Source: an uncultured bacterium (GTDB lineage: Bacteria > Patescibacteriota > Minisyncoccia > Phycocordibacterales > UBA5272). Taken from it: a stretch of DNA of 43,007 bases. The notes beneath the pieces were generated by a model, which was given only the letters and a program-made list of their open reading frames with translations, searched no databases and was not told where the DNA came from. Below, piece after piece: positions 1-43,007 of this stretch (position 1 is the stretch's first letter; the number at the start of each line of letters is the position of its first letter). Where the stretch lies: positions 1-43,007 of the forward strand of contig CAILKS010000022.1 of NCBI GenBank assembly GCA_903834855.1, in the 5' to 3' direction. The position numbers and the translations under genes were made by a program.

Positions 1-1086
1 AGTGCCACTAGCGCCTTGAGACCCATCTCTACCATCTCTACCTGCTGGACCAGCTACTGTAATGTATTTGGTTATGTAGATAGGCGGAGTTTCCAGTTTC
101 AAGTTTCCAGTTTGCAGTGGGGAGTTGGAAGGTGCGGGTGTATTTTCTGCTATCTGTACAGTAGTTACTGGTATTTCCTTTGTGATCACAGGAGAAGGAG
201 GAGTTACTGTTGGAGTGGATGGATTATTTGAAGCTATAAAGTCAGAAGCAATTAAATCATAATTACAGCGACTACTATCTATTTTTATAGAAAATGCTGA
301 TAACCCACAATATAAATTAAGTGATAACCTATCAAGAATTGGAAGGTTATTTTTCGTCGCCACACTTACTGATGCTGCTGTAGTGAAAGCGCCGAGAACC
401 ATGCCTTTATCATTATTAATTTCCTTTGCAGATAAAGCATACAGAGGAAGTATGTTTGCATTCGCAACTCTTAGGGATGGATAAGTCAAACCCCTTTCTT
501 TATTTGCAAATATTGGATGTAAAGTTTCAGATAAAGAAAAGCTTTTTATTGGGAAAATACCAGAAGTTAAAGAAGAAAGCTTATAGTTTTTATAAGAAAA
601 TAATTTTAATTTATTACCAATAATAGAAACCTCTCTAGGGTTACCATTTAACAAAACGAATCTTTGATTATAATTATAAAAAACTAATTTAGATAATAGT
701 AAGTTTGTTTCAGAAGCCACCTCCCCTAAATTACTTAAAAAACTAATGCTACTTTTATTAAATTTTTGAGAAGCTTTAAAAAATTGTAAAGTTAGAGAAT
801 GATCATCTAAAACAAAAATATCGTTAGTTTTTACTAATGATATTTCTTCTGGCAAATGCTGGGTCACATTTTTAAAATAAGAAACAACCGCTGGAGCGCG
901 AAATTTATTAAAAGTAAAAATATTACTAATCTGGGAAATTTCAGATAAAAGTGAGAAAGAATTATTAGAATTAAAATCTCTATCCATGTCAAGATAGAGG
1001 GCATAAACTTTATTTGTTGCGAGAGACAGAAAAACCGTAGTTAATACAAAAATCAAGAGGAGGTTTTTACGAACAAAAATTAACAT
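1..1086 (-). CDS. 5' part of a CDS running off the left edge: signal/TM-anchored secreted protein with a Pro/Thr-rich linker and a collagen-like Gly-X-Y repeat at the window edge
   Basis: I read the triplets by hand and found no minus-strand stop in the frame from the ATG (complement of 1084-1086) to position 1, giving 362 codons. The N-terminus is MLIFVRKNLLLIFVLTTVFLSLA (hydrophobic). The last codons read ...TVAGPAGRDGRDGSQGASGT. The ORF is absent from the supplied track because no stop lies within the window. Confidence 0.6.
   Translation of the reverse strand, partial: MLIFVRKNLLLIFVLTTVFLSLATNKVYALYLDMDRDFNSNNSFSLLSEISQISNIFTFNKFRAPAVVSYFKNVTQHLPEEISLVKTNDIFVLDDHSLTLQFFKASQKFNKSSISFLSNLGEVASETNLLLSKLVFYNYNQRFVLLNGNPREVSIIGNKLKLFSYKNYKLSSLTSGIFPIKSFSLSETLHPIFANKERGLTYPSLRVANANILPLYALSAKEINNDKGMVLGAFTTAASVSVATKNNLPILDRLSLNLYCGLSAFSIKIDSSRCNYDLIASDFIASNNPSTPTVTPPSPVITKEIPVTTVQIAENTPAPSNSPLQTGNLKLETPPIYITKYITVAGPAGRDGRDGSQGASGT
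90..117. repeat. Four tandem heptads TTTCCAG TTTCAAG TTTCCAG TTTGCAG inside the edge CDS
   Basis: Direct reading. The same TTTNNAG word family occurs in the intergenic spacer at 29581-29608. Confidence 0.7.
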
Positions 1087-1362
1087 GAATTTACTATAAA
1101 TTAAGTATAGTTTAAATACTGTAAAAGTATAGTAAAAACTGTTGATATTTTGTGGATAAAGGACACTCAAAAAATCTTTATTATATAAAGCTAAAATAAG
1201 AAATTTGTTAAATAAAAATACTCTAAAATTTTTAAAAAATATATCATCACTTTTAGAACAAAAAAGGAGGTTAAAAAATAGATAAAAAAATCACTAAAAA
1301 CAGGTATTTTTTACCCTATTTTTTAAAAGCAATAAAAAAGATTGTTTTACTAATAAAAAAGA

Positions 1363-2001
1363 CTACTTTATGTTTTTCCTAATAGACAAAATACCTTTTA
1401 AATATGACATTCTATGATACTTGGTTATTCCTAATTTTTTTATAGCAATTATATGGTTTTTTGTTCCATAACCAACATTATTCTCAAAACCGTAACCTTT
1501 ACAGGTATTTGCCAGCTTTTTCATATACTTATCTCTGGTTATTTTAGCTATTATTGAGGCTAAAGCTATCTCAACGTAGTTCTCATCCCCCTTTATGTGT
1601 GTTGATTGATTTAAATTATCTATTTTTACCTTAAGTCCCCCATCTAAATTAATTTTTATATGATTTATATCGATTCCTTTTTCTTTTAATTTGTTTAAAC
1701 AAGAAATTATACACGAATGTATCGAATTATTAACCCCATATTTATCTACATGTTCTGCACTTCGGCTAGATACCCCATAATCTATATTATTAATCTTTCT
1801 GTTTTTCCTAATAATTAAATATATGTTGTTACGTATAGCTAAACTAAGCTTCTTGGAATCCCTAATAGAACCATCAAAATACTCTCTTTTTGCACTTATT
1901 GAGTCTTTTAAGTAGACGGCACAGACGGTTACAGGGCCAGCAAGTGGCCCTCTACCAACCTCGTCGATTCCGATTACAGCTGTTGGTAAATACTTTATCA
2001 T
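1363..2001 (-). CDS. rnhB: Ribonuclease HII
   Basis: N-terminal IGIDEVGRGPLAGPVTVCAV motif and typical length (212 aa). Confidence 0.9.
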   Translation of the reverse strand: MIKYLPTAVIGIDEVGRGPLAGPVTVCAVYLKDSISAKREYFDGSIRDSKKLSLAIRNNIYLIIRKNRKINNIDYGVSSRSAEHVDKYGVNNSIHSCIISCLNKLKEKGIDINHIKINLDGGLKVKIDNLNQSTHIKGDENYVEIALASIIAKITRDKYMKKLANTCKGYGFENNVGYGTKNHIIAIKKLGITKYHRMSYLKGILSIRKNIK

Positions 2002-2048
2002 TCACTTAGTATATAGCAATAAGTATGATACTTAACCCCTATTTAAAA

Positions 2049-2200
2049 AATTATCAATTTTCAATTTTCAATTATCAAAAGATACAAATAAGCTACTTAA
2101 GCCAAAATTATCAATTTTCAATTATCAATTATCAAAAGATACAAATAAGCTACTTAAGCCAAAATTATCAATTATCAAAAGAAATACAAAGTATAATTGT
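2049..2200 (+). repeat. 57-bp tandem repeat, 2 full units (2049-2105 and 2106-2162, 1 mismatch) plus a partial third; each unit is a heptad tract (AATTATC AATTTTC ...) followed by AAAAGATACAAATAAGCTACTTAAGCCAA
   Basis: The two units were aligned base by base. The supplied ORF 2025..2249 is an artefact of this repeat. Confidence 0.85.
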
Positions 2201-2214
2201 GTTTATGAATTTAT

Positions 2215-2247
2215 TTGGAAATTGGAAATTGATAATTGAAAATTGTT
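2215..2247 (+). repeat. Family-A heptad tract (GGAAATT GGAAATT GATAATT GAAAATT G), inverted relative to 2049-2085
   Basis: Direct reading. It lies 40 nt upstream of the 2287 ATG. Confidence 0.75.
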
Positions 2248-2286
2248 AAGAATGTTATTACATAATATACTTAGTCTTATAATCAA

Positions 2287-2646
2287 ATGACTGAAGAACG
2301 TATATATAACCTAGAGAAAAGAACTTTGGCTTTTGGGCAGAATATTGTAGCTCTCTGTAAGGGCTTTAAGAGTGAGCCTCTTACTAGACCAATGCTTATA
2401 CAAATAATAAGGTCTGGAACTAGTATCGGGGCTAATTATGTCGAATCTACTGGTGCAAGCTCAAAAAAGGACTTTGCTCACAAGATTTTTATTTGCAAAA
2501 AAGAAGCCCAAGAAACCAAATATTGGCTTGCTATTATAGGCTCCACCTTTGAAGAGCAAAACATCCAAGTAAAAAATCTTCAAAAAGAGTGCCAAGAACT
2601 AGTCCTCATTTTCAATAAAATTGCTAGTTCCTCACGTGCAGAATAG
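2287..2646 (+). CDS. Four-helix-bundle protein of the 23S rRNA intervening-sequence protein family (Avd-like fold)
   Basis: Motifs IIRSGTSIGANYVES ... SKKDF ... KEAQETKYWL are typical of PF05635/TIGR02436. Length is 119 aa. Confidence 0.85.
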   Translation: MTEERIYNLEKRTLAFGQNIVALCKGFKSEPLTRPMLIQIIRSGTSIGANYVESTGASSKKDFAHKIFICKKEAQETKYWLAIIGSTFEEQNIQVKNLQKECQELVLIFNKIASSSRAE

Positions 2647-2667
2647 GCAATTTTATTGTGATATTTG

Positions 2668-2698
2668 TTTGAAAATTGATAATTGAAAATTGAAAATT
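2668..2698 (+). repeat. Family-A heptad tract (TTTGAAAATTGATAATTGAAAATTGAAAATT)
   Basis: It shares AAATTGATAATTGAAAATTG with 2226-2246, so the 2287-2646 gene is bracketed by a direct repeat. Confidence 0.75.
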
Positions 2699-2713
2699 AT
2701 TTTATCATTAATA

Positions 2714-2722
2714 TGATAAAAT
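2714..2722 (+). promoter_or_regulatory. Extended -10 (TGATAAAAT), 6 nt upstream of the dnaE ATG
   Basis: The sequence reads TGnTAAAAT-agaccc-ATG. Confidence 0.45.
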
Positions 2723-2728
2723 AGACCC

Positions 2729-5700
2729 ATGTTCATCCATCTCCGTAATCATACCCACTACTCCCTGCTCAAGGCCCTGCCAAAGGTGAAGGAACTTATT
2801 TCTGCTGCTAAAAATAATAAAATGGGATATGTTGCCATAACAGATTACAGTAACATGTACGGTACTATTGAATTTTTTTCAAAGTGTAAAAAGGAAAAAA
2901 TAAAACCAATAATTGGAGTTGAGTTCTCTCTTATTTTTAACGAAAGAACTTTCCAAACAATATTGATCGCTCGGACCTTAGAGGGGTACAAAAATTTAAT
3001 GAGAATAGTCTCGATTGTAAACGTAGATAATCCACTTAATCCAACCCTTAAAGAAGAGACTCTTGTAACTTACAAAAACGGCTTAACAGTTCTCTCTGGT
3101 GGTGTTAGTGGTGACATTAGTAATCTACTTGTAATAAATGAAAAAGATGCCGACTCACGACTTCTATTTTATAAAGAACATTTTGGTGATAATTTTTATC
3201 TAGAAATAAATCCACAAACTGGTATGGACCGTGGTGTTGAAATGCGCGATAAGACTATAGAGTATGCAAGAAAAACAAACACTCCCCTGGTGGCCACATT
3301 CAATACTCACTATATACATGATGCTGATAAAGCAGCTCATAAAACTCTTTACATGGTTCATGGAGATTTACATTCATCTGATGAATACAATCATCTGTTT
3401 CAAAAAGATTCATTTGCCTTTGTAGATACAGACACTGCTAAAAAAATATTTGCAGATACCCCTGACGCAATTTCAAATACTGTAAAAATTGCAGAAAGCT
3501 GCGAACTGGAAATCCCTCTTGGCGACTGGGTGTTTCCAAATATTGAACACAAGAAAAGTTACAATGAGGACTTAAGAGATCTAGCATACGAGGGTTTAGA
3601 AATTAGAAAAATGGAGTTAACTGATATTGTAAAAACTCGATTAGAGTATGAATTAAAAGTTATTGCAGATAAGGGTTATTCCCCTTATTTTTTGGTAGTT
3701 TATGACCTTTTACGATTTTCTCGAGAGAACGACATCCTCACAAACATTAGAGGTTCTGTTGCTGGTTCTTTGGTGACTTATCTTCTTAGAATTACAAAAT
3801 GCGATCCACTCGCATATAAACTTCCGTTTGAAAGATTCCTAAATCCTGAGAGACCTTCGGCACCGGACATCGATATGGATTATGCAGATACTCGTCGTGA
3901 TGAAGTTATTGATTATGCTCGTCGTAAATATGGAATAGATAATGTAGCTCAGATAGGAACATTCGGAACAATGATGGCACGTGGTGCTGTGAAAGATGTA
4001 GCTCGTGCAATGAAATATCCATACGTTGTTGGTGACCGTATTAGTAAATTAATTCCAATGCCAAAACAAGGATTCCCTGTGACTATAAAAGGTGCTCTAG
4101 AAGACATCCCAGAGCTTAAAGAATTGTATGACACAGACCGTGAGGTGCAAATAATTTTAGACATGGCACAAAAAGTTGAAGGATGTGCCAGACACATTTC
4201 CGTCCACGCTGCGGGAACAGTTATATCCCCTGCTCCACTTTGGGAATGGACACCTATACAAAAAGATCCAAAAGGTGGAAAAATAATTACTCAGTACGAT
4301 ATGTACACAATTGAAGATGCTGGACTGCTAAAGTTTGATTTTCTAGGAATTAGAAACTTAACCATATTGGGAGATGCGATTAAAATTGCAAAAGAAAATT
4401 ATAACATTGATGTAGATATAGAGGAGGTATCATTATCAGATGCAAAAACTTTTGAAATGTTATCTCGTGGCGAGACTATGGGATTATTCCAATTAAATGG
4501 TTCTGGTATGACAAGATTTTTGAAAGAACTAAAACCTAACGCTATCTTTGACATTAATGCCATGGTGGCCTTATATCGTCCTGGACCGCTAGAAATGATT
4601 CCTGAATACATAAGACGTAAACATGATCCATCACTCATCTCTTATCTTGACCCAAGACTAGAACAAATACTAGACCAATCTTTTGGAGTTATCGTCTACC
4701 AAGATGATGTTATGCTTATAGCCATTCATTTGGCTGGATATTCTTGGCTTGAGGCAGATAAATTACGTAAAGCTATGGGTAAAAAAATACCCGCAGAAAT
4801 GCAAGCGCAAAAAGAAAAACTATTAGCTGGATTCGTAGAGCATGGGCTGTCTGTAAAAAAGGGACAGAAGCTTTGGGAATTAATTGAGCCGTTTGCTGCA
4901 TATGGTTTTAACAAATGTTTAACTGGAGATACAAAAATTGCATCTGCAGAGACTGGCGAGATTCTAACAATAAGAGAAATATATTCCAATAATTTAAAAC
5001 CTAAATTATTAAGTTTGGGGAATGATGGCCTGCTTCAAAATAAAAAAATTACTGCAGTACTTGAAAATGGTATAAAAAATATTTATGAATTAAAAACTAG
5101 ATCTGGAAGAATAATTAGAGCAACGGGTAATCACCCTCTATTAACATTTAGTAAATGGAAAAATCTTGATGAAATTAAATCTGGTGAACGTATAGCCGTA
5201 CCCCGTAATTTATCGAGTCTAATCGGTAATGTAAAAGAAAAAGAAAAAGCTGCAATACTGGGATATTTAATATCAGAAGGTAATCTCTGCCACCCACATG
5301 GTATTTATTTCTATTCAACACAAGAAAATGAAATAAAAGATTTTATAAAAAATTGTAATAATTTCGAAAATTTTAAATATACATTAGATAAGAGTAAAGC
5401 TGCTACTTCTGTTTATTGTGGCCAAATAGACCAGAAAAAAGGAAATAATCTAAATAAGTGGGTTGAAAAACTAGGTCTAAAAAACAAAAAAGCTACAGAA
5501 AAAAATGTCCCCGATTGTGTCTTCAAATGGGACAAGGAAACTCTTTCTATTTTTATAGGAAAACTTTGGCAAGGTGATGGTTGTATCAGTATAAAAAATG
5601 AACAGGTATTTTATGCTACGAGTTCAAAAGTTCTAGCATATGACGTACAACATTTACTTTTAAGGTTTAGTATTTTATCTACAATTCATGAAAAGAAATT

Positions 5701-7225
5701 TAAATATAGAGGAGGAATAAAAATCGGATTTACTGTAGTAATTTCTCATAGAGAAAACTTACGTAAATTTAAAAGTACTATCGGTATGTATTTAATCGGT
5801 AAGAAAAAAGAAGATTTGAAAAAATTGCTCACGTTAACTGAAAATACTTTAGATATCTCTGCGAGAGGAACTAAGAATATTATACCAGCGGAAGTAATGA
5901 TACATATACGAAGGATAATGTTAGAAAAAAATGTCTCTGTTAAAAAAATATCTAAAGATACTGCTCTTTCGGAGAGATTATTCTCATATGATAAAAAGAA
6001 GACTGGCTATCAAAGAGCTGTAATAGAAAAGCTAGGAAAGTATTTAAAATCAAAGGAAATTTTACAAATCGCTAATAGTGATATTTATTGGGATGAGGTT
6101 GTTTCTATAAAAAAATCTGGTAAAGAAATGACTTATGACTTAACTATTCCACCTCATCATAACTTTGTTGCAAATGATATTATTGTTCACAATTCGCATG
6201 CTGCAAGCTATGGAAGAGTGGCGTACCAGACCGCTTATATGAAGGCAAACTTCCCTGTTGCATATATGACAGCAATCATGACTAACGAATCTGGTGATGT
6301 AGAGAAAATTGCTGAAATTGTTTCTGAATGTAAAAGAATGAATATAAAAGTTTTACCACCAAATGTAAATACTAGTGCAGGAGGGTTCTCCATCGTTCAA
6401 GAAGGAACAGAGAACGATGAATTTTCAATTTCTAATTTTCAATTTTCAAAAAATACAGAGACAAATGCAAACACAGATGCGGATGCGATTAGTAATAATA
6501 CAAGTAATGAAGAAATACTTTTCGGTTTGTATACAATTAAAAATCTTGGAGTCGATATATCAGATGCAATAATTGAAGAAAGAAACAAAAATGGAAAATA
6601 TAAATCTTTCGAAGATTTTATACTTCGTGTTACTCATAAAAATTTAAATAAAAAATCTCTAGAGGCATTAACTAAATGCGGAGCACTTGATGATTTAGTA
6701 GAACGTGGGGAAGTTTTAGCAAACTTAGAAAGTATTTTAGAATTTCATAAACATGTTGTAAAAGATAATGTGATGCAAGATAGTTTATTTGGAGGAATGG
6801 AGACTTCTTCTTTTGTTATGAAAAAAGCTCCCCCTGTTTCTCAAGAACAAAAACTTTCTTGGGAAAAAGATTTGCTTGGACTTTTCGTTTCTGGTTTTCC
6901 TCTTGACCCTTGGAAAGAAAAACTTGAAGCTCGAGGAATAGACATAACTAAAGTTCACCACGATACTCCTGATGGTAAAGAAGTTTCTCTGGGAGTCATA
7001 ATTGAAAATATAAAAATAACTATCACAAAAAAAGGTGACCAGATGGCTCTCGTCAAATTACGTGATTATAAAGGAACTATAGAAGTTGCTGTTTTTCCAG
7101 AAACTTACAAGAAATATAAATCACTACTTATAATAGATGTGCCACTTGTTGTTAGGGGGAAAGTATCGACTAGAAATGGTGAGAAGACTATAGCAATAGA
7201 TGAGGTTCGTAATTTACGACAGTAA
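2729..7225 (+). CDS. dnaE: DNA polymerase III alpha subunit (DnaE) interrupted by an intein
   Basis: N-terminal PHP motif (HLRNHTHYSLL), a GSVAGSLV-type palm, the FAAYGFNK|SHAASYGRVAYQTAYMKANFP fingers motif split by the intein, and a C-terminal OB-like region. Confidence 0.95.
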   Translation: MFIHLRNHTHYSLLKALPKVKELISAAKNNKMGYVAITDYSNMYGTIEFFSKCKKEKIKPIIGVEFSLIFNERTFQTILIARTLEGYKNLMRIVSIVNVDNPLNPTLKEETLVTYKNGLTVLSGGVSGDISNLLVINEKDADSRLLFYKEHFGDNFYLEINPQTGMDRGVEMRDKTIEYARKTNTPLVATFNTHYIHDADKAAHKTLYMVHGDLHSSDEYNHLFQKDSFAFVDTDTAKKIFADTPDAISNTVKIAESCELEIPLGDWVFPNIEHKKSYNEDLRDLAYEGLEIRKMELTDIVKTRLEYELKVIADKGYSPYFLVVYDLLRFSRENDILTNIRGSVAGSLVTYLLRITKCDPLAYKLPFERFLNPERPSAPDIDMDYADTRRDEVIDYARRKYGIDNVAQIGTFGTMMARGAVKDVARAMKYPYVVGDRISKLIPMPKQGFPVTIKGALEDIPELKELYDTDREVQIILDMAQKVEGCARHISVHAAGTVISPAPLWEWTPIQKDPKGGKIITQYDMYTIEDAGLLKFDFLGIRNLTILGDAIKIAKENYNIDVDIEEVSLSDAKTFEMLSRGETMGLFQLNGSGMTRFLKELKPNAIFDINAMVALYRPGPLEMIPEYIRRKHDPSLISYLDPRLEQILDQSFGVIVYQDDVMLIAIHLAGYSWLEADKLRKAMGKKIPAEMQAQKEKLLAGFVEHGLSVKKGQKLWELIEPFAAYGFNKCLTGDTKIASAETGEILTIREIYSNNLKPKLLSLGNDGLLQNKKITAVLENGIKNIYELKTRSGRIIRATGNHPLLTFSKWKNLDEIKSGERIAVPRNLSSLIGNVKEKEKAAILGYLISEGNLCHPHGIYFYSTQENEIKDFIKNCNNFENFKYTLDKSKAATSVYCGQIDQKKGNNLNKWVEKLGLKNKKATEKNVPDCVFKWDKETLSIFIGKLWQGDGCISIKNEQVFYATSSKVLAYDVQHLLLRFSILSTIHEKKFKYRGGIKIGFTVVISHRENLRKFKSTIGMYLIGKKKEDLKKLLTLTENTLDISARGTKNIIPAEVMIHIRRIMLEKNVSVKKISKDTALSERLFSYDKKKTGYQRAVIEKLGKYLKSKEILQIANSDIYWDEVVSIKKSGKEMTYDLTIPPHHNFVANDIIVHNSHAASYGRVAYQTAYMKANFPVAYMTAIMTNESGDVEKIAEIVSECKRMNIKVLPPNVNTSAGGFSIVQEGTENDEFSISNFQFSKNTETNANTDADAISNNTSNEEILFGLYTIKNLGVDISDAIIEERNKNGKYKSFEDFILRVTHKNLNKKSLEALTKCGALDDLVERGEVLANLESILEFHKHVVKDNVMQDSLFGGMETSSFVMKKAPPVSQEQKLSWEKDLLGLFVSGFPLDPWKEKLEARGIDITKVHHDTPDGKEVSLGVIIENIKITITKKGDQMALVKLRDYKGTIEVAVFPETYKKYKSLLIIDVPLVVRGKVSTRNGEKTIAIDEVRNLRQ
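4916..6193 (+). mobile_element. Intein (426 aa) with a LAGLIDADG homing-endonuclease domain, inserted in DnaE between ...YGFNK and SHAAS...
   Basis: It starts CLTGDTKI (block A), carries GNHPLL (block B) and two LAGLIDADG-like motifs (AAILGYLISEGNL and IFIGKLWQGDGCI), and ends NDIIVHN followed by a +1 Ser. The extein junction restores the conserved GFNKSHA motif. Confidence 0.85.
6422..6456 (+). repeat. Family-A heptad tract inside dnaE (TTTTCAA TTTCTAA TTTTCAA TTTTCAA AAAATAC)
   Basis: CAATTTTCAAAAAATACAGA (20 nt) is identical to the reverse complement of intergenic copy 22961-23006, and 19 of these nt recur in copy 7436-7474. It is translated as ...FSISNFQFSKNT... Confidence 0.7.
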
Positions 7226-7235
7226 ATTAGGGACT

Positions 7236-7480
7236 TCGTCTTAATTTTCAAGTATCAATTTTCAATTTTCAAGTAGATACAATCAGGGAACCAAAATTTC
7301 CAATTATCAATTTTCAATTTTAAAGTAAACATAATACGGAAACATGCATTTTTTGAAAATTTATAATTCTCTTGTTATTTATCGTATTTTTATTGCGTTT
7401 TTTGAAAATTGATAAACAAAATTATTTTGGTATTTCCTGTATTTTTTGAAAATTGAAAATTGGAAATTGAAAATTATTTT
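7236..7480. repeat. Cluster of family-A heptad tracts in both orientations (TTTTCAA-type at 7244-7274 and 7297-7323; TTGAAAA-type at 7349-7360, 7399-7413 and 7444-7474)
   Basis: Direct reading of the dnaE-secG spacer. Confidence 0.75.
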
Positions 7481-7535
7481 ATTATCTACCAACAACCCAA
7501 CTAATATAAGACTATTTACACAAACACACCCACTG

Positions 7536-7544
7536 TGATATAAT
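7536..7544 (+). promoter_or_regulatory. Extended -10 (TGATATAAT), 6 nt upstream of the secG ATG
   Basis: The sequence reads TGnTATAAT-accccc-ATG. Confidence 0.5.
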
Positions 7545-7550
7545 ACCCCC

Positions 7551-7778
7551 ATGGTTCAAATGCTATCTATTGTGCAAATCGCTCTAGCTATTCTCCTTAC
7601 AGCCCTCATCCTTGTTCAGCGTGCAAACACAGACGCTTCTGGGGCTCTTGGGGCAGATGGAGGAAGTACTGCAACGCTTAAAAAACGTGGGGGGGAATTA
7701 ATGCTTCACCGATTAACTGTTACTACGGCTGTTTTATTTGCATTAACTCTTGCAATTCCACTGATTCTATCTCGTTAA
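7551..7778 (+). CDS. secG: Preprotein translocase subunit SecG
   Basis: 75 aa with two hydrophobic helices flanking a Gly-rich loop (LVQRANTDASGALGADGG), the typical SecG layout. Confidence 0.7.
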   Translation: MVQMLSIVQIALAILLTALILVQRANTDASGALGADGGSTATLKKRGGELMLHRLTVTTAVLFALTLAIPLILSR

Positions 7779-7799
7779 GCAAGCACACCAGATAGTCGA

Positions 7800-7873
7800 A
7801 AGTCCATAAAGTCAAAAGTTTATAAAGAAATTGCATAATGCGAATTCAGTATCAACTTTTTACTTTATGAACT
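7800..7873. repeat. AT-rich imperfect inverted repeat of heptad words (AAGTCCATAAAGTCAAAAG / CTTTTTACTTTATGAACTT) downstream of secG
   Basis: The arms at 7800-7818 and 7855-7873 pair at 17 of 19 positions. Related words recur at 16186-16216. Confidence 0.55.
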
Positions 7874-7899
7874 TTACAAACTTGATGAACTAATCATGT

Positions 7900-9615
7900 A
7901 TGGATACGGCATCAATAAACTCAATAATTAAATCAAGAAAAGAAAAATTTCTCACTGTTTATAAAACACTTACACCTGAGAAAGTAATCGTCGTCTGGCT
8001 ACTTATAATATTGGCCGGTGTTTTACTGTTCGCTTCATTACTTCAAATAAATAACCGTTATCTTTTATCTGTACCCTCTCGTGGTGGATACATACATGAA
8101 GGCATATTAGGAACACCTCGTTTTATTAATCCAGTACTTGCCTCATCTGACGCTGATAAAGATATGGTGGGATTAATTTATGCCGGCCTTACTAAACGTG
8201 ATTATACAGGAAATATAATTCTTGATGTAGCGTCTTCAATAGAAGAAAGTTCTGATAAGCTTCACTATAATATAAAAATAAAACCTGAGGCTCGTTTTAG
8301 TGATAATACACACGTTAAAGCTGATGACTTTATCTATACCATTTCTCTAATACAAAACCCTCTTATAAAAAGTACACACCGTGTTGAATGGGAAGGTATA
8401 ACTATTGAAAAAATTAGTGACTCAGAGTTTTCTATATCACTAAAAAAAGCGTATCCATTATTTATGAATGTCTTAACTATTGGAATACTTCCAAAACATA
8501 TCTGGAAAAATTTAACAGAAGAACAAATTAGTCTAAGTGATTTAAATATTCATGCAATAGGAAGTGGCCCGTTTTATATAAAAAATATTACAAGTGTTTC
8601 TGGTATACCTATATCTTTCACACTTTCAGAAAATAAATACTACACACTTGGACGTCCAAACATACAAGAAGTTGTCATCACAAGTTATCAAAATGAAAAA
8701 TATTTAATTCAAGCTTTTCAAAATGGTGATATAGACAGATTACATGGTGTATCTTCAGAAAATATAGCAGGTTTACAAGTTGCTACAAGCTCTATACGTA
8801 CATCACTTTTGCCTCGTACCTTTAGTGTATTTTTTAATCCAAATAAAACTGATTTCCTTTCTGATAAAAAAATCCGTTCTGCTTTAAATATGGCCATTAA
8901 TAAGCAAGCAATAATAAATGATGTTCTAAAAGGTTACGGAAAAGTTATTGAGACTCCTTTCCCTTTTGATGAAGACCAACCAGAATCTACTTATAATAAA
9001 GAAGGCGCAATAAAAATACTTAGCCAAAGTAAATATTTAAAAAAGGCATCTAGTACTATTGAAATAACTCTATCAACTACAAACAATAGTGAAATGAAAA
9101 AGATAGCTGAAATGATACAAAAAGACTGGGAGGATGTTGGCGTACATACGACTCTAGCTGTTTATGAGGTTGCAGACCTAAACCAAAGTGTTATAAAAGA
9201 AAGAGATTTTCAAGCTTTATTATATGGTTCAATTACCAGCTCTCCTGCTGATTTATATGCGTTTTGGCATTCATCACAGAGATCTTATCCAGGATTAAAC
9301 ATATCTAATTATGTAAGTAAAAAATTAGATTCTAACTTAGAAATAATACGTGAGGACGAAGACGAATTAACTAGAATAAATGCCTATGCTTCAGTAAAAG
9401 CAGAGTTTGCTGATGAAGTTCCGGGAATATTTTTATTTGCTCCATCACTTATATATGTAACTCGTGATTTTGTTAATTCCCCTCTTCCTATATATAGTTT
9501 AGATAATTCTTCAAGATTTGATCTTGTATCTTCTTGGTATAGATATACGGAGAAAGTTTGGCCTAAGACATATTACAAAAAATTATTAACAACATTAGAA
9601 AATATTATTCATTAA
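7900..9615 (+). CDS. Family-5 (peptide/nickel type) ABC substrate-binding protein with an N-terminal TM anchor
   Basis: SBP_bac_5-like motifs (YNIKIKPEARFSDNTHVKADDFIYT). The size (571 aa) and a single N-terminal hydrophobic helix also fit. No permease or ATPase genes are adjacent. Confidence 0.75.
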   Translation: MDTASINSIIKSRKEKFLTVYKTLTPEKVIVVWLLIILAGVLLFASLLQINNRYLLSVPSRGGYIHEGILGTPRFINPVLASSDADKDMVGLIYAGLTKRDYTGNIILDVASSIEESSDKLHYNIKIKPEARFSDNTHVKADDFIYTISLIQNPLIKSTHRVEWEGITIEKISDSEFSISLKKAYPLFMNVLTIGILPKHIWKNLTEEQISLSDLNIHAIGSGPFYIKNITSVSGIPISFTLSENKYYTLGRPNIQEVVITSYQNEKYLIQAFQNGDIDRLHGVSSENIAGLQVATSSIRTSLLPRTFSVFFNPNKTDFLSDKKIRSALNMAINKQAIINDVLKGYGKVIETPFPFDEDQPESTYNKEGAIKILSQSKYLKKASSTIEITLSTTNNSEMKKIAEMIQKDWEDVGVHTTLAVYEVADLNQSVIKERDFQALLYGSITSSPADLYAFWHSSQRSYPGLNISNYVSKKLDSNLEIIREDEDELTRINAYASVKAEFADEVPGIFLFAPSLIYVTRDFVNSPLPIYSLDNSSRFDLVSSWYRYTEKVWPKTYYKKLLTTLENIIH

Positions 9616-9630
9616 AATTAACAAAAAAAT

Positions 9631-11517
9631 ATGACAACAAATAACACAGCAGAAGGAGGAGAATTAATAATAGAATCTCCTATCGGAATAACCACACCCC
9701 CACCAGCACAAACACGTAAACCGTTTGATCGTAATAGTGGTGGACGCGGTAGATCAGGTGGTAGTAGAGGTCGCCCTGTATCTGGTCCAAAATTTGATAC
9801 AACAATATCAACGAAAAGAGAAACTGACCACATCCCACCATTAAAAGATGGCGACATTCGTGTGATACATTTTGGTGGAGTAGAAGAGATCGGAAGAAAT
9901 ATGAGTATGATTGAATATAAAGATTCAATCATTGTAGTTGACTGTGGAGTACAATTTACAGAAACTCACACACCTGGTATTGATTTTATTTTACCAAATG
10001 CAAAATATCTAGAAGAAAACCGTCACAAAATAAAAGGTGTGATGATAACTCATGGGCACTTGGATCACATTGGAGCTATTCCTTATATCATGCCACGTAT
10101 TGGTAATCCTCAGATCTATGCACGCTTATTTACTTCACTTATGATAAAGAAGCGTCAGGAAGAATTTCCTCATCTTTCACCGCTTACAATAAACGTTGTG
10201 GAGAAGGAGGATTCCCTATCTTTTGGAGACCTTAAAATAAGATTTTTTGGAGTATCCCACGCTATACCGGATGCTATGGGTATTATTGTTGAGACTCCAC
10301 TTGGAGATATTGTTCACACTGGAGATCTTCGTCTTGATCATGATAATGATATACCAACAGATACAGAAGTTGAACGCTACAAGATTTTTGAAAATAAAAA
10401 TGTTCTCCTTCTTATGGCAGATTCTACGAATTGTGAAAACCCAGGATTTTCTATTTCTGATCGTGTAGTATTTAAAAATATTGAAAATGTTATTAAAGAT
10501 ACACCAGGAAGATTAATTGTTAGTACTTTCGCCTCTCAGGTGGAGCGCATGATATATATGTTAAAAACTGCTGAGGATTATGGTAAGAAAGTGGTTATTG
10601 AAGGCCGAAGTATGAAAACTAACGTAGAAGTAGCGCGCCTTGCTGATATGCTTCATATTCGCCCAGAAACACTCATCCCTATCGAAGATTTACAGCGTTA
10701 TCCTGATAATAAAGTAGTTATAATGGCCACAGGTGCTCAAGGTGAGGAATTTGCTGCATTGGGCCGTATTGCTAATAAAACACACAAATACGTGCGTTTA
10801 ACCCCACGTGACACCATATTAATGTCTTCATCTATAGTTCCTGGTAACGAGCGTGCTGTACAAAACTTGAAAGATAAACTTTCTCGCCAAGGAGCTCATC
10901 TAATACACTATAAGACATCTGATATACATTCATCAGGTCACGCGAATTCTGAAGAACTTGTTTGGATACACCGAAAAATTCATCCTAAGTTTTTTATTCC
11001 AGTTCATGGATATCACTATATGCTTCGTATGCATGCTGATATAGAAAAACGTTTAGGTATGATGGAAGAAAATATTCTTGTCCCAGATAATGGAATGATT
11101 ATTGAAATCCAAAATGAAGGAAAGAAAATTGTGGCGTTGAAAGAAAAGGCACCTTGCGAATTAATTGTTGTTGATGGAACTTCAGTTGGAAAAATTCAAG
11201 ATGTTGTTATGCGTGATCGTCAAACACTTGCAGAAGATGGTATGTTTGTTGTAATCGGTGTTATTGATAGTCACACTCATACATTGAAAAAATCCCCTGA
11301 CTTGATTTCTCGTGGATTCGTTTATCTAAAAGAATCTCAAGAACTTCTCTATCAAACAAGACTTCTAACTAAAAAAGTTATAGAGGACTCACTTGCTAAG
11401 GGTGGTTTTGTAAACTTAGATCAAATGAAACAAGATATATCGGAAGCAACTACGAAATTCTTGTTACAAAAAACTGCAAAGCGACCCGTTATCATACCGG
11501 TAATAATTAGTATATAG
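9631..11517 (+). CDS. rnj: Ribonuclease J (metallo-beta-lactamase/beta-CASP) with a ~75-aa Arg/Gly-rich N-terminal extension
   Basis: ITHGHLDHIGAIPY motif, beta-CASP motifs (DSTN, SGHA) and a C-terminal domain. The N-terminus reads NSGGRGRSGGSRGRPVSG. Confidence 0.9.
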   Translation: MTTNNTAEGGELIIESPIGITTPPPAQTRKPFDRNSGGRGRSGGSRGRPVSGPKFDTTISTKRETDHIPPLKDGDIRVIHFGGVEEIGRNMSMIEYKDSIIVVDCGVQFTETHTPGIDFILPNAKYLEENRHKIKGVMITHGHLDHIGAIPYIMPRIGNPQIYARLFTSLMIKKRQEEFPHLSPLTINVVEKEDSLSFGDLKIRFFGVSHAIPDAMGIIVETPLGDIVHTGDLRLDHDNDIPTDTEVERYKIFENKNVLLLMADSTNCENPGFSISDRVVFKNIENVIKDTPGRLIVSTFASQVERMIYMLKTAEDYGKKVVIEGRSMKTNVEVARLADMLHIRPETLIPIEDLQRYPDNKVVIMATGAQGEEFAALGRIANKTHKYVRLTPRDTILMSSSIVPGNERAVQNLKDKLSRQGAHLIHYKTSDIHSSGHANSEELVWIHRKIHPKFFIPVHGYHYMLRMHADIEKRLGMMEENILVPDNGMIIEIQNEGKKIVALKEKAPCELIVVDGTSVGKIQDVVMRDRQTLAEDGMFVVIGVIDSHTHTLKKSPDLISRGFVYLKESQELLYQTRLLTKKVIEDSLAKGGFVNLDQMKQDISEATTKFLLQKTAKRPVIIPVIISI

Positions 11518-11564
11518 AGATTGGAGAATGGGAAATTTTATACTTTTGTAAATTATAGTTACAA

Positions 11565-11656
11565 AAGGTCTAAGGTCTAATTTCTAATTCACCTAATGGA
11601 ATGCGGGTGCTAAAGTATTTTTATTAGACCTTAGAAATTAGGTTAATTAGGCCTTG
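11565..11656. mobile_element. 92-bp MITE-like palindromic element flanked by a perfect 17-bp direct repeat (GTAAATTATAGTTACAA at 11548-11564 and 11657-11673)
   Basis: The termini AAGGTCTAA ... TTAGGCCTT are inverted, and the internal arms TCTAAGGTCTAAT / ATTAGACCTTAGA pair. A second copy lies at 39255-39352 in the opposite orientation, estimated by eye at 85% identity over about 80 nt. Confidence 0.6.
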
Positions 11657-11739
11657 GTAAATTATAGTTACAATTTTGTATTTTATATATTACTGCCCAC
11701 TAGTCACTGCTTACTGCTCACTGTATACTATAAACACAT

Positions 11740-12909
11740 ATGCAAGCTATAACTCGCAATAAACTTCTTCTTGCAACATTTTTGATGACTATACTTTATG
11801 CCTTTCATTACGGCATACCTTTATATGTAACATCAACTTATTTGCATATATATTTTGGCTCATCTACCATATCGTCACTCTATGTAATTGCTAGCTTGGT
11901 TACATTGTTAGCGTCAATACATACAGCTAAATATATAAAAAAATTCCATACCTATACTTTTACAATGATGCTCGTTATTGCTGAAATGATAGTTATGACA
12001 GCTTTTGCTATAACAAAAAATCCTATACTGATTGGTTTATTTTTTGTCGTTCATTTTTGTCTACAAACATTGTTATATATATTAATAAATGTATTTGTAG
12101 AAACCTTTAGCAAACAGGCAAACACTGGAAGTGTCAGAGGAATATTTTTAGTTTTACTAAACCTTGGAATACTTATTTCACCAATTATTGGAGGAGCTAT
12201 ATTAACAAGAGGATCTTTCGCGGCACTTTATATAGTATCAACTGTTATATTAGTTCCTTTTATGTTTTTTCTACATCAATATTTAAATCATATAGAAGAA
12301 CCAGCTTATCATAGTGTAGATATGATCAGCGCCCTTAAACGTGCCTGGAAAAATAAAGACTTAAAAGGAGCATTAATTGCCTCATTAATGCTTGAATGTT
12401 TTTATGCTGTTATGGTTATTTATTCACCCATATATTTAGCATCACTTGGAATACCTCTTGTAATATATTTATCTGTTATATTACCTTTCGCTTTATTACC
12501 ATTTATAATTTTGCCATATGAGCTAGGCTGGCTGGCAGATACAAAAATTGGTGAGAAAGAACTTATGATTTTAGGATTAATTATTGTCTCAGTTTCTTTG
12601 TTTTTAATGGTAATTGTAAATACTCCAAATATAATACTTTGGATTTTAATACTTTTGCTTTCTCGCATAGGTGCAGCTTGTGTTGAAACAATGACTTATA
12701 CTTATTACTTTAAAAAAATATCTGCTGAGGATACTTCTTTAACAGCTTTATTTAGTAATACAAGAAGCCTGGCAATTATAATAATTGGAGCTCTTGGATT
12801 TTTAATAAATCCACTACTTGCGACTTATCCGCAAATAATATTTATAATTCTAGGTTCAGTAATATTATTTAGTATTTTATACATAATACCTATTAAAGAT
12901 ACTCGTTAA
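11740..12909 (+). CDS. MFS-type transporter
   Basis: 389 aa with about 12 hydrophobic segments in a 6+6 layout around a central loop. Confidence 0.65.
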   Translation: MQAITRNKLLLATFLMTILYAFHYGIPLYVTSTYLHIYFGSSTISSLYVIASLVTLLASIHTAKYIKKFHTYTFTMMLVIAEMIVMTAFAITKNPILIGLFFVVHFCLQTLLYILINVFVETFSKQANTGSVRGIFLVLLNLGILISPIIGGAILTRGSFAALYIVSTVILVPFMFFLHQYLNHIEEPAYHSVDMISALKRAWKNKDLKGALIASLMLECFYAVMVIYSPIYLASLGIPLVIYLSVILPFALLPFIILPYELGWLADTKIGEKELMILGLIIVSVSLFLMVIVNTPNIILWILILLLSRIGAACVETMTYTYYFKKISAEDTSLTALFSNTRSLAIIIIGALGFLINPLLATYPQIIFIILGSVILFSILYIIPIKDTR

Positions 12910-12920
12910 TAAAAAACAAA

Positions 12921-13613
12921 ATGAAAACTATACAAGTTAAAATTGATGAGGTAACTCGTCTCAATAAATTCTTAAGCGAACAAGGTATTGTCTCTAGAAG
13001 AAATGCAGATGAGCTTATAAAAAATAAACTAGTAACAATTAATGAGAAAGTTGCTGTGCTTGGCGACAAAGTAAAAACTGGTGACATTGTTTCATTTAAA
13101 AAAATAGAAACACCTCTTACCTATGCTCTCTACTATAAACCTCGTGGAGAAATTACAGGAAGGATTCCAAGTCTTCCTGGATGCGAACCAATCGGAAGAC
13201 TAGATAAAGAAAGTGAAGGTCTACTTCTTTATACAAATGATTACAGGGTTGTAGATGCTGTACTTCACCCAATACACGCACGAGAAAAAGAATATGAAGT
13301 ACAAGTACGTGAAAAGACAACACCTCGAGTTGTTACATTACTTAAGCGTGGTATAAAAACTCAAGAAGCTACTTATTCCCCTGTTAAAAGTGTTCAAATA
13401 TATGGAGAAGGACGCAGTATTCGTATTATTATTACCGAAGGAAAAAAACATGAGATTCGCAGAATGTTAAACGCTCTTAACTTAACAGTGCTATCTCTTA
13501 AGCGAGTTCGTATTATGTCTTTTGTATCTCACGGATTGAAAGCTGGTACACCACATATATTAAGTCCAAAACAAAAAGAAACTTTATTGAAAGACTGTGG
13601 AGTAGAGGGATAA
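12921..13613 (+). CDS. Pseudouridine synthase, RsuA/RluB family, with an S4 domain
   Basis: An S4-like N-terminus (RLNKFLSEQGIVSRRNADELI), the catalytic GRLDKESEGLLLYTND motif, and KEYEVQV and GKKHEIRRM. Confidence 0.85.
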   Translation: MKTIQVKIDEVTRLNKFLSEQGIVSRRNADELIKNKLVTINEKVAVLGDKVKTGDIVSFKKIETPLTYALYYKPRGEITGRIPSLPGCEPIGRLDKESEGLLLYTNDYRVVDAVLHPIHAREKEYEVQVREKTTPRVVTLLKRGIKTQEATYSPVKSVQIYGEGRSIRIIITEGKKHEIRRMLNALNLTVLSLKRVRIMSFVSHGLKAGTPHILSPKQKETLLKDCGVEG

Positions 13614-13719
13614 TATTCAATGAAACAATATTCAATAATTAATGAAGCATTCATATTGTATTATTAAATGTATATTATCTCTATTCTAATTATATATTGA
13701 GTATTGTTTCATTGAATAT
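13613..13719. repeat. 25-bp inverted repeat (1 mismatch) with a 57-nt spacer, immediately after the stop codon of the pseudouridine synthase gene
   Basis: ATATTCAATGAAACAATATTCAATA (13613-13637) pairs with TATTGAGTATTGTTTCATTGAATAT (13695-13719). Confidence 0.75.
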
Positions 13720-13799
13720 TTATTGCGTCTGTATCTTCGTGTCTGTTTAAATATTGAATATTAAAAAACATTGAATATTTTGAGTATTCTCAACATGTG

Positions 13800-14160
13800 A
13801 ATAACTCTCTTGTCTAGCCCTTGAGTATAACTTGTGGTTTGATACACTAATTAGTAGACAGTTGTTTCATTATCAGCTTTTAGTACCAGGAAAGAACATT
13901 AATAAGTTCTTGAAGTCTATGAGATGAGATTGGACTTATAAACCGATCTCGTCTATGCCGATAAAAAAGCAGATGCGGCTTCAAACAACTGGAAGTAACA
14001 TATTCTAAAGTTTGAAAAAGTTTTGGAAGAATTGCTAACAATAAAAACGGAAGCCTAAGAAGCAACCGCAACGCATCAAACAAAGACGTCGAATTTATTT
14101 AAAAAATAATTAAGACAAAACAGAAACCGCCATACTTACCAGAGGGGCGGTTTTTGTTTT
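13800..14160 (+). ncRNA. Candidate orphan transcript of unknown identity, ending in an intrinsic terminator
   Basis: No credible ORF on either strand, moderately raised GC, and it ends in the terminator at 14124-14160. The 5' end is not defined. Confidence 0.3.
14124..14160 (+). terminator. Intrinsic terminator (AAACCGCC-loop-GGCGGTTT followed by TTGTTTTTT)
   Basis: An 8-bp GC-containing stem followed by a T-tract on the plus strand. Confidence 0.6.
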
Positions 14161-14810
14161 TTATCCATATATTGCTCCATCTACTTCGCTATTAAAAATT
14201 TTTATTCCTGCGCCGTATATCTATATACGTCTTAGTCTTAAAAACTTTTAATAACTCGTATCTGAAACAATATCTGAATAAAAAATATAGTTGGTCTACT
14301 TTGTCGTGGGTCCCTGCCGACTTCGCAAGCGGTGCGGTAACTACGTCTCCTCGTTGGCCTTCCCGCGCCGCGTATTTGTCGCTGTAAAAAAGTAACTACG
14401 AGTTTTGTTTTTATCCATGCCTTGTATCTATCAGTTTATAAAAAACAAAGAATTAGATTTTGCCTAAGACGCATCTGCTTCGTTAGAAAGAAATTTTATT
14501 TTGGCTAGCGAGGAGTTAAATAAAAAAGTAATCTTTTATATTTAATCCGAGCGACGACAAAAAACTCTTTCGTCAACGTACTACTTGTACGTCTCCTCAT
14601 AAAATTTCTTTCTGCCTTGCATCTATCGTCTTATGCAAACAAAAGTTTGGATTTAATCGCAAAAATTTCCTGCGCCTCGTCTCTGTATCCTTATAAAAAA
14701 GAAACTGTGTGAGCCTCGTATCTATTGTCTTATACAAACAAAGGTTTGGATTTAATTACAAAAAATTTCTGCGCCTTGCATCCGTCGTCTTATGCCAACA
14801 AAAAAGTTAT
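14161..14810. repeat. Degenerate tandem array, about 9 copies of a ~35-nt unit (consensus approx. CTGCGCCTYGYATCTATCGTCTTATRCAAACAAAAAG), including a ~100-bp tandem duplication (14611-14710 vs 14711-14810)
   Basis: Units start near 14208, 14255, 14362, 14417, 14461, 14611, 14668, 14711 and 14768. The interspersed word GTTTGGATTTAATYRCAAAAA occurs twice. Confidence 0.7.
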
Positions 14811-14889
14811 CTAAAAATATAATAAAAAATAGCTATGATAAAAGGTAACCCGAGTATTAGTGAAATTAATTTTTTATCTGGTTCAGTCA

Positions 14890-14925
14890 TTTTTTTGAAA
14901 ATTGATAATTGATAATTGATAATTA
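14890..14925 (+). repeat. Family-A heptad tract (TTTTTTGAAAATTGATAATTGATAATTGATAATTA)
   Basis: Direct reading. It abuts the 3' end of the minus-strand Ddl-like gene. Confidence 0.75.
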
Positions 14926-14940
14926 CTCATTTATCCTAAA

Positions 14941-15876
14941 TTAATGATTATTTATAAATGAGTGCACGTATTGCCCTAAATTTACCCCTGTTGTTGCTAA
15001 TGATTGCAAGAAACGTCCGTCCTTTGAAAGCGACGGCTTAACATCGACATTAATGACCATATAGCCGTCTTTGTATGGGATCATGTCAATTAACGCATGA
15101 CCTGAAAGGGCAAGCGCTTCATAGGCAGATTCTGCCGCTTTACGTATAGCCTCATTCTCTTCTTCCCCTGCTTTAAATACTGCTCTCATTGGATGATCTT
15201 TCCTCGGTATAGATTTTAACGGAGCAAAAGTTTCCACAGCAAGTGGAGTGTACAGTTTATTTCCTCTAAATTTTGGAAGTACGGCAATGGATAAAGTTCT
15301 TGTGGGTTTATATGTAAATATATGAACATCTATATTATCATTATGATAATCAGCTAAAACTTTTTCTAAGTCTGTATATTGACGAACTAAAACTGATTCA
15401 TGTTCTCTATCTTTTTTAAGAGGCCTTACCATAAGTGGCGTGTGGAAAGTATTCCATACTGTTCTAAAAGTTTCTTTTGGTGTTTCTGTGTTTGCTCTTA
15501 CAACTAATGTTTTTGGAGTTGGTAATCCATGCTGACGAAACAGCCTATACATATCTTCTCTGTCTAACGTTATAGAATCATCATGAGAAAGAAGTAGCGG
15601 TATCCACATTTTTTTAGCAAGCTCTCTATGTGGTGCTTCTATATCTTGTGTTGTGTCGACAACATAATCAGCAATTGTAAAAACATAATGAGCATCTGTT
15701 GGTCTTCCTTTCATCGTCCAATTACCATCAACATCAATTAAAATATCGAGTGGCTCATATCCAATTCCCGTTAAAGAACGCAAAATATCTTGACCGTCTA
15801 AGAGAGACTGATTTGAATTAATCGTACCTCCACGAATGACTGCAATAATGTATGGAATAGCCGCTGTTGAATTCAT
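14941..15876 (-). CDS. D-alanine--D-alanine ligase-like ATP-grasp protein (divergent)
   Basis: The Ddl-like order of blocks is IIAVIRGGTINSNQSL..., LDREDMYRLFRQHGLPTP, PLMVRPLKK..., ALIDMIPYKDGYMVINVDVKPS. The start is moved to the ATG at 15876 (MNSTAAIPY) because TGCTATACT lies 6 nt upstream. Confidence 0.55.
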   Translation of the reverse strand: MNSTAAIPYIIAVIRGGTINSNQSLLDGQDILRSLTGIGYEPLDILIDVDGNWTMKGRPTDAHYVFTIADYVVDTTQDIEAPHRELAKKMWIPLLLSHDDSITLDREDMYRLFRQHGLPTPKTLVVRANTETPKETFRTVWNTFHTPLMVRPLKKDREHESVLVRQYTDLEKVLADYHNDNIDVHIFTYKPTRTLSIAVLPKFRGNKLYTPLAVETFAPLKSIPRKDHPMRAVFKAGEEENEAIRKAAESAYEALALSGHALIDMIPYKDGYMVINVDVKPSLSKDGRFLQSLATTGVNLGQYVHSFINNH

Positions 15877-15882
15877 GATTAT

Positions 15883-15891
15883 AGTATAGCA
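15883..15891 (-). promoter_or_regulatory. Extended -10 (TGCTATACT), 6 nt upstream of the Ddl-like ATG
   Basis: The minus strand reads TGCTATACT-ataatc-ATG. Confidence 0.45.
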
Positions 15892-15989
15892 AAAATAGGT
15901 TTTAGGTTGTAGGTGATAGGTTGTAGAAACTGAAAAATACACAGACTTGCTAATTTAATATACATTTATTAAAATAAAGTTCTCTACGT

Positions 15990-16129
15990 ATTATTTTCAT
16001 GTCGCCGTAAGACTTCCCATTACGCTGTTTCATGGATAATAAGGCTAAGGTATGCCAACTAATGGGTCGTAGCCTACTGACTACCTGTGACTGGCGGGAG
16101 ATTTAATCTCCCGACCAGTTTTCTTTTTA
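15990..16129 (+). ncRNA. Candidate small structured transcript (or 24-codon micro-ORF) ending in a strong intrinsic terminator
   Basis: Local GC rise and the hairpins CGTAA...TTACG and GGCTA...TAGCC. The terminator CTGGCGGGAGAT-tta-ATCTCCCGACCAG plus TTTTCTTTTT lies at 16091-16129. No plus-strand gene follows. Confidence 0.35.
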
Positions 16130-16147
16130 ACTAATAACCAATATATA

Positions 16148-16185
16148 AAAATACAGGTGGCCACTTCGTGGCCACCTGTATTTAC
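16148..16185. terminator. Perfect palindromic hairpin AAAATACAGGTGGCCAC-TTCG-GTGGCCACCTGTATTTT-type, a bidirectional terminator downstream of the FKBP gene
   Basis: A 14-17 bp stem with a TTCG loop and A/T runs on both sides. The 34-nt core is identical to 25849-25882. Confidence 0.8.
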
Positions 16186-16216
16186 TTTCAACTTTATGGA
16201 CTTTATAAACTTTTGA

Positions 16217-16747
16217 CTACTTGCCTACTTTCAAAAGTTCTACTTCAAAAATCAAATCTGAATTAGCTGGAATAGCTCCATTACCCATATCCTGCGCTCC
16301 ATATCCAAGAGCTGCTGGTATCGCCAAAATTCTCTTACCACCAACTTTCATACCCTCGACACCCATATCCCATCCTTTTATAACCTGACCACCACCTAAA
16401 GTAAATGTAAATCCTGTATCACCATGATTCTTAGATGCATCAAAGATTTTACCATTTGTTAAAGCTCCAACATATTGAACAGTAACACTATCTCCTTTTT
16501 TAGCTACAGCACCAGTACCCACTACTTCATCTTTTAATTGAAGATCTGTTAATGGTGCTATTGGTGTTGATGTTGCCACGGTTGTTGTTGAATTATTTGT
16601 TGTAACTGATTCTTCCTTTACCTCAGCAGTAACTTCTGTGTTAGTTTCTGCTACTTCAGGTTTATCCTGTTTAGTCATTTGTGTAAATAACATGCCTAAA
16701 GCCACTAATACAACCACGACAATAATTCCTATATTTGTTGATTTCAT
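16217..16747 (-). CDS. FKBP-type peptidyl-prolyl cis-trans isomerase, membrane-anchored
   Basis: GDSVTVQYVGALTNGKIFDAS ... FTLGGGQVIKGWDMGVEGMKVGGKR ... LIFEVELLKV, plus an N-terminal TM helix. Confidence 0.85.
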   Translation of the reverse strand: MKSTNIGIIVVVVLVALGMLFTQMTKQDKPEVAETNTEVTAEVKEESVTTNNSTTTVATSTPIAPLTDLQLKDEVVGTGAVAKKGDSVTVQYVGALTNGKIFDASKNHGDTGFTFTLGGGQVIKGWDMGVEGMKVGGKRILAIPAALGYGAQDMGNGAIPANSDLIFEVELLKVGK

Positions 16748-16860
16748 ATTTTATTAATTTTTAATTTCTAATTTTATTTTATTTTAACACGGACAACTAT
16801 CTTGTTCAAAGAAACTTTATTTATTTTCTATCATATTATTTTAATTTTTAAGCTTTCAGT

Positions 16861-16965
16861 TTTGGATGAATTTCGAGGCGTCGAGTGTGCAAGCATGGAA
16901 ACGTACTATGGCGTACGTTGAGATGCGAGCACACGATGACAACAAAGAAATTCGCCAAAAATGGA
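16861..16965. repeat. Family-B palindromic element B1 (~105 bp), centre ACGTAC-tatggc-GTACGT, ends TTTGGATGAATTTC / GAAATTCGCCAAA
   Basis: The two arms were compared by eye. Confidence 0.65.
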
Positions 16966-16978
16966 AGCTATATTATTT

Positions 16979-17095
16979 TCTAAAGAAATTGGATGCAGTA
17001 CGAGGAGCCCAGGAATTTTTCGAGGAGACGTACTAACGTGTACGTTGACGAGAAAAATTACGTAGCGACAAAGTAATGCGCCAATTTCTTTAGAA
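16979..17095. repeat. Family-B palindromic element B2 (117 bp) with perfect 15-bp terminal inverted repeats (TTCTAAAGAAATTGG / CCAATTTCTTTAGAA) and centre GAGGAGACGTAC-taacgt-GTACGTTGACGAG
   Basis: Direct reading. It abuts the nrdB stop codon at 17098. Confidence 0.75.
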
Positions 17096-17097
17096 AA

Positions 17098-18132
17098 CTA
17101 CCAAGAGAGGGTACCGCCAGTCTTATACTCAGTAACCCTAGTCTCAAAGAAATTCTTCTCCTTCGACAAGTCTATAGCCTCACTCATCCATGGGAATGGA
17201 TTCTCTGACCCATAAACTGCCGGCAATCCTACTGCATTTAATCTTCTATCTGCAATATGTTCAGTATATTTTCTAAACCCTTCTGCATTCATACCAAAAA
17301 TACCTTTAGGGAAAACTGTAATAGCAAATTCATATTCTAATTCAACAGCTCTCTTCATTAAATTAGTTATACGCTCTTGAAATTCTGCTGTCCATAATTC
17401 TGGCTGTTCTTCTTTTATTGTGTTTATCATAAACACACCAAAGTTTAAATGGTTAGACTCATCACGCATAATATATTGTATCTGCTCAGCACTCGCAGTC
17501 ATTTTATTTTGTCTTTGAAGACCAAACATTACAGCAAATGATGAATAGAAGAATAATCCTTCCATTATAAGAGAGAATACACACATATTTTCAAGGAACT
17601 TTTGATCATTCTCAAATGTTCCTGTGTGAAAATTATCATCAAAAATACCTTCATTAAGCGAAAGAACTAAATTATCTTTGTTATAAATAGCAGCCTTCTC
17701 ACGATACATGTTGAATATTTTTCCCTGATCAAGACCAAGGGACTCCACAATATATTGATATGAATGCGTGTGTATCGCCTCTTCATATCCCTGACGAAGA
17801 AGATACATTCTCACCTCTGGTGATGTGATGTGCTTATAGAATGCGAGCACAACATTATTAGCAGCTAATGAATCAGCGGTAGAGAAGAATCCTAACACTG
17901 TTTCAAAAGCATCTCTTTCATCTTGCGTTAAAACATCTTTTGCCTTCCATTGCTCTATATCTCTCTGCATAGAGATTTCTGTTGGCAACCAATGATTTGC
18001 ATTTGCTGCCAAGTAAGTATCCCAAGCATAAGTATGCTTCATAGGATACAACTGCATAACATCAGCGTCTTTCCCGTTTATTATTTTTCTTTGATTTATG
18101 TCCACTTTTTCTGTGGTCGGTGTTATTGGCAT
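17098..18132 (-). CDS. nrdB: Class Ia ribonucleotide reductase beta subunit (R2)
   Basis: Ferritin-like di-iron motifs (EEAIHTHSY, MRDESNHL), W..TEI...D...W at the N-terminus, and a 344-aa length. Confidence 0.9.
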   Translation of the reverse strand: MPITPTTEKVDINQRKIINGKDADVMQLYPMKHTYAWDTYLAANANHWLPTEISMQRDIEQWKAKDVLTQDERDAFETVLGFFSTADSLAANNVVLAFYKHITSPEVRMYLLRQGYEEAIHTHSYQYIVESLGLDQGKIFNMYREKAAIYNKDNLVLSLNEGIFDDNFHTGTFENDQKFLENMCVFSLIMEGLFFYSSFAVMFGLQRQNKMTASAEQIQYIMRDESNHLNFGVFMINTIKEEQPELWTAEFQERITNLMKRAVELEYEFAITVFPKGIFGMNAEGFRKYTEHIADRRLNAVGLPAVYGSENPFPWMSEAIDLSKEKNFFETRVTEYKTGGTLSW

Positions 18133-18140
18133 GGTGTTTA

Positions 18141-18262
18141 ATAGTTAATGGTTAATAAGTTAATAGTTACTGGTTACTGGTTACTGGTTACTGGGGGGAA
18201 GTTTACTTTATAAATCTTTTTGAATTAAAACTATAAACCATTAACTAGTAACTACAAACTAT
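18141..18262. repeat. Heptad tracts in the nrdA-nrdB spacer, including a perfect (TTACTGG)x4 at 18167-18194 and an inverted partner at 18236-18262
   Basis: Direct reading. Confidence 0.7.
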
Positions 18263-21163
18263 CTAAGCTGAACAACTCTCACATTCTTCTTCTTGTATTG
18301 ACCTGTAAATTGTATATTTAGGTTTTTCAATTGTAACATTTTCTACTAATTCTGAAACAACCATACTTGGTATACTGCTAACTTCAACTACAGACGTTGC
18401 TGGTATTTCATTTATTTGATTTTGTGGTGTTAATATTGAAGCTTTTCCATCTCTTAAATGAGTAGAACCGAATTCAGAAGTGTTTACTGTAGATTTTTCC
18501 ACCTGTGAAGCACCTAGTGATCTAAGATAATAAGTTGTTTTTAATCCAAGATCATAAGCCAACATATAAATATCAGACAAATCCTTTCCAGAAGTTCCTT
18601 TGAAAAATACATTAATTGACTGTGCTTGATCTATCCACTTACCTCGTCTTGCTGCTGCTAAAATAAGCCACTTTTGATCTATATCAAATACTTCCTTATG
18701 TTTATTTTTAATCCCCTGTGGAATTTCACTTATACTCTGTACTGAACCATCATAGAATTTTATTTTGTTAACCATATCACGATTCCAAAGATTCATTTTC
18801 TTCAAATCTTCGACAAGATATTTATTAACTACAACGAATTCTCCTTCTTTATTACTTTTTACATAAATATTTTTATAAATTGGTTCTACAGTTGGTATAC
18901 AACCTACTAGATTTGCAGTAGAAGCAGTAGGCGCAATAGCCATAGTATTTGAATTTCTCATTCCGAACTCCTTAATATGATTTCTAACTGGTGTCCAGTC
19001 TAATTTACCACTCTTTGGAATATCAATTGTTGTATCTCTTTCTTGTTCAAGCAATGCAATTGTATCTTGTGGTAATATTCCCCTACTCCATTTAGATCCT
19101 TCATATGATTGATATTTTCCTTTTTCTCTAGCAAGCTCACTAGAAGAAAGTATCGTGTAATAAGAAAGCATTTCCATAGATTCATCAGCAAACTCCACTG
19201 CTTCATTTGAATCAAACAAAATACCCATACCGTATAGTGCATCATGATAACCACGAATACCGAGTCCAATTGGGCGATGCTTCATATTTGAAGCTCTACT
19301 GTCATCTGTAGGGTAATAATTTATATCTATAGTATTGTCTATCATTCGAACAGAAAATCTAACAACCTTTTGTAATAACTCTCTATCAATTGTTTTATCT
19401 GCTTTAATAAACTTTACCAAATTAATAGAACCTAAATTACAAACAGCTGTTTCATTGGGGCCAGTGTTCAACATAATCTCTGTACAAAGATTAGATGAGT
19501 GTATGACGCCAGCATGATCTTGCGGTGAACGAATATTTGATGGATCCTTAAAACAAATCCAAGGGTGACCTGTTTCAAATAACATACCAATCATTTTCTT
19601 CCAAAGATCTTTTGCTTTAATTACTTTAAATAATTTAATTTTTCCCTCGGCAGCCATCTTTTCATATTCTTCATAGCGAGCATTAAATTTCTTACCATAG
19701 ATGTCCGGTAGGTCAGGTGTCTCATCCGGTGAGAACAGTGTCCAATCTTTATCAGCTTTAACTCTTTCCATAAATAGGTCTGGAATCCAGTTTGCTGTAT
19801 TTAAGTCGTGAGTTCTGCGTCTTTCATCACCTGTATTTTTACGAAGTTCCAAAAAGTCCTCAATGTCCACATGCCATGTCTCCAAATAAACAACAGATGC
19901 CGCACGTCTTTTGCCGCTTCTCATAACGCAGACATTTATATCATTAGCAATTTTCAAATAAGGAACTACACCTTGAGAAGTTATATCTATTGATTTAACC
20001 GATGCCCCTGTACCACGAACCTTTGACCAACTTGTACCTACTCCTCCTGACCATTTCAAAAGTTGAGCATTATCAGAATACATTCTAAATATTTCACGAA
20101 GATCATCCGGTACCATATTCAAGAAACAATTAGATAATTGAGCCTTTATTGTACCTGACTGGAATAGAGTTCTACCGCCTGGTGTATAGTAGAATTCAGA
20201 CAAAATATCATAGAAATTCTTTGTAATTTCATCTCTTTTACTTTTTTCTTCAACCAAAGCAGCCCCCATAGCTATACGCATCCAAAACATTTGTGGAGAC
20301 TCTAATGGTAACTTTGTCTCACTATCTTCTATCAAATATCTTGAAGATAAAATTTCAAGACCCATATACTCAAAATTATAATCTCTTTCTAAGACCAAAG
20401 AATCCGTCAACTTTTCTAAATCAAAATCAAGCATTCTAGCATCAAACTTTTTCATCTCAACCATCTTCTTTATATATGATGGATAAAACTTTTTCATCTC
20501 AGCTTTTATATTTCCAAAATCAACATTGTTTCCAAAAACTTGTTTATATAATTTTGATAGTAAAAGTCTTGATGCAACTTTTGAGTAAACAGGGTCAAGT
20601 TCTATCATTGATCTTATATTCATAATCAAAATTTTTCTGACATCGTTGGTAGACATGTTTTCAAATATGTCTAACTTAACCTGATTGAGAACAATATCTG
20701 TTTCAAATAATTTTCTCTCTTCTTCGGAAATGGTAGCAAGGGCAAACATCAAACTCTTTTTTACTTTTTCAAAATTAAATCTCTCCATTCTTCCATCACT
20801 CTTCTTTATCATAAGACCCCCTTCTTCTATTTTTTCTACAATCTCTTGCTTCTTTTCTTCACGCATTTTCTGATGTTCGAAACGATAAATAATATAATGT
20901 TTTGCAACATCAAAAAATCCAGCACCCATAATATGCTTCTCTACAATATCTTGTAAATGCTCAACAGAAGGAAAATATTCCTCTCGTGTTAAAAATTCTA
21001 ATTCAATTTCTTTAACTACAAGTTCTGTAATACGTTTACAAATTTCTGCCTTCTCATCTCTTGTAACACTCACAAAAGCTTTCTTTAAAGCACTCTCTAT
21101 CTTACTTTGCTCAAAGGAAACTATCTCACCATTTCTCTTCTTAACCGTTTGTAAAATAGACAT
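18263..21163 (-). CDS. nrdA: Class Ia ribonucleotide reductase alpha subunit with two N-terminal ATP-cone-like segments and a C-terminal CESC pair
   Basis: VKKRNGEIVSFEQSKI and IKKSDGRMERFNFEKV (ATP-cones), the NLCTEI active-site region, and a C-terminal ...EECESCSA. Confidence 0.95.
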   Translation of the reverse strand: MSILQTVKKRNGEIVSFEQSKIESALKKAFVSVTRDEKAEICKRITELVVKEIELEFLTREEYFPSVEHLQDIVEKHIMGAGFFDVAKHYIIYRFEHQKMREEKKQEIVEKIEEGGLMIKKSDGRMERFNFEKVKKSLMFALATISEEERKLFETDIVLNQVKLDIFENMSTNDVRKILIMNIRSMIELDPVYSKVASRLLLSKLYKQVFGNNVDFGNIKAEMKKFYPSYIKKMVEMKKFDARMLDFDLEKLTDSLVLERDYNFEYMGLEILSSRYLIEDSETKLPLESPQMFWMRIAMGAALVEEKSKRDEITKNFYDILSEFYYTPGGRTLFQSGTIKAQLSNCFLNMVPDDLREIFRMYSDNAQLLKWSGGVGTSWSKVRGTGASVKSIDITSQGVVPYLKIANDINVCVMRSGKRRAASVVYLETWHVDIEDFLELRKNTGDERRRTHDLNTANWIPDLFMERVKADKDWTLFSPDETPDLPDIYGKKFNARYEEYEKMAAEGKIKLFKVIKAKDLWKKMIGMLFETGHPWICFKDPSNIRSPQDHAGVIHSSNLCTEIMLNTGPNETAVCNLGSINLVKFIKADKTIDRELLQKVVRFSVRMIDNTIDINYYPTDDSRASNMKHRPIGLGIRGYHDALYGMGILFDSNEAVEFADESMEMLSYYTILSSSELAREKGKYQSYEGSKWSRGILPQDTIALLEQERDTTIDIPKSGKLDWTPVRNHIKEFGMRNSNTMAIAPTASTANLVGCIPTVEPIYKNIYVKSNKEGEFVVVNKYLVEDLKKMNLWNRDMVNKIKFYDGSVQSISEIPQGIKNKHKEVFDIDQKWLILAAARRGKWIDQAQSINVFFKGTSGKDLSDIYMLAYDLGLKTTYYLRSLGASQVEKSTVNTSEFGSTHLRDGKASILTPQNQINEIPATSVVEVSSIPSMVVSELVENVTIEKPKYTIYRSIQEEECESCSA

Positions 21164-21284
21164 ACACGTTTCATTTTCATTACATTTTTAATATATTCAG
21201 TATATATAAAATGACTCCAAAAGGCACTTTTCATGCCATTTTTTAGTGTCAAGAGTTACCCTTGACATAGTGTAAATATTTGGT

Positions 21285-22499
21285 TTAGATACGCTTATCT
21301 CGTAAGCTTTTGTGGTAACCAATAGCAAATCTATGTGCCTCCCCATTACCCAAAAATATTTCCTTTGTATGGTAATCCACATATTCTTTCCTACCTAAGA
21401 CCTCTTTTGGCTTGTGACGATCATCCTTAACCACAGATACACAAGGTATAGAAATACCCAATATCGCTAATGTTTTTTCTGCAGTTTGTTTATGAGCAAC
21501 ACCACCATCGATAACAATTAAATCAGGGAAGCGCCATTCTTTATGAGAAAATCTTCTTGTTAAAATTTCTCGTAGACCTGCATAATCATCATTTATGTTT
21601 TCAGGTAATTTAAATTTTCTATATTCATCTGTTACTTTTTCTTTTCCTTCAATAACTGTCATAACACCTACGCGAGAGGTTCCAGAAATGTGTGCAACAT
21701 CATAACTCTCAATACGAAAATTATTATCTTTAAATGAAGTTACATTATCATCTTTAATTAAATTAACATCTTTAATATGATCAATCGCAAAAAGTGTATT
21801 ACGCACCTTAGCAGCTTTTTCAAATAAATGTTTCTTTGCATAATCATTCATTTCTTTTTCTAAAGATTTCTTTATGTCTGTTTTTTTACCTTCAAAGAAT
21901 TTTCTAATATTAGAGATATTCTTTTTATATTCTGTTTCAGATATCAAACCCACACACACCCCAGGACAAAGTTTTATTTGAGCATTAAAACACATTTTAT
22001 TTTGATTAAGCTCACACTTATCACGATATGGAAACATTTTACGAATTATTTTCATCGCCTCTTTTAATTGTGTAAGAGAAGCAAATGGCCCGTAAACAGC
22101 GAGCGTTTCTTTTTTTGTAAATCGTTTTTCAAAATCGCGAATTCTAAGAGTTAAAACTCTTGGAAACTTTTCTTTAGTTATAACTACACAAGTAAAACTT
22201 TTATCATCTTTTTCTTTTGTGTTATATGTTGGGTTATTATCTTTAATCAATTTACTCTCAAGTAACAAAGCCTCAAGCACACTATCTGTTTCTTGGAAGG
22301 TCACATGGTGAGCGGCCGCAATCATTCCAACTAATCTTACTCCTCTTGTTTTTATTAAGTCATTAGAAAAGTAACTCTTCACTCTGTCAGATAGCGAAGT
22401 AGCTTTTCCTATATAAAGAATGTTATTTTCACTATCTCTAAAGAAATAAACCCCTGGATTATCAGGAAGTTTGGCTGTGGATAGCTCTTGCTTTTTCAT
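21285..22499 (-). CDS. uvrC: Excinuclease ABC subunit C, short form (404 aa, no C-terminal HhH2 domain)
   Basis: GIY-YIG (PGVYFFRDSENNILYIGKATSLSDRVKSYF), a UVR-like helix pair (...KEMNDYAKKHLFEKAAKVRN), and an RNase H-like domain (IESYDVAHISG ... IVIDGG). Confidence 0.85.
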   Translation of the reverse strand: MKKQELSTAKLPDNPGVYFFRDSENNILYIGKATSLSDRVKSYFSNDLIKTRGVRLVGMIAAAHHVTFQETDSVLEALLLESKLIKDNNPTYNTKEKDDKSFTCVVITKEKFPRVLTLRIRDFEKRFTKKETLAVYGPFASLTQLKEAMKIIRKMFPYRDKCELNQNKMCFNAQIKLCPGVCVGLISETEYKKNISNIRKFFEGKKTDIKKSLEKEMNDYAKKHLFEKAAKVRNTLFAIDHIKDVNLIKDDNVTSFKDNNFRIESYDVAHISGTSRVGVMTVIEGKEKVTDEYRKFKLPENINDDYAGLREILTRRFSHKEWRFPDLIVIDGGVAHKQTAEKTLAILGISIPCVSVVKDDRHKPKEVLGRKEYVDYHTKEIFLGNGEAHRFAIGYHKSLRDKRI

Positions 22500-22559
22500 G
22501 AGATATATTGTATAATAAAATGTCGCTTAATTCAACCAACACTTAAAAAATGAAGAATT

Positions 22560-22917
22560 GGAAGGGTTTTACGACACGGGCCTTTTATATCTTTTAGGAA
22601 AATAGGTTCCTGAAAGCCCTATAAAGGGATAACAGTACAAAAACGAGGTAGAGAAAAAATGGTTAACAACCAAGAAAATGGGCAGCAAAGCCCACAAAAA
22701 ACCGGCACCGACGAGTGCCAAACGGCTGAGACGATCAAAGTGGAAGTTCGCACTCCGGTGCAGAATTGCCCATCGGCTCGACCTTCGATGGCTGGAAATT
22801 ACCAGCCAAAGGGCTACCGCCTTATGGGCGATGGCCGACAATGGTAGGTGGTCAGCGGCGTAAGCCAATTTGACCAAAGGGCATCCTCACAGGTGCCCTT
22901 TTGTATTTCTTTTTTTC
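22560..22917 (+). ncRNA. GC-rich, hairpin-dense orphan locus with its own intrinsic terminator; an unassigned structured RNA, or alternatively a 62-codon ORF at 22659..22847
   Basis: GC is clearly above its flanks, so spurious ORFs are open on both strands. It contains many short perfect hairpins: GGTT-aaca-AACC, GGGC-agcaaa-GCCC, GGCAC-cgacga-GTGCC, GCAC-tccg-GTGC, CCATCG-n10-CGATGG, CTGG-aaatta-CCAG, GGCTACCGCC-ttatg-GGCGATGGCC. The terminator AAAGGGCA-n10-TGCCCTTT plus a T-run lies at 22876-22917. Confidence 0.45.
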
Positions 22918-22965
22918 TAATTAAAACGTAAAAAGTAGTCTTAACTGCAAGATACATCCAATGTC

Positions 22966-23006
22966 TGTATTTTTTGAAAATTGATAATTGATAATTGATA
23001 ATTAAT
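22966..23006 (+). repeat. Family-A heptad tract (CTGTATTTTTTGAAAATTGATAATTGATAATTGATAATTAA)
   Basis: Direct reading. It lies just beyond the uvrA stop. Confidence 0.8.
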
Positions 23007-23025
23007 TTAGTGTCCACTTTCAACT

Positions 23026-25650
23026 TTATAAACTCGCTTTTTTACGTTTGAGAACTTTCTTCAAATATTGTCCAGTATAACTATTAGTATTTGACGCCAC
23101 CTGCTCTGGATTTCCAGTTGCTACAATTTTCCCACCCCCTACTCCACCTTCAGGTCCAATATCAATAACATGATCTGCTGATTTTACAATATCCAAATTG
23201 TGTTCAATCAAAACTACTGTATTTCCCTTATCGACTAATCTATTTAATATTTCTAATAATTTAACTATATCTTCATAGTGGAGTCCAATTGATGGCTCAT
23301 CTAAAAGATAAATTGTTTTCTCAACATGGGGACGATAAAGCTCTGAAGAAATTTTTACACGTTGTGCTTCCCCTCCTGAAAGGGTCGTTGCTGACTGTCC
23401 AAGTTCTAAATATCCCAAACCTACATCTGACAAAGTTTTTACTCTGTCATAAATTGCTGGGATTTCATAAAAGAAAGTTAAAGCTTCTTCAACTGTCATA
23501 CAAAGTACATCATAAATACTTTTTCCTTTCCATTTGACTTCAAGTGTCTCTTTCATAAATCTTTTACCTAAACAAACATCACATTCAACATACACAGTTG
23601 GAAGAAAGTGCATCTCAACAGCAATCTCACCATTACCCTGACAAACTTCACAACGTCCGCCTTTAACATTAAATGAAAATCTTGATGGCTTCCAGCCACG
23701 GATTCTCGCCTCTTCACTTTCTGCAAACAGATCTCTAATATGAGTCCATGCACCAGTATAAGTGGCTGGATTACTTCTTGGTGTACGACCAATAGCCCCC
23801 TGATCAATTAATACAACGCGAGACAAATATTCCGTACCAGAAAATGATTCACAATTATAAATTTTTGCAGAACGATTACGGCGCTCCAATCTTGCAAGTA
23901 AATTCTTATATAAAATCTCATACATCAAAGAACTTTTACCAGAACCAGATACTCCTGTGATGGCCGTCATGCGACCAAGTGGAACATTCACATTCATATT
24001 TTTAATATTAAAAATATTACCACCAGTTATTCGTAGTGTCCCTTTATCGTGATCACGACGAGCTGGTATTGGAATTTCTTTTTCACCACGAAGATACGCC
24101 AAAGTCACACTTCCGGACTTATTTCTTGGTGCAGTTAATAATTCTTCTAAATATCCAGCCACTACAACCTCTCCACCGTGAACTCCAGCCTTCGGACCGA
24201 TATCGACAATATAATCAGATGCAAAAATTGTATCTTCATCATGTTCCACAATGATAATTGTATTTCCAATATCTTTTAAGTGAGTAAGAGTTTTTATGAG
24301 TCTTTCATTATCACGCTGATGTAGCCCGATAGTCGGCTCATCAAGCACATAAAGCGCTCCAACCAACTGTGATCCAAGTTGTGAAGCTAATCGTATACGC
24401 TGAGCTTCTCCGCCTGAGAGCGTGTCAGCTTTTCTATTTAATGCTAAATAATTTAATCCGACATTTAACATAAATTTTAATCTGGATTCTATTTCTTTTA
24501 TTACGACAGCTGCAATCTCTTGTTCTTTTTTAGAAAGTGGGAGTCTTTCAAAATAAGTTAATGCATCTTGTATTGAAAGTGCAGTTATATCTACTATATT
24601 TATTTTTTCTACATCATCTAAAAAGACATTTAATGCCTCTGGTCTTAAACGTTTACCAAAACATACATCACACTCATCTAATCCACCAAAATATTTTGTA
24701 CCCAAACCATTACAAGATGGGCACGCACCGTATGGAGAGTTGAAAGAAAATAAACGAGGTTCAATTTCTGGAAATGAAAATCCACAATTAGCACAAGAAA
24801 ACTTATTACTCATGATTGTTTTATCACCAAGTATTTCTACTTCGAGTAACCCATTTGATTCGTGTAATGCCCTTTCAATAGCTTCAGACAATCTTATCAT
24901 TGCATCTTTTTCTGTATGTTTATTTCTAAAATCGTCCAGTGCGATAGAATCAACAACTATAGATATTTCATGCTTCTTAGTTTTAGAAAGTACTATTTGT
25001 TCACGAAGTGAATAACGTTTACCATCAACAACAGCTTCCGTATAACCCTTTCCGAGCATGTCATAAAGCATTTGATAATGTTCCCCTTTTCTGCCGCGGA
25101 CCAAAGGTGAAAGGATATGAAGTTCTGCATGAGAAAATTCGACACCAAGAATTTCTTTTTTATTCTTCTTATCATCAGCCTTTTTTACTTTATCTAAAAT
25201 AAAATGCATTATTTCCTCATTTGAAAGTTTCTGAATTTTTGAACCACACTCTACACAATATGGTTTACCAACACGTGCATAGAGAACACGCAGATAATCA
25301 TAAATTTCTGTAATAGTAGCAACTGTCGAACGAGGGTTACGGCCAGCTGATTTCTGGTCAATAGAAATAGCGGGAGAAAGTCCTACAATCTCGTCAACGT
25401 CTGGCTTCTGTAATTGTGTTAAAAACTGTCTAGCATAGGCAGAGAGAGACTCAACATAACGACGTTGTCCTTCAGCAAAAATAGTATCAAAAGCAAGAGA
25501 TGACTTTCCAGAACCAGACAGGCCGGTAAATACGATCATCTTGTGACGAGGCATTTCTACTGTGATATTTTTTAGATTATGTGTTCTAGCACCTTTGACA
25601 ATAATCTTTTCAATATGATCTATTTTTTCTTCTGTTTTCTTTGTATTCAT
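23026..25650 (-). CDS. uvrA: Excinuclease ABC subunit A
   Basis: Two ABC ATPase modules (GLSGSGKSSLAFDT, GVSGSGKSSLMYE, LSGGEAQR twice) and several CxxC zinc modules. Confidence 0.95.
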   Translation of the reverse strand: MNTKKTEEKIDHIEKIIVKGARTHNLKNITVEMPRHKMIVFTGLSGSGKSSLAFDTIFAEGQRRYVESLSAYARQFLTQLQKPDVDEIVGLSPAISIDQKSAGRNPRSTVATITEIYDYLRVLYARVGKPYCVECGSKIQKLSNEEIMHFILDKVKKADDKKNKKEILGVEFSHAELHILSPLVRGRKGEHYQMLYDMLGKGYTEAVVDGKRYSLREQIVLSKTKKHEISIVVDSIALDDFRNKHTEKDAMIRLSEAIERALHESNGLLEVEILGDKTIMSNKFSCANCGFSFPEIEPRLFSFNSPYGACPSCNGLGTKYFGGLDECDVCFGKRLRPEALNVFLDDVEKINIVDITALSIQDALTYFERLPLSKKEQEIAAVVIKEIESRLKFMLNVGLNYLALNRKADTLSGGEAQRIRLASQLGSQLVGALYVLDEPTIGLHQRDNERLIKTLTHLKDIGNTIIIVEHDEDTIFASDYIVDIGPKAGVHGGEVVVAGYLEELLTAPRNKSGSVTLAYLRGEKEIPIPARRDHDKGTLRITGGNIFNIKNMNVNVPLGRMTAITGVSGSGKSSLMYEILYKNLLARLERRNRSAKIYNCESFSGTEYLSRVVLIDQGAIGRTPRSNPATYTGAWTHIRDLFAESEEARIRGWKPSRFSFNVKGGRCEVCQGNGEIAVEMHFLPTVYVECDVCLGKRFMKETLEVKWKGKSIYDVLCMTVEEALTFFYEIPAIYDRVKTLSDVGLGYLELGQSATTLSGGEAQRVKISSELYRPHVEKTIYLLDEPSIGLHYEDIVKLLEILNRLVDKGNTVVLIEHNLDIVKSADHVIDIGPEGGVGGGKIVATGNPEQVASNTNSYTGQYLKKVLKRKKASL

Positions 25651-25724
25651 GTGGGGTAGTTTTTAGACATCAGACATTAGATTTTAGATGACTCAAAATT
25701 CTAATACTTTAATCAATTAAAATC

Positions 25725-25762
25725 TATATTTTGAAAATTGATACTTGAAAATTGATAATTAA
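25725..25762 (+). repeat. Family-A heptad tract (TATATTTTGAAAATTGATACTTGAAAATTGATAATTAA)
   Basis: Direct reading. Confidence 0.75.
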
Positions 25763-25848
25763 TCCAATCATTAGGGTATTGGATTATAACACAAAAACTA
25801 GTAAAAGTCGACCAAAAATAGACTTTCAGATTACAGAAACCAGACGAC

Positions 25849-25882
25849 AGTAAATACAAATACAGGTGGCCACTTCGTGGCC
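25849..25882. terminator. Second copy of the ACAGGTGGCCAC-TTCG-GTGGCCACCTGT hairpin, with flanking heptad arms (CAGATTA CAGAAAC CAGACGA / inverted)
   Basis: The 34-nt core is identical to 16150-16183. It lies downstream of the 25956 gene on the minus strand. Confidence 0.75.
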
Positions 25883-25955
25883 ACCTGTATTTCTGTTATC
25901 TGTAATCTGTGTCTTCTCTCCCCTCTTAACTCTTTCCTTTATCTTCTATCTACCC

Positions 25956-26498
25956 CTACTGTCCAACAAATGATTCTCTTATCTCAGAGATAACACTTTC
26001 ATTTCCTTTGTCAGACTTAATTACAGCAAGCCACTTTTCATTTTTAAATGAAGCAATATCCCATACTAATGTATTTGTTTCAAAATGATACCAAAGTACA
26101 CCATTTACCATTAATGTATTTTTAATAAGTGGCGCAGCTTCTAATGTTGGTAAAATAATATTATCGAAATACTGCTCTTCTGTATATCCTTTGTATTCTT
26201 GATTACTTAAATAAATAAAAGCTTTCTGTGTTCCTAAAATAGAATCATTCATAATTACCGTACGTCCACCATCTTCAAAAACTTCTGTTAAAGTTTTTGG
26301 TGAGGTGAAGTGATAAGCTAACACACTTTCTCCAGCATAAAGAGGAGTAGTGGAGCCGACAACTGATGAAGATATATTTATCTTAACAATGTCTATTTTT
26401 TCTTTTTTAGAATTAAGAATCTTAAACCCTGCCACAACAATAACAATTATAATAAAAGCAATAAATGTCCACTTAAAAAAACTATTTTTATCTTGCAT
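25956..26498 (-). CDS. Hypothetical membrane-anchored protein (180 aa)
   Basis: One N-terminal TM helix and no recognisable motif. The start is moved to the ATG at 26498; the track start is TTG. A TATACT box lies 8 nt upstream. Confidence 0.5.
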   Translation of the reverse strand: MQDKNSFFKWTFIAFIIIVIVVAGFKILNSKKEKIDIVKINISSSVVGSTTPLYAGESVLAYHFTSPKTLTEVFEDGGRTVIMNDSILGTQKAFIYLSNQEYKGYTEEQYFDNIILPTLEAAPLIKNTLMVNGVLWYHFETNTLVWDIASFKNEKWLAVIKSDKGNESVISEIRESFVGQ

Positions 26499-26571
26499 AT
26501 GACTCAAGTATACTCTTCTTATAAAAAGTAAGCAAAGACTGATTTATAAGGAGTTTTTAGATGTTTTATGT

Positions 26572-27879
26572 CTATTTTGGGATATTTTTTAACTCATCTT
26601 TTACTATAATCCTATCGTCCCAGGGCACCCTATTTCCTTTTATAACCATAGATTGTTCTGCACCTTTTCCTGTAATCAAAATAATATCGTTTATCCGTGC
26701 TAATGATAATGCTTTCTTTATACCATCTTTTCTATCTTCAATAATAAATAAATTTTTATCTCTTTCTTTTCCTGCTTTCTCTACTGAAATAGCAATATCT
26801 TCCAAAATTTGTTTTGGATCATCATCGTATGGATCAACATTACTAACAACTACATAATCAGCCATCTTTCCAGCCAGTTCCCCCATAATTGGTCTTTTAT
26901 TTTTATCTCGTCCACCTCCTTCTGCTCCCAGTAAAACAATAATTTTTGAATCTGCTCTTTTCATATTAATTGCCGTCTGTAAAAGATTAGTCATACTTTC
27001 TTTTTCATGAGCATAATCTACAATCACAGTAAAATTTTGTCCTTCCTCTATTTTTTCCATTCTCCCTGGAATAGTTTTTAATTCCAATAATCCTTTTTTA
27101 ATCATAGAATCACTAATACCAAAAATACGAGAGATAATAATAGCCGGCAATGCATTATAGACATTAATTTTACCAATAATTCCTATATTGAAAATTTCTT
27201 TATCTAATTCAAAAGAAACACCCTCACTTGTTTCTTTTATATTATCTACCATGACATCTCCATTATTTTTCAAAGAAAAAGTTATCTTTTTATCTGCTTT
27301 AAAATTTAAAAAAGTATCAACGTGTTCATTGTCTTTATTTGCAATAATTATTTTATCAACAACTTTTCCTTTTATAACTTTCTTATAAGAAGAAAGATTC
27401 TCAAACATCTTCATCTTCATTTGTTTATATTTTTCAAAACTCCCATCATGTGAAGCTAAATGCTCTGGTGACAAATTTGTAAATACCGCTATATCATAAT
27501 AAATCCCTCTATGACGGTTTTGTTTTATTCCCTCAGATGTTGTTTCAACAATACAATGAGTACACCCCTCTTTTACCATTTGAGCCATAAGACTTTGTAT
27601 AATAAATCTACCAGGCATACTCATATGATATTTATTTAGAAATTCTTTTTCACCAATACGAATATTTGCAGTACTTATAATCCCTGTTTTATAACCTCCC
27701 CCTGTGAGAGTAGACCAAATAAAATTTATAGTTGATGTTTTTCCTTTAGTTCCAGTAACTCCTATAATAATCATCTTTTTTGACGGAAAACCATAATATG
27801 CAGTAGCAATAATTGCCATTAAATAATGGTAAATAGTAAAAATCTTTTTTGGTAAAATTTTCTTTAAGAGTTTTTTCAT
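26572..27879 (-). CDS. Mur ligase family protein (MurE-like UDP-MurNAc-tripeptide synthetase lacking the usual N-terminal domain)
   Basis: P-loop IGVTGTKGKTST, FTNLSPEHL..H, and a C-terminal Mur ligase domain. Its start overlaps the FemAB stop as ATGA. Confidence 0.7.
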   Translation of the reverse strand: MKKLLKKILPKKIFTIYHYLMAIIATAYYGFPSKKMIIIGVTGTKGKTSTINFIWSTLTGGGYKTGIISTANIRIGEKEFLNKYHMSMPGRFIIQSLMAQMVKEGCTHCIVETTSEGIKQNRHRGIYYDIAVFTNLSPEHLASHDGSFEKYKQMKMKMFENLSSYKKVIKGKVVDKIIIANKDNEHVDTFLNFKADKKITFSLKNNGDVMVDNIKETSEGVSFELDKEIFNIGIIGKINVYNALPAIIISRIFGISDSMIKKGLLELKTIPGRMEKIEEGQNFTVIVDYAHEKESMTNLLQTAINMKRADSKIIVLLGAEGGGRDKNKRPIMGELAGKMADYVVVSNVDPYDDDPKQILEDIAISVEKAGKERDKNLFIIEDRKDGIKKALSLARINDIILITGKGAEQSMVIKGNRVPWDDRIIVKDELKNIPK

Positions 27880-28901
27880 ATATATTTCTTAATATATTTT
27901 CTAAAGTTATAAAGATAATACCAGAAAGGATTTACAACCAAATCAAAAAAATCTGAATGTTCTACTTTTTTACCGCCAAATTTCATTTTAAAAGTTGTTA
28001 ACCCATCCCATCCTTTGTATATATTATTTTCTGTAGCAATACCACCAAAATTATAATAATTACAATTTAATTGCTTTGCATAACAAATAGCTTTCCATTG
28101 TGCTAAATATGTCGGCATACGATTCCTCTCCTCGGTACTAGAACCACCAAAAACATAATTAGCAATTCCAGAAAAAATAATAACTAAATCAATTGCTAAA
28201 ACTTTTTCACCAAATTTTGTTATGGCTAAATAGGAATTTTCTTCACTCAAATTTTTAAAAATATTTTCATAATATTTTTTAGGATGAAGATTAAAACCAT
28301 TTCTCTTTGCTGTTATATCCATTAACTCATAAAAAATATCCAAATATTCTCCAAAATCTTTTGTTATTATTTCTGAAGTAATTTCTTTCTTTTCAGCTAA
28401 TCTTATAGAATAGCGAGTTTTCTCATGCATATCCATAAGTATTTCATCTTCAGTTTTATTTAATGGTAGAAACCATTCTTCACGTGGCTGAAAATATGCT
28501 GAATGGTATGTATAAAGTGGTGCCTTAGTAAAAACTTTTGAAAGTTTCTCCTCAGAAATTACTGGAGTAAAATCCAAACGAACAAAAACTGCCTTTTCTT
28601 TTTTTGCAATTTCTTTTAATTCTTTTTTCAGTGAAATTAAAAATTCTGACGAAATATCTTGTGTCACTGGCCCATAAGGTATATATAAATAACTTTTACC
28701 AAGCAAAAGTGGATATTTTATTATTTGAAAATAAGCAACAACTTTTTCTTCTTCGTATGCTAAAAATATTCTAACTTTTCTACCTAAACTTTTTTGCCAA
28801 TCTCCATAAAAACTTGCCTGAGTAAAAGGCACATCTTTACAAAGACTACTCGGATCAAAATATTTATCATCTATTATTTCTTTGAAATCAAAATTTTTCA
28901 T
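27876..28901 (-). CDS. FemAB-family peptidoglycan interpeptide-bridge aminoacyltransferase
   Basis: FTQASFYGDWQ ... LYIPYGPV ... and a C-terminal GLTTFKMKFGG motif. Length is 341 aa. Confidence 0.75.
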   Translation of the reverse strand: MKNFDFKEIIDDKYFDPSSLCKDVPFTQASFYGDWQKSLGRKVRIFLAYEEEKVVAYFQIIKYPLLLGKSYLYIPYGPVTQDISSEFLISLKKELKEIAKKEKAVFVRLDFTPVISEEKLSKVFTKAPLYTYHSAYFQPREEWFLPLNKTEDEILMDMHEKTRYSIRLAEKKEITSEIITKDFGEYLDIFYELMDITAKRNGFNLHPKKYYENIFKNLSEENSYLAITKFGEKVLAIDLVIIFSGIANYVFGGSSTEERNRMPTYLAQWKAICYAKQLNCNYYNFGGIATENNIYKGWDGLTTFKMKFGGKKVEHSDFFDLVVNPFWYYLYNFRKYIKKYI

Positions 28902-29029
28902 TATTTTACAAGCATTTTACAGCTAGCTTCATAAAGTAATTCTACACCGAAGGTGTGATTAAACCAAACCTTCCCATTATCAATTACTTCTGTTTAAAAA
29001 AATTCTGACCGGTAAATTAGCTATAAAAA

Positions 29030-29299
29030 CTAGACTCTGCCAGAAATATCTTTGTATACCACCGATCTGTGCGCAATCAAAACAATAAAAACCTCTTTCT
29101 TCTTAAGATGAAAAATAACACGATAATCTCCGACCCTCATACTTCTCAACCCAAACAAAGAAAATTGAAGTGGTTTACCAAAAAAATCTGGCTGTGTTTC
29201 TAATTTTTCCTCAATTGCTTTTCTTATAATATTTTTATGAGAACTAGAAATATTTGCAAGATCATCTATTATTTTTTTGTGATATGTTATTTCAAACAT
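29030..29299 (-). CDS. RelE/ParE-family type II toxin
   Basis: 89 aa with the C-terminal signature RVGDYRVIFHLKKKEVFIVLIAHRS. Confidence 0.75.
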   Translation of the reverse strand: MFEITYHKKIIDDLANISSSHKNIIRKAIEEKLETQPDFFGKPLQFSLFGLRSMRVGDYRVIFHLKKKEVFIVLIAHRSVVYKDISGRV

Positions 29300-29313
29300 A
29301 GAGATGCTTATTA

Positions 29314-29535
29314 TTATCCCCAGACTTCCTTATGAGAAAGCTTCTTACTCTTTTCATTAAGTCTTTGATCTCCTAAAATACTAAAAGCTCTATCCTCTTC
29401 TAACATAAGAGATATTTTAAGTAATTCACTTATTTTTGTAGCTTGTGGGACTTTGTCACGCTTAGCCATATGAGAAACCAATTTCTCAACGTCACTGGTA
29501 AGTGTTATATTTAATCTTCGTTTTAATGTTGTCAT
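29314..29535 (-). CDS. Ribbon-helix-helix antitoxin partner of the RelE/ParE toxin
   Basis: 73 aa with an N-terminal beta-strand/helix pattern (RRLNITLTSDVEKLVSHMAKRD). It lies 14 nt upstream of the toxin on the same strand. Confidence 0.65.
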   Translation of the reverse strand: MTTLKRRLNITLTSDVEKLVSHMAKRDKVPQATKISELLKISLMLEEDRAFSILGDQRLNEKSKKLSHKEVWG

Positions 29536-29540
29536 GTACT

Positions 29541-29561
29541 AAGTGTATCAGAAGTGTATCA
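29541..29561 (-). promoter_or_regulatory. Direct repeat AAGTGTATCA x2 (minus strand TGATACACTT x2) overlapping an extended -10 (TGATACACT), 6 nt upstream of the antitoxin ATG; candidate operator
   Basis: Direct reading of 29541-29550 and 29552-29561. Confidence 0.4.
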
Positions 29562-29611
29562 CTTGTCAACAACGAACTAGTTTCAAGTTTCCAGTTTTTA
29601 GTTTCTAGGAA

Positions 29612-29638
29612 TTTTACGAAGGTCTTGCCTTCGTAAAA
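29612..29638. terminator. Perfect 11-bp hairpin TTTTACGAAGG-tcttg-CCTTCGTAAAA downstream of uvrB
   Basis: Direct reading. Confidence 0.6.
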
Positions 29639-29696
29639 TCAAAGTATCCCCGATTTGTATTTTCTAATGTCTATTGTCTATTGTCTCCCCATGAGG

Positions 29697-31757
29697 TTAT
29701 ATTTTTGATTTAAGAACTTCCAGTTCGTCGCGGAGGATAGCAGCAGTTTCGAAATCTAATATCTTTACAGGTTCCTTCATAGCCTTTTCCTTAAGTTTAA
29801 TTAATTTATCTGGATTCTTTGCAAATAATTTTTTATCAATACGCAACTCCTCATTCACAGCCTTTGCATGATCACTTTGTATTTCCTCAGTAATATCATG
29901 AATATTTTTCTGTATTGTTGTGGGAGTGATACCATGCTCCTTATTGTAATCTTCTTGAATCTTTCTTCTACGATTTGTTTCCCCTATTGCACGCTCCATA
30001 GAACCAGTCATGACATCTGCATACAAAATAACTCGCCCATTTGAGTTACGTGCAGCTCGCCCAATTGTTTGAATAAGTGACGTCTCTGAACGAAGAAATC
30101 CCTCTTTGTCGGCATCCATAATTCCTATAAGTGTTACCTCAGGCAAGTCTAAGCCCTCTCGAAGCAAGTTAACTCCAACAAGACAGTCGAATGTTCCACG
30201 ACGAAAACTCGTGAGAATAGCAATACGTTCCATAGTTTTTATATCACTGTGAACATACTCAGCTTTAACACCTTGTTCTTTCAAATATTCTGATAAACTT
30301 TCTGCCATTTTTTTTGTAAGGGTTGTTACAAGAACTCTTCCACCTTTTTTTACATCTTTAATAACCTCTCCAATAAAATCATGAACTTGGCCTTTATATT
30401 TACCACTTGCTCCGACTTTTCTAATTTCCAAAACTGGATCAAGTAATCCCGTTGGGCGAATAATCTGCTCCACCACTTGATCAGATTCTTCACATTCAAA
30501 CTTCCCTGGTGTAGCAGACACATAAATAACTTCTGCCACCCGCTTTTCAAACTCATCATATTTAAGTGGACGATTATCTTTGGCGCTCGGTAATCTAAAA
30601 CCATATTCTACAAGTGTATTTTTACGGGACTGATCGCCTGCATACATACCGTGTAACTGTGGAAGTGTTACATGTGATTCATCTATGATAGTTAAAAACT
30701 CCGCCTCACCATTTTTATTATGTGGGAAATACTCAAGTAATGTGTCCGGTGCAACACCTACTTCTTTTCCTGATAAATGTCTTGAGTAATTTTCTATACC
30801 CTGACAAAATCCAACTTCTTTAATCATGGCGACATCATAACGAGTGCGACGCTTAATTCTCTCAGCCTCTAATATTTTTCCTTCTTTATCAAACTCTACT
30901 AATCTTAATTTTAATTCTGCTTCGATAGTTTTCACTGCACGCTCGCGAGTAGGTACATCTGAAATAAAATGTTTCGCTGGAAAAATAAAATAATTGTCTA
31001 CAACTTTTAAAAGCTTCATAGAAACTGGATCAACGATTTGCATATGAGAAATTTTACCTCCGGTAATTTCTAACTGAAGCATTATAGTTTCAGATATTGG
31101 CATTATATCTATTCTATTTCCAAGTGCACGAAATGTCCCAGGAGAAAGATCAGCATTAGTTCTTTCATATTGAACACCAACAAATCTTCTCATAAGCTCA
31201 ACTTTTGAAGCACTATCTCCAACAGATAATTTTATATTTTCTCTTTCATAATCCTTCGGTGACCCTAAACCATAAATACAAGAAACAGAAGCAACAATAA
31301 TTACATCTTTTCTGGTTAATAATGCTTGTGTGGAAGCATGGCGAAGTCTATCTATCTCTTCATTTATCTGTGCATCTTTTTCTATATAAGTATCAGTCAC
31401 CGGCATGTATGCTTCTGGTTGATAGTAGTCATAATAAGATACGAAATAGTGAACGGCAGCGTCTGGGAAAAATGTACGAAACTCTTGAGCAAGCTGAGCA
31501 GCGAGTGTTTTGTTATGAGCAATAACAAGTGTAGGTTTTTGTATTTGCTGTATTACATTTGCAATAGTAAAAGTTTTTCCAGTACCAGTTGCACCAAGTA
31601 ATGTCTGACGTCTCATACCTTTTTTAAGACCATTAACCAAACCTAAAATAGCCTTTGGCTGATCGCCTGCCGGTACAAAACCTTTCAAATTAAAGACTCC
31701 AGAAATTTCATTTTTCTCTCCGGATACTTTTTTATTATTTTTTACTTCGCTTGACAT
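29697..31757 (-). CDS. uvrB: Excinuclease ABC subunit B
   Basis: GDQPKAI, the GATGTGKT helicase motif I, DESH, and a C-terminal UVR domain (...FETAAILRDEL). The start is moved to the ATG at 31757 (MSSEVKNNKK) because TGCTATAAT lies 12 nt upstream. Confidence 0.95.
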   Translation of the reverse strand: MSSEVKNNKKVSGEKNEISGVFNLKGFVPAGDQPKAILGLVNGLKKGMRRQTLLGATGTGKTFTIANVIQQIQKPTLVIAHNKTLAAQLAQEFRTFFPDAAVHYFVSYYDYYQPEAYMPVTDTYIEKDAQINEEIDRLRHASTQALLTRKDVIIVASVSCIYGLGSPKDYERENIKLSVGDSASKVELMRRFVGVQYERTNADLSPGTFRALGNRIDIMPISETIMLQLEITGGKISHMQIVDPVSMKLLKVVDNYFIFPAKHFISDVPTRERAVKTIEAELKLRLVEFDKEGKILEAERIKRRTRYDVAMIKEVGFCQGIENYSRHLSGKEVGVAPDTLLEYFPHNKNGEAEFLTIIDESHVTLPQLHGMYAGDQSRKNTLVEYGFRLPSAKDNRPLKYDEFEKRVAEVIYVSATPGKFECEESDQVVEQIIRPTGLLDPVLEIRKVGASGKYKGQVHDFIGEVIKDVKKGGRVLVTTLTKKMAESLSEYLKEQGVKAEYVHSDIKTMERIAILTSFRRGTFDCLVGVNLLREGLDLPEVTLIGIMDADKEGFLRSETSLIQTIGRAARNSNGRVILYADVMTGSMERAIGETNRRRKIQEDYNKEHGITPTTIQKNIHDITEEIQSDHAKAVNEELRIDKKLFAKNPDKLIKLKEKAMKEPVKILDFETAAILRDELEVLKSKI

Positions 31758-31769
31758 AGTTGACTTATG

Positions 31770-31778
31770 ATTATAGCA
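31770..31778 (-). promoter_or_regulatory. Extended -10 (TGCTATAAT) for uvrB
   Basis: The minus strand reads TGCTATAAT-n12-ATG. Confidence 0.5.
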
Positions 31779-31841
31779 TAAAACCCAGCACTGTTCCTTA
31801 AATTGGAACAGATCCCCTATCATCAACAGGAGATTGAAATA

Positions 31842-32207
31842 ATGACTCAGAAAATTATCCCAAAAGAAACACATATTCAACTTAGTGGTACTGAGTTAGA
31901 TCGTCTTCATAGGGCAATGATGGATGACCCTGAGAATGTCTTCTTTGCCCGCAAAGTTGATGATCCTCACCCTTGGCCATCATATCTATTGCTTGTGGGG
32001 CCATACTGCCGGGTCTCTGACCCGTTCGAAACAAGTGTCTGTCCAATTCATGGTTACAACTCATCTTTTGATATTTTACACCTAGCAATAAAGGGAGACA
32101 CTGGTGAAATTGTGATGAGGGAAGCCAAGATAGCTCAAGTTGGTGGGTGGAAACCACCGATTGAAGGTAATCATCTTTTCGCATTCATTCCAAAATCCAT
32201 CCAATAG
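31842..32207 (+). CDS. Hypothetical protein (121 aa), GC-richer than its neighbours, with a canonical SD
   Basis: AGGAGA (31828-31833) lies 8 nt before the ATG at 31842, and a terminator follows at 32229-32256. No recognisable motif. Confidence 0.55.
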   Translation: MTQKIIPKETHIQLSGTELDRLHRAMMDDPENVFFARKVDDPHPWPSYLLLVGPYCRVSDPFETSVCPIHGYNSSFDILHLAIKGDTGEIVMREAKIAQVGGWKPPIEGNHLFAFIPKSIQ

Positions 32208-32228
32208 GCCTCTTCCAACTAAAAAACT

Positions 32229-32256
32229 CTGCACGCTAGCCACGTGCGGATTTTTT
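32229..32256. terminator. Bidirectional intrinsic terminator (CTGCACG-ctagcca-CGTGCGG, A-run before, T-run after)
   Basis: Direct reading. It lies between the convergent 31842 ORF and tgt. Confidence 0.65.
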
Positions 32257-32282
32257 CATATAAAAACTTATGAGCTTTTTTA

Positions 32283-33563
32283 CTATTTATAATACCTCTT
32301 AATAAATTCTTTTTTAAATTCTAAAAAGTTACCAGAAAGTATTGCCTCTCGTGCTTCTTCGCAAAGAGTAGTTAAGAATTTTAAATTATGAATTGATGCG
32401 AGTGTGGCAGCTAGCATTTCATCTGCTTTAAATAGATGATTCAAATAACTTTTTGTAAACTGATGTGTATACCAAGATTCTTCATCACTAATCGGTGACA
32501 TATCGTTTTTATAAATTGCATTTGTAATATTTATGCGTCCATCTTTTGTATAAATAGCACCATTACGAGCAATGCGAGTTGGTGCAACACAATCAAAGGT
32601 ATCGACACCATTTTCTATTCCCATTAAAATATCAATCGGCTCACCTATTCCTAATAAATGTCTAGGCTTTCCCTCAGGCAGTATTTCATTAACCCATTTT
32701 ACAGCTGTACCCATATCTTCTTTTGTAAAACTCCCACCTATTCCATAACCATCAAAGTCCATAGCACCTAATACTGTTGCTGACTCTTTTCTTAATTCTT
32801 CATACGATCCACCTTGGACCACACCAAAGAGCGCCTGCATTTTCCCTGTTGCACCAGATACTCCCAGTCTTTTATGTTCATCTAAACTTCTTTTTGCCCA
32901 AGCGTGAGTACGATCTATTGCTTCACGTTGATATGCAACTGGGGCAAGAGGTGATGTGCATTCATCAAATGCAAAAAATATATCAGCACCCAAATTGTGT
33001 TGTATATTCATACTTACCTCTGGAGTAAATCTATGAGTTGATCCATCAATTACAGATTTAAAAGTAACACCATCATCATCTATTTTTGCTAATTTTTCAT
33101 GTGTTTCTTCACGAGCATTACTTTCACTTTCTCTTTTACTTATTTCTTCACTCGTTGCAATCTTACTCACACCATGACCGAGCGCGTGACCTAAAGAAAA
33201 AACTTGAAAACCCCCCGAATCAGTAAACGTCGGCATTAATTTGTATTCTTCTTTTTGTATTTCCTCTTTCCTCTCAACTCTTTCCTCTTTCCTATTTTTC
33301 CAATTCATCATCCTCGCAAAACCCCCATGCTTTTTTACAATCTCATCCCCAGGTTGAAGATATAAATGATAAGTATTAGCGAGTACAGCTTGTGCACCAA
33401 CACAATCCCTAATCTGCTCAGGTGTTAAAGACTTCACAGTTGCTTTTGTGCCCACAGTAATAAAAGCTGGTGTTTTTATATCACCGTGTGGAGTATGAAT
33501 AATGCCCGCACGCATAAGAGGTATACCTTCTATTTTTTTAATTATCTCAAAAGAAAATGACAT
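32283..33563 (-). CDS. tgt: tRNA-guanine transglycosylase (queuine tRNA-ribosyltransferase) homolog with insertions and without the CxCxxC zinc motif
   Basis: TPAFITVGTKATVK, ANTYHLYLQPG, TDSGGFQVFSLG, FDECT, LLGIGEP, FDCVAPTR. Confidence 0.9.
   Translation of the reverse strand: MSFSFEIIKKIEGIPLMRAGIIHTPHGDIKTPAFITVGTKATVKSLTPEQIRDCVGAQAVLANTYHLYLQPGDEIVKKHGGFARMMNWKNRKEERVERKEEIQKEEYKLMPTFTDSGGFQVFSLGHALGHGVSKIATSEEISKRESESNAREETHEKLAKIDDDGVTFKSVIDGSTHRFTPEVSMNIQHNLGADIFFAFDECTSPLAPVAYQREAIDRTHAWAKRSLDEHKRLGVSGATGKMQALFGVVQGGSYEELRKESATVLGAMDFDGYGIGGSFTKEDMGTAVKWVNEILPEGKPRHLLGIGEPIDILMGIENGVDTFDCVAPTRIARNGAIYTKDGRINITNAIYKNDMSPISDEESWYTHQFTKSYLNHLFKADEMLAATLASIHNLKFLTTLCEEAREAILSGNFLEFKKEFIKRYYK
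33260..33301. repeat. Six tandem heptads (TTTCCTC TTTCCTC TCAACTC TTTCCTC TTTCCTA TTTTTCC) inside tgt
   Basis: Direct reading. On the coding strand they encode part of the lineage-specific insert KNRKEERVERKEEIQKEE. Confidence 0.7.
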
Positions 33564-33569
33564 AGATAC

Positions 33570-33578
33570 ATACTATCA
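33570..33578 (-). promoter_or_regulatory. Extended -10 (TGATAGTAT), 6 nt upstream of the tgt ATG
   Basis: The minus strand reads TGATAGTAT-gtatct-ATG. Confidence 0.45.
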
Positions 33579-33652
33579 GCCAAGTACAAATTAGACAAAC
33601 ATTATTAAAACGTATAGTATTGGAGCAATTGTACAACTAACTGGAGTTTTTC

Positions 33653-34336
33653 ATGAATAGATTACCTGACAAGGCCAGGTTCATGGAAGAACTTGGCAAT
33701 AATAGAAAAGTGAAAGAAGAAGACAAAATAATTCTAAATACAGTCTACGAATTCAGTCTTCTTCATCATTTAAATGCACCCAAAAGAGCAACTGGGGAAC
33801 ATTATTTCTGGCATATATATCGTGCCGTAATGAGAATGCTTGACGTCTTTGAACTTCTTGGAATCTGGGACGTTAGAGTTGTAATAATTTTACTACTTCA
33901 CGACACGATTGAAGACGCTAGAGATGCAGGTTTTGACCCAGCTCTTGTATTAACAGAAATAGCACGTAAATTTGACGATGAAACAGCCTTCGGAACCATG
34001 GCTATAACAAAAAAAGAGAAAGAGCATTCCAAAGATGTTCTAAAAAAACTTATATTGTTATTCTATTGGCGTTCACATGCTGCAAAAGCTTTTGATCGAG
34101 AAGATAATCTCTCAACTTTACATGGAATGGAAATACCTTCTCAGCTAAAAAAATTAGCTGAGACTGAAAAATATTTCCCTGCAATTTTCAATCGACTGGA
34201 AGCAGAACTTACAATTGCTGTTAAGTATCGCGGTTACGATAAAAACTGGCTAAATCTTACTCCATTGTTACGAATAAGGCAAAAAAAGCTAGTAATAGAA
34301 AACCGAGCCCGACTCAAAGCTTTGGGAATTACGTAA
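33653..34336 (+). CDS. HD-domain protein related to the RelA/SpoT (p)ppGpp hydrolase domain (small alarmone hydrolase-like)
   Basis: GEHYFWHIYRAV ... LLLHDTIEDA ... KAFDREDNLSTL. There is no synthetase domain. Confidence 0.65.
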   Translation: MNRLPDKARFMEELGNNRKVKEEDKIILNTVYEFSLLHHLNAPKRATGEHYFWHIYRAVMRMLDVFELLGIWDVRVVIILLLHDTIEDARDAGFDPALVLTEIARKFDDETAFGTMAITKKEKEHSKDVLKKLILLFYWRSHAAKAFDREDNLSTLHGMEIPSQLKKLAETEKYFPAIFNRLEAELTIAVKYRGYDKNWLNLTPLLRIRQKKLVIENRARLKALGIT

Positions 34337-34372
34337 GCGCCATTACCTAACCCGTGTGGCGTTTTACTTTTT
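34337..34372 (+). terminator. Probable intrinsic terminator after the HD-domain gene (GCGCCA-n14-TGGCGT plus a T-run)
   Basis: Direct reading. The stem is short. Confidence 0.45.
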
Positions 34373-34439
34373 AAAAAACTAATAAAATCACTTCATCTAC
34401 TTTTTGTCCACGACATGAATCTGTTGATTCAGCTACGGA

Positions 34440-34515
34440 ATTTTTCTCAGTCGTCGTACTAGATGTACGCCTTCTTTAAAAAATTCCTAGGCTCCTCGTA
34501 TCTGAAGCAATTTTA
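34440..34515. repeat. Family-B repeat copy (GTCGTCGTAC-tagat-GTACGCCTTC ... AAAAAATTCCTAGGCTCCTCGTATCTGAAGC)
   Basis: It aligns by eye with 14570-14625 and with the reverse complement of 16985-17051. Confidence 0.6.
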
Positions 34516-34521
34516 TTAATC

Positions 34522-35667
34522 TTAAACTTTCACTGTCTCTGCTATGGTAGATACCAATTCCTTATCAAACATCGTCGGTAATATCATTTCCTTCGTTGGA
34601 TTTTTCACGTGGCTAGCTAGTGCAAGTGCTGCACGTGTAAACATACTAATATCAAATTGTTTTATATTATTATCAAGCACACCTTTAAATAACCCAGGGA
34701 AAATAAGAGAATTGTTTAACTGATTCGGAAAATCACTTCGTCCGGTTGCTATAACTGCCACACCGGCTTCACGTGCGACTTCTGGCATAATTTCAGGTAT
34801 TGGATTTGCAAGTGCAAAAACAATAGAATCTTTATTCATACTCTGTGCCATTTCTTTTGTAAGAGCTCCTGCTTTTGAAACACCAACAAATACATCAGCA
34901 CCGACTACAGCATCCATCAAAGTTCCTACTCCACCTTTTAAATTACTTTTTGAAATTAATTCTAATTTTTCTTTTGTTAAATCTTCACGACCTTCATGTA
35001 TAATTCCTTTACTATCGCAAAATAAAATATTTGAAAATCCATATGAAAGTAAAATACGTGAAATTGCCACGCCAGCCGAACCAACACCATTAACTACAAT
35101 TTTTATATCTTTTCCTTCACCTCTATTAGTAACTTTTAATGCATTTATAATTCCACCCAAAACAACTGTCGCTGTACCCCATTGATCATCGTGCATTACA
35201 GGAATATTTAATTCCGCACGCAACCTTTCTTCAATTTCAAAACATCTAGGTGCTGCAATATCTTCTAAATTAACCGCACCAAAAACTGGAGCCAACTGTT
35301 TAACGGCTTTTATAATTTCTTCTGTATTTTGTGTCTCTAAACAAATTGGAAAAGCGTCCACTCCAGCAAAACTTTTTAAAATTGCAGCCTTACCTTCCAT
35401 GACAGGAATAGCCGCTAGTGCCCCTAAGTTTCCAAGTCCTAAAATAGCTGATCCATCGGAAATAATTGCGACTGTATTCCGTTTCAAAGTATATTCACGT
35501 GCAAGTGATGGGTCACGCGCAATTTCTTTACATACTTCAGCAACCCCAGGAGTATAAGCACGGGACAAATCATCTCTGTCATTCATAGGAACTTTTGTAT
35601 TAAGTTCAATTTTTCCGTGATGTAATTTATGAAGTTCTAAGGCTTCTTTATTGTAATCGTGAGTCAT
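34522..35667 (-). CDS. NAD(P)-dependent malic enzyme (short, MaeB N-terminal type)
   Basis: LSRAYTPGVAEVC, AIISDGSAILGLGNLG, VMEGKAAILKSFAGVDAFPI, VNGVGSAG. Confidence 0.9.
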   Translation of the reverse strand: MTHDYNKEALELHKLHHGKIELNTKVPMNDRDDLSRAYTPGVAEVCKEIARDPSLAREYTLKRNTVAIISDGSAILGLGNLGALAAIPVMEGKAAILKSFAGVDAFPICLETQNTEEIIKAVKQLAPVFGAVNLEDIAAPRCFEIEERLRAELNIPVMHDDQWGTATVVLGGIINALKVTNRGEGKDIKIVVNGVGSAGVAISRILLSYGFSNILFCDSKGIIHEGREDLTKEKLELISKSNLKGGVGTLMDAVVGADVFVGVSKAGALTKEMAQSMNKDSIVFALANPIPEIMPEVAREAGVAVIATGRSDFPNQLNNSLIFPGLFKGVLDNNIKQFDISMFTRAALALASHVKNPTKEMILPTMFDKELVSTIAETVKV

Positions 35668-35730
35668 GTTTTTTGATAAATTAAAAATATTATAAGGACA
35701 TTTTAGATACTCTAGTATATACTAAATCAT

Positions 35731-36243
35731 ATGAAAGCAACTATTAAAAAATATCTATCAAGTATAGTCTATGGTGGGTCAGATGGTGCAGTTTCTTACT
35801 TTACATTAATGGCTGGAGCTTACGGTGCTGGATTATCAATTAAAATGCTAATAGCAATTGGAGTGTCTAATGTTGTTGCTGATGCATTTTCTATGGCTAC
35901 AGCAGACTATTTATCAGAAGATTCTAAAATAAATATCACAGAAAAAGAAGAAGAAACAAGTGCTGTTGTAACCTTCATTTCCTTTATACTTATTGGCTTC
36001 TTCCCACTAGCTCCTTCTTTATACGCTTATTACACACTACCACCTGATGCTACATTGCCTTTTTCAATGTTTTTAGCTTCCACGATACTTACATTATTTA
36101 GTTTCACTTATATTGGATATTTAAGAGGAAAAATTTTAAAAAGAAATTTATCTCATACGATTATACAATCTATAATTATTTGCTCTATTTCTGCAGTAAT
36201 TGCTTATTATCTAGGAGAATATATAGCAGGGTTAGTTAATTAA
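35731..36243 (+). CDS. VIT1/CCC1-family membrane protein (putative Fe/Mn transporter)
   Basis: An N-terminal VYGGSDGAVSYFTLMAG... motif followed by ...ADAFSMATADYLSEDS, plus C-terminal TM helices. Confidence 0.65.
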   Translation: MKATIKKYLSSIVYGGSDGAVSYFTLMAGAYGAGLSIKMLIAIGVSNVVADAFSMATADYLSEDSKINITEKEEETSAVVTFISFILIGFFPLAPSLYAYYTLPPDATLPFSMFLASTILTLFSFTYIGYLRGKILKRNLSHTIIQSIIICSISAVIAYYLGEYIAGLVN

Positions 36244-36267
36244 GTTTTCTATAGTAAAAAGGGAAAA

Positions 36268-37131
36268 TTATTTTTTAAGTAACGCGTGTTTATTATCATA
36301 AATAGCACTGATTGCAAAAGAAATAACCATAATAAGCCCACCTGAGATCTGAATAATAGAAGTGGCTTCAAAGAAAATAAACCAAGCAACTATTCCACCA
36401 ACAAGTGGCTCAACTACACCATCATACATACTCACCATCATTTCATTACTATGTTTACTAGACCATTGAATCAATGTATACGGTAATGCAGTAAATATAA
36501 TAATTAGAATAACAAAATGTGACGTTATATCTTTTGGTACAACAAAATCATAACCGCTAAAAAACATATAAATACCAGATAAAACACTCACAGTAAGAAA
36601 CTGTTGAGCACAAAGAACACTTAAATGCACACCGGACTCCCCTTCATACCTCTCTGACATCAAGAAATAAAATGCCATAAAGAATGCTGACATAAGCAAG
36701 AATAAATCACCAAACCCTAAACCATCTAATCCTCCTACCAAGAAATACATTCCAATACCAGCCCCGAGAAGCGCAAGAGTATCAATTAAGGTAACTTTAT
36801 GTTTATAAATTATATAACCAAGATAAGGAATAAATAACATTCCTAAATTTGAAATAAAAGATGTGTTCGCTGCTGTACTTAAATGAAGTCCATACATTTG
36901 AGATATTTCCATAACTGTAATCAAAGAGCCTAACAGAATACCCTCTCTTATTCTATAAAAAATATTTTTCTTTTTATAAACCGAGTAGATAAGAAAAATA
37001 ATACCGGTAAGAAGAAAATTATAAAAAGTAAATGTTACTGGATCTATAAAATCAAGAATTCCTTTTTGAAATGCAAAGGAAGATCCCCACAAAAATGCTA
37101 CGAGGACTATTGCTAGTTTTGTTTTATTCAT
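36268..37131 (-). CDS. EamA/DMT-family transporter
   Basis: 287 aa with about 10 TM segments in two similar halves and the N-terminal pattern LWGSSFAFQK. Confidence 0.65.
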   Translation of the reverse strand: MNKTKLAIVLVAFLWGSSFAFQKGILDFIDPVTFTFYNFLLTGIIFLIYSVYKKKNIFYRIREGILLGSLITVMEISQMYGLHLSTAANTSFISNLGMLFIPYLGYIIYKHKVTLIDTLALLGAGIGMYFLVGGLDGLGFGDLFLLMSAFFMAFYFLMSERYEGESGVHLSVLCAQQFLTVSVLSGIYMFFSGYDFVVPKDITSHFVILIIIFTALPYTLIQWSSKHSNEMMVSMYDGVVEPLVGGIVAWFIFFEATSIIQISGGLIMVISFAISAIYDNKHALLKK

Positions 37132-37140
37132 AAAATATAT

Positions 37141-37569
37141 TTAACCTTTTATAAATCGTAGTGTATCACTTAATAGTAATCCATTTTTAAAATCTTCTGC
37201 CAAAGATCTTGGCAAAAGCATATTTTCCTCACTTGGTGAAATAAGTTTTATCTCACATATTTCAAAACTGTGAGTTCCTTTAAGATTTAAAATATCAGTA
37301 TAATCGCCACTATTTGTAACCTCAAAAAAGAATTCGATGTTTTGAGTATTCTCTTGTATCCAATTATTTACATAAAGAAGTCTACCTAAAACTGGTTCAA
37401 TTCCAAGTTCTTCTTTTATTTCACGTCTCATCGCCTCTTCTATATTTTCACCAAATTCTAAATGACCACCAGGAAGAGCGACGTATGAATCAGTCGGTTT
37501 ATGTTTAACGACAAGAAGTTTACCTTCAATAAGGATAATCGCTCTTAATCTAATTAAAGTGTTTTTCAT
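37141..37569 (-). CDS. NUDIX hydrolase
   Basis: Nudix box GGHLEFGENIEEAMRREIKEELGI. Confidence 0.85.
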   Translation of the reverse strand: MKNTLIRLRAIILIEGKLLVVKHKPTDSYVALPGGHLEFGENIEEAMRREIKEELGIEPVLGRLLYVNNWIQENTQNIEFFFEVTNSGDYTDILNLKGTHSFEICEIKLISPSEENMLLPRSLAEDFKNGLLLSDTLRFIKG

Positions 37570-37595
37570 ATTTTTGAATTATTCCAATACACTAT

Positions 37596-37817
37596 TTATA
37601 ATAGCCATATTTTCCAAAATTCTTTTTTATCAATTCCTAATTCATTAAGAATGGCTTTAAATACTATTTGGCTCACTTCTTTATTCGCATGTTTTGGAAC
37701 GGTAATTAAAGAAACTCCTTTCTTATACTGAACATGGCTTCCTTTTATTCTGACAATAATATATCCAAGACTTTTAAGAATTCTATCTAATTGTCTATAT
37801 GTAGGAATATTAGGCAT
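37596..37817 (-). CDS. hicA: HicA-family mRNA interferase toxin
   Basis: YRQLDRILKSLGYIIVRIKGSHVQYKK is a YcfA/HicA signature. The start is moved to the ATG at 37817 (MPNIPTYRQL). Confidence 0.75.
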   Translation of the reverse strand: MPNIPTYRQLDRILKSLGYIIVRIKGSHVQYKKGVSLITVPKHANKEVSQIVFKAILNELGIDKKEFWKIWLL

Positions 37818-38028
37818 ACAGCGGCAACAGCACAACTGATGTCTCAAAAGATTTTTTTATAGATGTAATCCCCTCCACGTGTAGAAGAACTGCTTCTCTC
37901 ATTTTTTTTATAACACCTTCATATGTATCTGCTTCTGTAGCACAAACCCCAGGTAAACCAACCGCAACAGCAGAATATCCTTTTTTTTCTTTGATTACTT
38001 GTATGGCAACTGTACTTAATTGTTTCAT
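37810..38028 (-). CDS. hicB: HicB-like antitoxin, short (72 aa, N-terminal fold only)
   Basis: GYSAVAVGLPGVCATEADTYEGVIKKMREAVLLHVEG is UPF0150/HicB-like. It overlaps the hicA start by 8 nt. The start is moved to the ATG at 38028. Confidence 0.6.
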   Translation of the reverse strand: MKQLSTVAIQVIKEKKGYSAVAVGLPGVCATEADTYEGVIKKMREAVLLHVEGITSIKKSFETSVVLLPLYA

Positions 38029-38034
38029 ATATAC

Positions 38035-38043
38035 AGAATACCA
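38035..38043 (-). promoter_or_regulatory. Extended -10 (TGGTATTCT), 6 nt upstream of the hicB ATG
   Basis: The minus strand reads TGGTATTCT-gtatat-ATG. Confidence 0.4.
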
Positions 38044-38099
38044 CGAGTTACACAAGTCAACAATAATATTTAAAAACATGTGAAATTACCTATTCGTAT

Positions 38100-38318
38100 T
38101 TTAGTAAACGTCAGCCTAGTCAGAAATTAGATGAGATACGCCGTTGATTTTTGAAAAATATTTTAGCTTGTACGTTAAAAACTACGTCAGCCGAGCCAAA
38201 ATTTGGATGGAATCCGAAGTTGTTTTGCAAAAAAAGTTTGGAGATGTACTGACTTATACATTGAAACACTTTTTTTGTAAAACGACGAGGAGTACGCCAA
38301 ATAGTGGCTCGGTGTTTC
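38100..38318. repeat. Family-B mosaic repeat copies (ATTTGGATGGAATCCG, GTACGTTAAAAACTACGTCAGCCGAG, ACGACGAGGAGTACGCC)
   Basis: It shares words with 14500-14660 and 16861-17095. The supplied ORFs here (38120..38440 and others) are spurious. Confidence 0.55.
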
Positions 38319-39209
38319 TTACTTACTGTAAAGCTCCATCTTGGAGCGTACAACCTTGGACATCTCCTCTTGCCCCATCTTCCCAAACTTATAAGGTGCA
38401 ACCTCAAGTGGATTTTCATCCATATATTCTTTTTCACCATCGCGGAAAGCTTTACGAATTTCTGTATTTATGTGAACAATAGCAATTCCGGCATCAATTG
38501 CCTTAATTAAATCTTCATCAGTGTTTCCACTCGCTCCATGAAGTACAAGAGGTACATCAACTGCGCGAGAAATATCACTTAATCTATCTATATGAAGTGC
38601 TGGCTCTACAGCATTAATTAACATGCCATGAACATTTCCAATAGCTGGTGCGAACATATCAATACCAGTTCTTAAAATAAAATCTTTTGCTTGTTCTTTT
38701 GTTGTTAAATTTTCTTCACTTACTCCCTCAGGCAATGATTCATTAAGTGATGATGACTGTCCAATATATCCAAGCTCTGCTTCTACCAAAACTTTTTTTC
38801 CAGTTTTTGCTTCATAATTTCTCACGTAATCCACACATTTTTTAACCAAAGCCACATTTTCTTCATATGGTAATTTCGCACCATCTACAATTACACTGTC
38901 ATATCCAGCTTCTACGACTTCAACTACTTTATTAAAAGAATATGTGTGATCAGCATTTAAAAAAACTGCCACATTATATTCTTCATTTAATTCATCAACA
39001 ATTTTTCTTATCATATCTACCCCCATATAATTTCTCTCACCTTCACTCGCTCCAATTATCACTGGCTGACCTAATTCTTCTGCGACTTCTACTATCGCAC
39101 GCGCCTGATCCAGATTTGAAATATTAAAATGAGCGATAGCCTTACCTGCCTGTTTATATTCATGTATCATTTCAAAATAAACTTCTGATTGTGGAACTAA
39201 TGACTTCAT
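38319..39209 (-). CDS. fba: Class II fructose-bisphosphate aldolase
   Basis: AIAHFNISN, FLNADHT, VEAELG, PLVLHGASG. Confidence 0.9.
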   Translation of the reverse strand: MKSLVPQSEVYFEMIHEYKQAGKAIAHFNISNLDQARAIVEVAEELGQPVIIGASEGERNYMGVDMIRKIVDELNEEYNVAVFLNADHTYSFNKVVEVVEAGYDSVIVDGAKLPYEENVALVKKCVDYVRNYEAKTGKKVLVEAELGYIGQSSSLNESLPEGVSEENLTTKEQAKDFILRTGIDMFAPAIGNVHGMLINAVEPALHIDRLSDISRAVDVPLVLHGASGNTDEDLIKAIDAGIAIVHINTEIRKAFRDGEKEYMDENPLEVAPYKFGKMGQEEMSKVVRSKMELYSK

Positions 39210-39217
39210 ATCAACAA

Positions 39218-39226
39218 AGTATAGCA
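39218..39226 (-). promoter_or_regulatory. Extended -10 (TGCTATACT), 8 nt upstream of the fba ATG
   Basis: The minus strand reads TGCTATACT-ttgttgat-ATG. Confidence 0.45.
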
Positions 39227-39254
39227 GAACTATTAAAAAGCTCCGAGACTACGT

Positions 39255-39352
39255 ACCTAAAATATCTAATTACCTAATTTCTAAGGTCTAATAAAAATGC
39301 ATTAGTATCTGTATTCTATTAGGTCAATTAGATATTAGGCCTTAGACCTTTT
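39255..39352. mobile_element. Second copy (inverted orientation) of the MITE-like hairpin element seen at 11565-11656
   Basis: The reverse complement aligns with 11563-11650: GGTCTAAGG(Y)CTAAT.TCTAATT.ACCTAAT.GAAT...TTTTTATTAGACCTTAGAAATTAGG. Confidence 0.6.
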
Positions 39353-39399
39353 CTTTATAACTTTTTACTAGTTCTGCACAATAAGAAATAACATAGTTG

Positions 39400-39408
39400 T
39401 GATACCAT
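39400..39408 (+). promoter_or_regulatory. Extended -10-like box (TGATACCAT), 6 nt upstream of the pfkB-family ATG
   Basis: The sequence reads TGnTACCAT-aagtgt-ATG. Confidence 0.35.
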
Positions 39409-39414
39409 AAGTGT

Positions 39415-40407
39415 ATGGAAAAGTCTTATGACATAATAGCAATTGGAGATACGGTTGTTGATGTATTTATCAAACTTGATGTTGGTCATGTTCAAGAAAC
39501 AGCAACTGGAGCTGAATTATGTTTACCTTATGGTGCCAAAATCCCATATGTTTCTGCAGTTCCAATCCCAGCTGTTGGGAATAGTGCAAACGCTGCAGTG
39601 TCTGCCTCACGACTTGGACTATCAAGTGCTTTAATTACATTTTTAGGAAAAGATGAACATGGGAAGGAATGTCTAGATAGATTAAATGAAGAAAAAGTTA
39701 GTACAGAATTTATTACACAAGAAGATGGTAAGCCAACAAATTATCATTATGTACTTTGGTATGGAGATGACCGTACAATATTAATAAAACATGCGGATTT
39801 TCTTGAAAAATTACCAGAAAACCTTACTCCACCCCAATGGCTTTATCTTTCTTCTCTTGGTGCTCATACTGAAGAATTTCATGATGAAATTACAGATTAT
39901 GTAGAAAAAAATCCCGATGTAAAACTTGCCTTTCAGCCAGGGACTTTCCAATTAAAAATTCATGATGAATTAATTGATTTATATAAACGAGTAGCAGTAC
40001 TTTGTATGAATAAAGAAGAGGCGCAGGAAATTTTAAAAACTCCTGATGAACACGAAATGAAAATGTTGCTTGATGGATTAGAATCTTTTGGACCAAAAAC
40101 AGTTATCATAACTGATGGCCATAGTGGCGCTTATATGAAATATGAAAATACATATTTCAATATGCCGATATTCCCTGACATTGCCCCTCCACTTGAACGT
40201 ACTGGCGCTGGGGACGCTTTCTTTTCAACATTCATTTCATATCTTGCAAAAGGATTTGACCCAGCATATGCAATTAGACGTGCTCCAATAAATAGTATGA
40301 ATGTCGTGCAACATGTCGGTGCTCAAGAAGGACTTTTAACAGAATCTGCGATTGAAGAATTATTAAAAAAAGCTCCGGAGGATTACCAACTAAAAATACT
40401 GGAGTAA
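39415..40407 (+). CDS. PfkB/ribokinase-family carbohydrate kinase
   Basis: An N-terminal IGDTVVDVF pattern, a C-terminal TGAGDAFFSTF motif, and a 330-aa length. Confidence 0.8.
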   Translation: MEKSYDIIAIGDTVVDVFIKLDVGHVQETATGAELCLPYGAKIPYVSAVPIPAVGNSANAAVSASRLGLSSALITFLGKDEHGKECLDRLNEEKVSTEFITQEDGKPTNYHYVLWYGDDRTILIKHADFLEKLPENLTPPQWLYLSSLGAHTEEFHDEITDYVEKNPDVKLAFQPGTFQLKIHDELIDLYKRVAVLCMNKEEAQEILKTPDEHEMKMLLDGLESFGPKTVIITDGHSGAYMKYENTYFNMPIFPDIAPPLERTGAGDAFFSTFISYLAKGFDPAYAIRRAPINSMNVVQHVGAQEGLLTESAIEELLKKAPEDYQLKILE

Positions 40408-40511
40408 TAAAGCTTTCGTTGACAATTAAAGACCTGAGGAGTAGTATCAAGTCGGTTCTATATTTTGTTTAAAGAACTAAGTTGTAAGTTTTGTTTAAAA
40501 GGAGAATTATC

Positions 40512-41018
40512 GTGAACTTTATTTTTATAGCTTGTCTTGTGTTTCTTGTTCTTTGTTTCTTTGACTTCCTCGTAATAAGGAAACGTAAAGGGAAATTTTT
40601 TCCATTTGGCTTCTTTGTTGGTTTTGTATTACCTGGATTTGTGTGTGGAGTAATCCTGGCCGTATTTATGGGTGCACTCGCCGACAAAGAAGATCGTATG
40701 GTCTCTTTTACGCCGATTGTGAGCATGAAAAATGTCCAATCGGAAAAAGGGTCATACTTTCTAGCTAGCGGTAATAGCTGGACCGCACCCTATTACGAGT
40801 ATTACAAAAAAACGGCCTCTGGTTATCAGCTAGACCGCATAAATGCCGATACTGAAGGCATCACCATCACCGAATCAAATACCTTGCCCCCGACACTCAA
40901 AGTCTACGAAACTTTCGTGACGAGAGAGTATCGGAATTGGTCTTTCTATCTCAGTGACAAAAAATACCAATTTACTGTCCCTGAAGGGACACTCAAAAAG
41001 GGATTTAATTTGAATTAA
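40512..41018 (+). CDS. Hypothetical membrane protein (168 aa) with a canonical SD and a GTG start
   Basis: AAGGAG (40499-40504) lies 7 nt before the GTG at 40512. It has two N-terminal TM helices, is GC-richer than its neighbours, and is followed by a strong terminator. Confidence 0.55.
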   Translation: MNFIFIACLVFLVLCFFDFLVIRKRKGKFFPFGFFVGFVLPGFVCGVILAVFMGALADKEDRMVSFTPIVSMKNVQSEKGSYFLASGNSWTAPYYEYYKKTASGYQLDRINADTEGITITESNTLPPTLKVYETFVTREYRNWSFYLSDKKYQFTVPEGTLKKGFNLN

Positions 41019-41040
41019 TTCAACAATCCTTGCCCAAACG

Positions 41041-41067
41041 AAAAGCCCCGCAACGCGGGGCTTTTTT
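41041..41067. terminator. Bidirectional intrinsic terminator AAAAGCCCCG-caacg-CGGGGCTTTTTT
   Basis: Direct reading. It lies between the convergent 40512 ORF and the transketolase C-subunit gene. Confidence 0.8.
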
Positions 41068-41077
41068 AATGTTTAAA

Positions 41078-42058
41078 TTACACCACTCTCTTAATTTTCT
41101 CCACAATATGTTTTGCAGATAATCCATACTCATCATAAAGTTCTTGCATCTTTCCACTCTGACCAAATCTATCCTCAACTCCAATACGAATTACTTTCAT
41201 TGGATTATGTTCCGCTAAATATTCTGTTACAGCACTTCCTAGTCCACCGTTTGACTGATGTTCTTCTAAAGTCACAACTGCTCTAACCCCGCGAGCAAAT
41301 CTCAAAAGAAAAGCTGTATCGAGTGGTTTAACTTGTGGCATATTCACAACCGTAACACCAATGCCTTCTTTTTCTAATTCCTTTGCTGCTTTTATCGCTT
41401 CATAAATAATAGGCCCACAAGCAACTATTCCGACTGATAATCCAAACTCTCCTTCTTTTCTTTTTGGAACATACATTATATAAGCTTTCTTTGGTGAAAA
41501 ACTATAATCATCAGGAAGAATGAGTGGGGTATTCTCACGAGTTAAACGTAAATAAGCCGGTGTTTTTGTCGTTGCAATATATTTTGTAATCTCTCTGGCC
41601 TCAACTGCATCACAAGGAACATATACTTCCATATTTGGAATCAATCTCATAAGCGCTATATCTTCTAAAGCTTGATGAGTCGCACCATCAGGGCCAACTG
41701 ATATACCAGCATGTGCTCCAACTATTTTTACGGGTACATTATTATAAGCAATAGTGGTACGAATTTGTTCCCAATTTCTTCCAGGAGAAAACATTGCATA
41801 ACTCGCCATAAAAGGAATTTTTCCCATTGAGGCTAAACCACTTGCCACTCCTGACATTGCTTGCTCTGTAATTCCCATTTCAAAAAATCGTAAAGGAAAT
41901 TTATCTTTAAATAAATTCATTTTTACACTATCGGTTAAATCTGCACAGAGCGCAACGACACGTGAGTCTTTTTCTCCAGCAATAACCAAACCATCACCAA
42001 ATCCTTCACGGGTTGATTTTTCTTCTTCTTTTGGGGTAAATAAAGTTGTGCGTAGCAT
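41078..42058 (-). CDS. Transketolase, C-terminal subunit (pyrimidine-binding and C-terminal domains)
   Basis: REGFGDGLV, FFEMGITEQAM, GPDGATHQALEDIALMR. It lies immediately downstream of the N-terminal subunit gene. Confidence 0.9.
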   Translation of the reverse strand: MLRTTLFTPKEEEKSTREGFGDGLVIAGEKDSRVVALCADLTDSVKMNLFKDKFPLRFFEMGITEQAMSGVASGLASMGKIPFMASYAMFSPGRNWEQIRTTIAYNNVPVKIVGAHAGISVGPDGATHQALEDIALMRLIPNMEVYVPCDAVEAREITKYIATTKTPAYLRLTRENTPLILPDDYSFSPKKAYIMYVPKRKEGEFGLSVGIVACGPIIYEAIKAAKELEKEGIGVTVVNMPQVKPLDTAFLLRFARGVRAVVTLEEHQSNGGLGSAVTEYLAEHNPMKVIRIGVEDRFGQSGKMQELYDEYGLSAKHIVEKIKRVV

Positions 42059-42063
42059 ATATT

Positions 42064-42930
42064 TTAGGCCTCTCCGTGGGTTATTTTTCCACGTAAAGTC
42101 CTTATCTCTTTCAATGCAATTTTTGCCAATTCTTCATCTGGAGTTTTTCCATGCCATCTATAATCTCCCTCGATTGAAGAGATTCCTTTTCCTGGAATAG
42201 TGTGAGCAATAATTACCGTTGGTTTATCGAGCGAACTTTTTGCCATTCCAACAGCGTGAACAATATCACGAAAATCATGTCCATTTATTTCAATAGCATG
42301 CAAATTAAAACTTTCTATTTTATCTTTCAAAGATTCCAGTGGTAAAACTGTTTCTGTATAACCATCAATCTGAATAGTATTTCTATCGATAATAGTTATG
42401 ACATTATTTACTTTAAATTTACCGAGATGAAGTAACGATTCCCACACTTGTCCTTCATTCATTTCTCCATCACCCATTAAACAATAAATATATCTCTCTG
42501 GTTTATGATTATCTATTCTATCAGCAAGTGCCATACCAATTGCCTGAGATAATCCGCAACCAAGTGGACCAGATGTTACTTCAACACCAGGAAGTGATTC
42601 ACGGTGTGGATGCCCTTGAAGACGCGAACCAAACCTGCGCAATGTTTTAAGTTCAGATACAGAAAAATATCCAGCATGAGCAAGTGAAGCATATAAAACT
42701 GGTGCGATATGACCATTAGATAAAATTACTCTATCTCTTTCTTTCCAAGCTGGATGTTCTGGATTGTGATTAAGTAATCTAAAATATAAACATGTAAAAA
42801 TATCCGCCATATCAAGTGAACCAGCAGTGTGCCCACTCTTCGCCTCAAGTAACATTTTAATTATACTTTCACGAATATCCTCAGCACGAAGAGTTAGCGC
42901 TTGTATTTCTACATCAGTGATTGAATGCAT
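42064..42930 (-). CDS. Transketolase, N-terminal (TPP-binding) subunit
   Basis: SGHTAGSLDMADIF, LSNGHIAPVLYA, GPLGCGLSQAIGMA, GDGEMNEGQVWE. The start is moved to the ATG at 42930 (MHSITDVE). Confidence 0.9.
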   Translation of the reverse strand: MHSITDVEIQALTLRAEDIRESIIKMLLEAKSGHTAGSLDMADIFTCLYFRLLNHNPEHPAWKERDRVILSNGHIAPVLYASLAHAGYFSVSELKTLRRFGSRLQGHPHRESLPGVEVTSGPLGCGLSQAIGMALADRIDNHKPERYIYCLMGDGEMNEGQVWESLLHLGKFKVNNVITIIDRNTIQIDGYTETVLPLESLKDKIESFNLHAIEINGHDFRDIVHAVGMAKSSLDKPTVIIAHTIPGKGISSIEGDYRWHGKTPDEELAKIALKEIRTLRGKITHGEA

Positions 42931-42936
42931 GAGTAT

Positions 42937-42945
42937 AGTATAGCA
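42937..42945 (-). promoter_or_regulatory. Extended -10 (TGCTATACT), 6 nt upstream of the transketolase ATG
   Basis: The minus strand reads TGCTATACT-atactc-ATG. Confidence 0.45.
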
Positions 42946-42951
42946 GAAATA

Positions 42952-42983
42952 CAATTTTCAATTTTCAATTTTCAATTTTCAAA
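42952..42983 (-). repeat. Family-A heptad tract, (TTTTCAA)x4 on plus = (TTGAAAA)x4 on minus, directly upstream of the transketolase promoter
   Basis: Direct reading. Confidence 0.8.
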
Positions 42984-43007
42984 GTGGATACGAAATACCT
43001 TAATAAT

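Follow-up and report, generated by a model that had tools for sequence, protein, structure and literature searches.

The 43,007-nt stretch of DNA analyzed here (the window) belongs to a tiny uncultured CPR bacterium with a genome of 688 kb (0.69 Mb), labelled G000. Between its genes, and occasionally within them, the window carries arrays of tandem short words, hairpins built from such words, and one gene of the PF05635 "23S rRNA intervening-sequence protein" family (Table 1). This gene represents the TTGAWAA word family among the gene-bearing cassettes, and its product matches PDB 2RLD (E=6.7e-14). The arms next to the gene are direct, and an inverted arm set, formed jointly by the three copies at 2041-2178 (cassette-arm match score 27; inverted-partner scores 22-23), lies 100-240 nt upstream. 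Arms of the same family after the dnaE stop codon constitute a gene-less inverted set (inverted-partner scores 23-25).

Several features were followed into relatives. The complete dnaE unit with its TGTATTT head was found only in G000 and G014, the same site in G045 carries YACTGCY-type heptads, and the whole insert of roughly 31 aa is missing in the rest of the genus. In tgt, residues 90-110 of the protein segment are missing in 13 of 30 genus genomes. The word family of the array preceding the uvrA ATG recurs at the equivalent uvrA position in L001, L006 and L008, and the TTGAWAA arm in the uvrA 5' region is also present in sister contig L105, where it is split at a unit boundary by a 22-nt GC hairpin. 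At 29577-29686, folding revealed no pairing between the two outward-facing arms.

The tracts reported in the initial annotation were all recovered, at the same coordinates or a few nt away: the perfect (TTACTGG)x4 at 18167-18194, the YACTGCY x5 array at 11691-11725, GGTCTAA GGTCTAA TTTCTAA at 11565-11589, CAGATTA/CAGAAAC/CAGACGA at 25827-25850, the TAGACAT/CAGACAT units at 25663-25689, the TTTCAAG/TTTCCAG tract, as AGTTTCA-type units, at 29579-29605, and the GTCTATT tract, as TATTGTC units, at 29658-29686, in addition to TTGAAAA/TTGATAA arrays in 13 places.

Table 1. Repeat arrays, hairpins and the PF05635 gene in the window
Position	Strand	Feature	Remarks
88-131	-	TNGAAAC x4 arm, cassette C8 family	Close to the edge of the window, within a mechanically called ORF
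2041-2084, 2106-2141, 2163-2178	-	Three TTGAWAA-family arm copies	From TRF and sequence; each ends in AAAGATACAAA, within a 57-nt unit repeated 2.3 times
2213-2249	+	TTGAWAA array TTGGAAA TTGGAAA TTGATAA TTGAAAA	37 nt upstream of the PF05635 gene
2287-2646	+	PF05635 gene, S23p four-helix-bundle family, 119 aa	Pfam 57 bits, cut-off 33.8
2669-2698	+	Downstream cassette arm, exactly four TTGAWAA units + TT	22 nt past the PF05635 stop codon, 30 nt ahead of the dnaE ATG
6418-6457	-	Complete unit TGTATTTT+(TTGAWAA)x4+TT	In frame in dnaE, antisense; encodes ..DEFSISNFQFSKNT..
7239-7475	.	TTGAWAA arms after dnaE stop	Antisense 7239-7274, 7295-7331; sense 7437-7475 with TGTATTTT head
11565-11650	.	Gene-less hairpin, arms GGTCTAA/TTTCTAA + complement TTAGACC/TTAGAAA	Fold -29.8 kcal/mol, z=-3.75; 17-nt direct repeat flanks it at 11548-11673, inverted arms present; arm family shared with PF05635 copy on contig C9
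11691-11725	+	YACTGCY x5 array	Runs into extended -10 box TGTATACT, 10 nt before ATG of MFS transporter gene
14895-14924	+	Solo TTGAWAA x4 +TT arm	Adjoins 3' end of convergent gene
15896-15926	-	CTAnAAC x4 array	Directly upstream of TGCTATACT-n6-ATG; PF05635 cassette arm match in sister species G008, score 20
16149-16213	.	Palindrome AAATACAGGTGGCCACGAAGTGGCCACCTGTATTT + flanking 9-nt-word array (AACTTTATA)	Identical copy of palindrome at 25858-25892
18138-18262	.	Gene-less hairpin filling nrdA-nrdB spacer	Fold z=-3.17; arm scores 24-28; arms ATAGTTT/GTAGTTA/CTAGTTA and (CAGTAAC)x4 + TATTAAC-type units; family TAACYAG, arms of C17 cassette
22968-23006	+	TGTATTTT+(TTGAWAA)x4 unit	19 nt past uvrA stop, antisense to uvrA
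25663-25689	-	TCTAAAA/TCTAATG/TCTGATG array	Ends 12 nt before uvrA ATG (...CTACCCCAC ATG); G045b cassette arm match, score 21
25728-25763	+	TTGAWAA x4 arm	uvrA 5' region
25827-25910	.	Long hairpin, ACAGATT/ACAGATA/ACAGAAA arms around GGTGGCCAC GC stem	Fold -49 kcal/mol, z=-9.9
25923-25951	+	CTCTnnn-family array	Arm family of cassette C67b, score 26
29577-29686	.	GC hairpin TTTTACGAAGG..CCTTCGTAAAA between two outward-facing arms of different families	Arms (TNGAAAC)x4 on minus strand, TGTATTTTC+(TAWTGTC)x3 on plus strand
33253-33297	+	TGTATTT+(CCTCTTT-type)x5 unit	In frame in tgt, antisense
42947-42990	-	Perfect (TTGAAAA)x4.4 arm	5' end of window's last gene

Period-7 arrays across the genome

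The excess of period-7 signal in intergenic DNA over shuffled controls anticipated by the initial annotation was borne out at every scale analyzed. In the 6.6 kb of intergenic DNA in the window, lag-7 match frequency was 0.335, versus 0.292 in Markov-1 shuffles (z=7.2), with z only -1.5 to 0.8 at lags 5, 6 and 8. Autocorrelation over the whole genome yielded z=28.6 at lag 7, 14.9 at lag 14 and 8.1 at lag 21 in intergenic DNA, and the signal was absent from coding DNA. At a threshold of at least 16 of 21 lag matches we detected 267 period-7 arrays, as against 19-20 each at periods 6 and 8, and TRF identified 355 period-7 arrays versus 72 once spacers had been shuffled, for a total of about 350 in G000.

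The further proposal that nearly every spacer contains such tracts proved too generous, since an array is present in about half of the spacers of at least 80 nt. That the words form locus-specific families (ten or more in G000), often as inverted pairs, was confirmed: an inverted partner within 250 nt was found for 113-137 of 351 arrays, compared to 3-12 with shuffled queries. About one third of the arrays thus have a nearby partner with which they fold into hairpins, and about two thirds have none within 250 nt. Three of four test spacers were predicted to form long hairpins with the tracts as arms (z -3.2 to -9.9).

Copy number in G000 arrays has its mode at 4 units (28-30 nt) and is capped at 4-5, with almost no array exceeding 5, and the units are position-specific. 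One unit of roughly 40 nt recurs at dozens of loci, and many arrays share a conserved TGTATTT head. The copy cap, the position-specific units and the conserved head together indicate that each array represents a discrete unit some 40 nt long, and the copy-number distribution is not of the open-ended, slippage type.

Array words and the arms of PF05635 cassettes

A profile search identified 10 PF05635 genes in G000, the highest count among 41 genomes sampled from the genus. Each of them is flanked on both sides by arms of tandem 7-9-nt words, with its own word per gene, and all 20 PF05635 genes that were sampled from 13 further genomes share this layout. Arm complementarity equalled or exceeded the best of 50 shuffles in 24 of 30 cassettes, and was above it outright in 22. 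The cassettes combine a PF05635 ORF, an inverted-repeat border and a stem length of ~28 bp of tandem heptamers, as in Coxiella. The initial annotation missed that the word families are those of PF05635 cassette arms, with one cassette lying within the window.

We compared the 341 arrays located away from the 10 PF05635 genes with cassette arms. Arms of the 10 G000 cassettes were matched by 221 (65%), and a further 60 matched cassette arms from other species of the genus, bringing the total to 82%; the remaining 60 (18%) matched no sampled cassette. Shuffled arrays matched in 1 of 341 and 0 of 120 instances (<1%). Within the window, 21 of 24 arrays matched cassette arms. The 23S rRNA gene of G000 harbors two gene-less repeat-armed hairpins, of the family flanking cassette C47.

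Array density varies widely among relatives. G000 has 7.8 arrays per 20 kb and sister contig L105 has 7.7, most members of the genus have 0-3, and the rate over 641 kb of related loci is 0.5. Density rises with the number of PF05635 genes in a comparison of 20 genomes (rho=0.80), but the points are not independent because the genomes compared are relatives. A prediction set beforehand held, in that G045, with 9 PF05635 genes, presents 5.7 arrays per 20 kb, and G017 and G024, with zero PF05635 genes, present zero arrays in 80-100 kb. G023 harbors 5 cassettes and almost no gene-less arrays, indicating that proliferation is not automatic. The tracts extend beyond the window, although they are largely limited to the species of G000 and a few relatives. 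At orthologous insertion sites the word varies between species and the arms remain complementary: the gap|rpiB site carries TAACYAG in G000 and GTCTAnn in G016 and G023, and the words at the ...SRPQFR* site are GCTACAA, GCTAACA, CCTACAA or GTCTGAn.

Arrays and cassettes are thus related in sequence and architecture, including the copy cap, and in their distribution among lineages, down to the hairpins in the 23S gene. We consider it probable that the arrays derive from small selfish cassettes of the IVS type, as arms that are gene-bearing, gene-less or solo, and that paired arms form RNase III-type stems. A complete cassette consists of about four antisense 7-nt units, an AAATACA box, the PF05635 gene (S23p, four-helix-bundle), a TGTATTT box and about four sense units, and occupies the space between a host gene's stop codon and the following gene's start codon; every lineage of cassettes has its own word, and the 10 gene-bearing cassettes in G000 have 10 words. 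Most of the ~350 arrays would fall into three kinds, namely paired arms with a short GC hairpin in place of the gene, solo arms, and whole units in frame within tolerant loops of dnaE and tgt. In a transcript, paired arms could form a stem of about 28 bp, which RNase III, encoded in G000, might cut in the manner known from the Coxiella 23S IVS, separating the neighboring cistrons. After the cut, a short, unstructured leader consisting of the G-poor sense arm may be left, the genome making no use of Shine-Dalgarno sites. Mismatches between arms have no strand asymmetry (96 G-U versus 106 A-C), so nothing yet favors an RNA stem over a DNA-level structure.

PF05635 homologues crystallise as pentamers. 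A quite unlikely extension would have each PF05635 paralogue act as a ring-shaped oligomer reading the 7-nt units of its own arms, approximately one per subunit, with protein-word pairs driving the copying or protection of the cassette and its gene-less arms. The bacterial heptamer repeats described decades ago (STRR, LSSR, TAACTGA) would then represent footprints left by a single widespread and unrecognised class of selfish protein-repeat elements. The phased protein-binding array raised in the initial annotation may also apply. The cassette link itself gives long-unexplained bacterial heptamer repeats a testable origin.

Alternative origins and known heptamer systems

The position of many arrays invites the explanation that they are themselves expression signals, promoter-upstream or in 5' leaders as with the Beggiatoaceae TAACTGA repeats, and that PF05635 cassettes merely use or mimic them. 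The period-7 signal is maximal at -40 to -10 of start codons, the G-poor strand is sense in 70 of the 98 arrays ending at most 25 nt from a start, and in about 29 cases the array ends 0-8 nt from the ATG. Many arrays abut an extended -10 box TGnTAnnnT or the motif CTAyCCCy-ATG, and TTGAWAA x4+TT has sigma-70 geometry (TTGAAA-17-GATAAT). There is no Shine-Dalgarno use, an SD-like motif being present in 9% of genes, as in the control, and MacGregor's repeat-bearing genes are SD-poor too (PMC4679880). The array at uvrA falls within the 5' UTR in relatives, where a conserved promoter lies upstream of it. We nevertheless regard this explanation as unlikely. Arrays are equally frequent in convergent spacers (11 of 21 spacers of 80-149 nt), where no promoter or leader is needed, and they occur in either orientation, within ORFs and within the 23S gene. 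Spacing to the -10 box is variable, promoter-like matches in the window number 93 versus 91.6 in shuffles, orthologous spacers of sister species present other word families or none, and the same genes are expressed without arrays in most of the genus.

The period-7 signal is also maximal from 0 to +40 past stop codons, and many arrays adjoin GC-rich tetraloop hairpins that lead into TGTATTTT, with symmetric A-tract/U-tract. The arrays could extend intrinsic terminators that act in both directions, or could be REP/BIME-like mosaics spread by RAYT-like Y1 transposases encoded in G000, which has three RAYT-like genes with flanking REP-like hairpins, one of which recurs at ~29620. Against this, the TGTATTT head accompanies arrays in dnaE and tgt, sites without a terminator; arrays are present in divergent spacers and are not themselves palindromes; and RAYT genes and array density are mismatched, G014 having arrays without a RAYT match and G008 four matches and few arrays. 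Both versions appear very unlikely. Slippage or expansion of heptamers, raised by the initial annotation as a generative process, would make the arrays ordinary long simple-sequence repeats arising locus by locus during replication and unrelated to any gene. In many prokaryotes no LSSR class is more abundant than heptanucleotides (Mrazek 2007, as summarised in PMC4679880), Coxiella strains differ by whole units (2 versus 3; PMC4990558), one G000 locus has 6 perfect GCTACTG units, and words drift between species. As the main process, however, slippage fits poorly and is highly improbable, for the copy-number distribution is capped rather than geometric, dozens of loci share position-specific units and the TGTATTT head, the insert in dnaE is either there as a whole unit or missing, and most arrays match a cassette arm.

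The initial annotation knew of no described equivalent, but several are on record, namely STRR, heptanucleotide LSSR, the Beggiatoaceae TAACTGA repeats and the stem heptamers of the Coxiella 23S IVS, and the G000 arrays are best read as a variant of known STRR/LSSR heptamers and IVS. STRR are short tandemly repeated repetitive heptanucleotides of heterocystous cyanobacteria. Like the G000 arrays, they are tandem 7-nt repeats, almost wholly intergenic, with several unrelated words per genome and a sporadic phylogenetic distribution, as are heptanucleotide LSSR (Mrazek et al. 2007, cited in PMC4679880). In common with both, G000 has tandem 7-nt units above chance in non-coding DNA; unlike them, its arrays combine the copy cap, position-specific units and TGTATTT head with words that are the arms of gene cassettes.

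Marine Beggiatoaceae, cyanobacteria and Bacteroidetes carry TAACTGA repeats, for which a role as translational regulators has been proposed in Beggiatoaceae. These repeats resemble the TAACYAG and GAAACTN families of G000, and as in G000 they occur as 2-6 forward copies immediately upstream of starts, with rare SD sites and a few copies inside ORFs (MacGregor 2015, PMC4679880). That system has one dominant word and inverted sets in 1 of 170 cases, whereas G000 has many words and a third of its arrays inverted; no PF05635 link was reported by MacGregor 2015 (PMC4679880). REP/BIME elements with RAYT, and MITEs, are likewise short dispersed extragenic hairpin repeats, in which many copies lack a gene and a few "master" copies carry one. 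Unlike in these, the gene in G000 encodes a four-helix-bundle protein without known catalytic motif rather than a transposase, the arms are internally periodic, and the arrays are neither palindromic nor tracked in density by RAYT matches.

Among the closest counterparts is the 23S IVS with S23p ORF of Coxiella burnetii and Leptospira, which shares the gene family and carries the ORF in the loop of a terminal-inverted-repeat stem (PMC4990558). In Coxiella the S23p ORF lies inside a 28-bp stem, the length of four G000 units, and tandem GACAGAT heptamers, 2 or 3 by strain and hence varying by whole units, lie just upstream of the ATG, with the RNase III cut at the first repeat (PMC4990558). IVS are inserted in rRNA helices 9, 25 or 45, whereas in G000 the gene-bearing copies lie outside the 23S rRNA helices, between genes that encode proteins; G000 further differs in the number of its paralogous cassettes, 10 with 10 words, and in its hundreds of arms that are solo or lack a gene, and cleavage there is inferred. 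Its 23S gene nonetheless resembles an IVS-bearing one in containing repeat-armed hairpins of one cassette family, and the words of the long hairpin at 25827-25910 are similar to the GACAGAT heptamers in the Coxiella IVS (PMC4990558).

Heptamer arrays in the host genome

The window comprises an entire contig (C22) from a 688-kb genome (G000; 84 contigs, 35% GC, 97% complete), and its genes include those for RNase HII, a PF05635 protein, DnaE, a solute-binding protein, an MFS transporter, NrdA/NrdB, UvrA and UvrB. The identity of its UvrA (85-90%) to proteins of 'Candidatus Paceibacterota/Nomurabacteria' MAGs indicates that the host is a CPR/Patescibacteria bacterium; an origin in Cyanobacteria or Beggiatoa was ruled out because all uvrA relatives are Patescibacteria/Paceibacteria MAGs.

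Every heptamer tract listed in the initial annotation was recovered in the window, where intergenic DNA shows an excess of matches at lag 7 (0.335 vs 0.292 in Markov-1 shuffles, z = 7.2) and lags 5, 6 and 8 are flat. The tracts extend beyond the window, as genome-wide intergenic autocorrelation is pronounced at lags 7 (z = 28.6), 14 (z = 14.9) and 21 (z = 8.1); coding DNA presents only a period-3 pattern. A sliding detector requiring at least 16 of 21 lag matches identified 267 period-7 arrays in G000, vs 19-20 for periods 6 and 8, and TRF reported 355, compared with 72 when spacers were shuffled. At a looser setting (at least 15 of 21) the detector returned 351 arrays, occupying approximately 8% of intergenic DNA. 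The proposal that nearly every spacer carries such repeats was too broad, since only about half of the spacers of at least 80 nt hold an array, although convergent and divergent spacers are indeed included. The inverted pairing also described there holds for a third of the arrays (113-137 of 351 with an inverted partner within 250 nt, vs 3-12 for shuffled queries). The paired arms are able to form long stems, and three of four spacers tested fold into long hairpins (z from -3.2 to -9.9). One hairpin occupies positions 18133-18262, in the nrdA-nrdB spacer.

Array lengths peak sharply at 30-31 nt, and copy number within a family is mostly four and almost never above five. Units are position-specific, as in the family with consensus T[TG]GAAAC TAAAAAC TGGAAAC TTGAAAC, and the arrays are not open-ended microsatellites. 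Approximately ten word families were distinguished (TTGAWAA, TNGAAAC, CTAnAAC, TAACYAG, GTCTAAT/TCTAAAA, CTCTnnn, GCTAnnn, TTGTCAA, YTGCTnn and the 9-mer GACTTTATG), and many arrays carry a conserved head, (c)TGTATTT(tc). A recurrent module consists of an antisense array, GAAAATACAG, a GC stem with a UUCG/GAAG loop, CTGTATTTTC and a sense array. Arrays concentrate from 0 to +40 past stop codons and from -40 to -10 ahead of start codons, and of 98 arrays lying close to a start, 70 have their G-poor strand in sense orientation.

Two further repeats were observed among the arrays. The 22-nt GC hairpin CCCGCCTTGCCGGCGAGGCAGG interrupts sister-species arrays exactly at a heptad boundary and adjoins an array in G000, giving the impression of an even smaller mobile repeat lodged within the arms. 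A perfect palindrome of 35 nt, AAATACAGGTGGCCAC-GAA-GTGGCCACCTGTATTT, is present in two identical copies in the window and in near-identical form on several other contigs and in the sister contig L105; it looks like a bidirectional terminator.

PF05635 cassettes and their arms

One window ORF encodes a PF05635 (23S rRNA intervening-sequence, S23p) protein, for which 2RLD, a structure with five chains, is the nearest solved match. With both of its arm sets, the window's cassette covers positions 2041-2698. G000 harbors ten PF05635 genes, the highest number among 41 genomes of the genus, and each of the ten lies between arms made up of tandem 7-9-nt words, no two genes sharing a word; the C22, C8 and C17 copies, for example, have TTGAWAA, TNGAAAC and TAACYAG, respectively. 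In these cassettes the upstream arm terminates with AATACA(nn)ATG, which reverse-complements the TGTATT head on downstream-type arms. Among arrays away from the ten genes, 221 of 341 match the cassette arms at a score reached by only 1 of 341 shuffled arrays, and 60 more match cassette arms of other species (shuffled, 0 of 120); within the window, 21 of 24 arrays match. These comparisons show that the arrays are homologous to cassette arms, in defined units of approximately 28-40 nt, and, with the controls, that they constitute a real, genome-wide arm system of intervening sequence (IVS)-like PF05635 cassettes. RNase III, the enzyme that excises true IVSs, is encoded in G000; one cassette lies immediately upstream of its gene (rnc), in the same orientation.

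The arrangement recurs in the genus. All 20 PF05635 genes cut from 13 other genomes have inverted heptamer arms and occupy the gap between a neighbor's stop codon and the start codon of the gene that follows. For 24 of 30 cassettes, arm complementarity is at least as high as the best of 50 shuffles, and for 22 it is outright higher. At orthologous cassette sites the word changes between species and the two arms remain complementary: the gap/rpiB site carries TAACYAG in G000 and GTCTAnn in two other genomes (G016 and G023), and the site following a gene ending in SRPQFR* carries GCTACAA, GCTAAAG, GCTAACA/GCCAAAA, CCTACAA or GTCTGAn across seven species. In a tree of the PF05635 proteins the groups follow the word and not the site, at no more than moderate support, a pattern consistent with joint inheritance, or joint movement, of arms and gene.

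G000 and L105 (86% nucleotide identity) carry 7.8 and 7.7 arrays per 20 kb, respectively. The 20-kb samples of 19 other genomes hold 0-3 arrays, and related uvrA loci, 641 kb in all, have a density of 0.5 per 20 kb. Across 20 genomes, which as relatives are not independent points, density correlates with PF05635 copy number (rho = 0.80). A genome with nine PF05635 genes (G045), predicted beforehand to be array-rich, yielded 21 arrays in 74 kb, and two genomes lacking such genes (G017 and G024) yielded none in 80-100 kb; the exception is G023, with five genes yet 0.2 arrays per 20 kb. Where spacers of G000 and L105 are orthologous, their array families differ or just one of the two species has an array.

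The same units also occur within genes. The complete unit in dnaE is common to G000 and G014, its place in G045 is taken by four YACTGCY-type heptads, and most of the genus is without the entire insert of approximately 31 aa. A TGTATTT+(CCTCTTT)x5 unit lies in tgt, in a 21-aa segment absent from 13 of 30 genus genomes. At 4540 nt against a 2925-position model, the 23S rRNA gene in G000 must carry approximately 1.6 kb of insertions; the two hairpins examined there have arms of CAACTTT/GACTTTATR words, the family that flanks the cassette on contig C47.

Coordinates of array-related and other features in the window, on other contigs of G000 (C-numbers) and on the sister contig L105
Sequence	Position	Feature	Details
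Window	2287-2646	PF05635 ORF	57 bits vs cut-off 33.8
Window	2713-2731; 11723-11742; 39399-39417	Extended -10 box	Examples
Window	6418-6457	Unit within dnaE	TGTATTTT+(TTGAWAA)x4, antisense, in frame
Window	~7794-7891; 16190-16213	CAACTTT/GACTTTATR words	
Window	13788-14160	Gene-free conserved stretch	91.7% identical to L105
Window	14614-14793	99-nt repeat	x1.8
Window	16149-16183; 25858-25892	35-nt palindrome	
Window	29060-29536	Two small overlapping ORFs	Minus strand
Window	~29615-29645	REP-like palindrome	TTACGAAGGCAAGACCTTCGTAA
C9	4425-5343	PF05635 cassette upstream of rnc	
C42	~1460	Hairpin CCCGCCTTGCCGGCGAGGCAGG	Reverse strand
C44	2677-7216	23S rRNA gene	
C53	1-672	RAYT-like gene	
C33	1386-1772	RAYT-like gene	
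C49	1222-1848	RAYT-like gene	
L105	~150-175; ~9360-9385	Hairpin CCCGCCTTGCCGGCGAGGCAGG	

Start signals and possible roles of the arrays

In 38 genes across the genome, the first base of an extended -10 box (TGnTAnnnT) is exactly 15 nt upstream of the ATG, and in a further 28 the distance is 16-17 nt, which implies leaderless mRNAs. Motifs resembling Shine-Dalgarno (SD) sites precede 9% of starts, no more commonly than in a control window, showing that G000 makes no use of such sites; regions upstream of starts are A-rich and G-poor, with T at -1.

In Coxiella burnetii, the 23S IVS consists of an S23p ORF within a 28-bp stem, with three tandem GACAGAT heptamers and a degenerate fourth ahead of the ATG (2 or 3 copies by strain) and an RNase III cut at the first GACAGAT repeat, and the Xanthomonas S23p forms a homopentameric ring (PMC4990558). 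Insertions in CPR rRNA include 23S_rRNA_IVP ORFs, called functionally uncharacterised (PMC11270868). By analogy with true IVSs, arms in a polycistronic RNA of G000 would pair into a stem of approximately 28 bp, long enough for RNase III, whose cut would separate the cistrons, free the cassette RNA and leave the remaining G-poor sense arm as a short unstructured leader. Gene-less hairpins may be the counterparts of ORF-less IVSs, and solo arms may represent decay products or single insertions. A mismatch test for a sense-strand RNA stem revealed no asymmetry between G-U and A-C mismatches of the arms (96 vs 106).

The best rival to this arm-and-stem mechanism holds that the arrays are primarily expression signals, either promoter-upstream or 5'-leader elements, that the cassettes exploit. 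Their positions, their orientation bias and the lack of SD sites agree with such a role, but copies also lie in convergent spacers, in ORFs and in rRNA, spacing is variable and turnover between sister species is rapid; fixed -35 or UP elements, specifically, were ruled out by the varying distance to the extended -10 box and by the presence of arrays in convergent spacers. Pure slippage or expansion of heptamers, suggested initially as one possible generative process, fits less well: copy number is capped and the units are specific to their positions. A terminator or REP-RAYT reading also fits less well: GC-rich REP-like palindromes flank all three RAYT-like Y1 (HUH) transposase genes of G000 (motifs YHIYNRGN...MPNHFHIL), but a RAYT-driven REP system was rejected because array density is not tracked by these genes. 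One of the palindromes recurs in the window. An all-frame stop-codon barrier and binding by Rho, Csp or S1 are further conceivable roles, entertained as ideas.

Reports of heptanucleotide repeats between bacterial genes go back to 1990, to our knowledge with no accepted origin or function, and the arrays, for which no described equivalent was initially known, are a CPR instance of these already known, unexplained repeats. TAACTGA heptamers lie just upstream of SD-less starts in Beggiatoaceae, cyanobacteria and Bacteroidetes, where binding by S1, Csp or CsrA has been proposed (PMC4679880). Our literature search returned no paper tying genome-wide heptamer arrays to PF05635 cassettes, and nothing relevant on CPR-specific heptamer repeats or leaderless promoters. 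Here the two are tied quantitatively in a very small genome, with ten cassettes, ten words and four-fifths of some 350 arrays traceable to cassette arms, and with the same units also present in the 23S rRNA gene and in an essential gene for a polymerase. This raises the questions of whether RNase III cutting of stems punctuates operons in an organism without SD sites, whether the S23p ring binds its own heptamers, and by what route units of approximately 40 nt move. There are also consequences for the annotation of CPR genomes: the arrays fragment assemblies, displace start-codon calls and introduce in-frame inserts into conserved proteins.

Other elements

An Rfam scan of the window returned no family match. 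The gene-free stretch listed in the table is better conserved in L105 than its flanking coding DNA (80-87% identity), contains no ORF of at least 100 aa, and may be an undescribed structured RNA or small gene; the 99-nt repeat adjoins it. Two small overlapping ORFs separate uvrB from the next gene; judged by eye, the second of them (...RVGDYRVIFHLKKKEVFIVLIAHRSVVY..) looks like a RelE/ParE-type toxin with its antitoxin. In more distant Paceibacteria (uvrA loci L039-L079), a conserved hairpin, ACACCCCCTATGAAC..GGCGGGGTGT, lies approximately 50 nt upstream of uvrA in place of heptamer arrays, and may be a regulatory RNA or operator.

Follow-up and report, generated by a model that had tools for sequence, protein, structure and literature searches.

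Introduction

Genomes of the CPR/Patescibacteria are among the most compact known, and to our knowledge almost nothing has been described of their non-coding RNAs or of the ends of their transcription units. Several described systems resemble parts of the locus analyzed here. REP/BIME, ERIC (IRU) and Neisseria Correia sequences are multi-copy imperfect palindromes of ~35–150 nt that lie in transcribed intergenic DNA after genes, also in tandem, and effects on mRNA stability or termination have been proposed for them. Bidirectional intrinsic terminators are found at gene ends, preferentially between convergent genes, as hairpins with an A-tract on one side and a U-tract on the other. Integron attC sites form imperfect hairpins of 60–140 nt from the preceding stop codon, in which structure counts for more than sequence and the functional bottom strand is antisense to the ORF. 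The hairpin element described below shares these traits with all three. Dual-function RNAs such as SgrS/SgrT and RNAIII/hld combine a small ORF and RNA-level constraints on one transcript, and their ORF has been lost in some lineages; the RNA unit of our locus is similar in that the RNA part alone survives in one clade, with promoter and terminator intact.

Replication sites and guide arrays have hallmarks of their own. The XerCD dif site is 28 bp long, with two 11-bp arms around a 6-bp center. At an oriC or iteron platform, DnaA boxes or identical direct repeats are clustered, usually near dnaA/dnaN between divergent genes. A TIGR-Tas array is made of regular ~36-nt units (edge repeat, spacer A, loop repeat, spacer B) and adjoins a Nop-domain tas gene (PMC12045711).

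The window, that is, the whole stretch of 43,007 nt that was analyzed, comes from a genome of the Patescibacteria (Paceibacteria/"Nomurabacteria"). It contains a spacer with three conserved features, in which convergent transcription units meet. These 1.3 kb hold a conserved RNA gene, an array of hairpin elements and a 27-codon gene, and they are probably not a replication terminus.

Results

Layout of the spacer

Plus-strand ORFs end at 13613 and minus-strand ORFs begin at 14941, which confirms the strand switch of the first-pass annotation. The genes around the spacer are rsuA-like, MFS, RNase J, ddl-like, FKBP and RNR, and the convergent rsuA/ddl junction is kept in relatives. The spacer had been called gene-free; this does not hold, as the conserved RNA gene (~13855–14168, + strand) and a conserved 27-aa ORF (14807–14890, − strand) lie within it. 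Six-frame translation of the spacer gives no long ORF, and a tRNA/tmRNA scan found nothing. Rfam 15 at the gathering threshold has zero matches in the whole window; relaxing the cut-off to E up to 10 adds nothing but generic terminator look-alikes such as ohsC and BSnc120, and those at 14117–14160 score far under the gathering scores. A generic scan for sigma-70 promoters and terminators was uninformative. In order, the spacer comprises an AT-rich hairpin after rsuA, a promoter-to-terminator RNA unit, the hairpin-element array and the 27-aa ORF. The features, including two outside the spacer, are:

13612–13720, no strand: AT-rich inverted repeat with 32-nt arms, adjoining the rsuA-like stop codon and made of the word AATATTCAAT
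13796–13804, − strand: DnaA-box-like site TTATTCACA (consensus TTATNCACA), 16 nt upstream of the −35 hexamer
13821–13848, + strand: promoter-like site, −35 TTGAGT, 16-nt spacer, −10 TACACT, from conservation in ~30 genomes
13855–14168, + strand: structured non-coding RNA from a UPF0339/YegP (DUF1508) gene, 5′ end placed from the promoter
13948–13989, + strand: remnant of the ancestral coding block VDADKKADAASKT, where tblastn aligns residues 57–70
14117–14160, + strand: predicted terminator hairpin with T-run and invariant 15-nt loop CAUACUUACCAGAGG, from hairpin search and compensatory changes
14163–14281, + strand (E orientation, CATCTGCTTYG): first full hairpin-element copy, covariance model R1 97 bits, E = 2.6e-26
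14296–14400, + strand: divergent GC-rich hairpin-element copy, with CGCAAGCGGTGCGGTAACTACGTCTC and flanking loops common to positions 7269–7380 of the related locus L006
14458–14642, + strand: hairpin-element copy with a ~75-nt insertion, R1 59.4 bits, E = 9e-14
14614–14793, + strand: 99-nt tandem duplication of 3′-half fragments of the element (Tandem Repeats Finder, 1.8 copies, 80% match)
14807–14890, − strand: 27-aa ORF MTEPDKKLISLILGLPFIIAIFYYIFR, from translation, last gene of the ddl-like operon
14895–14924, no strand: TTGATAA tandem tract, 4.3 copies
16851–17093, − strand: tandem pair of hairpin elements directly after the nrdB stop, outside the spacer, R1 63 and 37.6 bits
34379–34521, + strand: hairpin element between two convergent genes, outside the spacer, R1 58–62 bits

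The inverted repeat reported near 13613–13719 is present with longer arms (13612–13643 and 13689–13720, 32 nt, 91% complementary), and its RNA fold has an energy of −36.1 kcal/mol (z = −6.25). The word repeats noticed beside it are likewise real: in a scan of the window AATATTCAAT/ATTGAATATT occurs five times, within 13612–13780 only, and three of these copies, besides those that make up the inverted repeat, lie at 13711–13780. Relatives have a matching layout after rsuA built from other words (AATTTTCAAT in L006, TTTTTAATTT in L007). The inverted repeat may serve as the terminator of rsuA or belong to the region upstream of the RNA promoter. At the other end of the spacer, the repeat tract of the first-pass annotation is the TTGATAA run; the same word recurs in other intergenic regions of the genome, and relatives have different words at this position. 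The 27-aa ORF, which probably encodes a small membrane protein, lies directly downstream of the ddl-like gene in six of the related loci and in others, and its changes among relatives are for the most part synonymous or conservative.

The RNA gene

In about 16 relatives the RNA unit is an intact ORF of 99–107 aa, which matches Pfam DUF1508 (PF07411) at 33.7 bits against a cut-off of 22 and also matches UPF0339 proteins of the PDB (2k7i at E = 5e-8; the family also includes 3bid). The window copy is no longer protein-coding: it has no start codon, lacks ~170 nt and contains stop codons, and residues 57–70 alone align. The ORF is gutted in 8–10 other genomes of the comparison as well; a metagenome scan added two new ORF-less loci and no more. 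The nucleotides of the block VDADKKADAASKT are frozen even where the gene is intact, and across VDADKKADAASKTT-K at least 95% of the 16 intact genes have the identical codon.

The unit has a mean identity of 89% among 4 genomes, with invariant blocks of 40–60 nt, and its minimum free energy is −82.7 kcal/mol (z = −6.2); covariation is found in one hairpin and in the terminator. The promoter hexamers TTGAGT and TACACT are near-invariant in ~30 genomes and the sequence between them is variable; many relatives have TG-N-TACACT. The DnaA-box-like site TTATTCACA keeps a fixed position in 29 of 31 relatives and varies at the N position only. Such conservation suggests that DnaA may bind there and control the RNA gene. 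The orphan terminated transcript that had been proposed is borne out by the hairpin at 14117–14160, whose stem carries compensatory changes in four relatives and is followed by a T-run. With its G+C-containing stem and U-tract at the end of the unit, it is a predicted intrinsic terminator; it fits the description of a bidirectional one fully and could work in both directions. A reading of the conserved block as a tmRNA tag or micro-ORF (MPIKKQMRLQ...) was dropped because a 1-nt indel between relatives shifts the frame.

The ~310-nt structured RNA is the surviving scaffold of a UPF0339/YegP-family gene: the frame has been lost in the clade of the window, and purifying selection acts on the RNA. 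The scaffold consists of the 5′ UTR, two frozen coding blocks, the 3′ UTR and the terminator with its invariant loop. We infer that the RNA now functions as a non-coding RNA. It differs from SgrS/SgrT and RNAIII/hld in that the ancestral protein is of the UPF0339/YegP type with a Lys-rich tail.

A hairpin element in the array

The spacer array consists of three to four copies of one hairpin element plus fragments, and the window holds at least 5 copies in total. The first full copy (14163–14281) folds at −25 kcal/mol on its E strand and at −46 kcal/mol on the better-folding opposite strand, here the minus strand, which we call F; orthologous copies with compensatory stem changes occur in four relatives. 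The divergent copy at 14296–14400 lies below the R1 threshold, and its counterpart at L006 7269–7380 scores 31.9 bits. In the copy at 14458–14642, stem A is formed by AGAAAGAAATTTTAT and ATAAAATTTCTTTCT, whose 15-nt arms are perfectly complementary. The 100-bp tandem duplication of the first-pass annotation was recovered with a period of 99, and its fragments match the 3′ half of the L007 copy. The array had been described as degenerate ~35-nt units with TTGCAT-N10-ATGCAA palindromes. Units of 31–35 nt are present, but the true unit is the ~120–150-nt hairpin element, of which they are flanks and half-copies; the palindromes are not separate units and belong to its 3′ loop and outer stem. Spacing of the repeat units is irregular (39–195 nt), with no 36-nt periodicity. 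On the minus strand the array region has a folding energy of −180 kcal/mol (z = −8.0), versus −144 kcal/mol (z = −4.5) on the plus strand. A similarity of the module flank GCCTAAGACGCATC to GCCTAAGAAGC...CGCATC in the 3′ UTR of the RNA was judged too weak to use.

Covariance model R1 finds ~95 copies in 0.8 Mb of related loci. Some of these lie in MAGs of Desulfobulbales and Bdellovibrionota, and within a MAG copies are spread over several contigs; a scan of viral contigs gave 3 matches. Rfam returns nothing on typical copies, and literature searches on DUF1508, CPR hairpins and CPR repeats turned up neither the element nor the RNA unit; the element is apparently undescribed. Its pairing is strongly supported by covariation. 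Compensatory change is seen in 28 of 32 pairs when the alignment is fitted to R1 and in 24 of 32 in an independent MAFFT/RNAalifold alignment. Alignment cells are paired at 90.5% versus 64.5% in shuffles, and the covariation score is 0.616 versus 0.170 in shuffles and 0.08–0.14 in slid controls. Compensation well beyond the controls makes the element a structured RNA or single-strand hairpin family. RNAalifold did not recover the fold from MAFFT-aligned copies downstream of nrdB, because the alignment is poor in the weak orientation.

The element is tied to gene ends. In 77 of 85 cases (44/47 + 33/38) it lies directly 3′ of a gene on the E strand, with a gap near 0, and its orientation bias relative to the upstream gene is 91%. 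The stop codon falls within the outer stem, which fits the last codons of each gene. Many copies are operon-internal, for instance between L10 and the next gene or between hlyB and hlyD; convergent junctions are over-represented among the contexts (27 of 74). Within the window, orientation tracks the local gene and not the replichore: the copies after nrdB, a minus-strand gene, are on the minus strand, and those after plus-strand genes are on the plus strand. Orthologous genes are followed by the element in different genomes: nrdB in 8, RNase Y in five MAGs from two phyla, SSB in 3 and L10 in 3. In CPR bacteria the stem sequences of copies diverge within one genome and pairing and loop motifs are kept. 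Desulfobulbales copies are ~90% identical over their whole length and look like a recent repeat spread, which speaks against a functional reading.

Strand asymmetry

In 88 of 91 copies (49/50 + 39/41) the more stable fold is that of the F strand, by a margin of 11–13 kcal/mol. When the two arms are aligned without regard to strand, the E strand shows 70 isolated mismatches of the A·C type versus 11 of G·U (p = 1e-11), and the F strand reads G·U 70 and G·A 59. The asymmetry is weaker in the inner stems (A·C 14 versus G·U 5, p = 0.06). The two minimum-free-energy folds contain G·U pairs in equal number, a count that was made on the union of the folds and is circular. U-rich tracts after the hairpin are no better on the antisense than on the sense strand, with 6/8 T in only ~40% of copies. 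At many loci a canonical GC-rich terminator lies just past the element, sometimes at <12 nt; antisense transcripts would then be stopped there beforehand, and there is no room for an F-strand promoter. A search for antisense (F) promoters gave no consistent motif, and several loci have no room for one. Part of the F-strand advantage is due to purine-rich loops, and these could be no more than the complement of pyrimidine-rich sense loops that bind protein.

Discussion

Convergence of gene blocks was first taken as a sign that the spacer is a replication terminus with a dif/Ter region. The blocks do converge at a junction conserved in relatives, and cumulative GC skew peaks at ~13.5–14 kb. However, third-codon GC skew, read on the plus strand over the 43 kb, shows no replichore switch there. 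It is −0.37 for the minus-strand genes right of the spacer, −0.06 for the plus-strand genes on the right and −0.02 for the left plus-strand block, where a mirror image would give about +0.37. Since the left block equals the plus-strand genes on the right, it resembles lagging-strand genes of one replichore, and the cumulative peak reflects gene orientation. In a dif scan with E. coli, B. subtilis and generic consensus sequences, which may not fit the host lineage, the best matches equaled shuffled maxima and none lay in the spacer. The repeats, moreover, are explained by a gene-end element present elsewhere in the window, and we regard a terminus as very improbable. Even less credence can be given to a DNA platform for protein binding (iterons, origin or partition site) or to a CRISPR/TIGR-type guide array. 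The many degenerate repeats and the DnaA-box-like sequences at 13796 and 14161 would suit the former, and TIGR arrays do occur in CPR genomes (PMC12045711). Yet DnaA boxes are not enriched (15 with ≤1 mismatch in the window versus 15.05 expected), the genes on either side are convergent, and covariation in the repeats follows base pairs, which argues against the iteron-like platform of the first-pass annotation. The irregular spacing likewise does not suit guide units, and no cas or Nop-domain tas gene is found among the neighbors. A set of small RNAs, also suggested at first, comes closest of the three alternatives; one conserved structured RNA gene and a hairpin array dominate the region. 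Nor is the spacer junk by the refuting condition set in the first-pass annotation, because it is strongly conserved in relatives. For the unit at 13855–14168 one may still think of a functionless, decaying DUF1508 pseudogene: the ORF no longer exists, and three related loci show broken forms of an intermediate stage. Against this, the 8–10 ORF-less genomes are 0.80–0.92 identical over the unit where rsuA third codon positions, a proxy for neutral sites, are 0.42–0.65 identical. Promoter, DnaA-box-like site, terminator pairing and loop are all kept, and the blocks that remain are exactly those with frozen synonymous sites in intact genes. Neutral decay is thus hardly probable.

As to the hairpin elements, they could be palindromic repeats of the REP, ERIC or MITE kind, selfish or neutral, whose copies and debris accumulate at a permissive convergent junction. 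The element is dispersed in many copies, as such repeats are (at least 5 in 43 kb), with tandem pairs, half-copies, the 99-nt duplication and the 75-nt insertion; module order is shuffled between close relatives, several phyla carry it, and one Desulfobulbales-type MAG has near-identical copies. Unlike REP, ERIC and Correia elements, however, CPR copies differ in their stems with full compensation while keeping internal-loop motifs, occupy orthologous positions across genera, are strongly biased in orientation, adapt their outer stem to the gene, and bear a structural signature on the antisense strand. No RAYT or transposase was noticed next to copies, whose neighbors are partly annotated, and terminal inverted repeats and target-site duplications were not identified. 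Selfish or neutral repeats are therefore an unlikely explanation. The element also departs from bidirectional terminators, being 5–10 times longer, dispersed and often operon-internal, with conserved internal loops (tandem GA, antisense) and mediocre U-tracts. Nor does it agree with attC: RYYYAAC/GTTRRRY core sites are absent from the alignments, no integrase or cassette array was seen, and the genes before it are core housekeeping genes scattered round the genome. A more serious competitor, though still a doubtful one, is a function in sense mRNA, in the 3′ UTR or between cistrons. There the element would protect transcripts from 3′ exonucleases, provide a processing site for RNase III/Y or serve as a large terminator; a protein such as Rho or one with a KH domain would recognize its pyrimidine-rich loops (YCAUCU twice, CCUC), and the antisense signature would be a by-product. 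Sense RNA is certainly made, since 77 of 85 copies follow a stop codon on the strand of the gene, and many of these are operon-internal or precede a canonical terminator. The stop codon within the outer stem and the copies after RNase Y genes also agree with this. Nevertheless, in the sense strand the non-canonical positions are overwhelmingly A·C and U·C, the most destabilizing ones, where the antisense strand reads G·U and G·A and is the more stable in nearly all copies. Mutation bias should run the opposite way, because sense strands are G-rich at third codon positions.

The account that combines the array, the RNA gene and the 27-aa ORF, with the element acting on transcripts as a polar barrier, is as a whole the best explanation in our judgment, at a probability of roughly 0.55. 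By this account the element would act on transcripts at gene ends and not on replication. In sense mRNA it would be weak, since A·C and U·C mismatches interrupt it and its loops are rich in pyrimidines; in antisense RNA it would be strong through G·U pairs, tandem G·A and purine-rich loops. The preferred mechanism is a polar barrier or terminator: sense transcription and translation would pass, and transcripts entering a gene from its 3′ end would be stopped or folded up. In the spacer, the array, with the two-way terminator at 14117–14160 at its end, would shield the RNA gene from read-through of the convergent ddl/27-aa operon.

A bolder proposal would see in the element a new class of strand-asymmetric gene-end insulator or terminator, polar in action and directed at antisense and converging transcripts, at ~100 copies per genome as extrapolated from 5 copies in 43 kb, with a DnaA-box-controlled, DUF1508-derived RNA as its partner in trans. 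As part of this joint claim, the insulator may be common to Paceibacteria and to some Desulfobulbales and Bdellovibrionota. Within the RNA lies AAGCAGAUG, which has the sequence of the antisense-sense loop of the element and is the complement of the CAUCUGCUU loop that many 3′ UTRs expose. We consider the proposal a speculative one. If true, RNA and element together would tie replication status to the fate of many housekeeping mRNAs.

Our study presents the spacer as a clear natural case of an mRNA turned non-coding RNA, in which the constraints on the RNA are already visible within the intact gene of relatives. It also brings to light a hairpin family at the 3′ ends of housekeeping genes that is widespread, covaries strongly and is missing from Rfam; unexpectedly, its structural signature lies on the antisense strand. 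Covariance model R1 can be used to annotate hundreds of these elements in CPR genomes and to separate them from supposed "junk" or "terminus" sequences. If the strand asymmetry is functional, the family would represent a general route to directional transcription barriers.

The spacer and its setting

The window has a G+C content of 33%, and the closest relatives of its proteins are encoded by Patescibacteria MAGs labelled Nomurabacteria, Paceibacterota or "Saccharibacteria". The same convergent gene pair encloses the spacer in the closest relatives, with 1.0–1.6 kb between the genes. The flanks and two small features between them are:

12921–13613 (+), RsuA/RluB-type pseudouridine synthase gene (rsuA), left flank
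13796–13804 (−), DnaA-box-like site TTATNCACA, 16 nt upstream of a −35 hexamer
14807–14890 (−), 27-aa ORF, kept in relatives with mostly synonymous or conservative changes
14941–15942 (−), D-Ala-D-Ala-ligase-like ATP-grasp gene (ddl-like), right flank

All the sequence features reported by the first-pass annotation were recovered, among them the inverted repeat after rsuA (32-nt arms at 13612–13643 and 13689–13720; fold z = −6.25), the AATATTCAAT words, which are confined to 13612–13780, and a tandem duplication of 99 nt (14614–14793). Its candidate for a terminated transcript is also present: a T-run comes directly after the hairpin at 14117–14160. The spacer is not gene-free as had been stated, for it contains a conserved RNA unit and the 27-aa ORF. 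Nor may it be by far the largest non-coding stretch, since long ORFs are also lacking across another large stretch, positions 1–1360. That region is AT-rich (24–33% G+C), with just two short ORFs and a single perfect DnaA box at 1151–1159 (−). In two relatives, L008 (7680–8180) and L109 (equivalent position), the hairpin module is separated from the 27-aa ORF by an extra ORF of ~165 aa. Genes have been gained and lost in the spacer.

The proposal of a replication terminus is not borne out. Third-codon GC skew is −0.02 in the left plus-strand block, which is no mirror image of the minus-strand genes (−0.37), although this test spans 43 kb only. Plus-strand genes embedded in the right block give −0.06, and the skew flip at the spacer is therefore attributable to gene orientation. 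No dif-like site rose above chance. DnaA boxes were not enriched, and the origin reading is likewise unsupported. A TIGR or CRISPR-type array was rejected, as the regular units and the associated genes that it needs are both absent.

A conserved RNA unit descended from a DUF1508 mRNA

Alignment of the spacers of four genomes revealed a block of ~370 nt that averages 89% identity and includes invariant stretches of 40–60 nt. The block starts with TTGAGT, 16 nt and TACACT, and ends with the hairpin at 14117–14160, whose stem pairing persists through compensatory changes and whose 15-nt loop is invariant. Searches for the RNA unit with nhmmer and with 19-mers across 185,579 species genomes recovered it in ~30 MAGs, where the two hexamers are near-invariant and the intervening 16 nt variable. 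The DnaA-box-like site is kept at a fixed distance upstream of this promoter in 29 of 31 genomes, varying at the N position only, which suggests control of the RNA/DUF1508 unit by DnaA. The unit folds far better than its shuffles (MFE −82.7 kcal/mol, z = −6.2). RNAalifold supports one covarying internal hairpin and the terminator and, together with direct reading of the sequence, points to the invariant long-range helices GAUGCG/CGCAUC, GAAGUCU/AGAC-GUC and CAGUUGUUU/AAACAACUG.

About 16 of the ~30 MAGs carry an intact ORF of 99–107 aa (MSKTTILEVYQDKKGxYRFRLL...LVDADKKADAASKTTGKQ, then a Lys-rich tail), which matches Pfam DUF1508 and solved UPF0339 proteins. The ORF is destroyed in the window and in 8–9 relatives: it lacks an ATG, has lost ~170 nt and contains stop codons. 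By tblastn, the unit of the window matched residues 57–70 only. Identity among the ORF-less RNAs is nevertheless 80–92%, compared with 42–65% at rsuA third codon positions in the same genome pairs. Both UTRs survive, together with the ILEVY and VDADKKADAASKTTGK codons, and it is at exactly these segments that synonymous sites are frozen in the intact genes. The constraint on the RNA is therefore older than the loss of the reading frame. We conclude that the unit probably functions as a non-coding RNA and that it derives from an mRNA.

A dispersed hairpin element

Downstream of the RNA-unit terminator the relatives carry recognisable modules of ~120 nt. Their stems differ between genomes and are fully compensated (TATTAAAAATTTTTA/TAAAAACTTTTAATA in the window, GTGTAAAGTTTTTA/TAAAAACTTTACAC in L008, GCAGGAAAATTTTT/AAAAATTTTCCTGC in L011). 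Across the species-genome collection, a gapped pattern built from the modules gave 106 matches, some of them on other contigs of the genomes closest to the window; about half of the matches examined were true copies. In the E orientation (that with CATCTGCTTYG; F is its reverse complement), the consensus comprises, in order, an outer stem that is long and variable, the loop (U)CAUCUGCUUYGUUG, a stem with AAAUUUUU, an apical portion that includes GUAC-N4-5-GUAC, closure of the stem by AAAAAUUU, the loop GCCUCGCAUCU and the outer stem again. In an RNAalifold analysis of 37 copies, 24 of the 32 pairs show compensatory changes. Among 82 model-aligned copies, both sides change in 28 of 32 pairs and paired cells amount to 90.5%, compared with 64.5% in shuffles; the element has a covariation score of 0.62, whereas shuffles reach 0.17 and slid controls ~0.1. 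The covariance model places the element in the window at:

14163–14281 (+), 97 bits
14458–14642 (+), 59 bits, with a 75-nt insert
16978–17093 and 16851–16968 (−), tandem pair directly after nrdB
34379–34521 (+), between convergent genes, 3′ end abutting the malic-enzyme stop codon

A weak candidate lies at 38192–38309 (−). The ~35-nt units of the first-pass annotation are present as degenerate units of ~31 nt, but the true repeat unit is the hairpin element; these units and the 99-nt duplication are its 3′-half fragments and flanks.

About 95 copies occur across 0.8 Mb of related loci. Some lie on clearly non-CPR contigs, for example one that encodes a type I secretion operon and another, from Desulfocapsaceae, with a bona fide 6S RNA. 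The MAGs concerned belong to Desulfobulbales/Desulfocapsaceae, other Pseudomonadota and Bdellovibrionota (L122, L129, L131, L147, L150, L157, L172, L203, L117); there the element sits, for example, between hlyB- and hlyD-like genes. Copies in these MAGs are ~90% identical, and horizontal spread is one possible account of the cross-phylum distribution.

Gene ends and strand asymmetry

Of 47 pattern-derived copies, 44 lie immediately at the end of an E-strand gene, as do 33 of 38 copies left out of model building, usually with the stop codon inside the outer stem. The genes concerned have housekeeping roles (RNase Y, RpoC, EF-Tu, SSB, L5, L6, L10, L11, NusG, SecY, EF-P, DnaJ, FtsZ, GAPDH, NrdB), plus a tmRNA-like gene. 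RNase Y directly precedes the element in two distant phyla, in CPR (L116, L134, L159, L191) and in Desulfocapsaceae (L129). At L124 (~4780) and L206 (~7640) the gene before the element encodes an RNA whose 3′ end, ...GCCTCCACCA, is tmRNA- or tRNA-like; the element is therefore not tied to translation stops. Many copies are operon-internal, 4–60 nt from the next start codon, and others precede a canonical GC-rich terminator. By these positions, E-sense RNA is certainly transcribed.

Paradoxically, it is the F strand that folds better, by 11–13 kcal/mol in 88 of 91 copies. When the two arms were aligned in a strand-neutral manner, the isolated mismatches on the E strand were A·C in 70 cases versus G·U in 11 (p = 1e-11), and U·C in 59; on the F strand these positions become 70 G·U and 59 G·A. 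Read on F, the loop bordering the outer stem is a tandem G·A pair and the remaining loops are purine-rich. G·U pairs, tandem G·A and purine-rich loops are usual hallmarks of folded RNA. Mutation bias predicts the opposite asymmetry. Orientation within the window tracks the local gene and not the replichore, which speaks against single-stranded DNA during replication as the cause. No F-strand promoter was found, and several loci have no room for one. The U-tracts beside the element are equally mediocre in both directions.

The preferred reading is a polar barrier. The element would be deliberately asymmetric, weak in the sense transcript, which must pass through, and strong in transcripts entering the gene from its 3′ end. 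The excess of convergent junctions among its contexts (27/74) fits this reading. The main rival would be a protein-binding 3′-UTR element that acts in the sense RNA.

In the spacer, the order on the plus strand is rsuA, AT-rich hairpin, DnaA-box-like site, promoter, RNA, terminator and E-oriented array; on the minus strand it is ddl-like gene, TTGATAA tract, 27-aa ORF, F-oriented array and the RNA-unit terminator from the other side. The array occupies exactly the place at which transcripts of the ddl operon would, but for it, enter the RNA unit in antisense. Its folding energy is −180 kcal/mol (z = −8.0) for the minus strand and −144 kcal/mol (z = −4.5) for the plus strand. Within the RNA unit, 13966–13974 (+) reads AAGCAGATG, identical to the element's F-sense loop CAACRAAGCAGATGA and complementary to its E-sense loop; this could be chance (roughly 1%, a post-hoc estimate) or reflect a shared partner.

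Other features of the window

2287–2646 (+), 23S rRNA intervening-sequence protein gene (PF05635), flanked by TTGATAA tracts
2729–7225 (+), DnaE (Pol III alpha) gene, containing an intein with a LAGLIDADG homing-endonuclease domain
21197–22499 (−), UvrC-like ORF, short (404 aa) and overlapped at its 3′ end by a small ORF

The UvrC-like ORF may be split or truncated. The TTGATAA tract noted earlier in the spacer (14895–14924) is present, and further intergenic tandem tracts of the heptamer lie at 2051–2240, 2675, 7304–7408, 22980–23000, 25751 and 28977. Different words take the equivalent place in relatives (TAAAGTCC four times in L007, AAATTGGAAATTG in L109), and the words are lineage-specific.

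Relation to known elements

Neither the RNA unit nor the hairpin family is present in Rfam 15, where no family matches the hairpin element, and no description of either was found in the literature. Conceptually the RNA unit resembles dual-function RNAs with a lost ORF. The hairpin element recalls REP, ERIC or Correia repeats as well as bidirectional terminators, and its geometry is like that of integron attC sites, but it differs from all of them in the features tested. Its strand asymmetry could set it beyond the known kinds that it resembles.

Follow-up and report, generated by a model that had tools for sequence, protein, structure and literature searches.

A structured palindromic repeat family anchored at gene ends in an ultra-small Patescibacteria genome

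Introduction

Two adjacent palindromes fill the spacer behind nrdB in the stretch of DNA analysed here, and the core of one of them recurs elsewhere in the same stretch. Do they belong to a dispersed family, and if so, what kind of element is it, which of its strands matters, and how does it come to stand where it does? We addressed these questions in the window, by which we mean the whole stretch of 43,007 nucleotides, in the genome from which it comes (G000), and in the relatives of that genome. G000 comprises 687,869 bp (~0.69 Mb) and is 97% complete, and the window is its contig C22. The NrdA encoded in the window shares 95% identity with its counterpart in a "Candidatus Nomurabacteria" MAG, and its further near relatives are also Patescibacteria. 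The nrdB gene was assigned to positions 17098-18132 of the minus strand (ORF list; Pfam Ribonuc_red_sm, 1.7e-83). Its TAG stop codon lies at 17098-17100 on the minus strand, and the element array starts 2 nt downstream of it in the mRNA sense.

Results

Copies of the element in the window and in the genome

The core, AGACGTAC-N4-6-GTACGTTG, was found to be the apex of an imperfect palindrome of 125 to 135 nt, so that the sizes of ~105 and 117 bp given in the initial annotation understate the unit. A relaxed pattern of the core matched 33 sites in G000, which, once turned to a common orientation, could be aligned over ~130 nt. A covariance model built from 30 genomic copies gave 60 matches at 58 loci, six of them in the window, and these occupy ~1.1% of the genome. 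The dispersed family (family B) proposed in the initial annotation is thus real; its "5 or more" loci understated the 58 found genome-wide.

One full copy, el2, lies on the plus strand at 16976-17097 (model span 16970-17101; 97.7 bits, E=1.9e-17). The 15-bp terminal inverted repeat noted previously, TTCTAAAGAAATTGG (16978-16992) and CCAATTTCTTTAGAA (17081-17095), is indeed perfect and extends to a perfect outer stem of 17 bp, TTTTCTAAAGAAATTGG / CCAATTTCTTTAGAAAA. The predicted RNA fold of el2 was -35.5 kcal/mol on the plus strand versus -23.1 kcal/mol on the minus strand; the plus strand is the purine-rich and better-folding one, and its 3' end adjoins the nrdB stop codon. The second full copy, el1, is arranged in tandem with el2 on the same strand at 16861-16966 (model span 16843-16969; 73.2 bits) and folds at -43.6 kcal/mol (z=-7.8). 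It represents a sub-type in which a regular helix, UGAAUUUC/GAAAUUCG, takes the place of the basal tandem-G.A loop, and its relatives of the same sub-type were found at C25:4856 and C70:5498.

Another full copy lies on the minus strand at 14155-14289 (82.9 bits), and its 3' end overlaps the T-tract of what reads as a plus-strand intrinsic terminator (~14128-14165). A truncated or chimeric copy, in which the 3' arm is replaced, follows on the minus strand at 14517-14643 (42.6 bits) and carries a perfect core, GAGGAGACGTACAAGTAGTACGTTGACGA. The recurrence of the core in reverse orientation near 14570, as claimed before, was exact: GAGGAGACGTAC-AAGTA-GTACGTTGACGA occupies 14570-14598 on the minus strand, and dinucleotide shuffles gave an expectation of 0.00 matches. 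The shorter pattern ACGTAC-N3-8-GTACGT occurred three times in the window versus 0.01 expected. Half a core, ACGTCTCCTCG, stands isolated at 14320-14360, in agreement with the half-site reported at 14335-14355. Two tandem 81-nt fragments at 14614-14800, which are 80% identical and contain one arm only (GCCTYGYATCT...; repeat family D7), belong to the element debris of a 1.3-kb non-coding region.

The diverged sites reported at ~34.45 kb and ~38.2 kb were both scored by the covariance model as degenerate copies. The copy at 34373-34523 (minus strand, 45-56 bits) is ~25 nt longer than usual and forms the inverted repeat I17 with el2; it lies in the convergent spacer between an ORF at 33653-34336 (plus strand) and a malic-enzyme gene at 34522-35667 (minus strand). 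The copy at 38184-38317 (plus strand) is weak and decayed (27 bits, E=0.003). It is antisense to a class-II aldolase gene (38319-39209, minus strand), and its 3' end directly adjoins the stop codon of that gene.

The 1.3-kb non-coding region spans 13620-14940 and is packed with whole, truncated and half copies of family B. It is possibly the replication terminus, because gene orientation and GC skew change sign there. An unannotated region of ~350 nt within it ends in the plus-strand terminator at ~14128-14165, and the searches for tRNA, tmRNA and Rfam families gave no match in 13620-14940.

Other repeats were also observed in the window. An unrelated second family consists of heptad arrays (GAAAATT/GATAATT) at 2040-2250, 2660-2700, 6417-6458, 7240-7480, 14890-14925, 22965-23005, 25725-25760 and 42950-43007, often upstream of gene starts and once inside dnaE. 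The dnaE gene (2729-7225) holds a full intein, with the NCBIfam N- and C-terminal splicing regions matching residues 730-1156. An inverted pair of 81 nt (I1; 11563-11643 and 39272-39352, 88% complementary, 27.6 kb apart) belongs to another dispersed family. Identical GC-rich palindromes of 35 nt, AAATACAGGTGGCCACTTCGTGGCCACCTGTATTT, at 16149-16183 and 25858-25892 resemble bidirectional terminator hairpins and stand behind different genes.

Hairpin anatomy and conserved blocks

RNAalifold and the covariance model agreed on one long hairpin with a single apex. Across 83 copies drawn from more than five genomes, standard pairs made up 96.1% of the pair cells, compared to 66.1% after shuffling and 36-45% when the partners were slid, and 27 of the 33 pairs showed changes on both sides. 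As read from the outside in, a copy would begin with an A/T-rich outer stem of 10 to 25 bp specific to that copy, followed by a conserved symmetric loop with UAGAU in both arms, which could form tandem G.A pairs. A 3-bp stem, UAC/GUA alternating with UGC/GCA, would then lead to a conserved asymmetric loop (RAGGC / RACNNA), two covarying middle stems and a conserved purine-rich loop (GAGGAG / UUGACGAG). The predicted apical stem is ACGUAC/GUACGU, closed by a loop of 4 to 6 nt. The pairing of the outer 10 to 25 bp was perfect within a copy, and the sequence differed among copies.

Four blocks were conserved on the purine-rich strand, namely UAGAURCRAGGC on the 5' arm, RACRMAGYAGAUGA on the 3' arm, and GGAGACGUAC and GUACGUUGAC, which flank the apex. 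The columns beside these blocks alternate between C-G, U.G and U-A, and the apical G.U is replaced by G-C in copies from other classes of the phylum. The initial annotation had held that the conserved flanks cannot pair. Judging from the sequence and from the covariation of G.U with G-C and A-U, however, block is predicted to lie opposite block on the purine-rich strand, with A-U, G.U and tandem G.A/A.G oppositions. The observation that the flanks are conserved beyond what a generic hairpin needs held up, since the internal blocks are kept even in other classes of the phylum. This conservation far beyond hairpin need argues for specific recognition. The mosaic character of the family was likewise borne out, as the outer stem AAGTCAGAAATTG occurred with at least three different inner modules. 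A bulged K-turn was considered and rejected, because the covariation favours a symmetric tandem-G.A helix with no 3-nt bulge.

Distribution across genomes

Within the genus, 50 of 52 genomes had copies, and the number scored per genome ranged from 0 to at least 33. Other genera of the same family had copies in 1 of 8 genomes, other families of the order in 11 of 40, and a phylum-wide sample in 5 of 150. A single match was obtained among the 2.9 million viral contigs of IMG/VR, and carriage by phages was rejected on this ground. None of the 4227 Rfam families matched the window at the gathering score, and a search over 13600-17200 at E<=5 placed nothing on the elements. Our literature search found no description of such an element in CPR bacteria.

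Position and orientation at gene ends

Copies begin 0 to 15 nt past the stop codon, or on it. With its 3' end, the purine-rich strand abuts the stop codon of an oppositely oriented gene in 40 of the 58 copies of G000, 18 of 31 in the relative G014, and 29 of 39 on a 775-kb contig of the independent species G041 (abutting meaning within 25 nt of the stop codon, often overlapping it, with crude ORF calls as gene calls). In total, the stop-abutting copies of the three genomes comprised 87 antisense and 3 sense copies, the latter all in G000. The non-abutting copies of G000 are mostly inner members of tandem arrays. Because most genes are co-oriented with replication, the gene rule and the replication rule were tested against each other at head-on genes, for which the GC-skew profile of G041 yielded a clean origin and terminus. 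The adjoining copies were antisense to the gene in eight of eight cases (four in G041, four in G000), and an orientation set by replication was therefore rejected. In the convergent spacers of G000, the element adjoined the gene to which it is antisense in 14 of 14.

The anchor can be described as the end of a transcription unit, since the copy at 14155-14289 abuts the terminator of a non-coding transcript. A canonical terminator is the next feature in the mRNA sense for ~25% of the copies, giving the order stop codon, element, terminator. Such copies form part of the 3' UTR, where the transcript carries the reverse complement of the purine-rich strand. In either direction the 5' outer arm is rich in A and the 3' outer arm rich in U, a pattern shared with bidirectional terminators. 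Copies survive almost exclusively in the handful of bases that separate the end of a transcription unit from the following signal.

Strand asymmetry

The purine-rich strand formed the more stable structure in 125 of 128 copies (-54.0 vs -41.4 kcal/mol), and an uninterrupted helix of at least 20 bp was found for 22 copies on the antisense strand versus 3 on the mRNA-sense strand. We also counted mismatches in a strand-neutral alignment of arm against arm, using isolated transitions with two Watson-Crick pairs on each side. The in-helix transitions were of the G.U type on the purine-rich strand in 94 cases and of the A.C type in 19, and the bias recurred in each genome (42:10 in G000, 18:2 in G014 and 34:7 in the independent species G041). 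The GC skew, with G exceeding C on the coding strand, predicts a mismatch bias opposite to that observed, which indicates that the asymmetry reflects selection. Base pairing is preferentially preserved on the strand complementary to the mRNA. The asymmetry can be read in two ways, either as pairing preserved on the antisense strand or as pairing disfavoured in the mRNA.

The idea that the core marks a small RNA found no backing, as there was no sign of a dedicated small-RNA gene and no promoter motif was enriched upstream. Such a gene is unlikely because the extended -10 motif TGnTAnnnT pointing into the element occurred in 19 of 126 flanks with no preferred distance and no enrichment. Promoter-like sites at the elements showed no excess over shuffles.

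Turnover between relatives

We compared G000 with G014, which is ~91% identical to it across nrdAB, over 324 kb. Whole hairpins, including the private outer stem, were present in one genome and absent from the other, in both directions. In six pairs of filled and empty sites, the insertions lay in A/T runs (TTA|TTTC, ATTAAT|TTTT; for example gatgtTA|TTTCagt). These pairs revealed no consistent target duplication, and their low-complexity flanks would permit duplications of 2 to 5 nt. In two insertions the ORF loses its last few codons, and its new stop codon comes from the element.

Thirteen sites were occupied in both genomes. Four of these pairs were 91-100% identical, and two were 82% identical with compensated changes. 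At C17:8292 and the orthologous site in G014 (C3:4390), the inner module alone differs, and this pair shows eight double changes and no broken pairs. The remaining 7 of the 13 shared sites hold a different family member (51-62% identity) at the same place and in the same orientation. The clearest exchange was found between C44:4767-4900 and C1:4430-4563 of G014, where the flanks are 98.5% and 99.7% identical wherever they can be aligned and continue unchanged up to the base of the hairpin. The element behind nrdB was present in the window, L005 and L001, weak in L007, and absent in L002 and L004, which have spacers of 45 to 47 nt. The hairpin with its private outer stem is thus inserted, deleted or exchanged as one unit.

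Stop-codon anchoring, fixed antisense orientation, a strand-asymmetric fold and cassette-like turnover are the main features of the family, and all four were missing from the initial annotation of the repeats.

Search for a cognate enzyme

G000 encodes three paralogous Y1/HUH (Y1_Tnp) proteins, at C49:1222-1848 (L082, minus strand), C53:1-672 (L080, minus strand) and C33:1386-1772 (L081, plus strand). In NCBIfam they match the REP-associated tyrosine transposase best, with scores below threshold (24-44 bits vs a cut-off of 80). Each gene is bracketed by its own GC-rich hairpin, such as TCTAGGCCGGACCTAG...CTAGGTCCGGCCTAGA on both sides of the C49 gene, and the three look like separate IS200/REP-type units unrelated to family B. 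Several genomes that carry 27 to at least 33 copies had no Y1 gene, and Y1 genes occurred in genomes free of the element. The suggestion that a RAYT- or IS200-like transposase mobilises the elements found no support, given the different hairpins of the Y1 genes and the lack of correlation between their presence and copy number across 60 relatives.

Two tyrosine recombinases were found in G000. The one at C11:269-1240 (L149, plus strand) is absent from all of 100 relatives and probably marks a strain-specific integrated element; it was dropped as a candidate mobiliser on account of being unique to G000. A TnpB zinc-ribbon and a reverse transcriptase were searched for in G000 and not found, and 1.8 Mb from three genomes contained no autonomous copy with its arms split by an ORF. 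The Nop and Tas families gave no match in G000 (PF01798, PF02371), with ParTasR reaching just E=0.07, on RecJ. L7Ae (PF01248) was not found in this genome either.

Discussion

Family B is a large, old and structured repeat family, which is anchored at gene ends and undergoes fast gain, loss and replacement. Several described repeats resemble it in part. The ERIC (IRU) elements of Enterobacteria are imperfect palindromes of ~127 bp in transcribed intergenic DNA, and family B shares with them the size, the single long imperfect hairpin, the placement in 3' UTRs or intergenic DNA, the variable copy number among relatives, and the absence of an encoded protein and of a known transposase. The two are unrelated in sequence, however. 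ERIC has one full-length consensus and occurs in both orientations, whereas family B has four short shared blocks and is ~97% antisense when it abuts a stop codon. The Correia (NEMIS) elements of Neisseria carry family-wide terminal inverted repeats of 26 bp, a TA target duplication and an IHF site. They are similar to family B as hairpin insertions of 100 to 155 bp that are co-transcribed with their neighbours and have stems relevant to RNase III. In contrast to Correia elements and classical MITEs, the outermost 8 to 12 bp of family B differ from copy to copy with no family-wide terminal inverted repeats, and no IHF site and no consistent TA target duplication were seen. Family B also differs from the Rickettsia palindromic elements, since it is intergenic or clips the last codons and shows no in-frame insertion within genes. 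On the best reading, family B is uncatalogued, with a lifestyle like that of REP, ERIC and Correia elements and membership in none of those families. No described repeat family explains its combination of position, turnover and antisense-fold pattern.

The explanation that we favour, with a probability of roughly one half, is that family B is a non-coding mobile palindromic gene-end cassette, which a host factor handles through its structure and which is kept only in the orientation that spares the mRNA. Recognition would take place on the antisense strand while it is single-stranded, through the structure of the element and its four conserved blocks. A protein encoded by the host rather than by the element would be responsible and may cut or join at the base of the hairpin. 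Such an action would explain the non-conserved ends, the lack of an evident target duplication and the lack of a co-varying transposase. The opposite orientation would be purged by selection, as it would place a continuous helix stabilised by G.A and G.U pairs in the mRNA directly after the stop codon. A helix of this kind is a likely substrate of RNase III and a likely obstacle to the ribosome or to RNA polymerase. In the tolerated orientation, the mRNA would carry a weaker hairpin broken up by pyrimidine loops, possibly a protective structure for its 3' end.

Several points weigh against the cassette. The single-stranded intermediate is purely inferred, our searches identified no mobilising protein, and no process is known to us by which the template strand of a gene would become single-stranded DNA in a gene-anchored manner. 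The mismatch asymmetry could equally reflect selection against pairing in the mRNA-sense RNA. The conservation of the blocks across classes and the orthologous copies that are 99-100% identical would also fit a host function, and the replacement at the same site could in part be old polymorphism combined with recombination in the flanks.

A host function could take two forms, and neither is mutually exclusive with mobility. The first, which we regard as unlikely, is a polar RNA element directed against antisense transcription in a genome without Rho. Spurious or divergent transcripts running back into the 3' end of a gene would fold as the purine-rich hairpin. Their fate would be termination, owing to an A-rich arm, a structured core and a U-rich arm, cleavage by RNase III, or both. 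The sense mRNA, with its interrupted hairpin, would read through or be protected, and copies would spread because they are useful. This proposal accounts for the gene-anchored antisense orientation and for the asymmetry of the fold, including the uninterrupted helices of at least 20 bp (22 antisense vs 3 mRNA-sense). It also agrees with the convergent spacers of G000, where the element lies against the gene to be shielded in 14 of 14, and with the gene content, as no Rho homologue was found in this 97%-complete genome (best 38 bits vs a cut-off of 509) and RNase III is encoded. However, the element is dispensable, given that congeners have anywhere from 0 to ~60 copies, and in ~25% of the copies a canonical bidirectional terminator lies outside and would halt antisense transcripts first. 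Moreover, the mRNA-sense hairpin still reaches about -41 kcal/mol, so that polarity is not obvious, and intrinsic termination needs no conserved loops. The other form, to which we give somewhat less credence, is a 3'-UTR module that works in the sense orientation, with the hairpin flush with the stop codon. It would shield the message from 3' exonucleases or couple translation termination to the fate of the RNA; its pyrimidine-rich loops would bind something or repel RNase III, and the purine-rich fold would be a by-product. REP and ERIC elements act as 3'-UTR modules in sense mRNA and provide a precedent. The mRNA-sense RNA is the sole RNA certain to exist, at least 25% of the copies follow the order stop, element, terminator, and the anchoring extends to the ends of transcripts in general, even that of the non-coding transcript at 14155-14289. 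Nevertheless, such a module requires A.C to be favoured over G.U in the acting RNA (19 G.U vs 94 A.C), which is unusual for a structured RNA, and the alternation of C-G, U.G and U-A lies on the other strand.

Three further explanations invoke known enzyme systems. The elements might be attC-like sites folded from the bottom strand for a Xer- or IntI-like tyrosine recombinase. Integron attC sites and family B indeed have much in common, namely the location at gene 3' ends, the fixed orientation, the fold of the antisense strand, a conserved structure with variable sequence, and precise exchange at the site, to which the invariant AAC and the length of ~130 nt may be added. Yet R''/R' pairing (RYYYAAC / GTTRRRY) is absent in family B, as its AAC stands opposite AGG and has no complementary GTT partner. 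The elements are dispersed behind housekeeping genes with no cassette arrays, the exchanged and mobile unit is the hairpin itself and not a gene, and of just two tyrosine recombinases in G000 one is unique to this genome, all of which makes this account improbable. A REPIN/REP population moved by a RAYT (Y1 HUH) transposase is more doubtful again and by now largely refuted. The three Y1_Tnp genes, with REP-associated tyrosine transposase as their best match, would suit it, as would the fact that HUH enzymes work on hairpins in a single DNA strand; like REP/REPIN elements, family B consists of hairpin repeats behind genes that persist vertically in a lineage for a long time and have a strand-specific structure. 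REPINs, however, are two short inverted REPs with a conserved GTAG and rely on a co-inherited RAYT, whereas family B is one continuous hairpin of 130 nt that does not co-vary with RAYT-like genes. The Y1 scores of 24-44 bits against a family cut-off of 80, the unrelated hairpins of the Y1 genes, the genomes with 27 to at least 33 copies and no Y1, the element-free genomes with Y1, and an element orientation independent of replication all count against it. Least probable of all, and refuted for G000, is a stem-loop tigRNA guide or a box C/D-like K-turn RNA. Stem-loop TIGR-Tas systems, in which a terminal stem and a CUU motif are combined with a hairpin that separates two spacers, occur in CPR bacteria (PMC12045711; bioRxiv 10.64898/2026.09.09.750476). 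Family B resembles these tigRNAs in its CPR host, its variable palindromic terminal stem topped by conserved words and its middle hairpin; it has box-like words (AGAUGA/UAGA), and in the mRNA sense it reads stem, CUU, 13 nt, hairpin, 12 nt, stem. G000, however, has no Nop, Tas or L7Ae homologue. Instead of variable unpaired spacers of 8 to 12 nt, the "spacer" positions are conserved and pair together, with UAC/GUA alternating with UGC/GCA, and the copies are dispersed behind housekeeping genes rather than arrayed by a tas gene.

Taking the cassette and the polar RNA element together, we offer tentatively, as a proposal that we hold to be rather unlikely, that the hairpins are substrates of an as yet unknown structure- and strand-specific DNA (or RNA) transaction at the ends of transcription units in ultra-small bacteria without Rho. 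They would then be either cassettes that a host enzyme cuts and pastes, resembling attC sites in logic although no integron is involved, or polar insulators through which antisense transcripts are destroyed and the sense mRNA is spared.

For practical purposes, an unannotated family of this kind causes contig breaks, false ORF extensions and altered C-termini in MAGs, and its conserved core would be a handy lineage marker. The minimal genomes of Patescibacteria leave hardly any room for junk, and yet ~1% of this one consists of a single hairpin family, whose turnover outpaces that of the sequence around it and whose placement and orientation follow strict rules. Knowing the acting strand and the recogniser would reveal either a novel form of DNA mobility that needs neither conserved ends nor a transposase of its own or a cis-acting device that manages transcript ends in organisms without Rho.

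Follow-up and report, generated by a model that had tools for sequence, protein, structure and literature searches.

The window, that is, the whole 43,007-nt stretch of uncultured bacterial DNA analysed here, derives from contig CAILKS010000022.1, and the same DNA is also present in GCA_026396035.1 (Candidatus Nomurabacteria, CPR/Patescibacteria). A Pfam scan together with context annotation of its ORFs showed housekeeping genes only (ddl, FKBP, nrdAB, uvrABC, Mur ligase, FemAB, Tgt, and others). Between uvrC and uvrA lies an island (22560–22917) with a G+C content of 0.475–0.575 in 200-nt windows, as compared to 0.25–0.37 on either side. Overlapping ORFs of 102 and 44 aa on the minus strand and of 62 and 61 aa on the plus strand are open within it. 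A preliminary description, made from the letters of the DNA and a list of ORFs, had reported a G+C content far above the surroundings (48–58% vs. about 32% by our count), ORFs open on both strands, and minus-strand orientation of both flanking genes, all of which is borne out by coordinates and domain annotation; hairpin density, a terminator of its own, and orphan status were likewise described correctly. The 62-codon ORF has G+C contents of 0.60, 0.47, and 0.56 at codon positions 1, 2, and 3, with about 0.45, 0.33, and 0.2 in neighbouring genes, and its codon composition thus looks foreign and is very unlike that of the host genome. The features of the locus are listed in Table 1.

Table 1. 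Genes, signals, and RNA elements at the uvrC–uvrA junction of the window
Feature	Position	Strand	Details
uvrC	21285–22499	minus	GIY-YIG/UvrC domains
Putative sigma-70-type promoter of the small gene	22488–22516	plus	TTGCTT, 17-nt spacer, TATAAT (22511–22516); read from the sequence
uvrC promoter	22507–22535	minus	TTGAAT, 17-nt spacer, TACAAT; from promoter scan; block conserved across relatives
Predicted 5' leader	22523–22658	plus	About 136 nt, given a correct promoter call; core 22560–22650
Leader stem-loop	22581–22628	plus	CCUUUUAUA pairs with UAUAAAGGG around an inner hairpin
Shine-Dalgarno-like GAGG	22645–22648	plus	10 nt before ATG at 22659; in L006 GGGG, 6 nt before ATG
62-codon ORF	22659–22847	plus	MVNNQENGQQSPQKTGTDECQTAETIKVEVRTPVQNCPSARPSMAGNYQPKGYRLMGDGRQW
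3' UTR stem-loop	22849–22876	plus	Outer stem GGUCA/UGACC, inner GGC-GUAA-GCC hairpin with GNRA loop
Intrinsic terminator	22876–22917	plus	Stem-loop 22876–22901 (AAAGGGCA-N10-TGCCCTTT), then T-rich tail UUUUGUAUUUCUUUUUUU; from terminator scan
uvrA	23026–25650	minus	

The preliminary description had put forward, as its main reading, an unassigned structured RNA of housekeeping type. In its size of about 350–400 nt, and as an intergenic GC-rich stretch of an AT-rich genome with its own terminator, the island does resemble RNase P RNA, tmRNA, long SRP RNA, and 6S RNA, but it differs from them in lacking a covariance-model or ARAGORN match. The scan with Rfam 15 covariance models, proposed together with that reading, gave no match at gathering score anywhere in the window, and at E < 10 the segment 22400–23100 yielded chance-level matches only, of which the best was MicX with 21.3 bits against a threshold of 75. 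No Rfam 15 model matched in the 12 syntenic loci of relatives either, and the window as a whole contains no tRNA or tmRNA gene according to ARAGORN. These tools agree with the earlier failure to find the signatures of RNase P, tmRNA, and SRP RNAs in the island.

We fetched 84 loci for comparison, 80 of them uvrC-anchored loci from GTDB species representatives and four contigs with identical UvrC. The nhmmer search across CPR loci that had been suggested for the island recovered its own strain copies (L001–L004) and one diverged homolog (L006, 3581–3957), which derives from a sister Nomurabacteria MAG with 93% UvrC identity and resides in the same uvrA–uvrC spacer in the same orientation. Searching these loci with an HMM in six frames and for the leader motif retrieved nothing further; the leader motif is single in the window and absent from every other fetched locus. 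Scanning of JGI metagenomes added one contig (L085), which is identical to L006. At the protein level, a word-indexed search of 5.8 billion clusters, made with the ORF and then with a two-sequence profile, returned only P0001 and P0003, the latter being the L006 ORF and the sole relative of the 62-aa ORF. When 1.84 billion representatives were searched exhaustively with phmmer, only P0003 was genuine, while three long repeat proteins were spurious matches. There were no relatives beyond the L006/L085 ortholog among about 15 billion proteins. The element is restricted to two closely related Nomurabacteria lineages, those of the window and of L006/L085, which argues against a housekeeping RNA. 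All comparative evidence presented here consists of two diverged sequences.

The small Shine-Dalgarno-led ORF, mentioned in the preliminary description as an alternative, is the reading supported by the substitutions between these two sequences. The L006 ORF also has 62 codons, in the same frame and with the same ATG and stop position, and the protein-guided alignment of the two ORFs contains whole-codon gaps only, with gaps of 2, 4, and 1 nt in the UTRs. Some 25 codons in the middle are close to saturation, and their alignment is protein-guided, which favours the coding reading. The ORFs have a pS of 0.68, a pN of 0.26, and a dN of 0.31, with the flanking genes (dS 0.64–0.66, pS 0.43–0.44) as the neutral yardstick. 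Among the six frames, frame 0 has the lowest pN/pS (0.38 vs. 0.54–1.1 in the other five) and the best amino-acid alignment score (134 vs. 30–105). When the window sequence was kept and the observed substitutions were redistributed to random positions, the 35 identical residues of 58 compared to an expectation of 22.6±2.5 (p < 5e-5) and the 16 synonymously changed codons to one of 6.4±2.4 (p = 6e-4). Seven of the C-terminal 13 codons are synonymously changed (1.8 expected), and the terminal GYRL[M/Y]GDGRQW* combines 11 identical residues and seven synonymous codon changes with a single replaced codon. Reading the same terminal blocks in frames +1 and +2 gave no significance in the randomisation test. 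In the ungapped N- and C-terminal blocks, 10, 5, and 20 differences fall on codon positions 1, 2, and 3, respectively. The strain variants L001–L004 differ from the window in the UTRs only, with no difference in the ORF. Gene callers chose the 62-codon ORF in four independent assemblies, and the L006 copy is annotated at NCBI as a hypothetical protein. Openness of the frame is weak evidence on this T-poor plus strand, where frame +1 likewise runs open in the two orthologs (61 and 73 aa). Conservation judged at synonymous sites had been named in the preliminary description as a test that would tell against an RNA, and its outcome favours the ORF; by the substitution pattern of the two orthologs, the 62-codon ORF is shown to be under purifying selection at the protein level, and it would be translated.

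The predicted product is hydrophilic throughout its 62 aa, without any hydrophobic segment. Conservation is seen in the N-terminal NGQxSPQxTxT..ECQ and the C-terminal GYRLxGDGRQW-COOH, and the window-type protein includes the segments TGTDECQTAETIK, TPVQNCPSARPSMAGNYQPK, and LMGDGR. AlphaFold, run on the two-sequence alignment, returned a pLDDT of 56 and no secondary structure, and the product is probably disordered. Searches of Pfam, NCBIfam, PADLOC, PHROGs, and PDB sequences with the 62-aa protein gave no match, nor did a viral contig scan and phage blastn. Several specific identities were considered and rejected. The C-terminal GDGRQW recalls the streptide-like KGDGW motif of radical-SAM-modified RiPP precursors; a Pfam scan of 26 ORFs, each 100 aa or longer, and context annotation showed no radical SAM/SPASM maturase in the window. 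The small toxin of a type I toxin-antitoxin system was discarded on account of the hydrophilic peptide and the lack of PADLOC hits, and a MITE or other mobile repeat on account of the single copy without inverted terminal repeats.

The small gene is preceded by a putative sigma-70-type promoter, from which transcription would start near 22523. A promoter pattern scan listed a weaker neighbouring plus-strand combination near 22488–22516, and the segment 22500–22538 is almost wholly identical in L006. The uvrC promoter lies back-to-back with the plus-strand promoter and overlaps its -10 box; its position implies a nearly leaderless uvrC mRNA. Twenty-five of the 28 other genes in the window have no Shine-Dalgarno-type motif, and the genes of the host genome appear to be mostly leaderless and devoid of this motif, so that a small gene with a long leader is atypical here and stands out. 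The motif claimed earlier ahead of the 62-codon ORF was found as GAGG, and in both orthologs the motif is followed by an A-rich, unpaired stretch, which makes up the final ~10 nt of the leader in the window. Identity between window and L006 is 81% in the leader, 66% in the ORF, and 72% in the 3' UTR, with about 57% expected at neutral sites; no part of the element is better conserved than the leader core, which includes TTTTACGACACGGNCCTTTTATATCTTTTAGG. The leader of the window also has an upstream micro-ORF of 15 aa, which was dismissed because L006 does not retain its start codon. At the other end, the terminator scan recovered the plus-strand terminator of the preliminary description. It is conserved in L006 with one compensatory pair (A-U to G-C), and the outer stem of the preceding 3' UTR hairpin has changed to GCCG/CGGC with two compensatory pairs (U-A to C-G and A-U to G-C). 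Two minus-strand terminator-like hairpins inside the ORF were taken as by-products, since their T-tract is not conserved in L006.

The plus strand of 22540–22920 has a minimum free energy of -130.4 kcal/mol, compared to -100.8±5.4 in dinucleotide shuffles (z = -5.5; z = -3.7 for the minus strand). Its MFE structure contains about 11 local hairpins, and the series of short stem-loops seen earlier by eye is found there, including GCAC-UCCG-GUGC with its UCCG tetraloop. A reported 10-bp stem (GGCTACCGCC/GGCGATGGCC) does exist as a hairpin but is imperfect, with one C·A mismatch and one G·U pair. Folding is excessive in parts of the element as well as in the whole, with z-scores for window and L006 of -4.4 and -3.9 in the ORF segment alone and of -4.8 and -6.3 in the 3' UTR alone. 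For comparison, 60 sense-strand coding segments of 189 nt, drawn at random from the window, had a mean z of +0.32 (sd 0.99, minimum -2.8), and the excess structure of the ORF segment exceeds both chance and the sampled range of host coding sequence.

Conservation of this structure was assessed on a codon-aware alignment of the window and L006, two sequences that give the structure conservation index (SCI) and pair mapping limited power. Mapped onto L006, the base pairs of the window were unchanged (n = 60), changed on one side (n = 8), compensatory (n = 4), broken (n = 28), or gapped (n = 11), and retention was only modestly above that of slid controls. The SCI was 0.84 in the 3' UTR (z = -6.6 vs. 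column shuffles), 0.44 in the leader (z = -1.2, not significant), and 0.30 in the ORF body, so that a defined RNA architecture is conserved at the 3' end only; comparison of the two copies shows the 3' hairpin and terminator to be structurally conserved. Structural conservation at the 3' end alone is as expected of an mRNA terminator module. The consensus fold of the leader had zero compensatory pairs in the 22581–22628 composite stem-loop, the sequence itself being conserved. In the C-terminal coding hairpin, a helix with mismatches has become, through four 'synonymous' changes, a perfect 7-bp stem in L006 that is capped by a UACG loop and lies in shifted register, and synonymous sites are therefore not free of RNA-level selection. 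Hairpin density seems to be kept up in both orthologs without conservation of particular pairs, which keeps an mRNA-level role, such as in stability, or a second function as RNA in play.

We consider it likely that the island is a lineage-restricted gene for a small protein, monocistronic and with a structured mRNA, in a variable uvrA–uvrC slot. Transcription from the sigma-70-type promoter, back-to-back with that of uvrC, would yield an mRNA of about 395 nt (roughly 22523–22917), composed of a conserved stem-loop leader of about 136 nt, the unpaired A-rich stretch with GAGG, the 62-codon ORF, and a 3' UTR of about 70 nt in which a GNRA-capped hairpin is followed by the intrinsic terminator. 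GC-richness and hairpins would then be properties of this mRNA, and the local stem-loops most plausibly serve the mRNA itself, which they may stabilise and terminate, and would not be parts of a conserved RNA machine. The unit may have arrived as an exchangeable cassette. In many respects the island matches the orphan small-protein genes of bacteria, which share the short ORF with its own promoter and terminator, occurrence in a narrow clade, predicted disorder, fast evolution under purifying selection (dN as above), and the label 'hypothetical protein'. It differs from them in a GC3 more than twice that of the genome, in a leader conserved above the coding sequence, and in an ORF that folds beyond the range of the host. 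The main value of this assignment is a correction, as the island could be taken for a missing housekeeping RNA of an AT-rich CPR genome but is a small-protein gene by the evidence above. That a GC-rich, strongly folding, terminator-bounded island is most likely an orphan small-protein gene implies that RNA screens based on GC islands or folding need a codon-level control. The island is a further orphan gene of a familiar kind without bearing on any long-standing open question; the slot, the upkeep of hairpins, and the seemingly largely leaderless genome are modest leads. Among these, the mRNA of the small gene combines protein-level selection with an unusual hairpin density that is kept through synonymous-site changes.

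Some observations run against the small-gene reading. The protein has no homolog beyond one ortholog, no domain, and no predicted fold; codon usage is unlike that of the host, in which a long-leader gene with a Shine-Dalgarno-type motif is atypical; the folding z-scores of the ORF lie outside the control minimum; and conservation is higher in the 5' UTR than in the coding sequence, opposite to what an ordinary gene shows. This last feature is a hint of RNA-level function and leads to a bifunctional transcript, in which the 62-aa ORF is translated and the RNA has a second function as a regulatory or sponge RNA or as a signal-sensing cis leader. We regard this as unlikely, although the high conservation of the leader core, its roughly 20-bp composite stem-loop, the over-folded coding region of both orthologs, and the apparent use of synonymous sites for rebuilding a hairpin in shifted register are in its favour. 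Weighing against it, the leader is without covariation and its SCI is not significant, its motif recurs neither in the window nor in other fetched loci, no Rfam family matches, no target can be proposed, and part of the conservation near 22500–22538 is due to the overlapping uvrC promoter.

SgrS/SgrT, S. aureus RNAIII/delta-haemolysin (hld), and B. subtilis SR1/SR1P are dual-function sRNAs/mRNAs. The island resembles them as a structured stand-alone transcript of a few hundred nucleotides with an intrinsic terminator and a small peptide, but no base-pairing target or seed is identifiable, there is no Rfam relationship, and covariation support for an RNA architecture is limited to the 3' end. 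It is similarly improbable that such a transcript occurs in combination with an undescribed exchangeable small-gene slot at the uvrA/uvrC junction of Paceibacteria. If this were true, the conserved leader of roughly 90 nt and the hairpin-dense body would act as regulator, sponge, or sensor, and whole promoter-to-terminator units would be swapped between close relatives at fixed breakpoints.

We find it very unlikely that the island is a purely non-coding structured RNA whose open frame is a by-product of T-poor, GC-rich sequence. Such an RNA would fit the strongly folding GC island with its own terminator in an AT-rich genome, the cheap openness of frames, as seen in +1, and a predicted disordered protein without relatives. 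Against it, substitutions are codon-periodic and strongly biased towards synonymous changes in one frame only, the ORF alignment has gaps of whole codons only, and neither Rfam nor ARAGORN gave a match. Furthermore, base pairs predicted for the body do not keep their positions (among the 40 that changed, 28 were broken, eight kept by one-sided and four by two-sided change), and an element of two sister lineages only is unlike any housekeeping RNA. The structured-RNA headline of the preliminary description is accordingly not supported, whereas the small protein-coding gene is. We give hardly any credence to a non-functional remnant, i.e. a decaying foreign gene or mobile-element fragment whose apparent constraint is a two-sequence artefact, since, for all its foreign-looking composition and the unrelated cassettes that replace the slot content in close relatives, start, stop, frame, Shine-Dalgarno-like motif, leader, and terminator are kept in both lineages at a flanking dS of about 0.64, dN is well under dS, and there are no repeats, extra copies, or phage or viral matches.

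The small gene occupies a junction that varies among relatives. Adjacency of uvrA and uvrC was found in 71 of the 84 loci, with spacers that are either tiny (7–50 nt) or 200–2600 nt long. Long spacers nearly always contain a lineage-specific ORF of 43–337 aa antisense to uvrA and uvrC, and inspection of the sequences showed that the spacer genes of L005, L007, L008, L014, and L023 have an intrinsic terminator of their own. At the DNA level, the spacers are similar only in the uvrC promoter and at the uvrA-proximal end, and all significant protein-level matches between them (8 of 8) are on the antisense strand. Two small Cys-rich spacer families were recognised, one in L007, L014, and L011 and the other in L010 and L012, to which L023 was added by eye. 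Kinship of the window protein with these two families, suggested by a G-D/E-x-x-Q-aromatic pattern that their C-termini seem by eye to have in common, was unsupported (hhalign E of 0.05 and 0.58). As relatives carry unrelated small antisense genes in this spacer, the uvrA–uvrC junction looks like a variable gene slot, and the island looks like one of many interchangeable small transcription units there.

Variable gene slots or replacement islets between core genes are known, with integron cassettes as the extreme case. The island is like these in that the same junction holds unrelated small units in related genomes, and differs from them in that the junction showed no sign of mobility such as an integrase or attC-like repeat. 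The junction behaves as a hot spot and is convenient for studying lineage-specific gene turnover in ultra-small genomes. In L005, which is as close to the window as L006, an unrelated 162-aa gene lies between the same flanks, and its breakpoints are sharp, just past the uvrC promoter and just past the terminator.

The spacer between uvrA and uvrC is bimodal in length across the Paceibacteria, measuring either 7–50 nt or 200–2600 nt in the uvrC-anchored loci of relatives (L005–L084). In these loci, the long spacers nearly always carry unrelated, lineage-specific small genes that lie antisense to both uvrA and uvrC. Each of these genes ends in a terminator of its own (terminator sequences inspected in L005, L007, L008, L014, and L023). 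Two small Cys-rich families, with the patterns CxHxPxCxxC...CH and CxGCx5C...CH, are found among the spacer genes.

The C-terminal coding hairpin of the 62-codon small ORF was compared with its counterpart in the sister MAG L006, which holds the sole diverged ortholog in the collections searched. The hairpin is re-formed in L006 in a shifted register, as CCGUCUC-UACG-GAGACGG with 7 perfect pairs, and four of the changes that rebuild it are synonymous at the protein level, which suggests, from sequence comparison, that local mRNA structure is under selection at synonymous sites of the small ORF. Within this ORF the minus strand also carries two hairpins that resemble terminators, each with a T-run behind it, which could serve as stops for uvrA read-through. 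Both are probably mere by-products of hairpins and A-runs on the plus strand, because the T-run behind the first one is not conserved in L006. Short tandem repeats lie a little way 3' of the uvrA stop; in the window the repeat is TTGATAAT (3 copies), and 9-mers of the GACTTTATG/GACTTTATA/GACTTTAAG type occupy the equivalent site in L006, L005, and L010.

Features of the window and of related loci
Feature	Locus	Position	Strand	Remark
Spacer uvrA-uvrC, example	L005	2849-3615		
Spacer uvrA-uvrC, example	L007	3456-4000		
Spacer uvrA-uvrC, example	L012	2737-3378		
Terminator-like hairpins	window	22678-22721	-	
C-terminal coding hairpin	window	22813-22837		
C-terminal coding hairpin	L006	3666-3690		
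Tandem repeats	window	22974-23000		
Tandem repeats	L006	about 3445-3510		
-10-like box of uvrC	window	22512-22507	-	TACAAT; ATG at 22499
PF05635 gene	window	2287-2646	+	119 aa
dnaE	window	2729-7225	+	

In this Nomurabacteria genome leaderless mRNAs appear to be the norm, since in the start regions of 29 ORFs of the window the Shine-Dalgarno motif is nearly absent and, in many genes, a -10-like box (TATACT, TATAAT, TACAAT, or TAAAAT) ends about 3–9 nt upstream of the start codon. Elsewhere in the window, an intein containing a LAGLIDADG homing-endonuclease domain splits DnaE, the alpha subunit of DNA polymerase III, and a protein assigned to PF05635 ('23S rRNA-intervening sequence protein') is encoded immediately 5' of dnaE.
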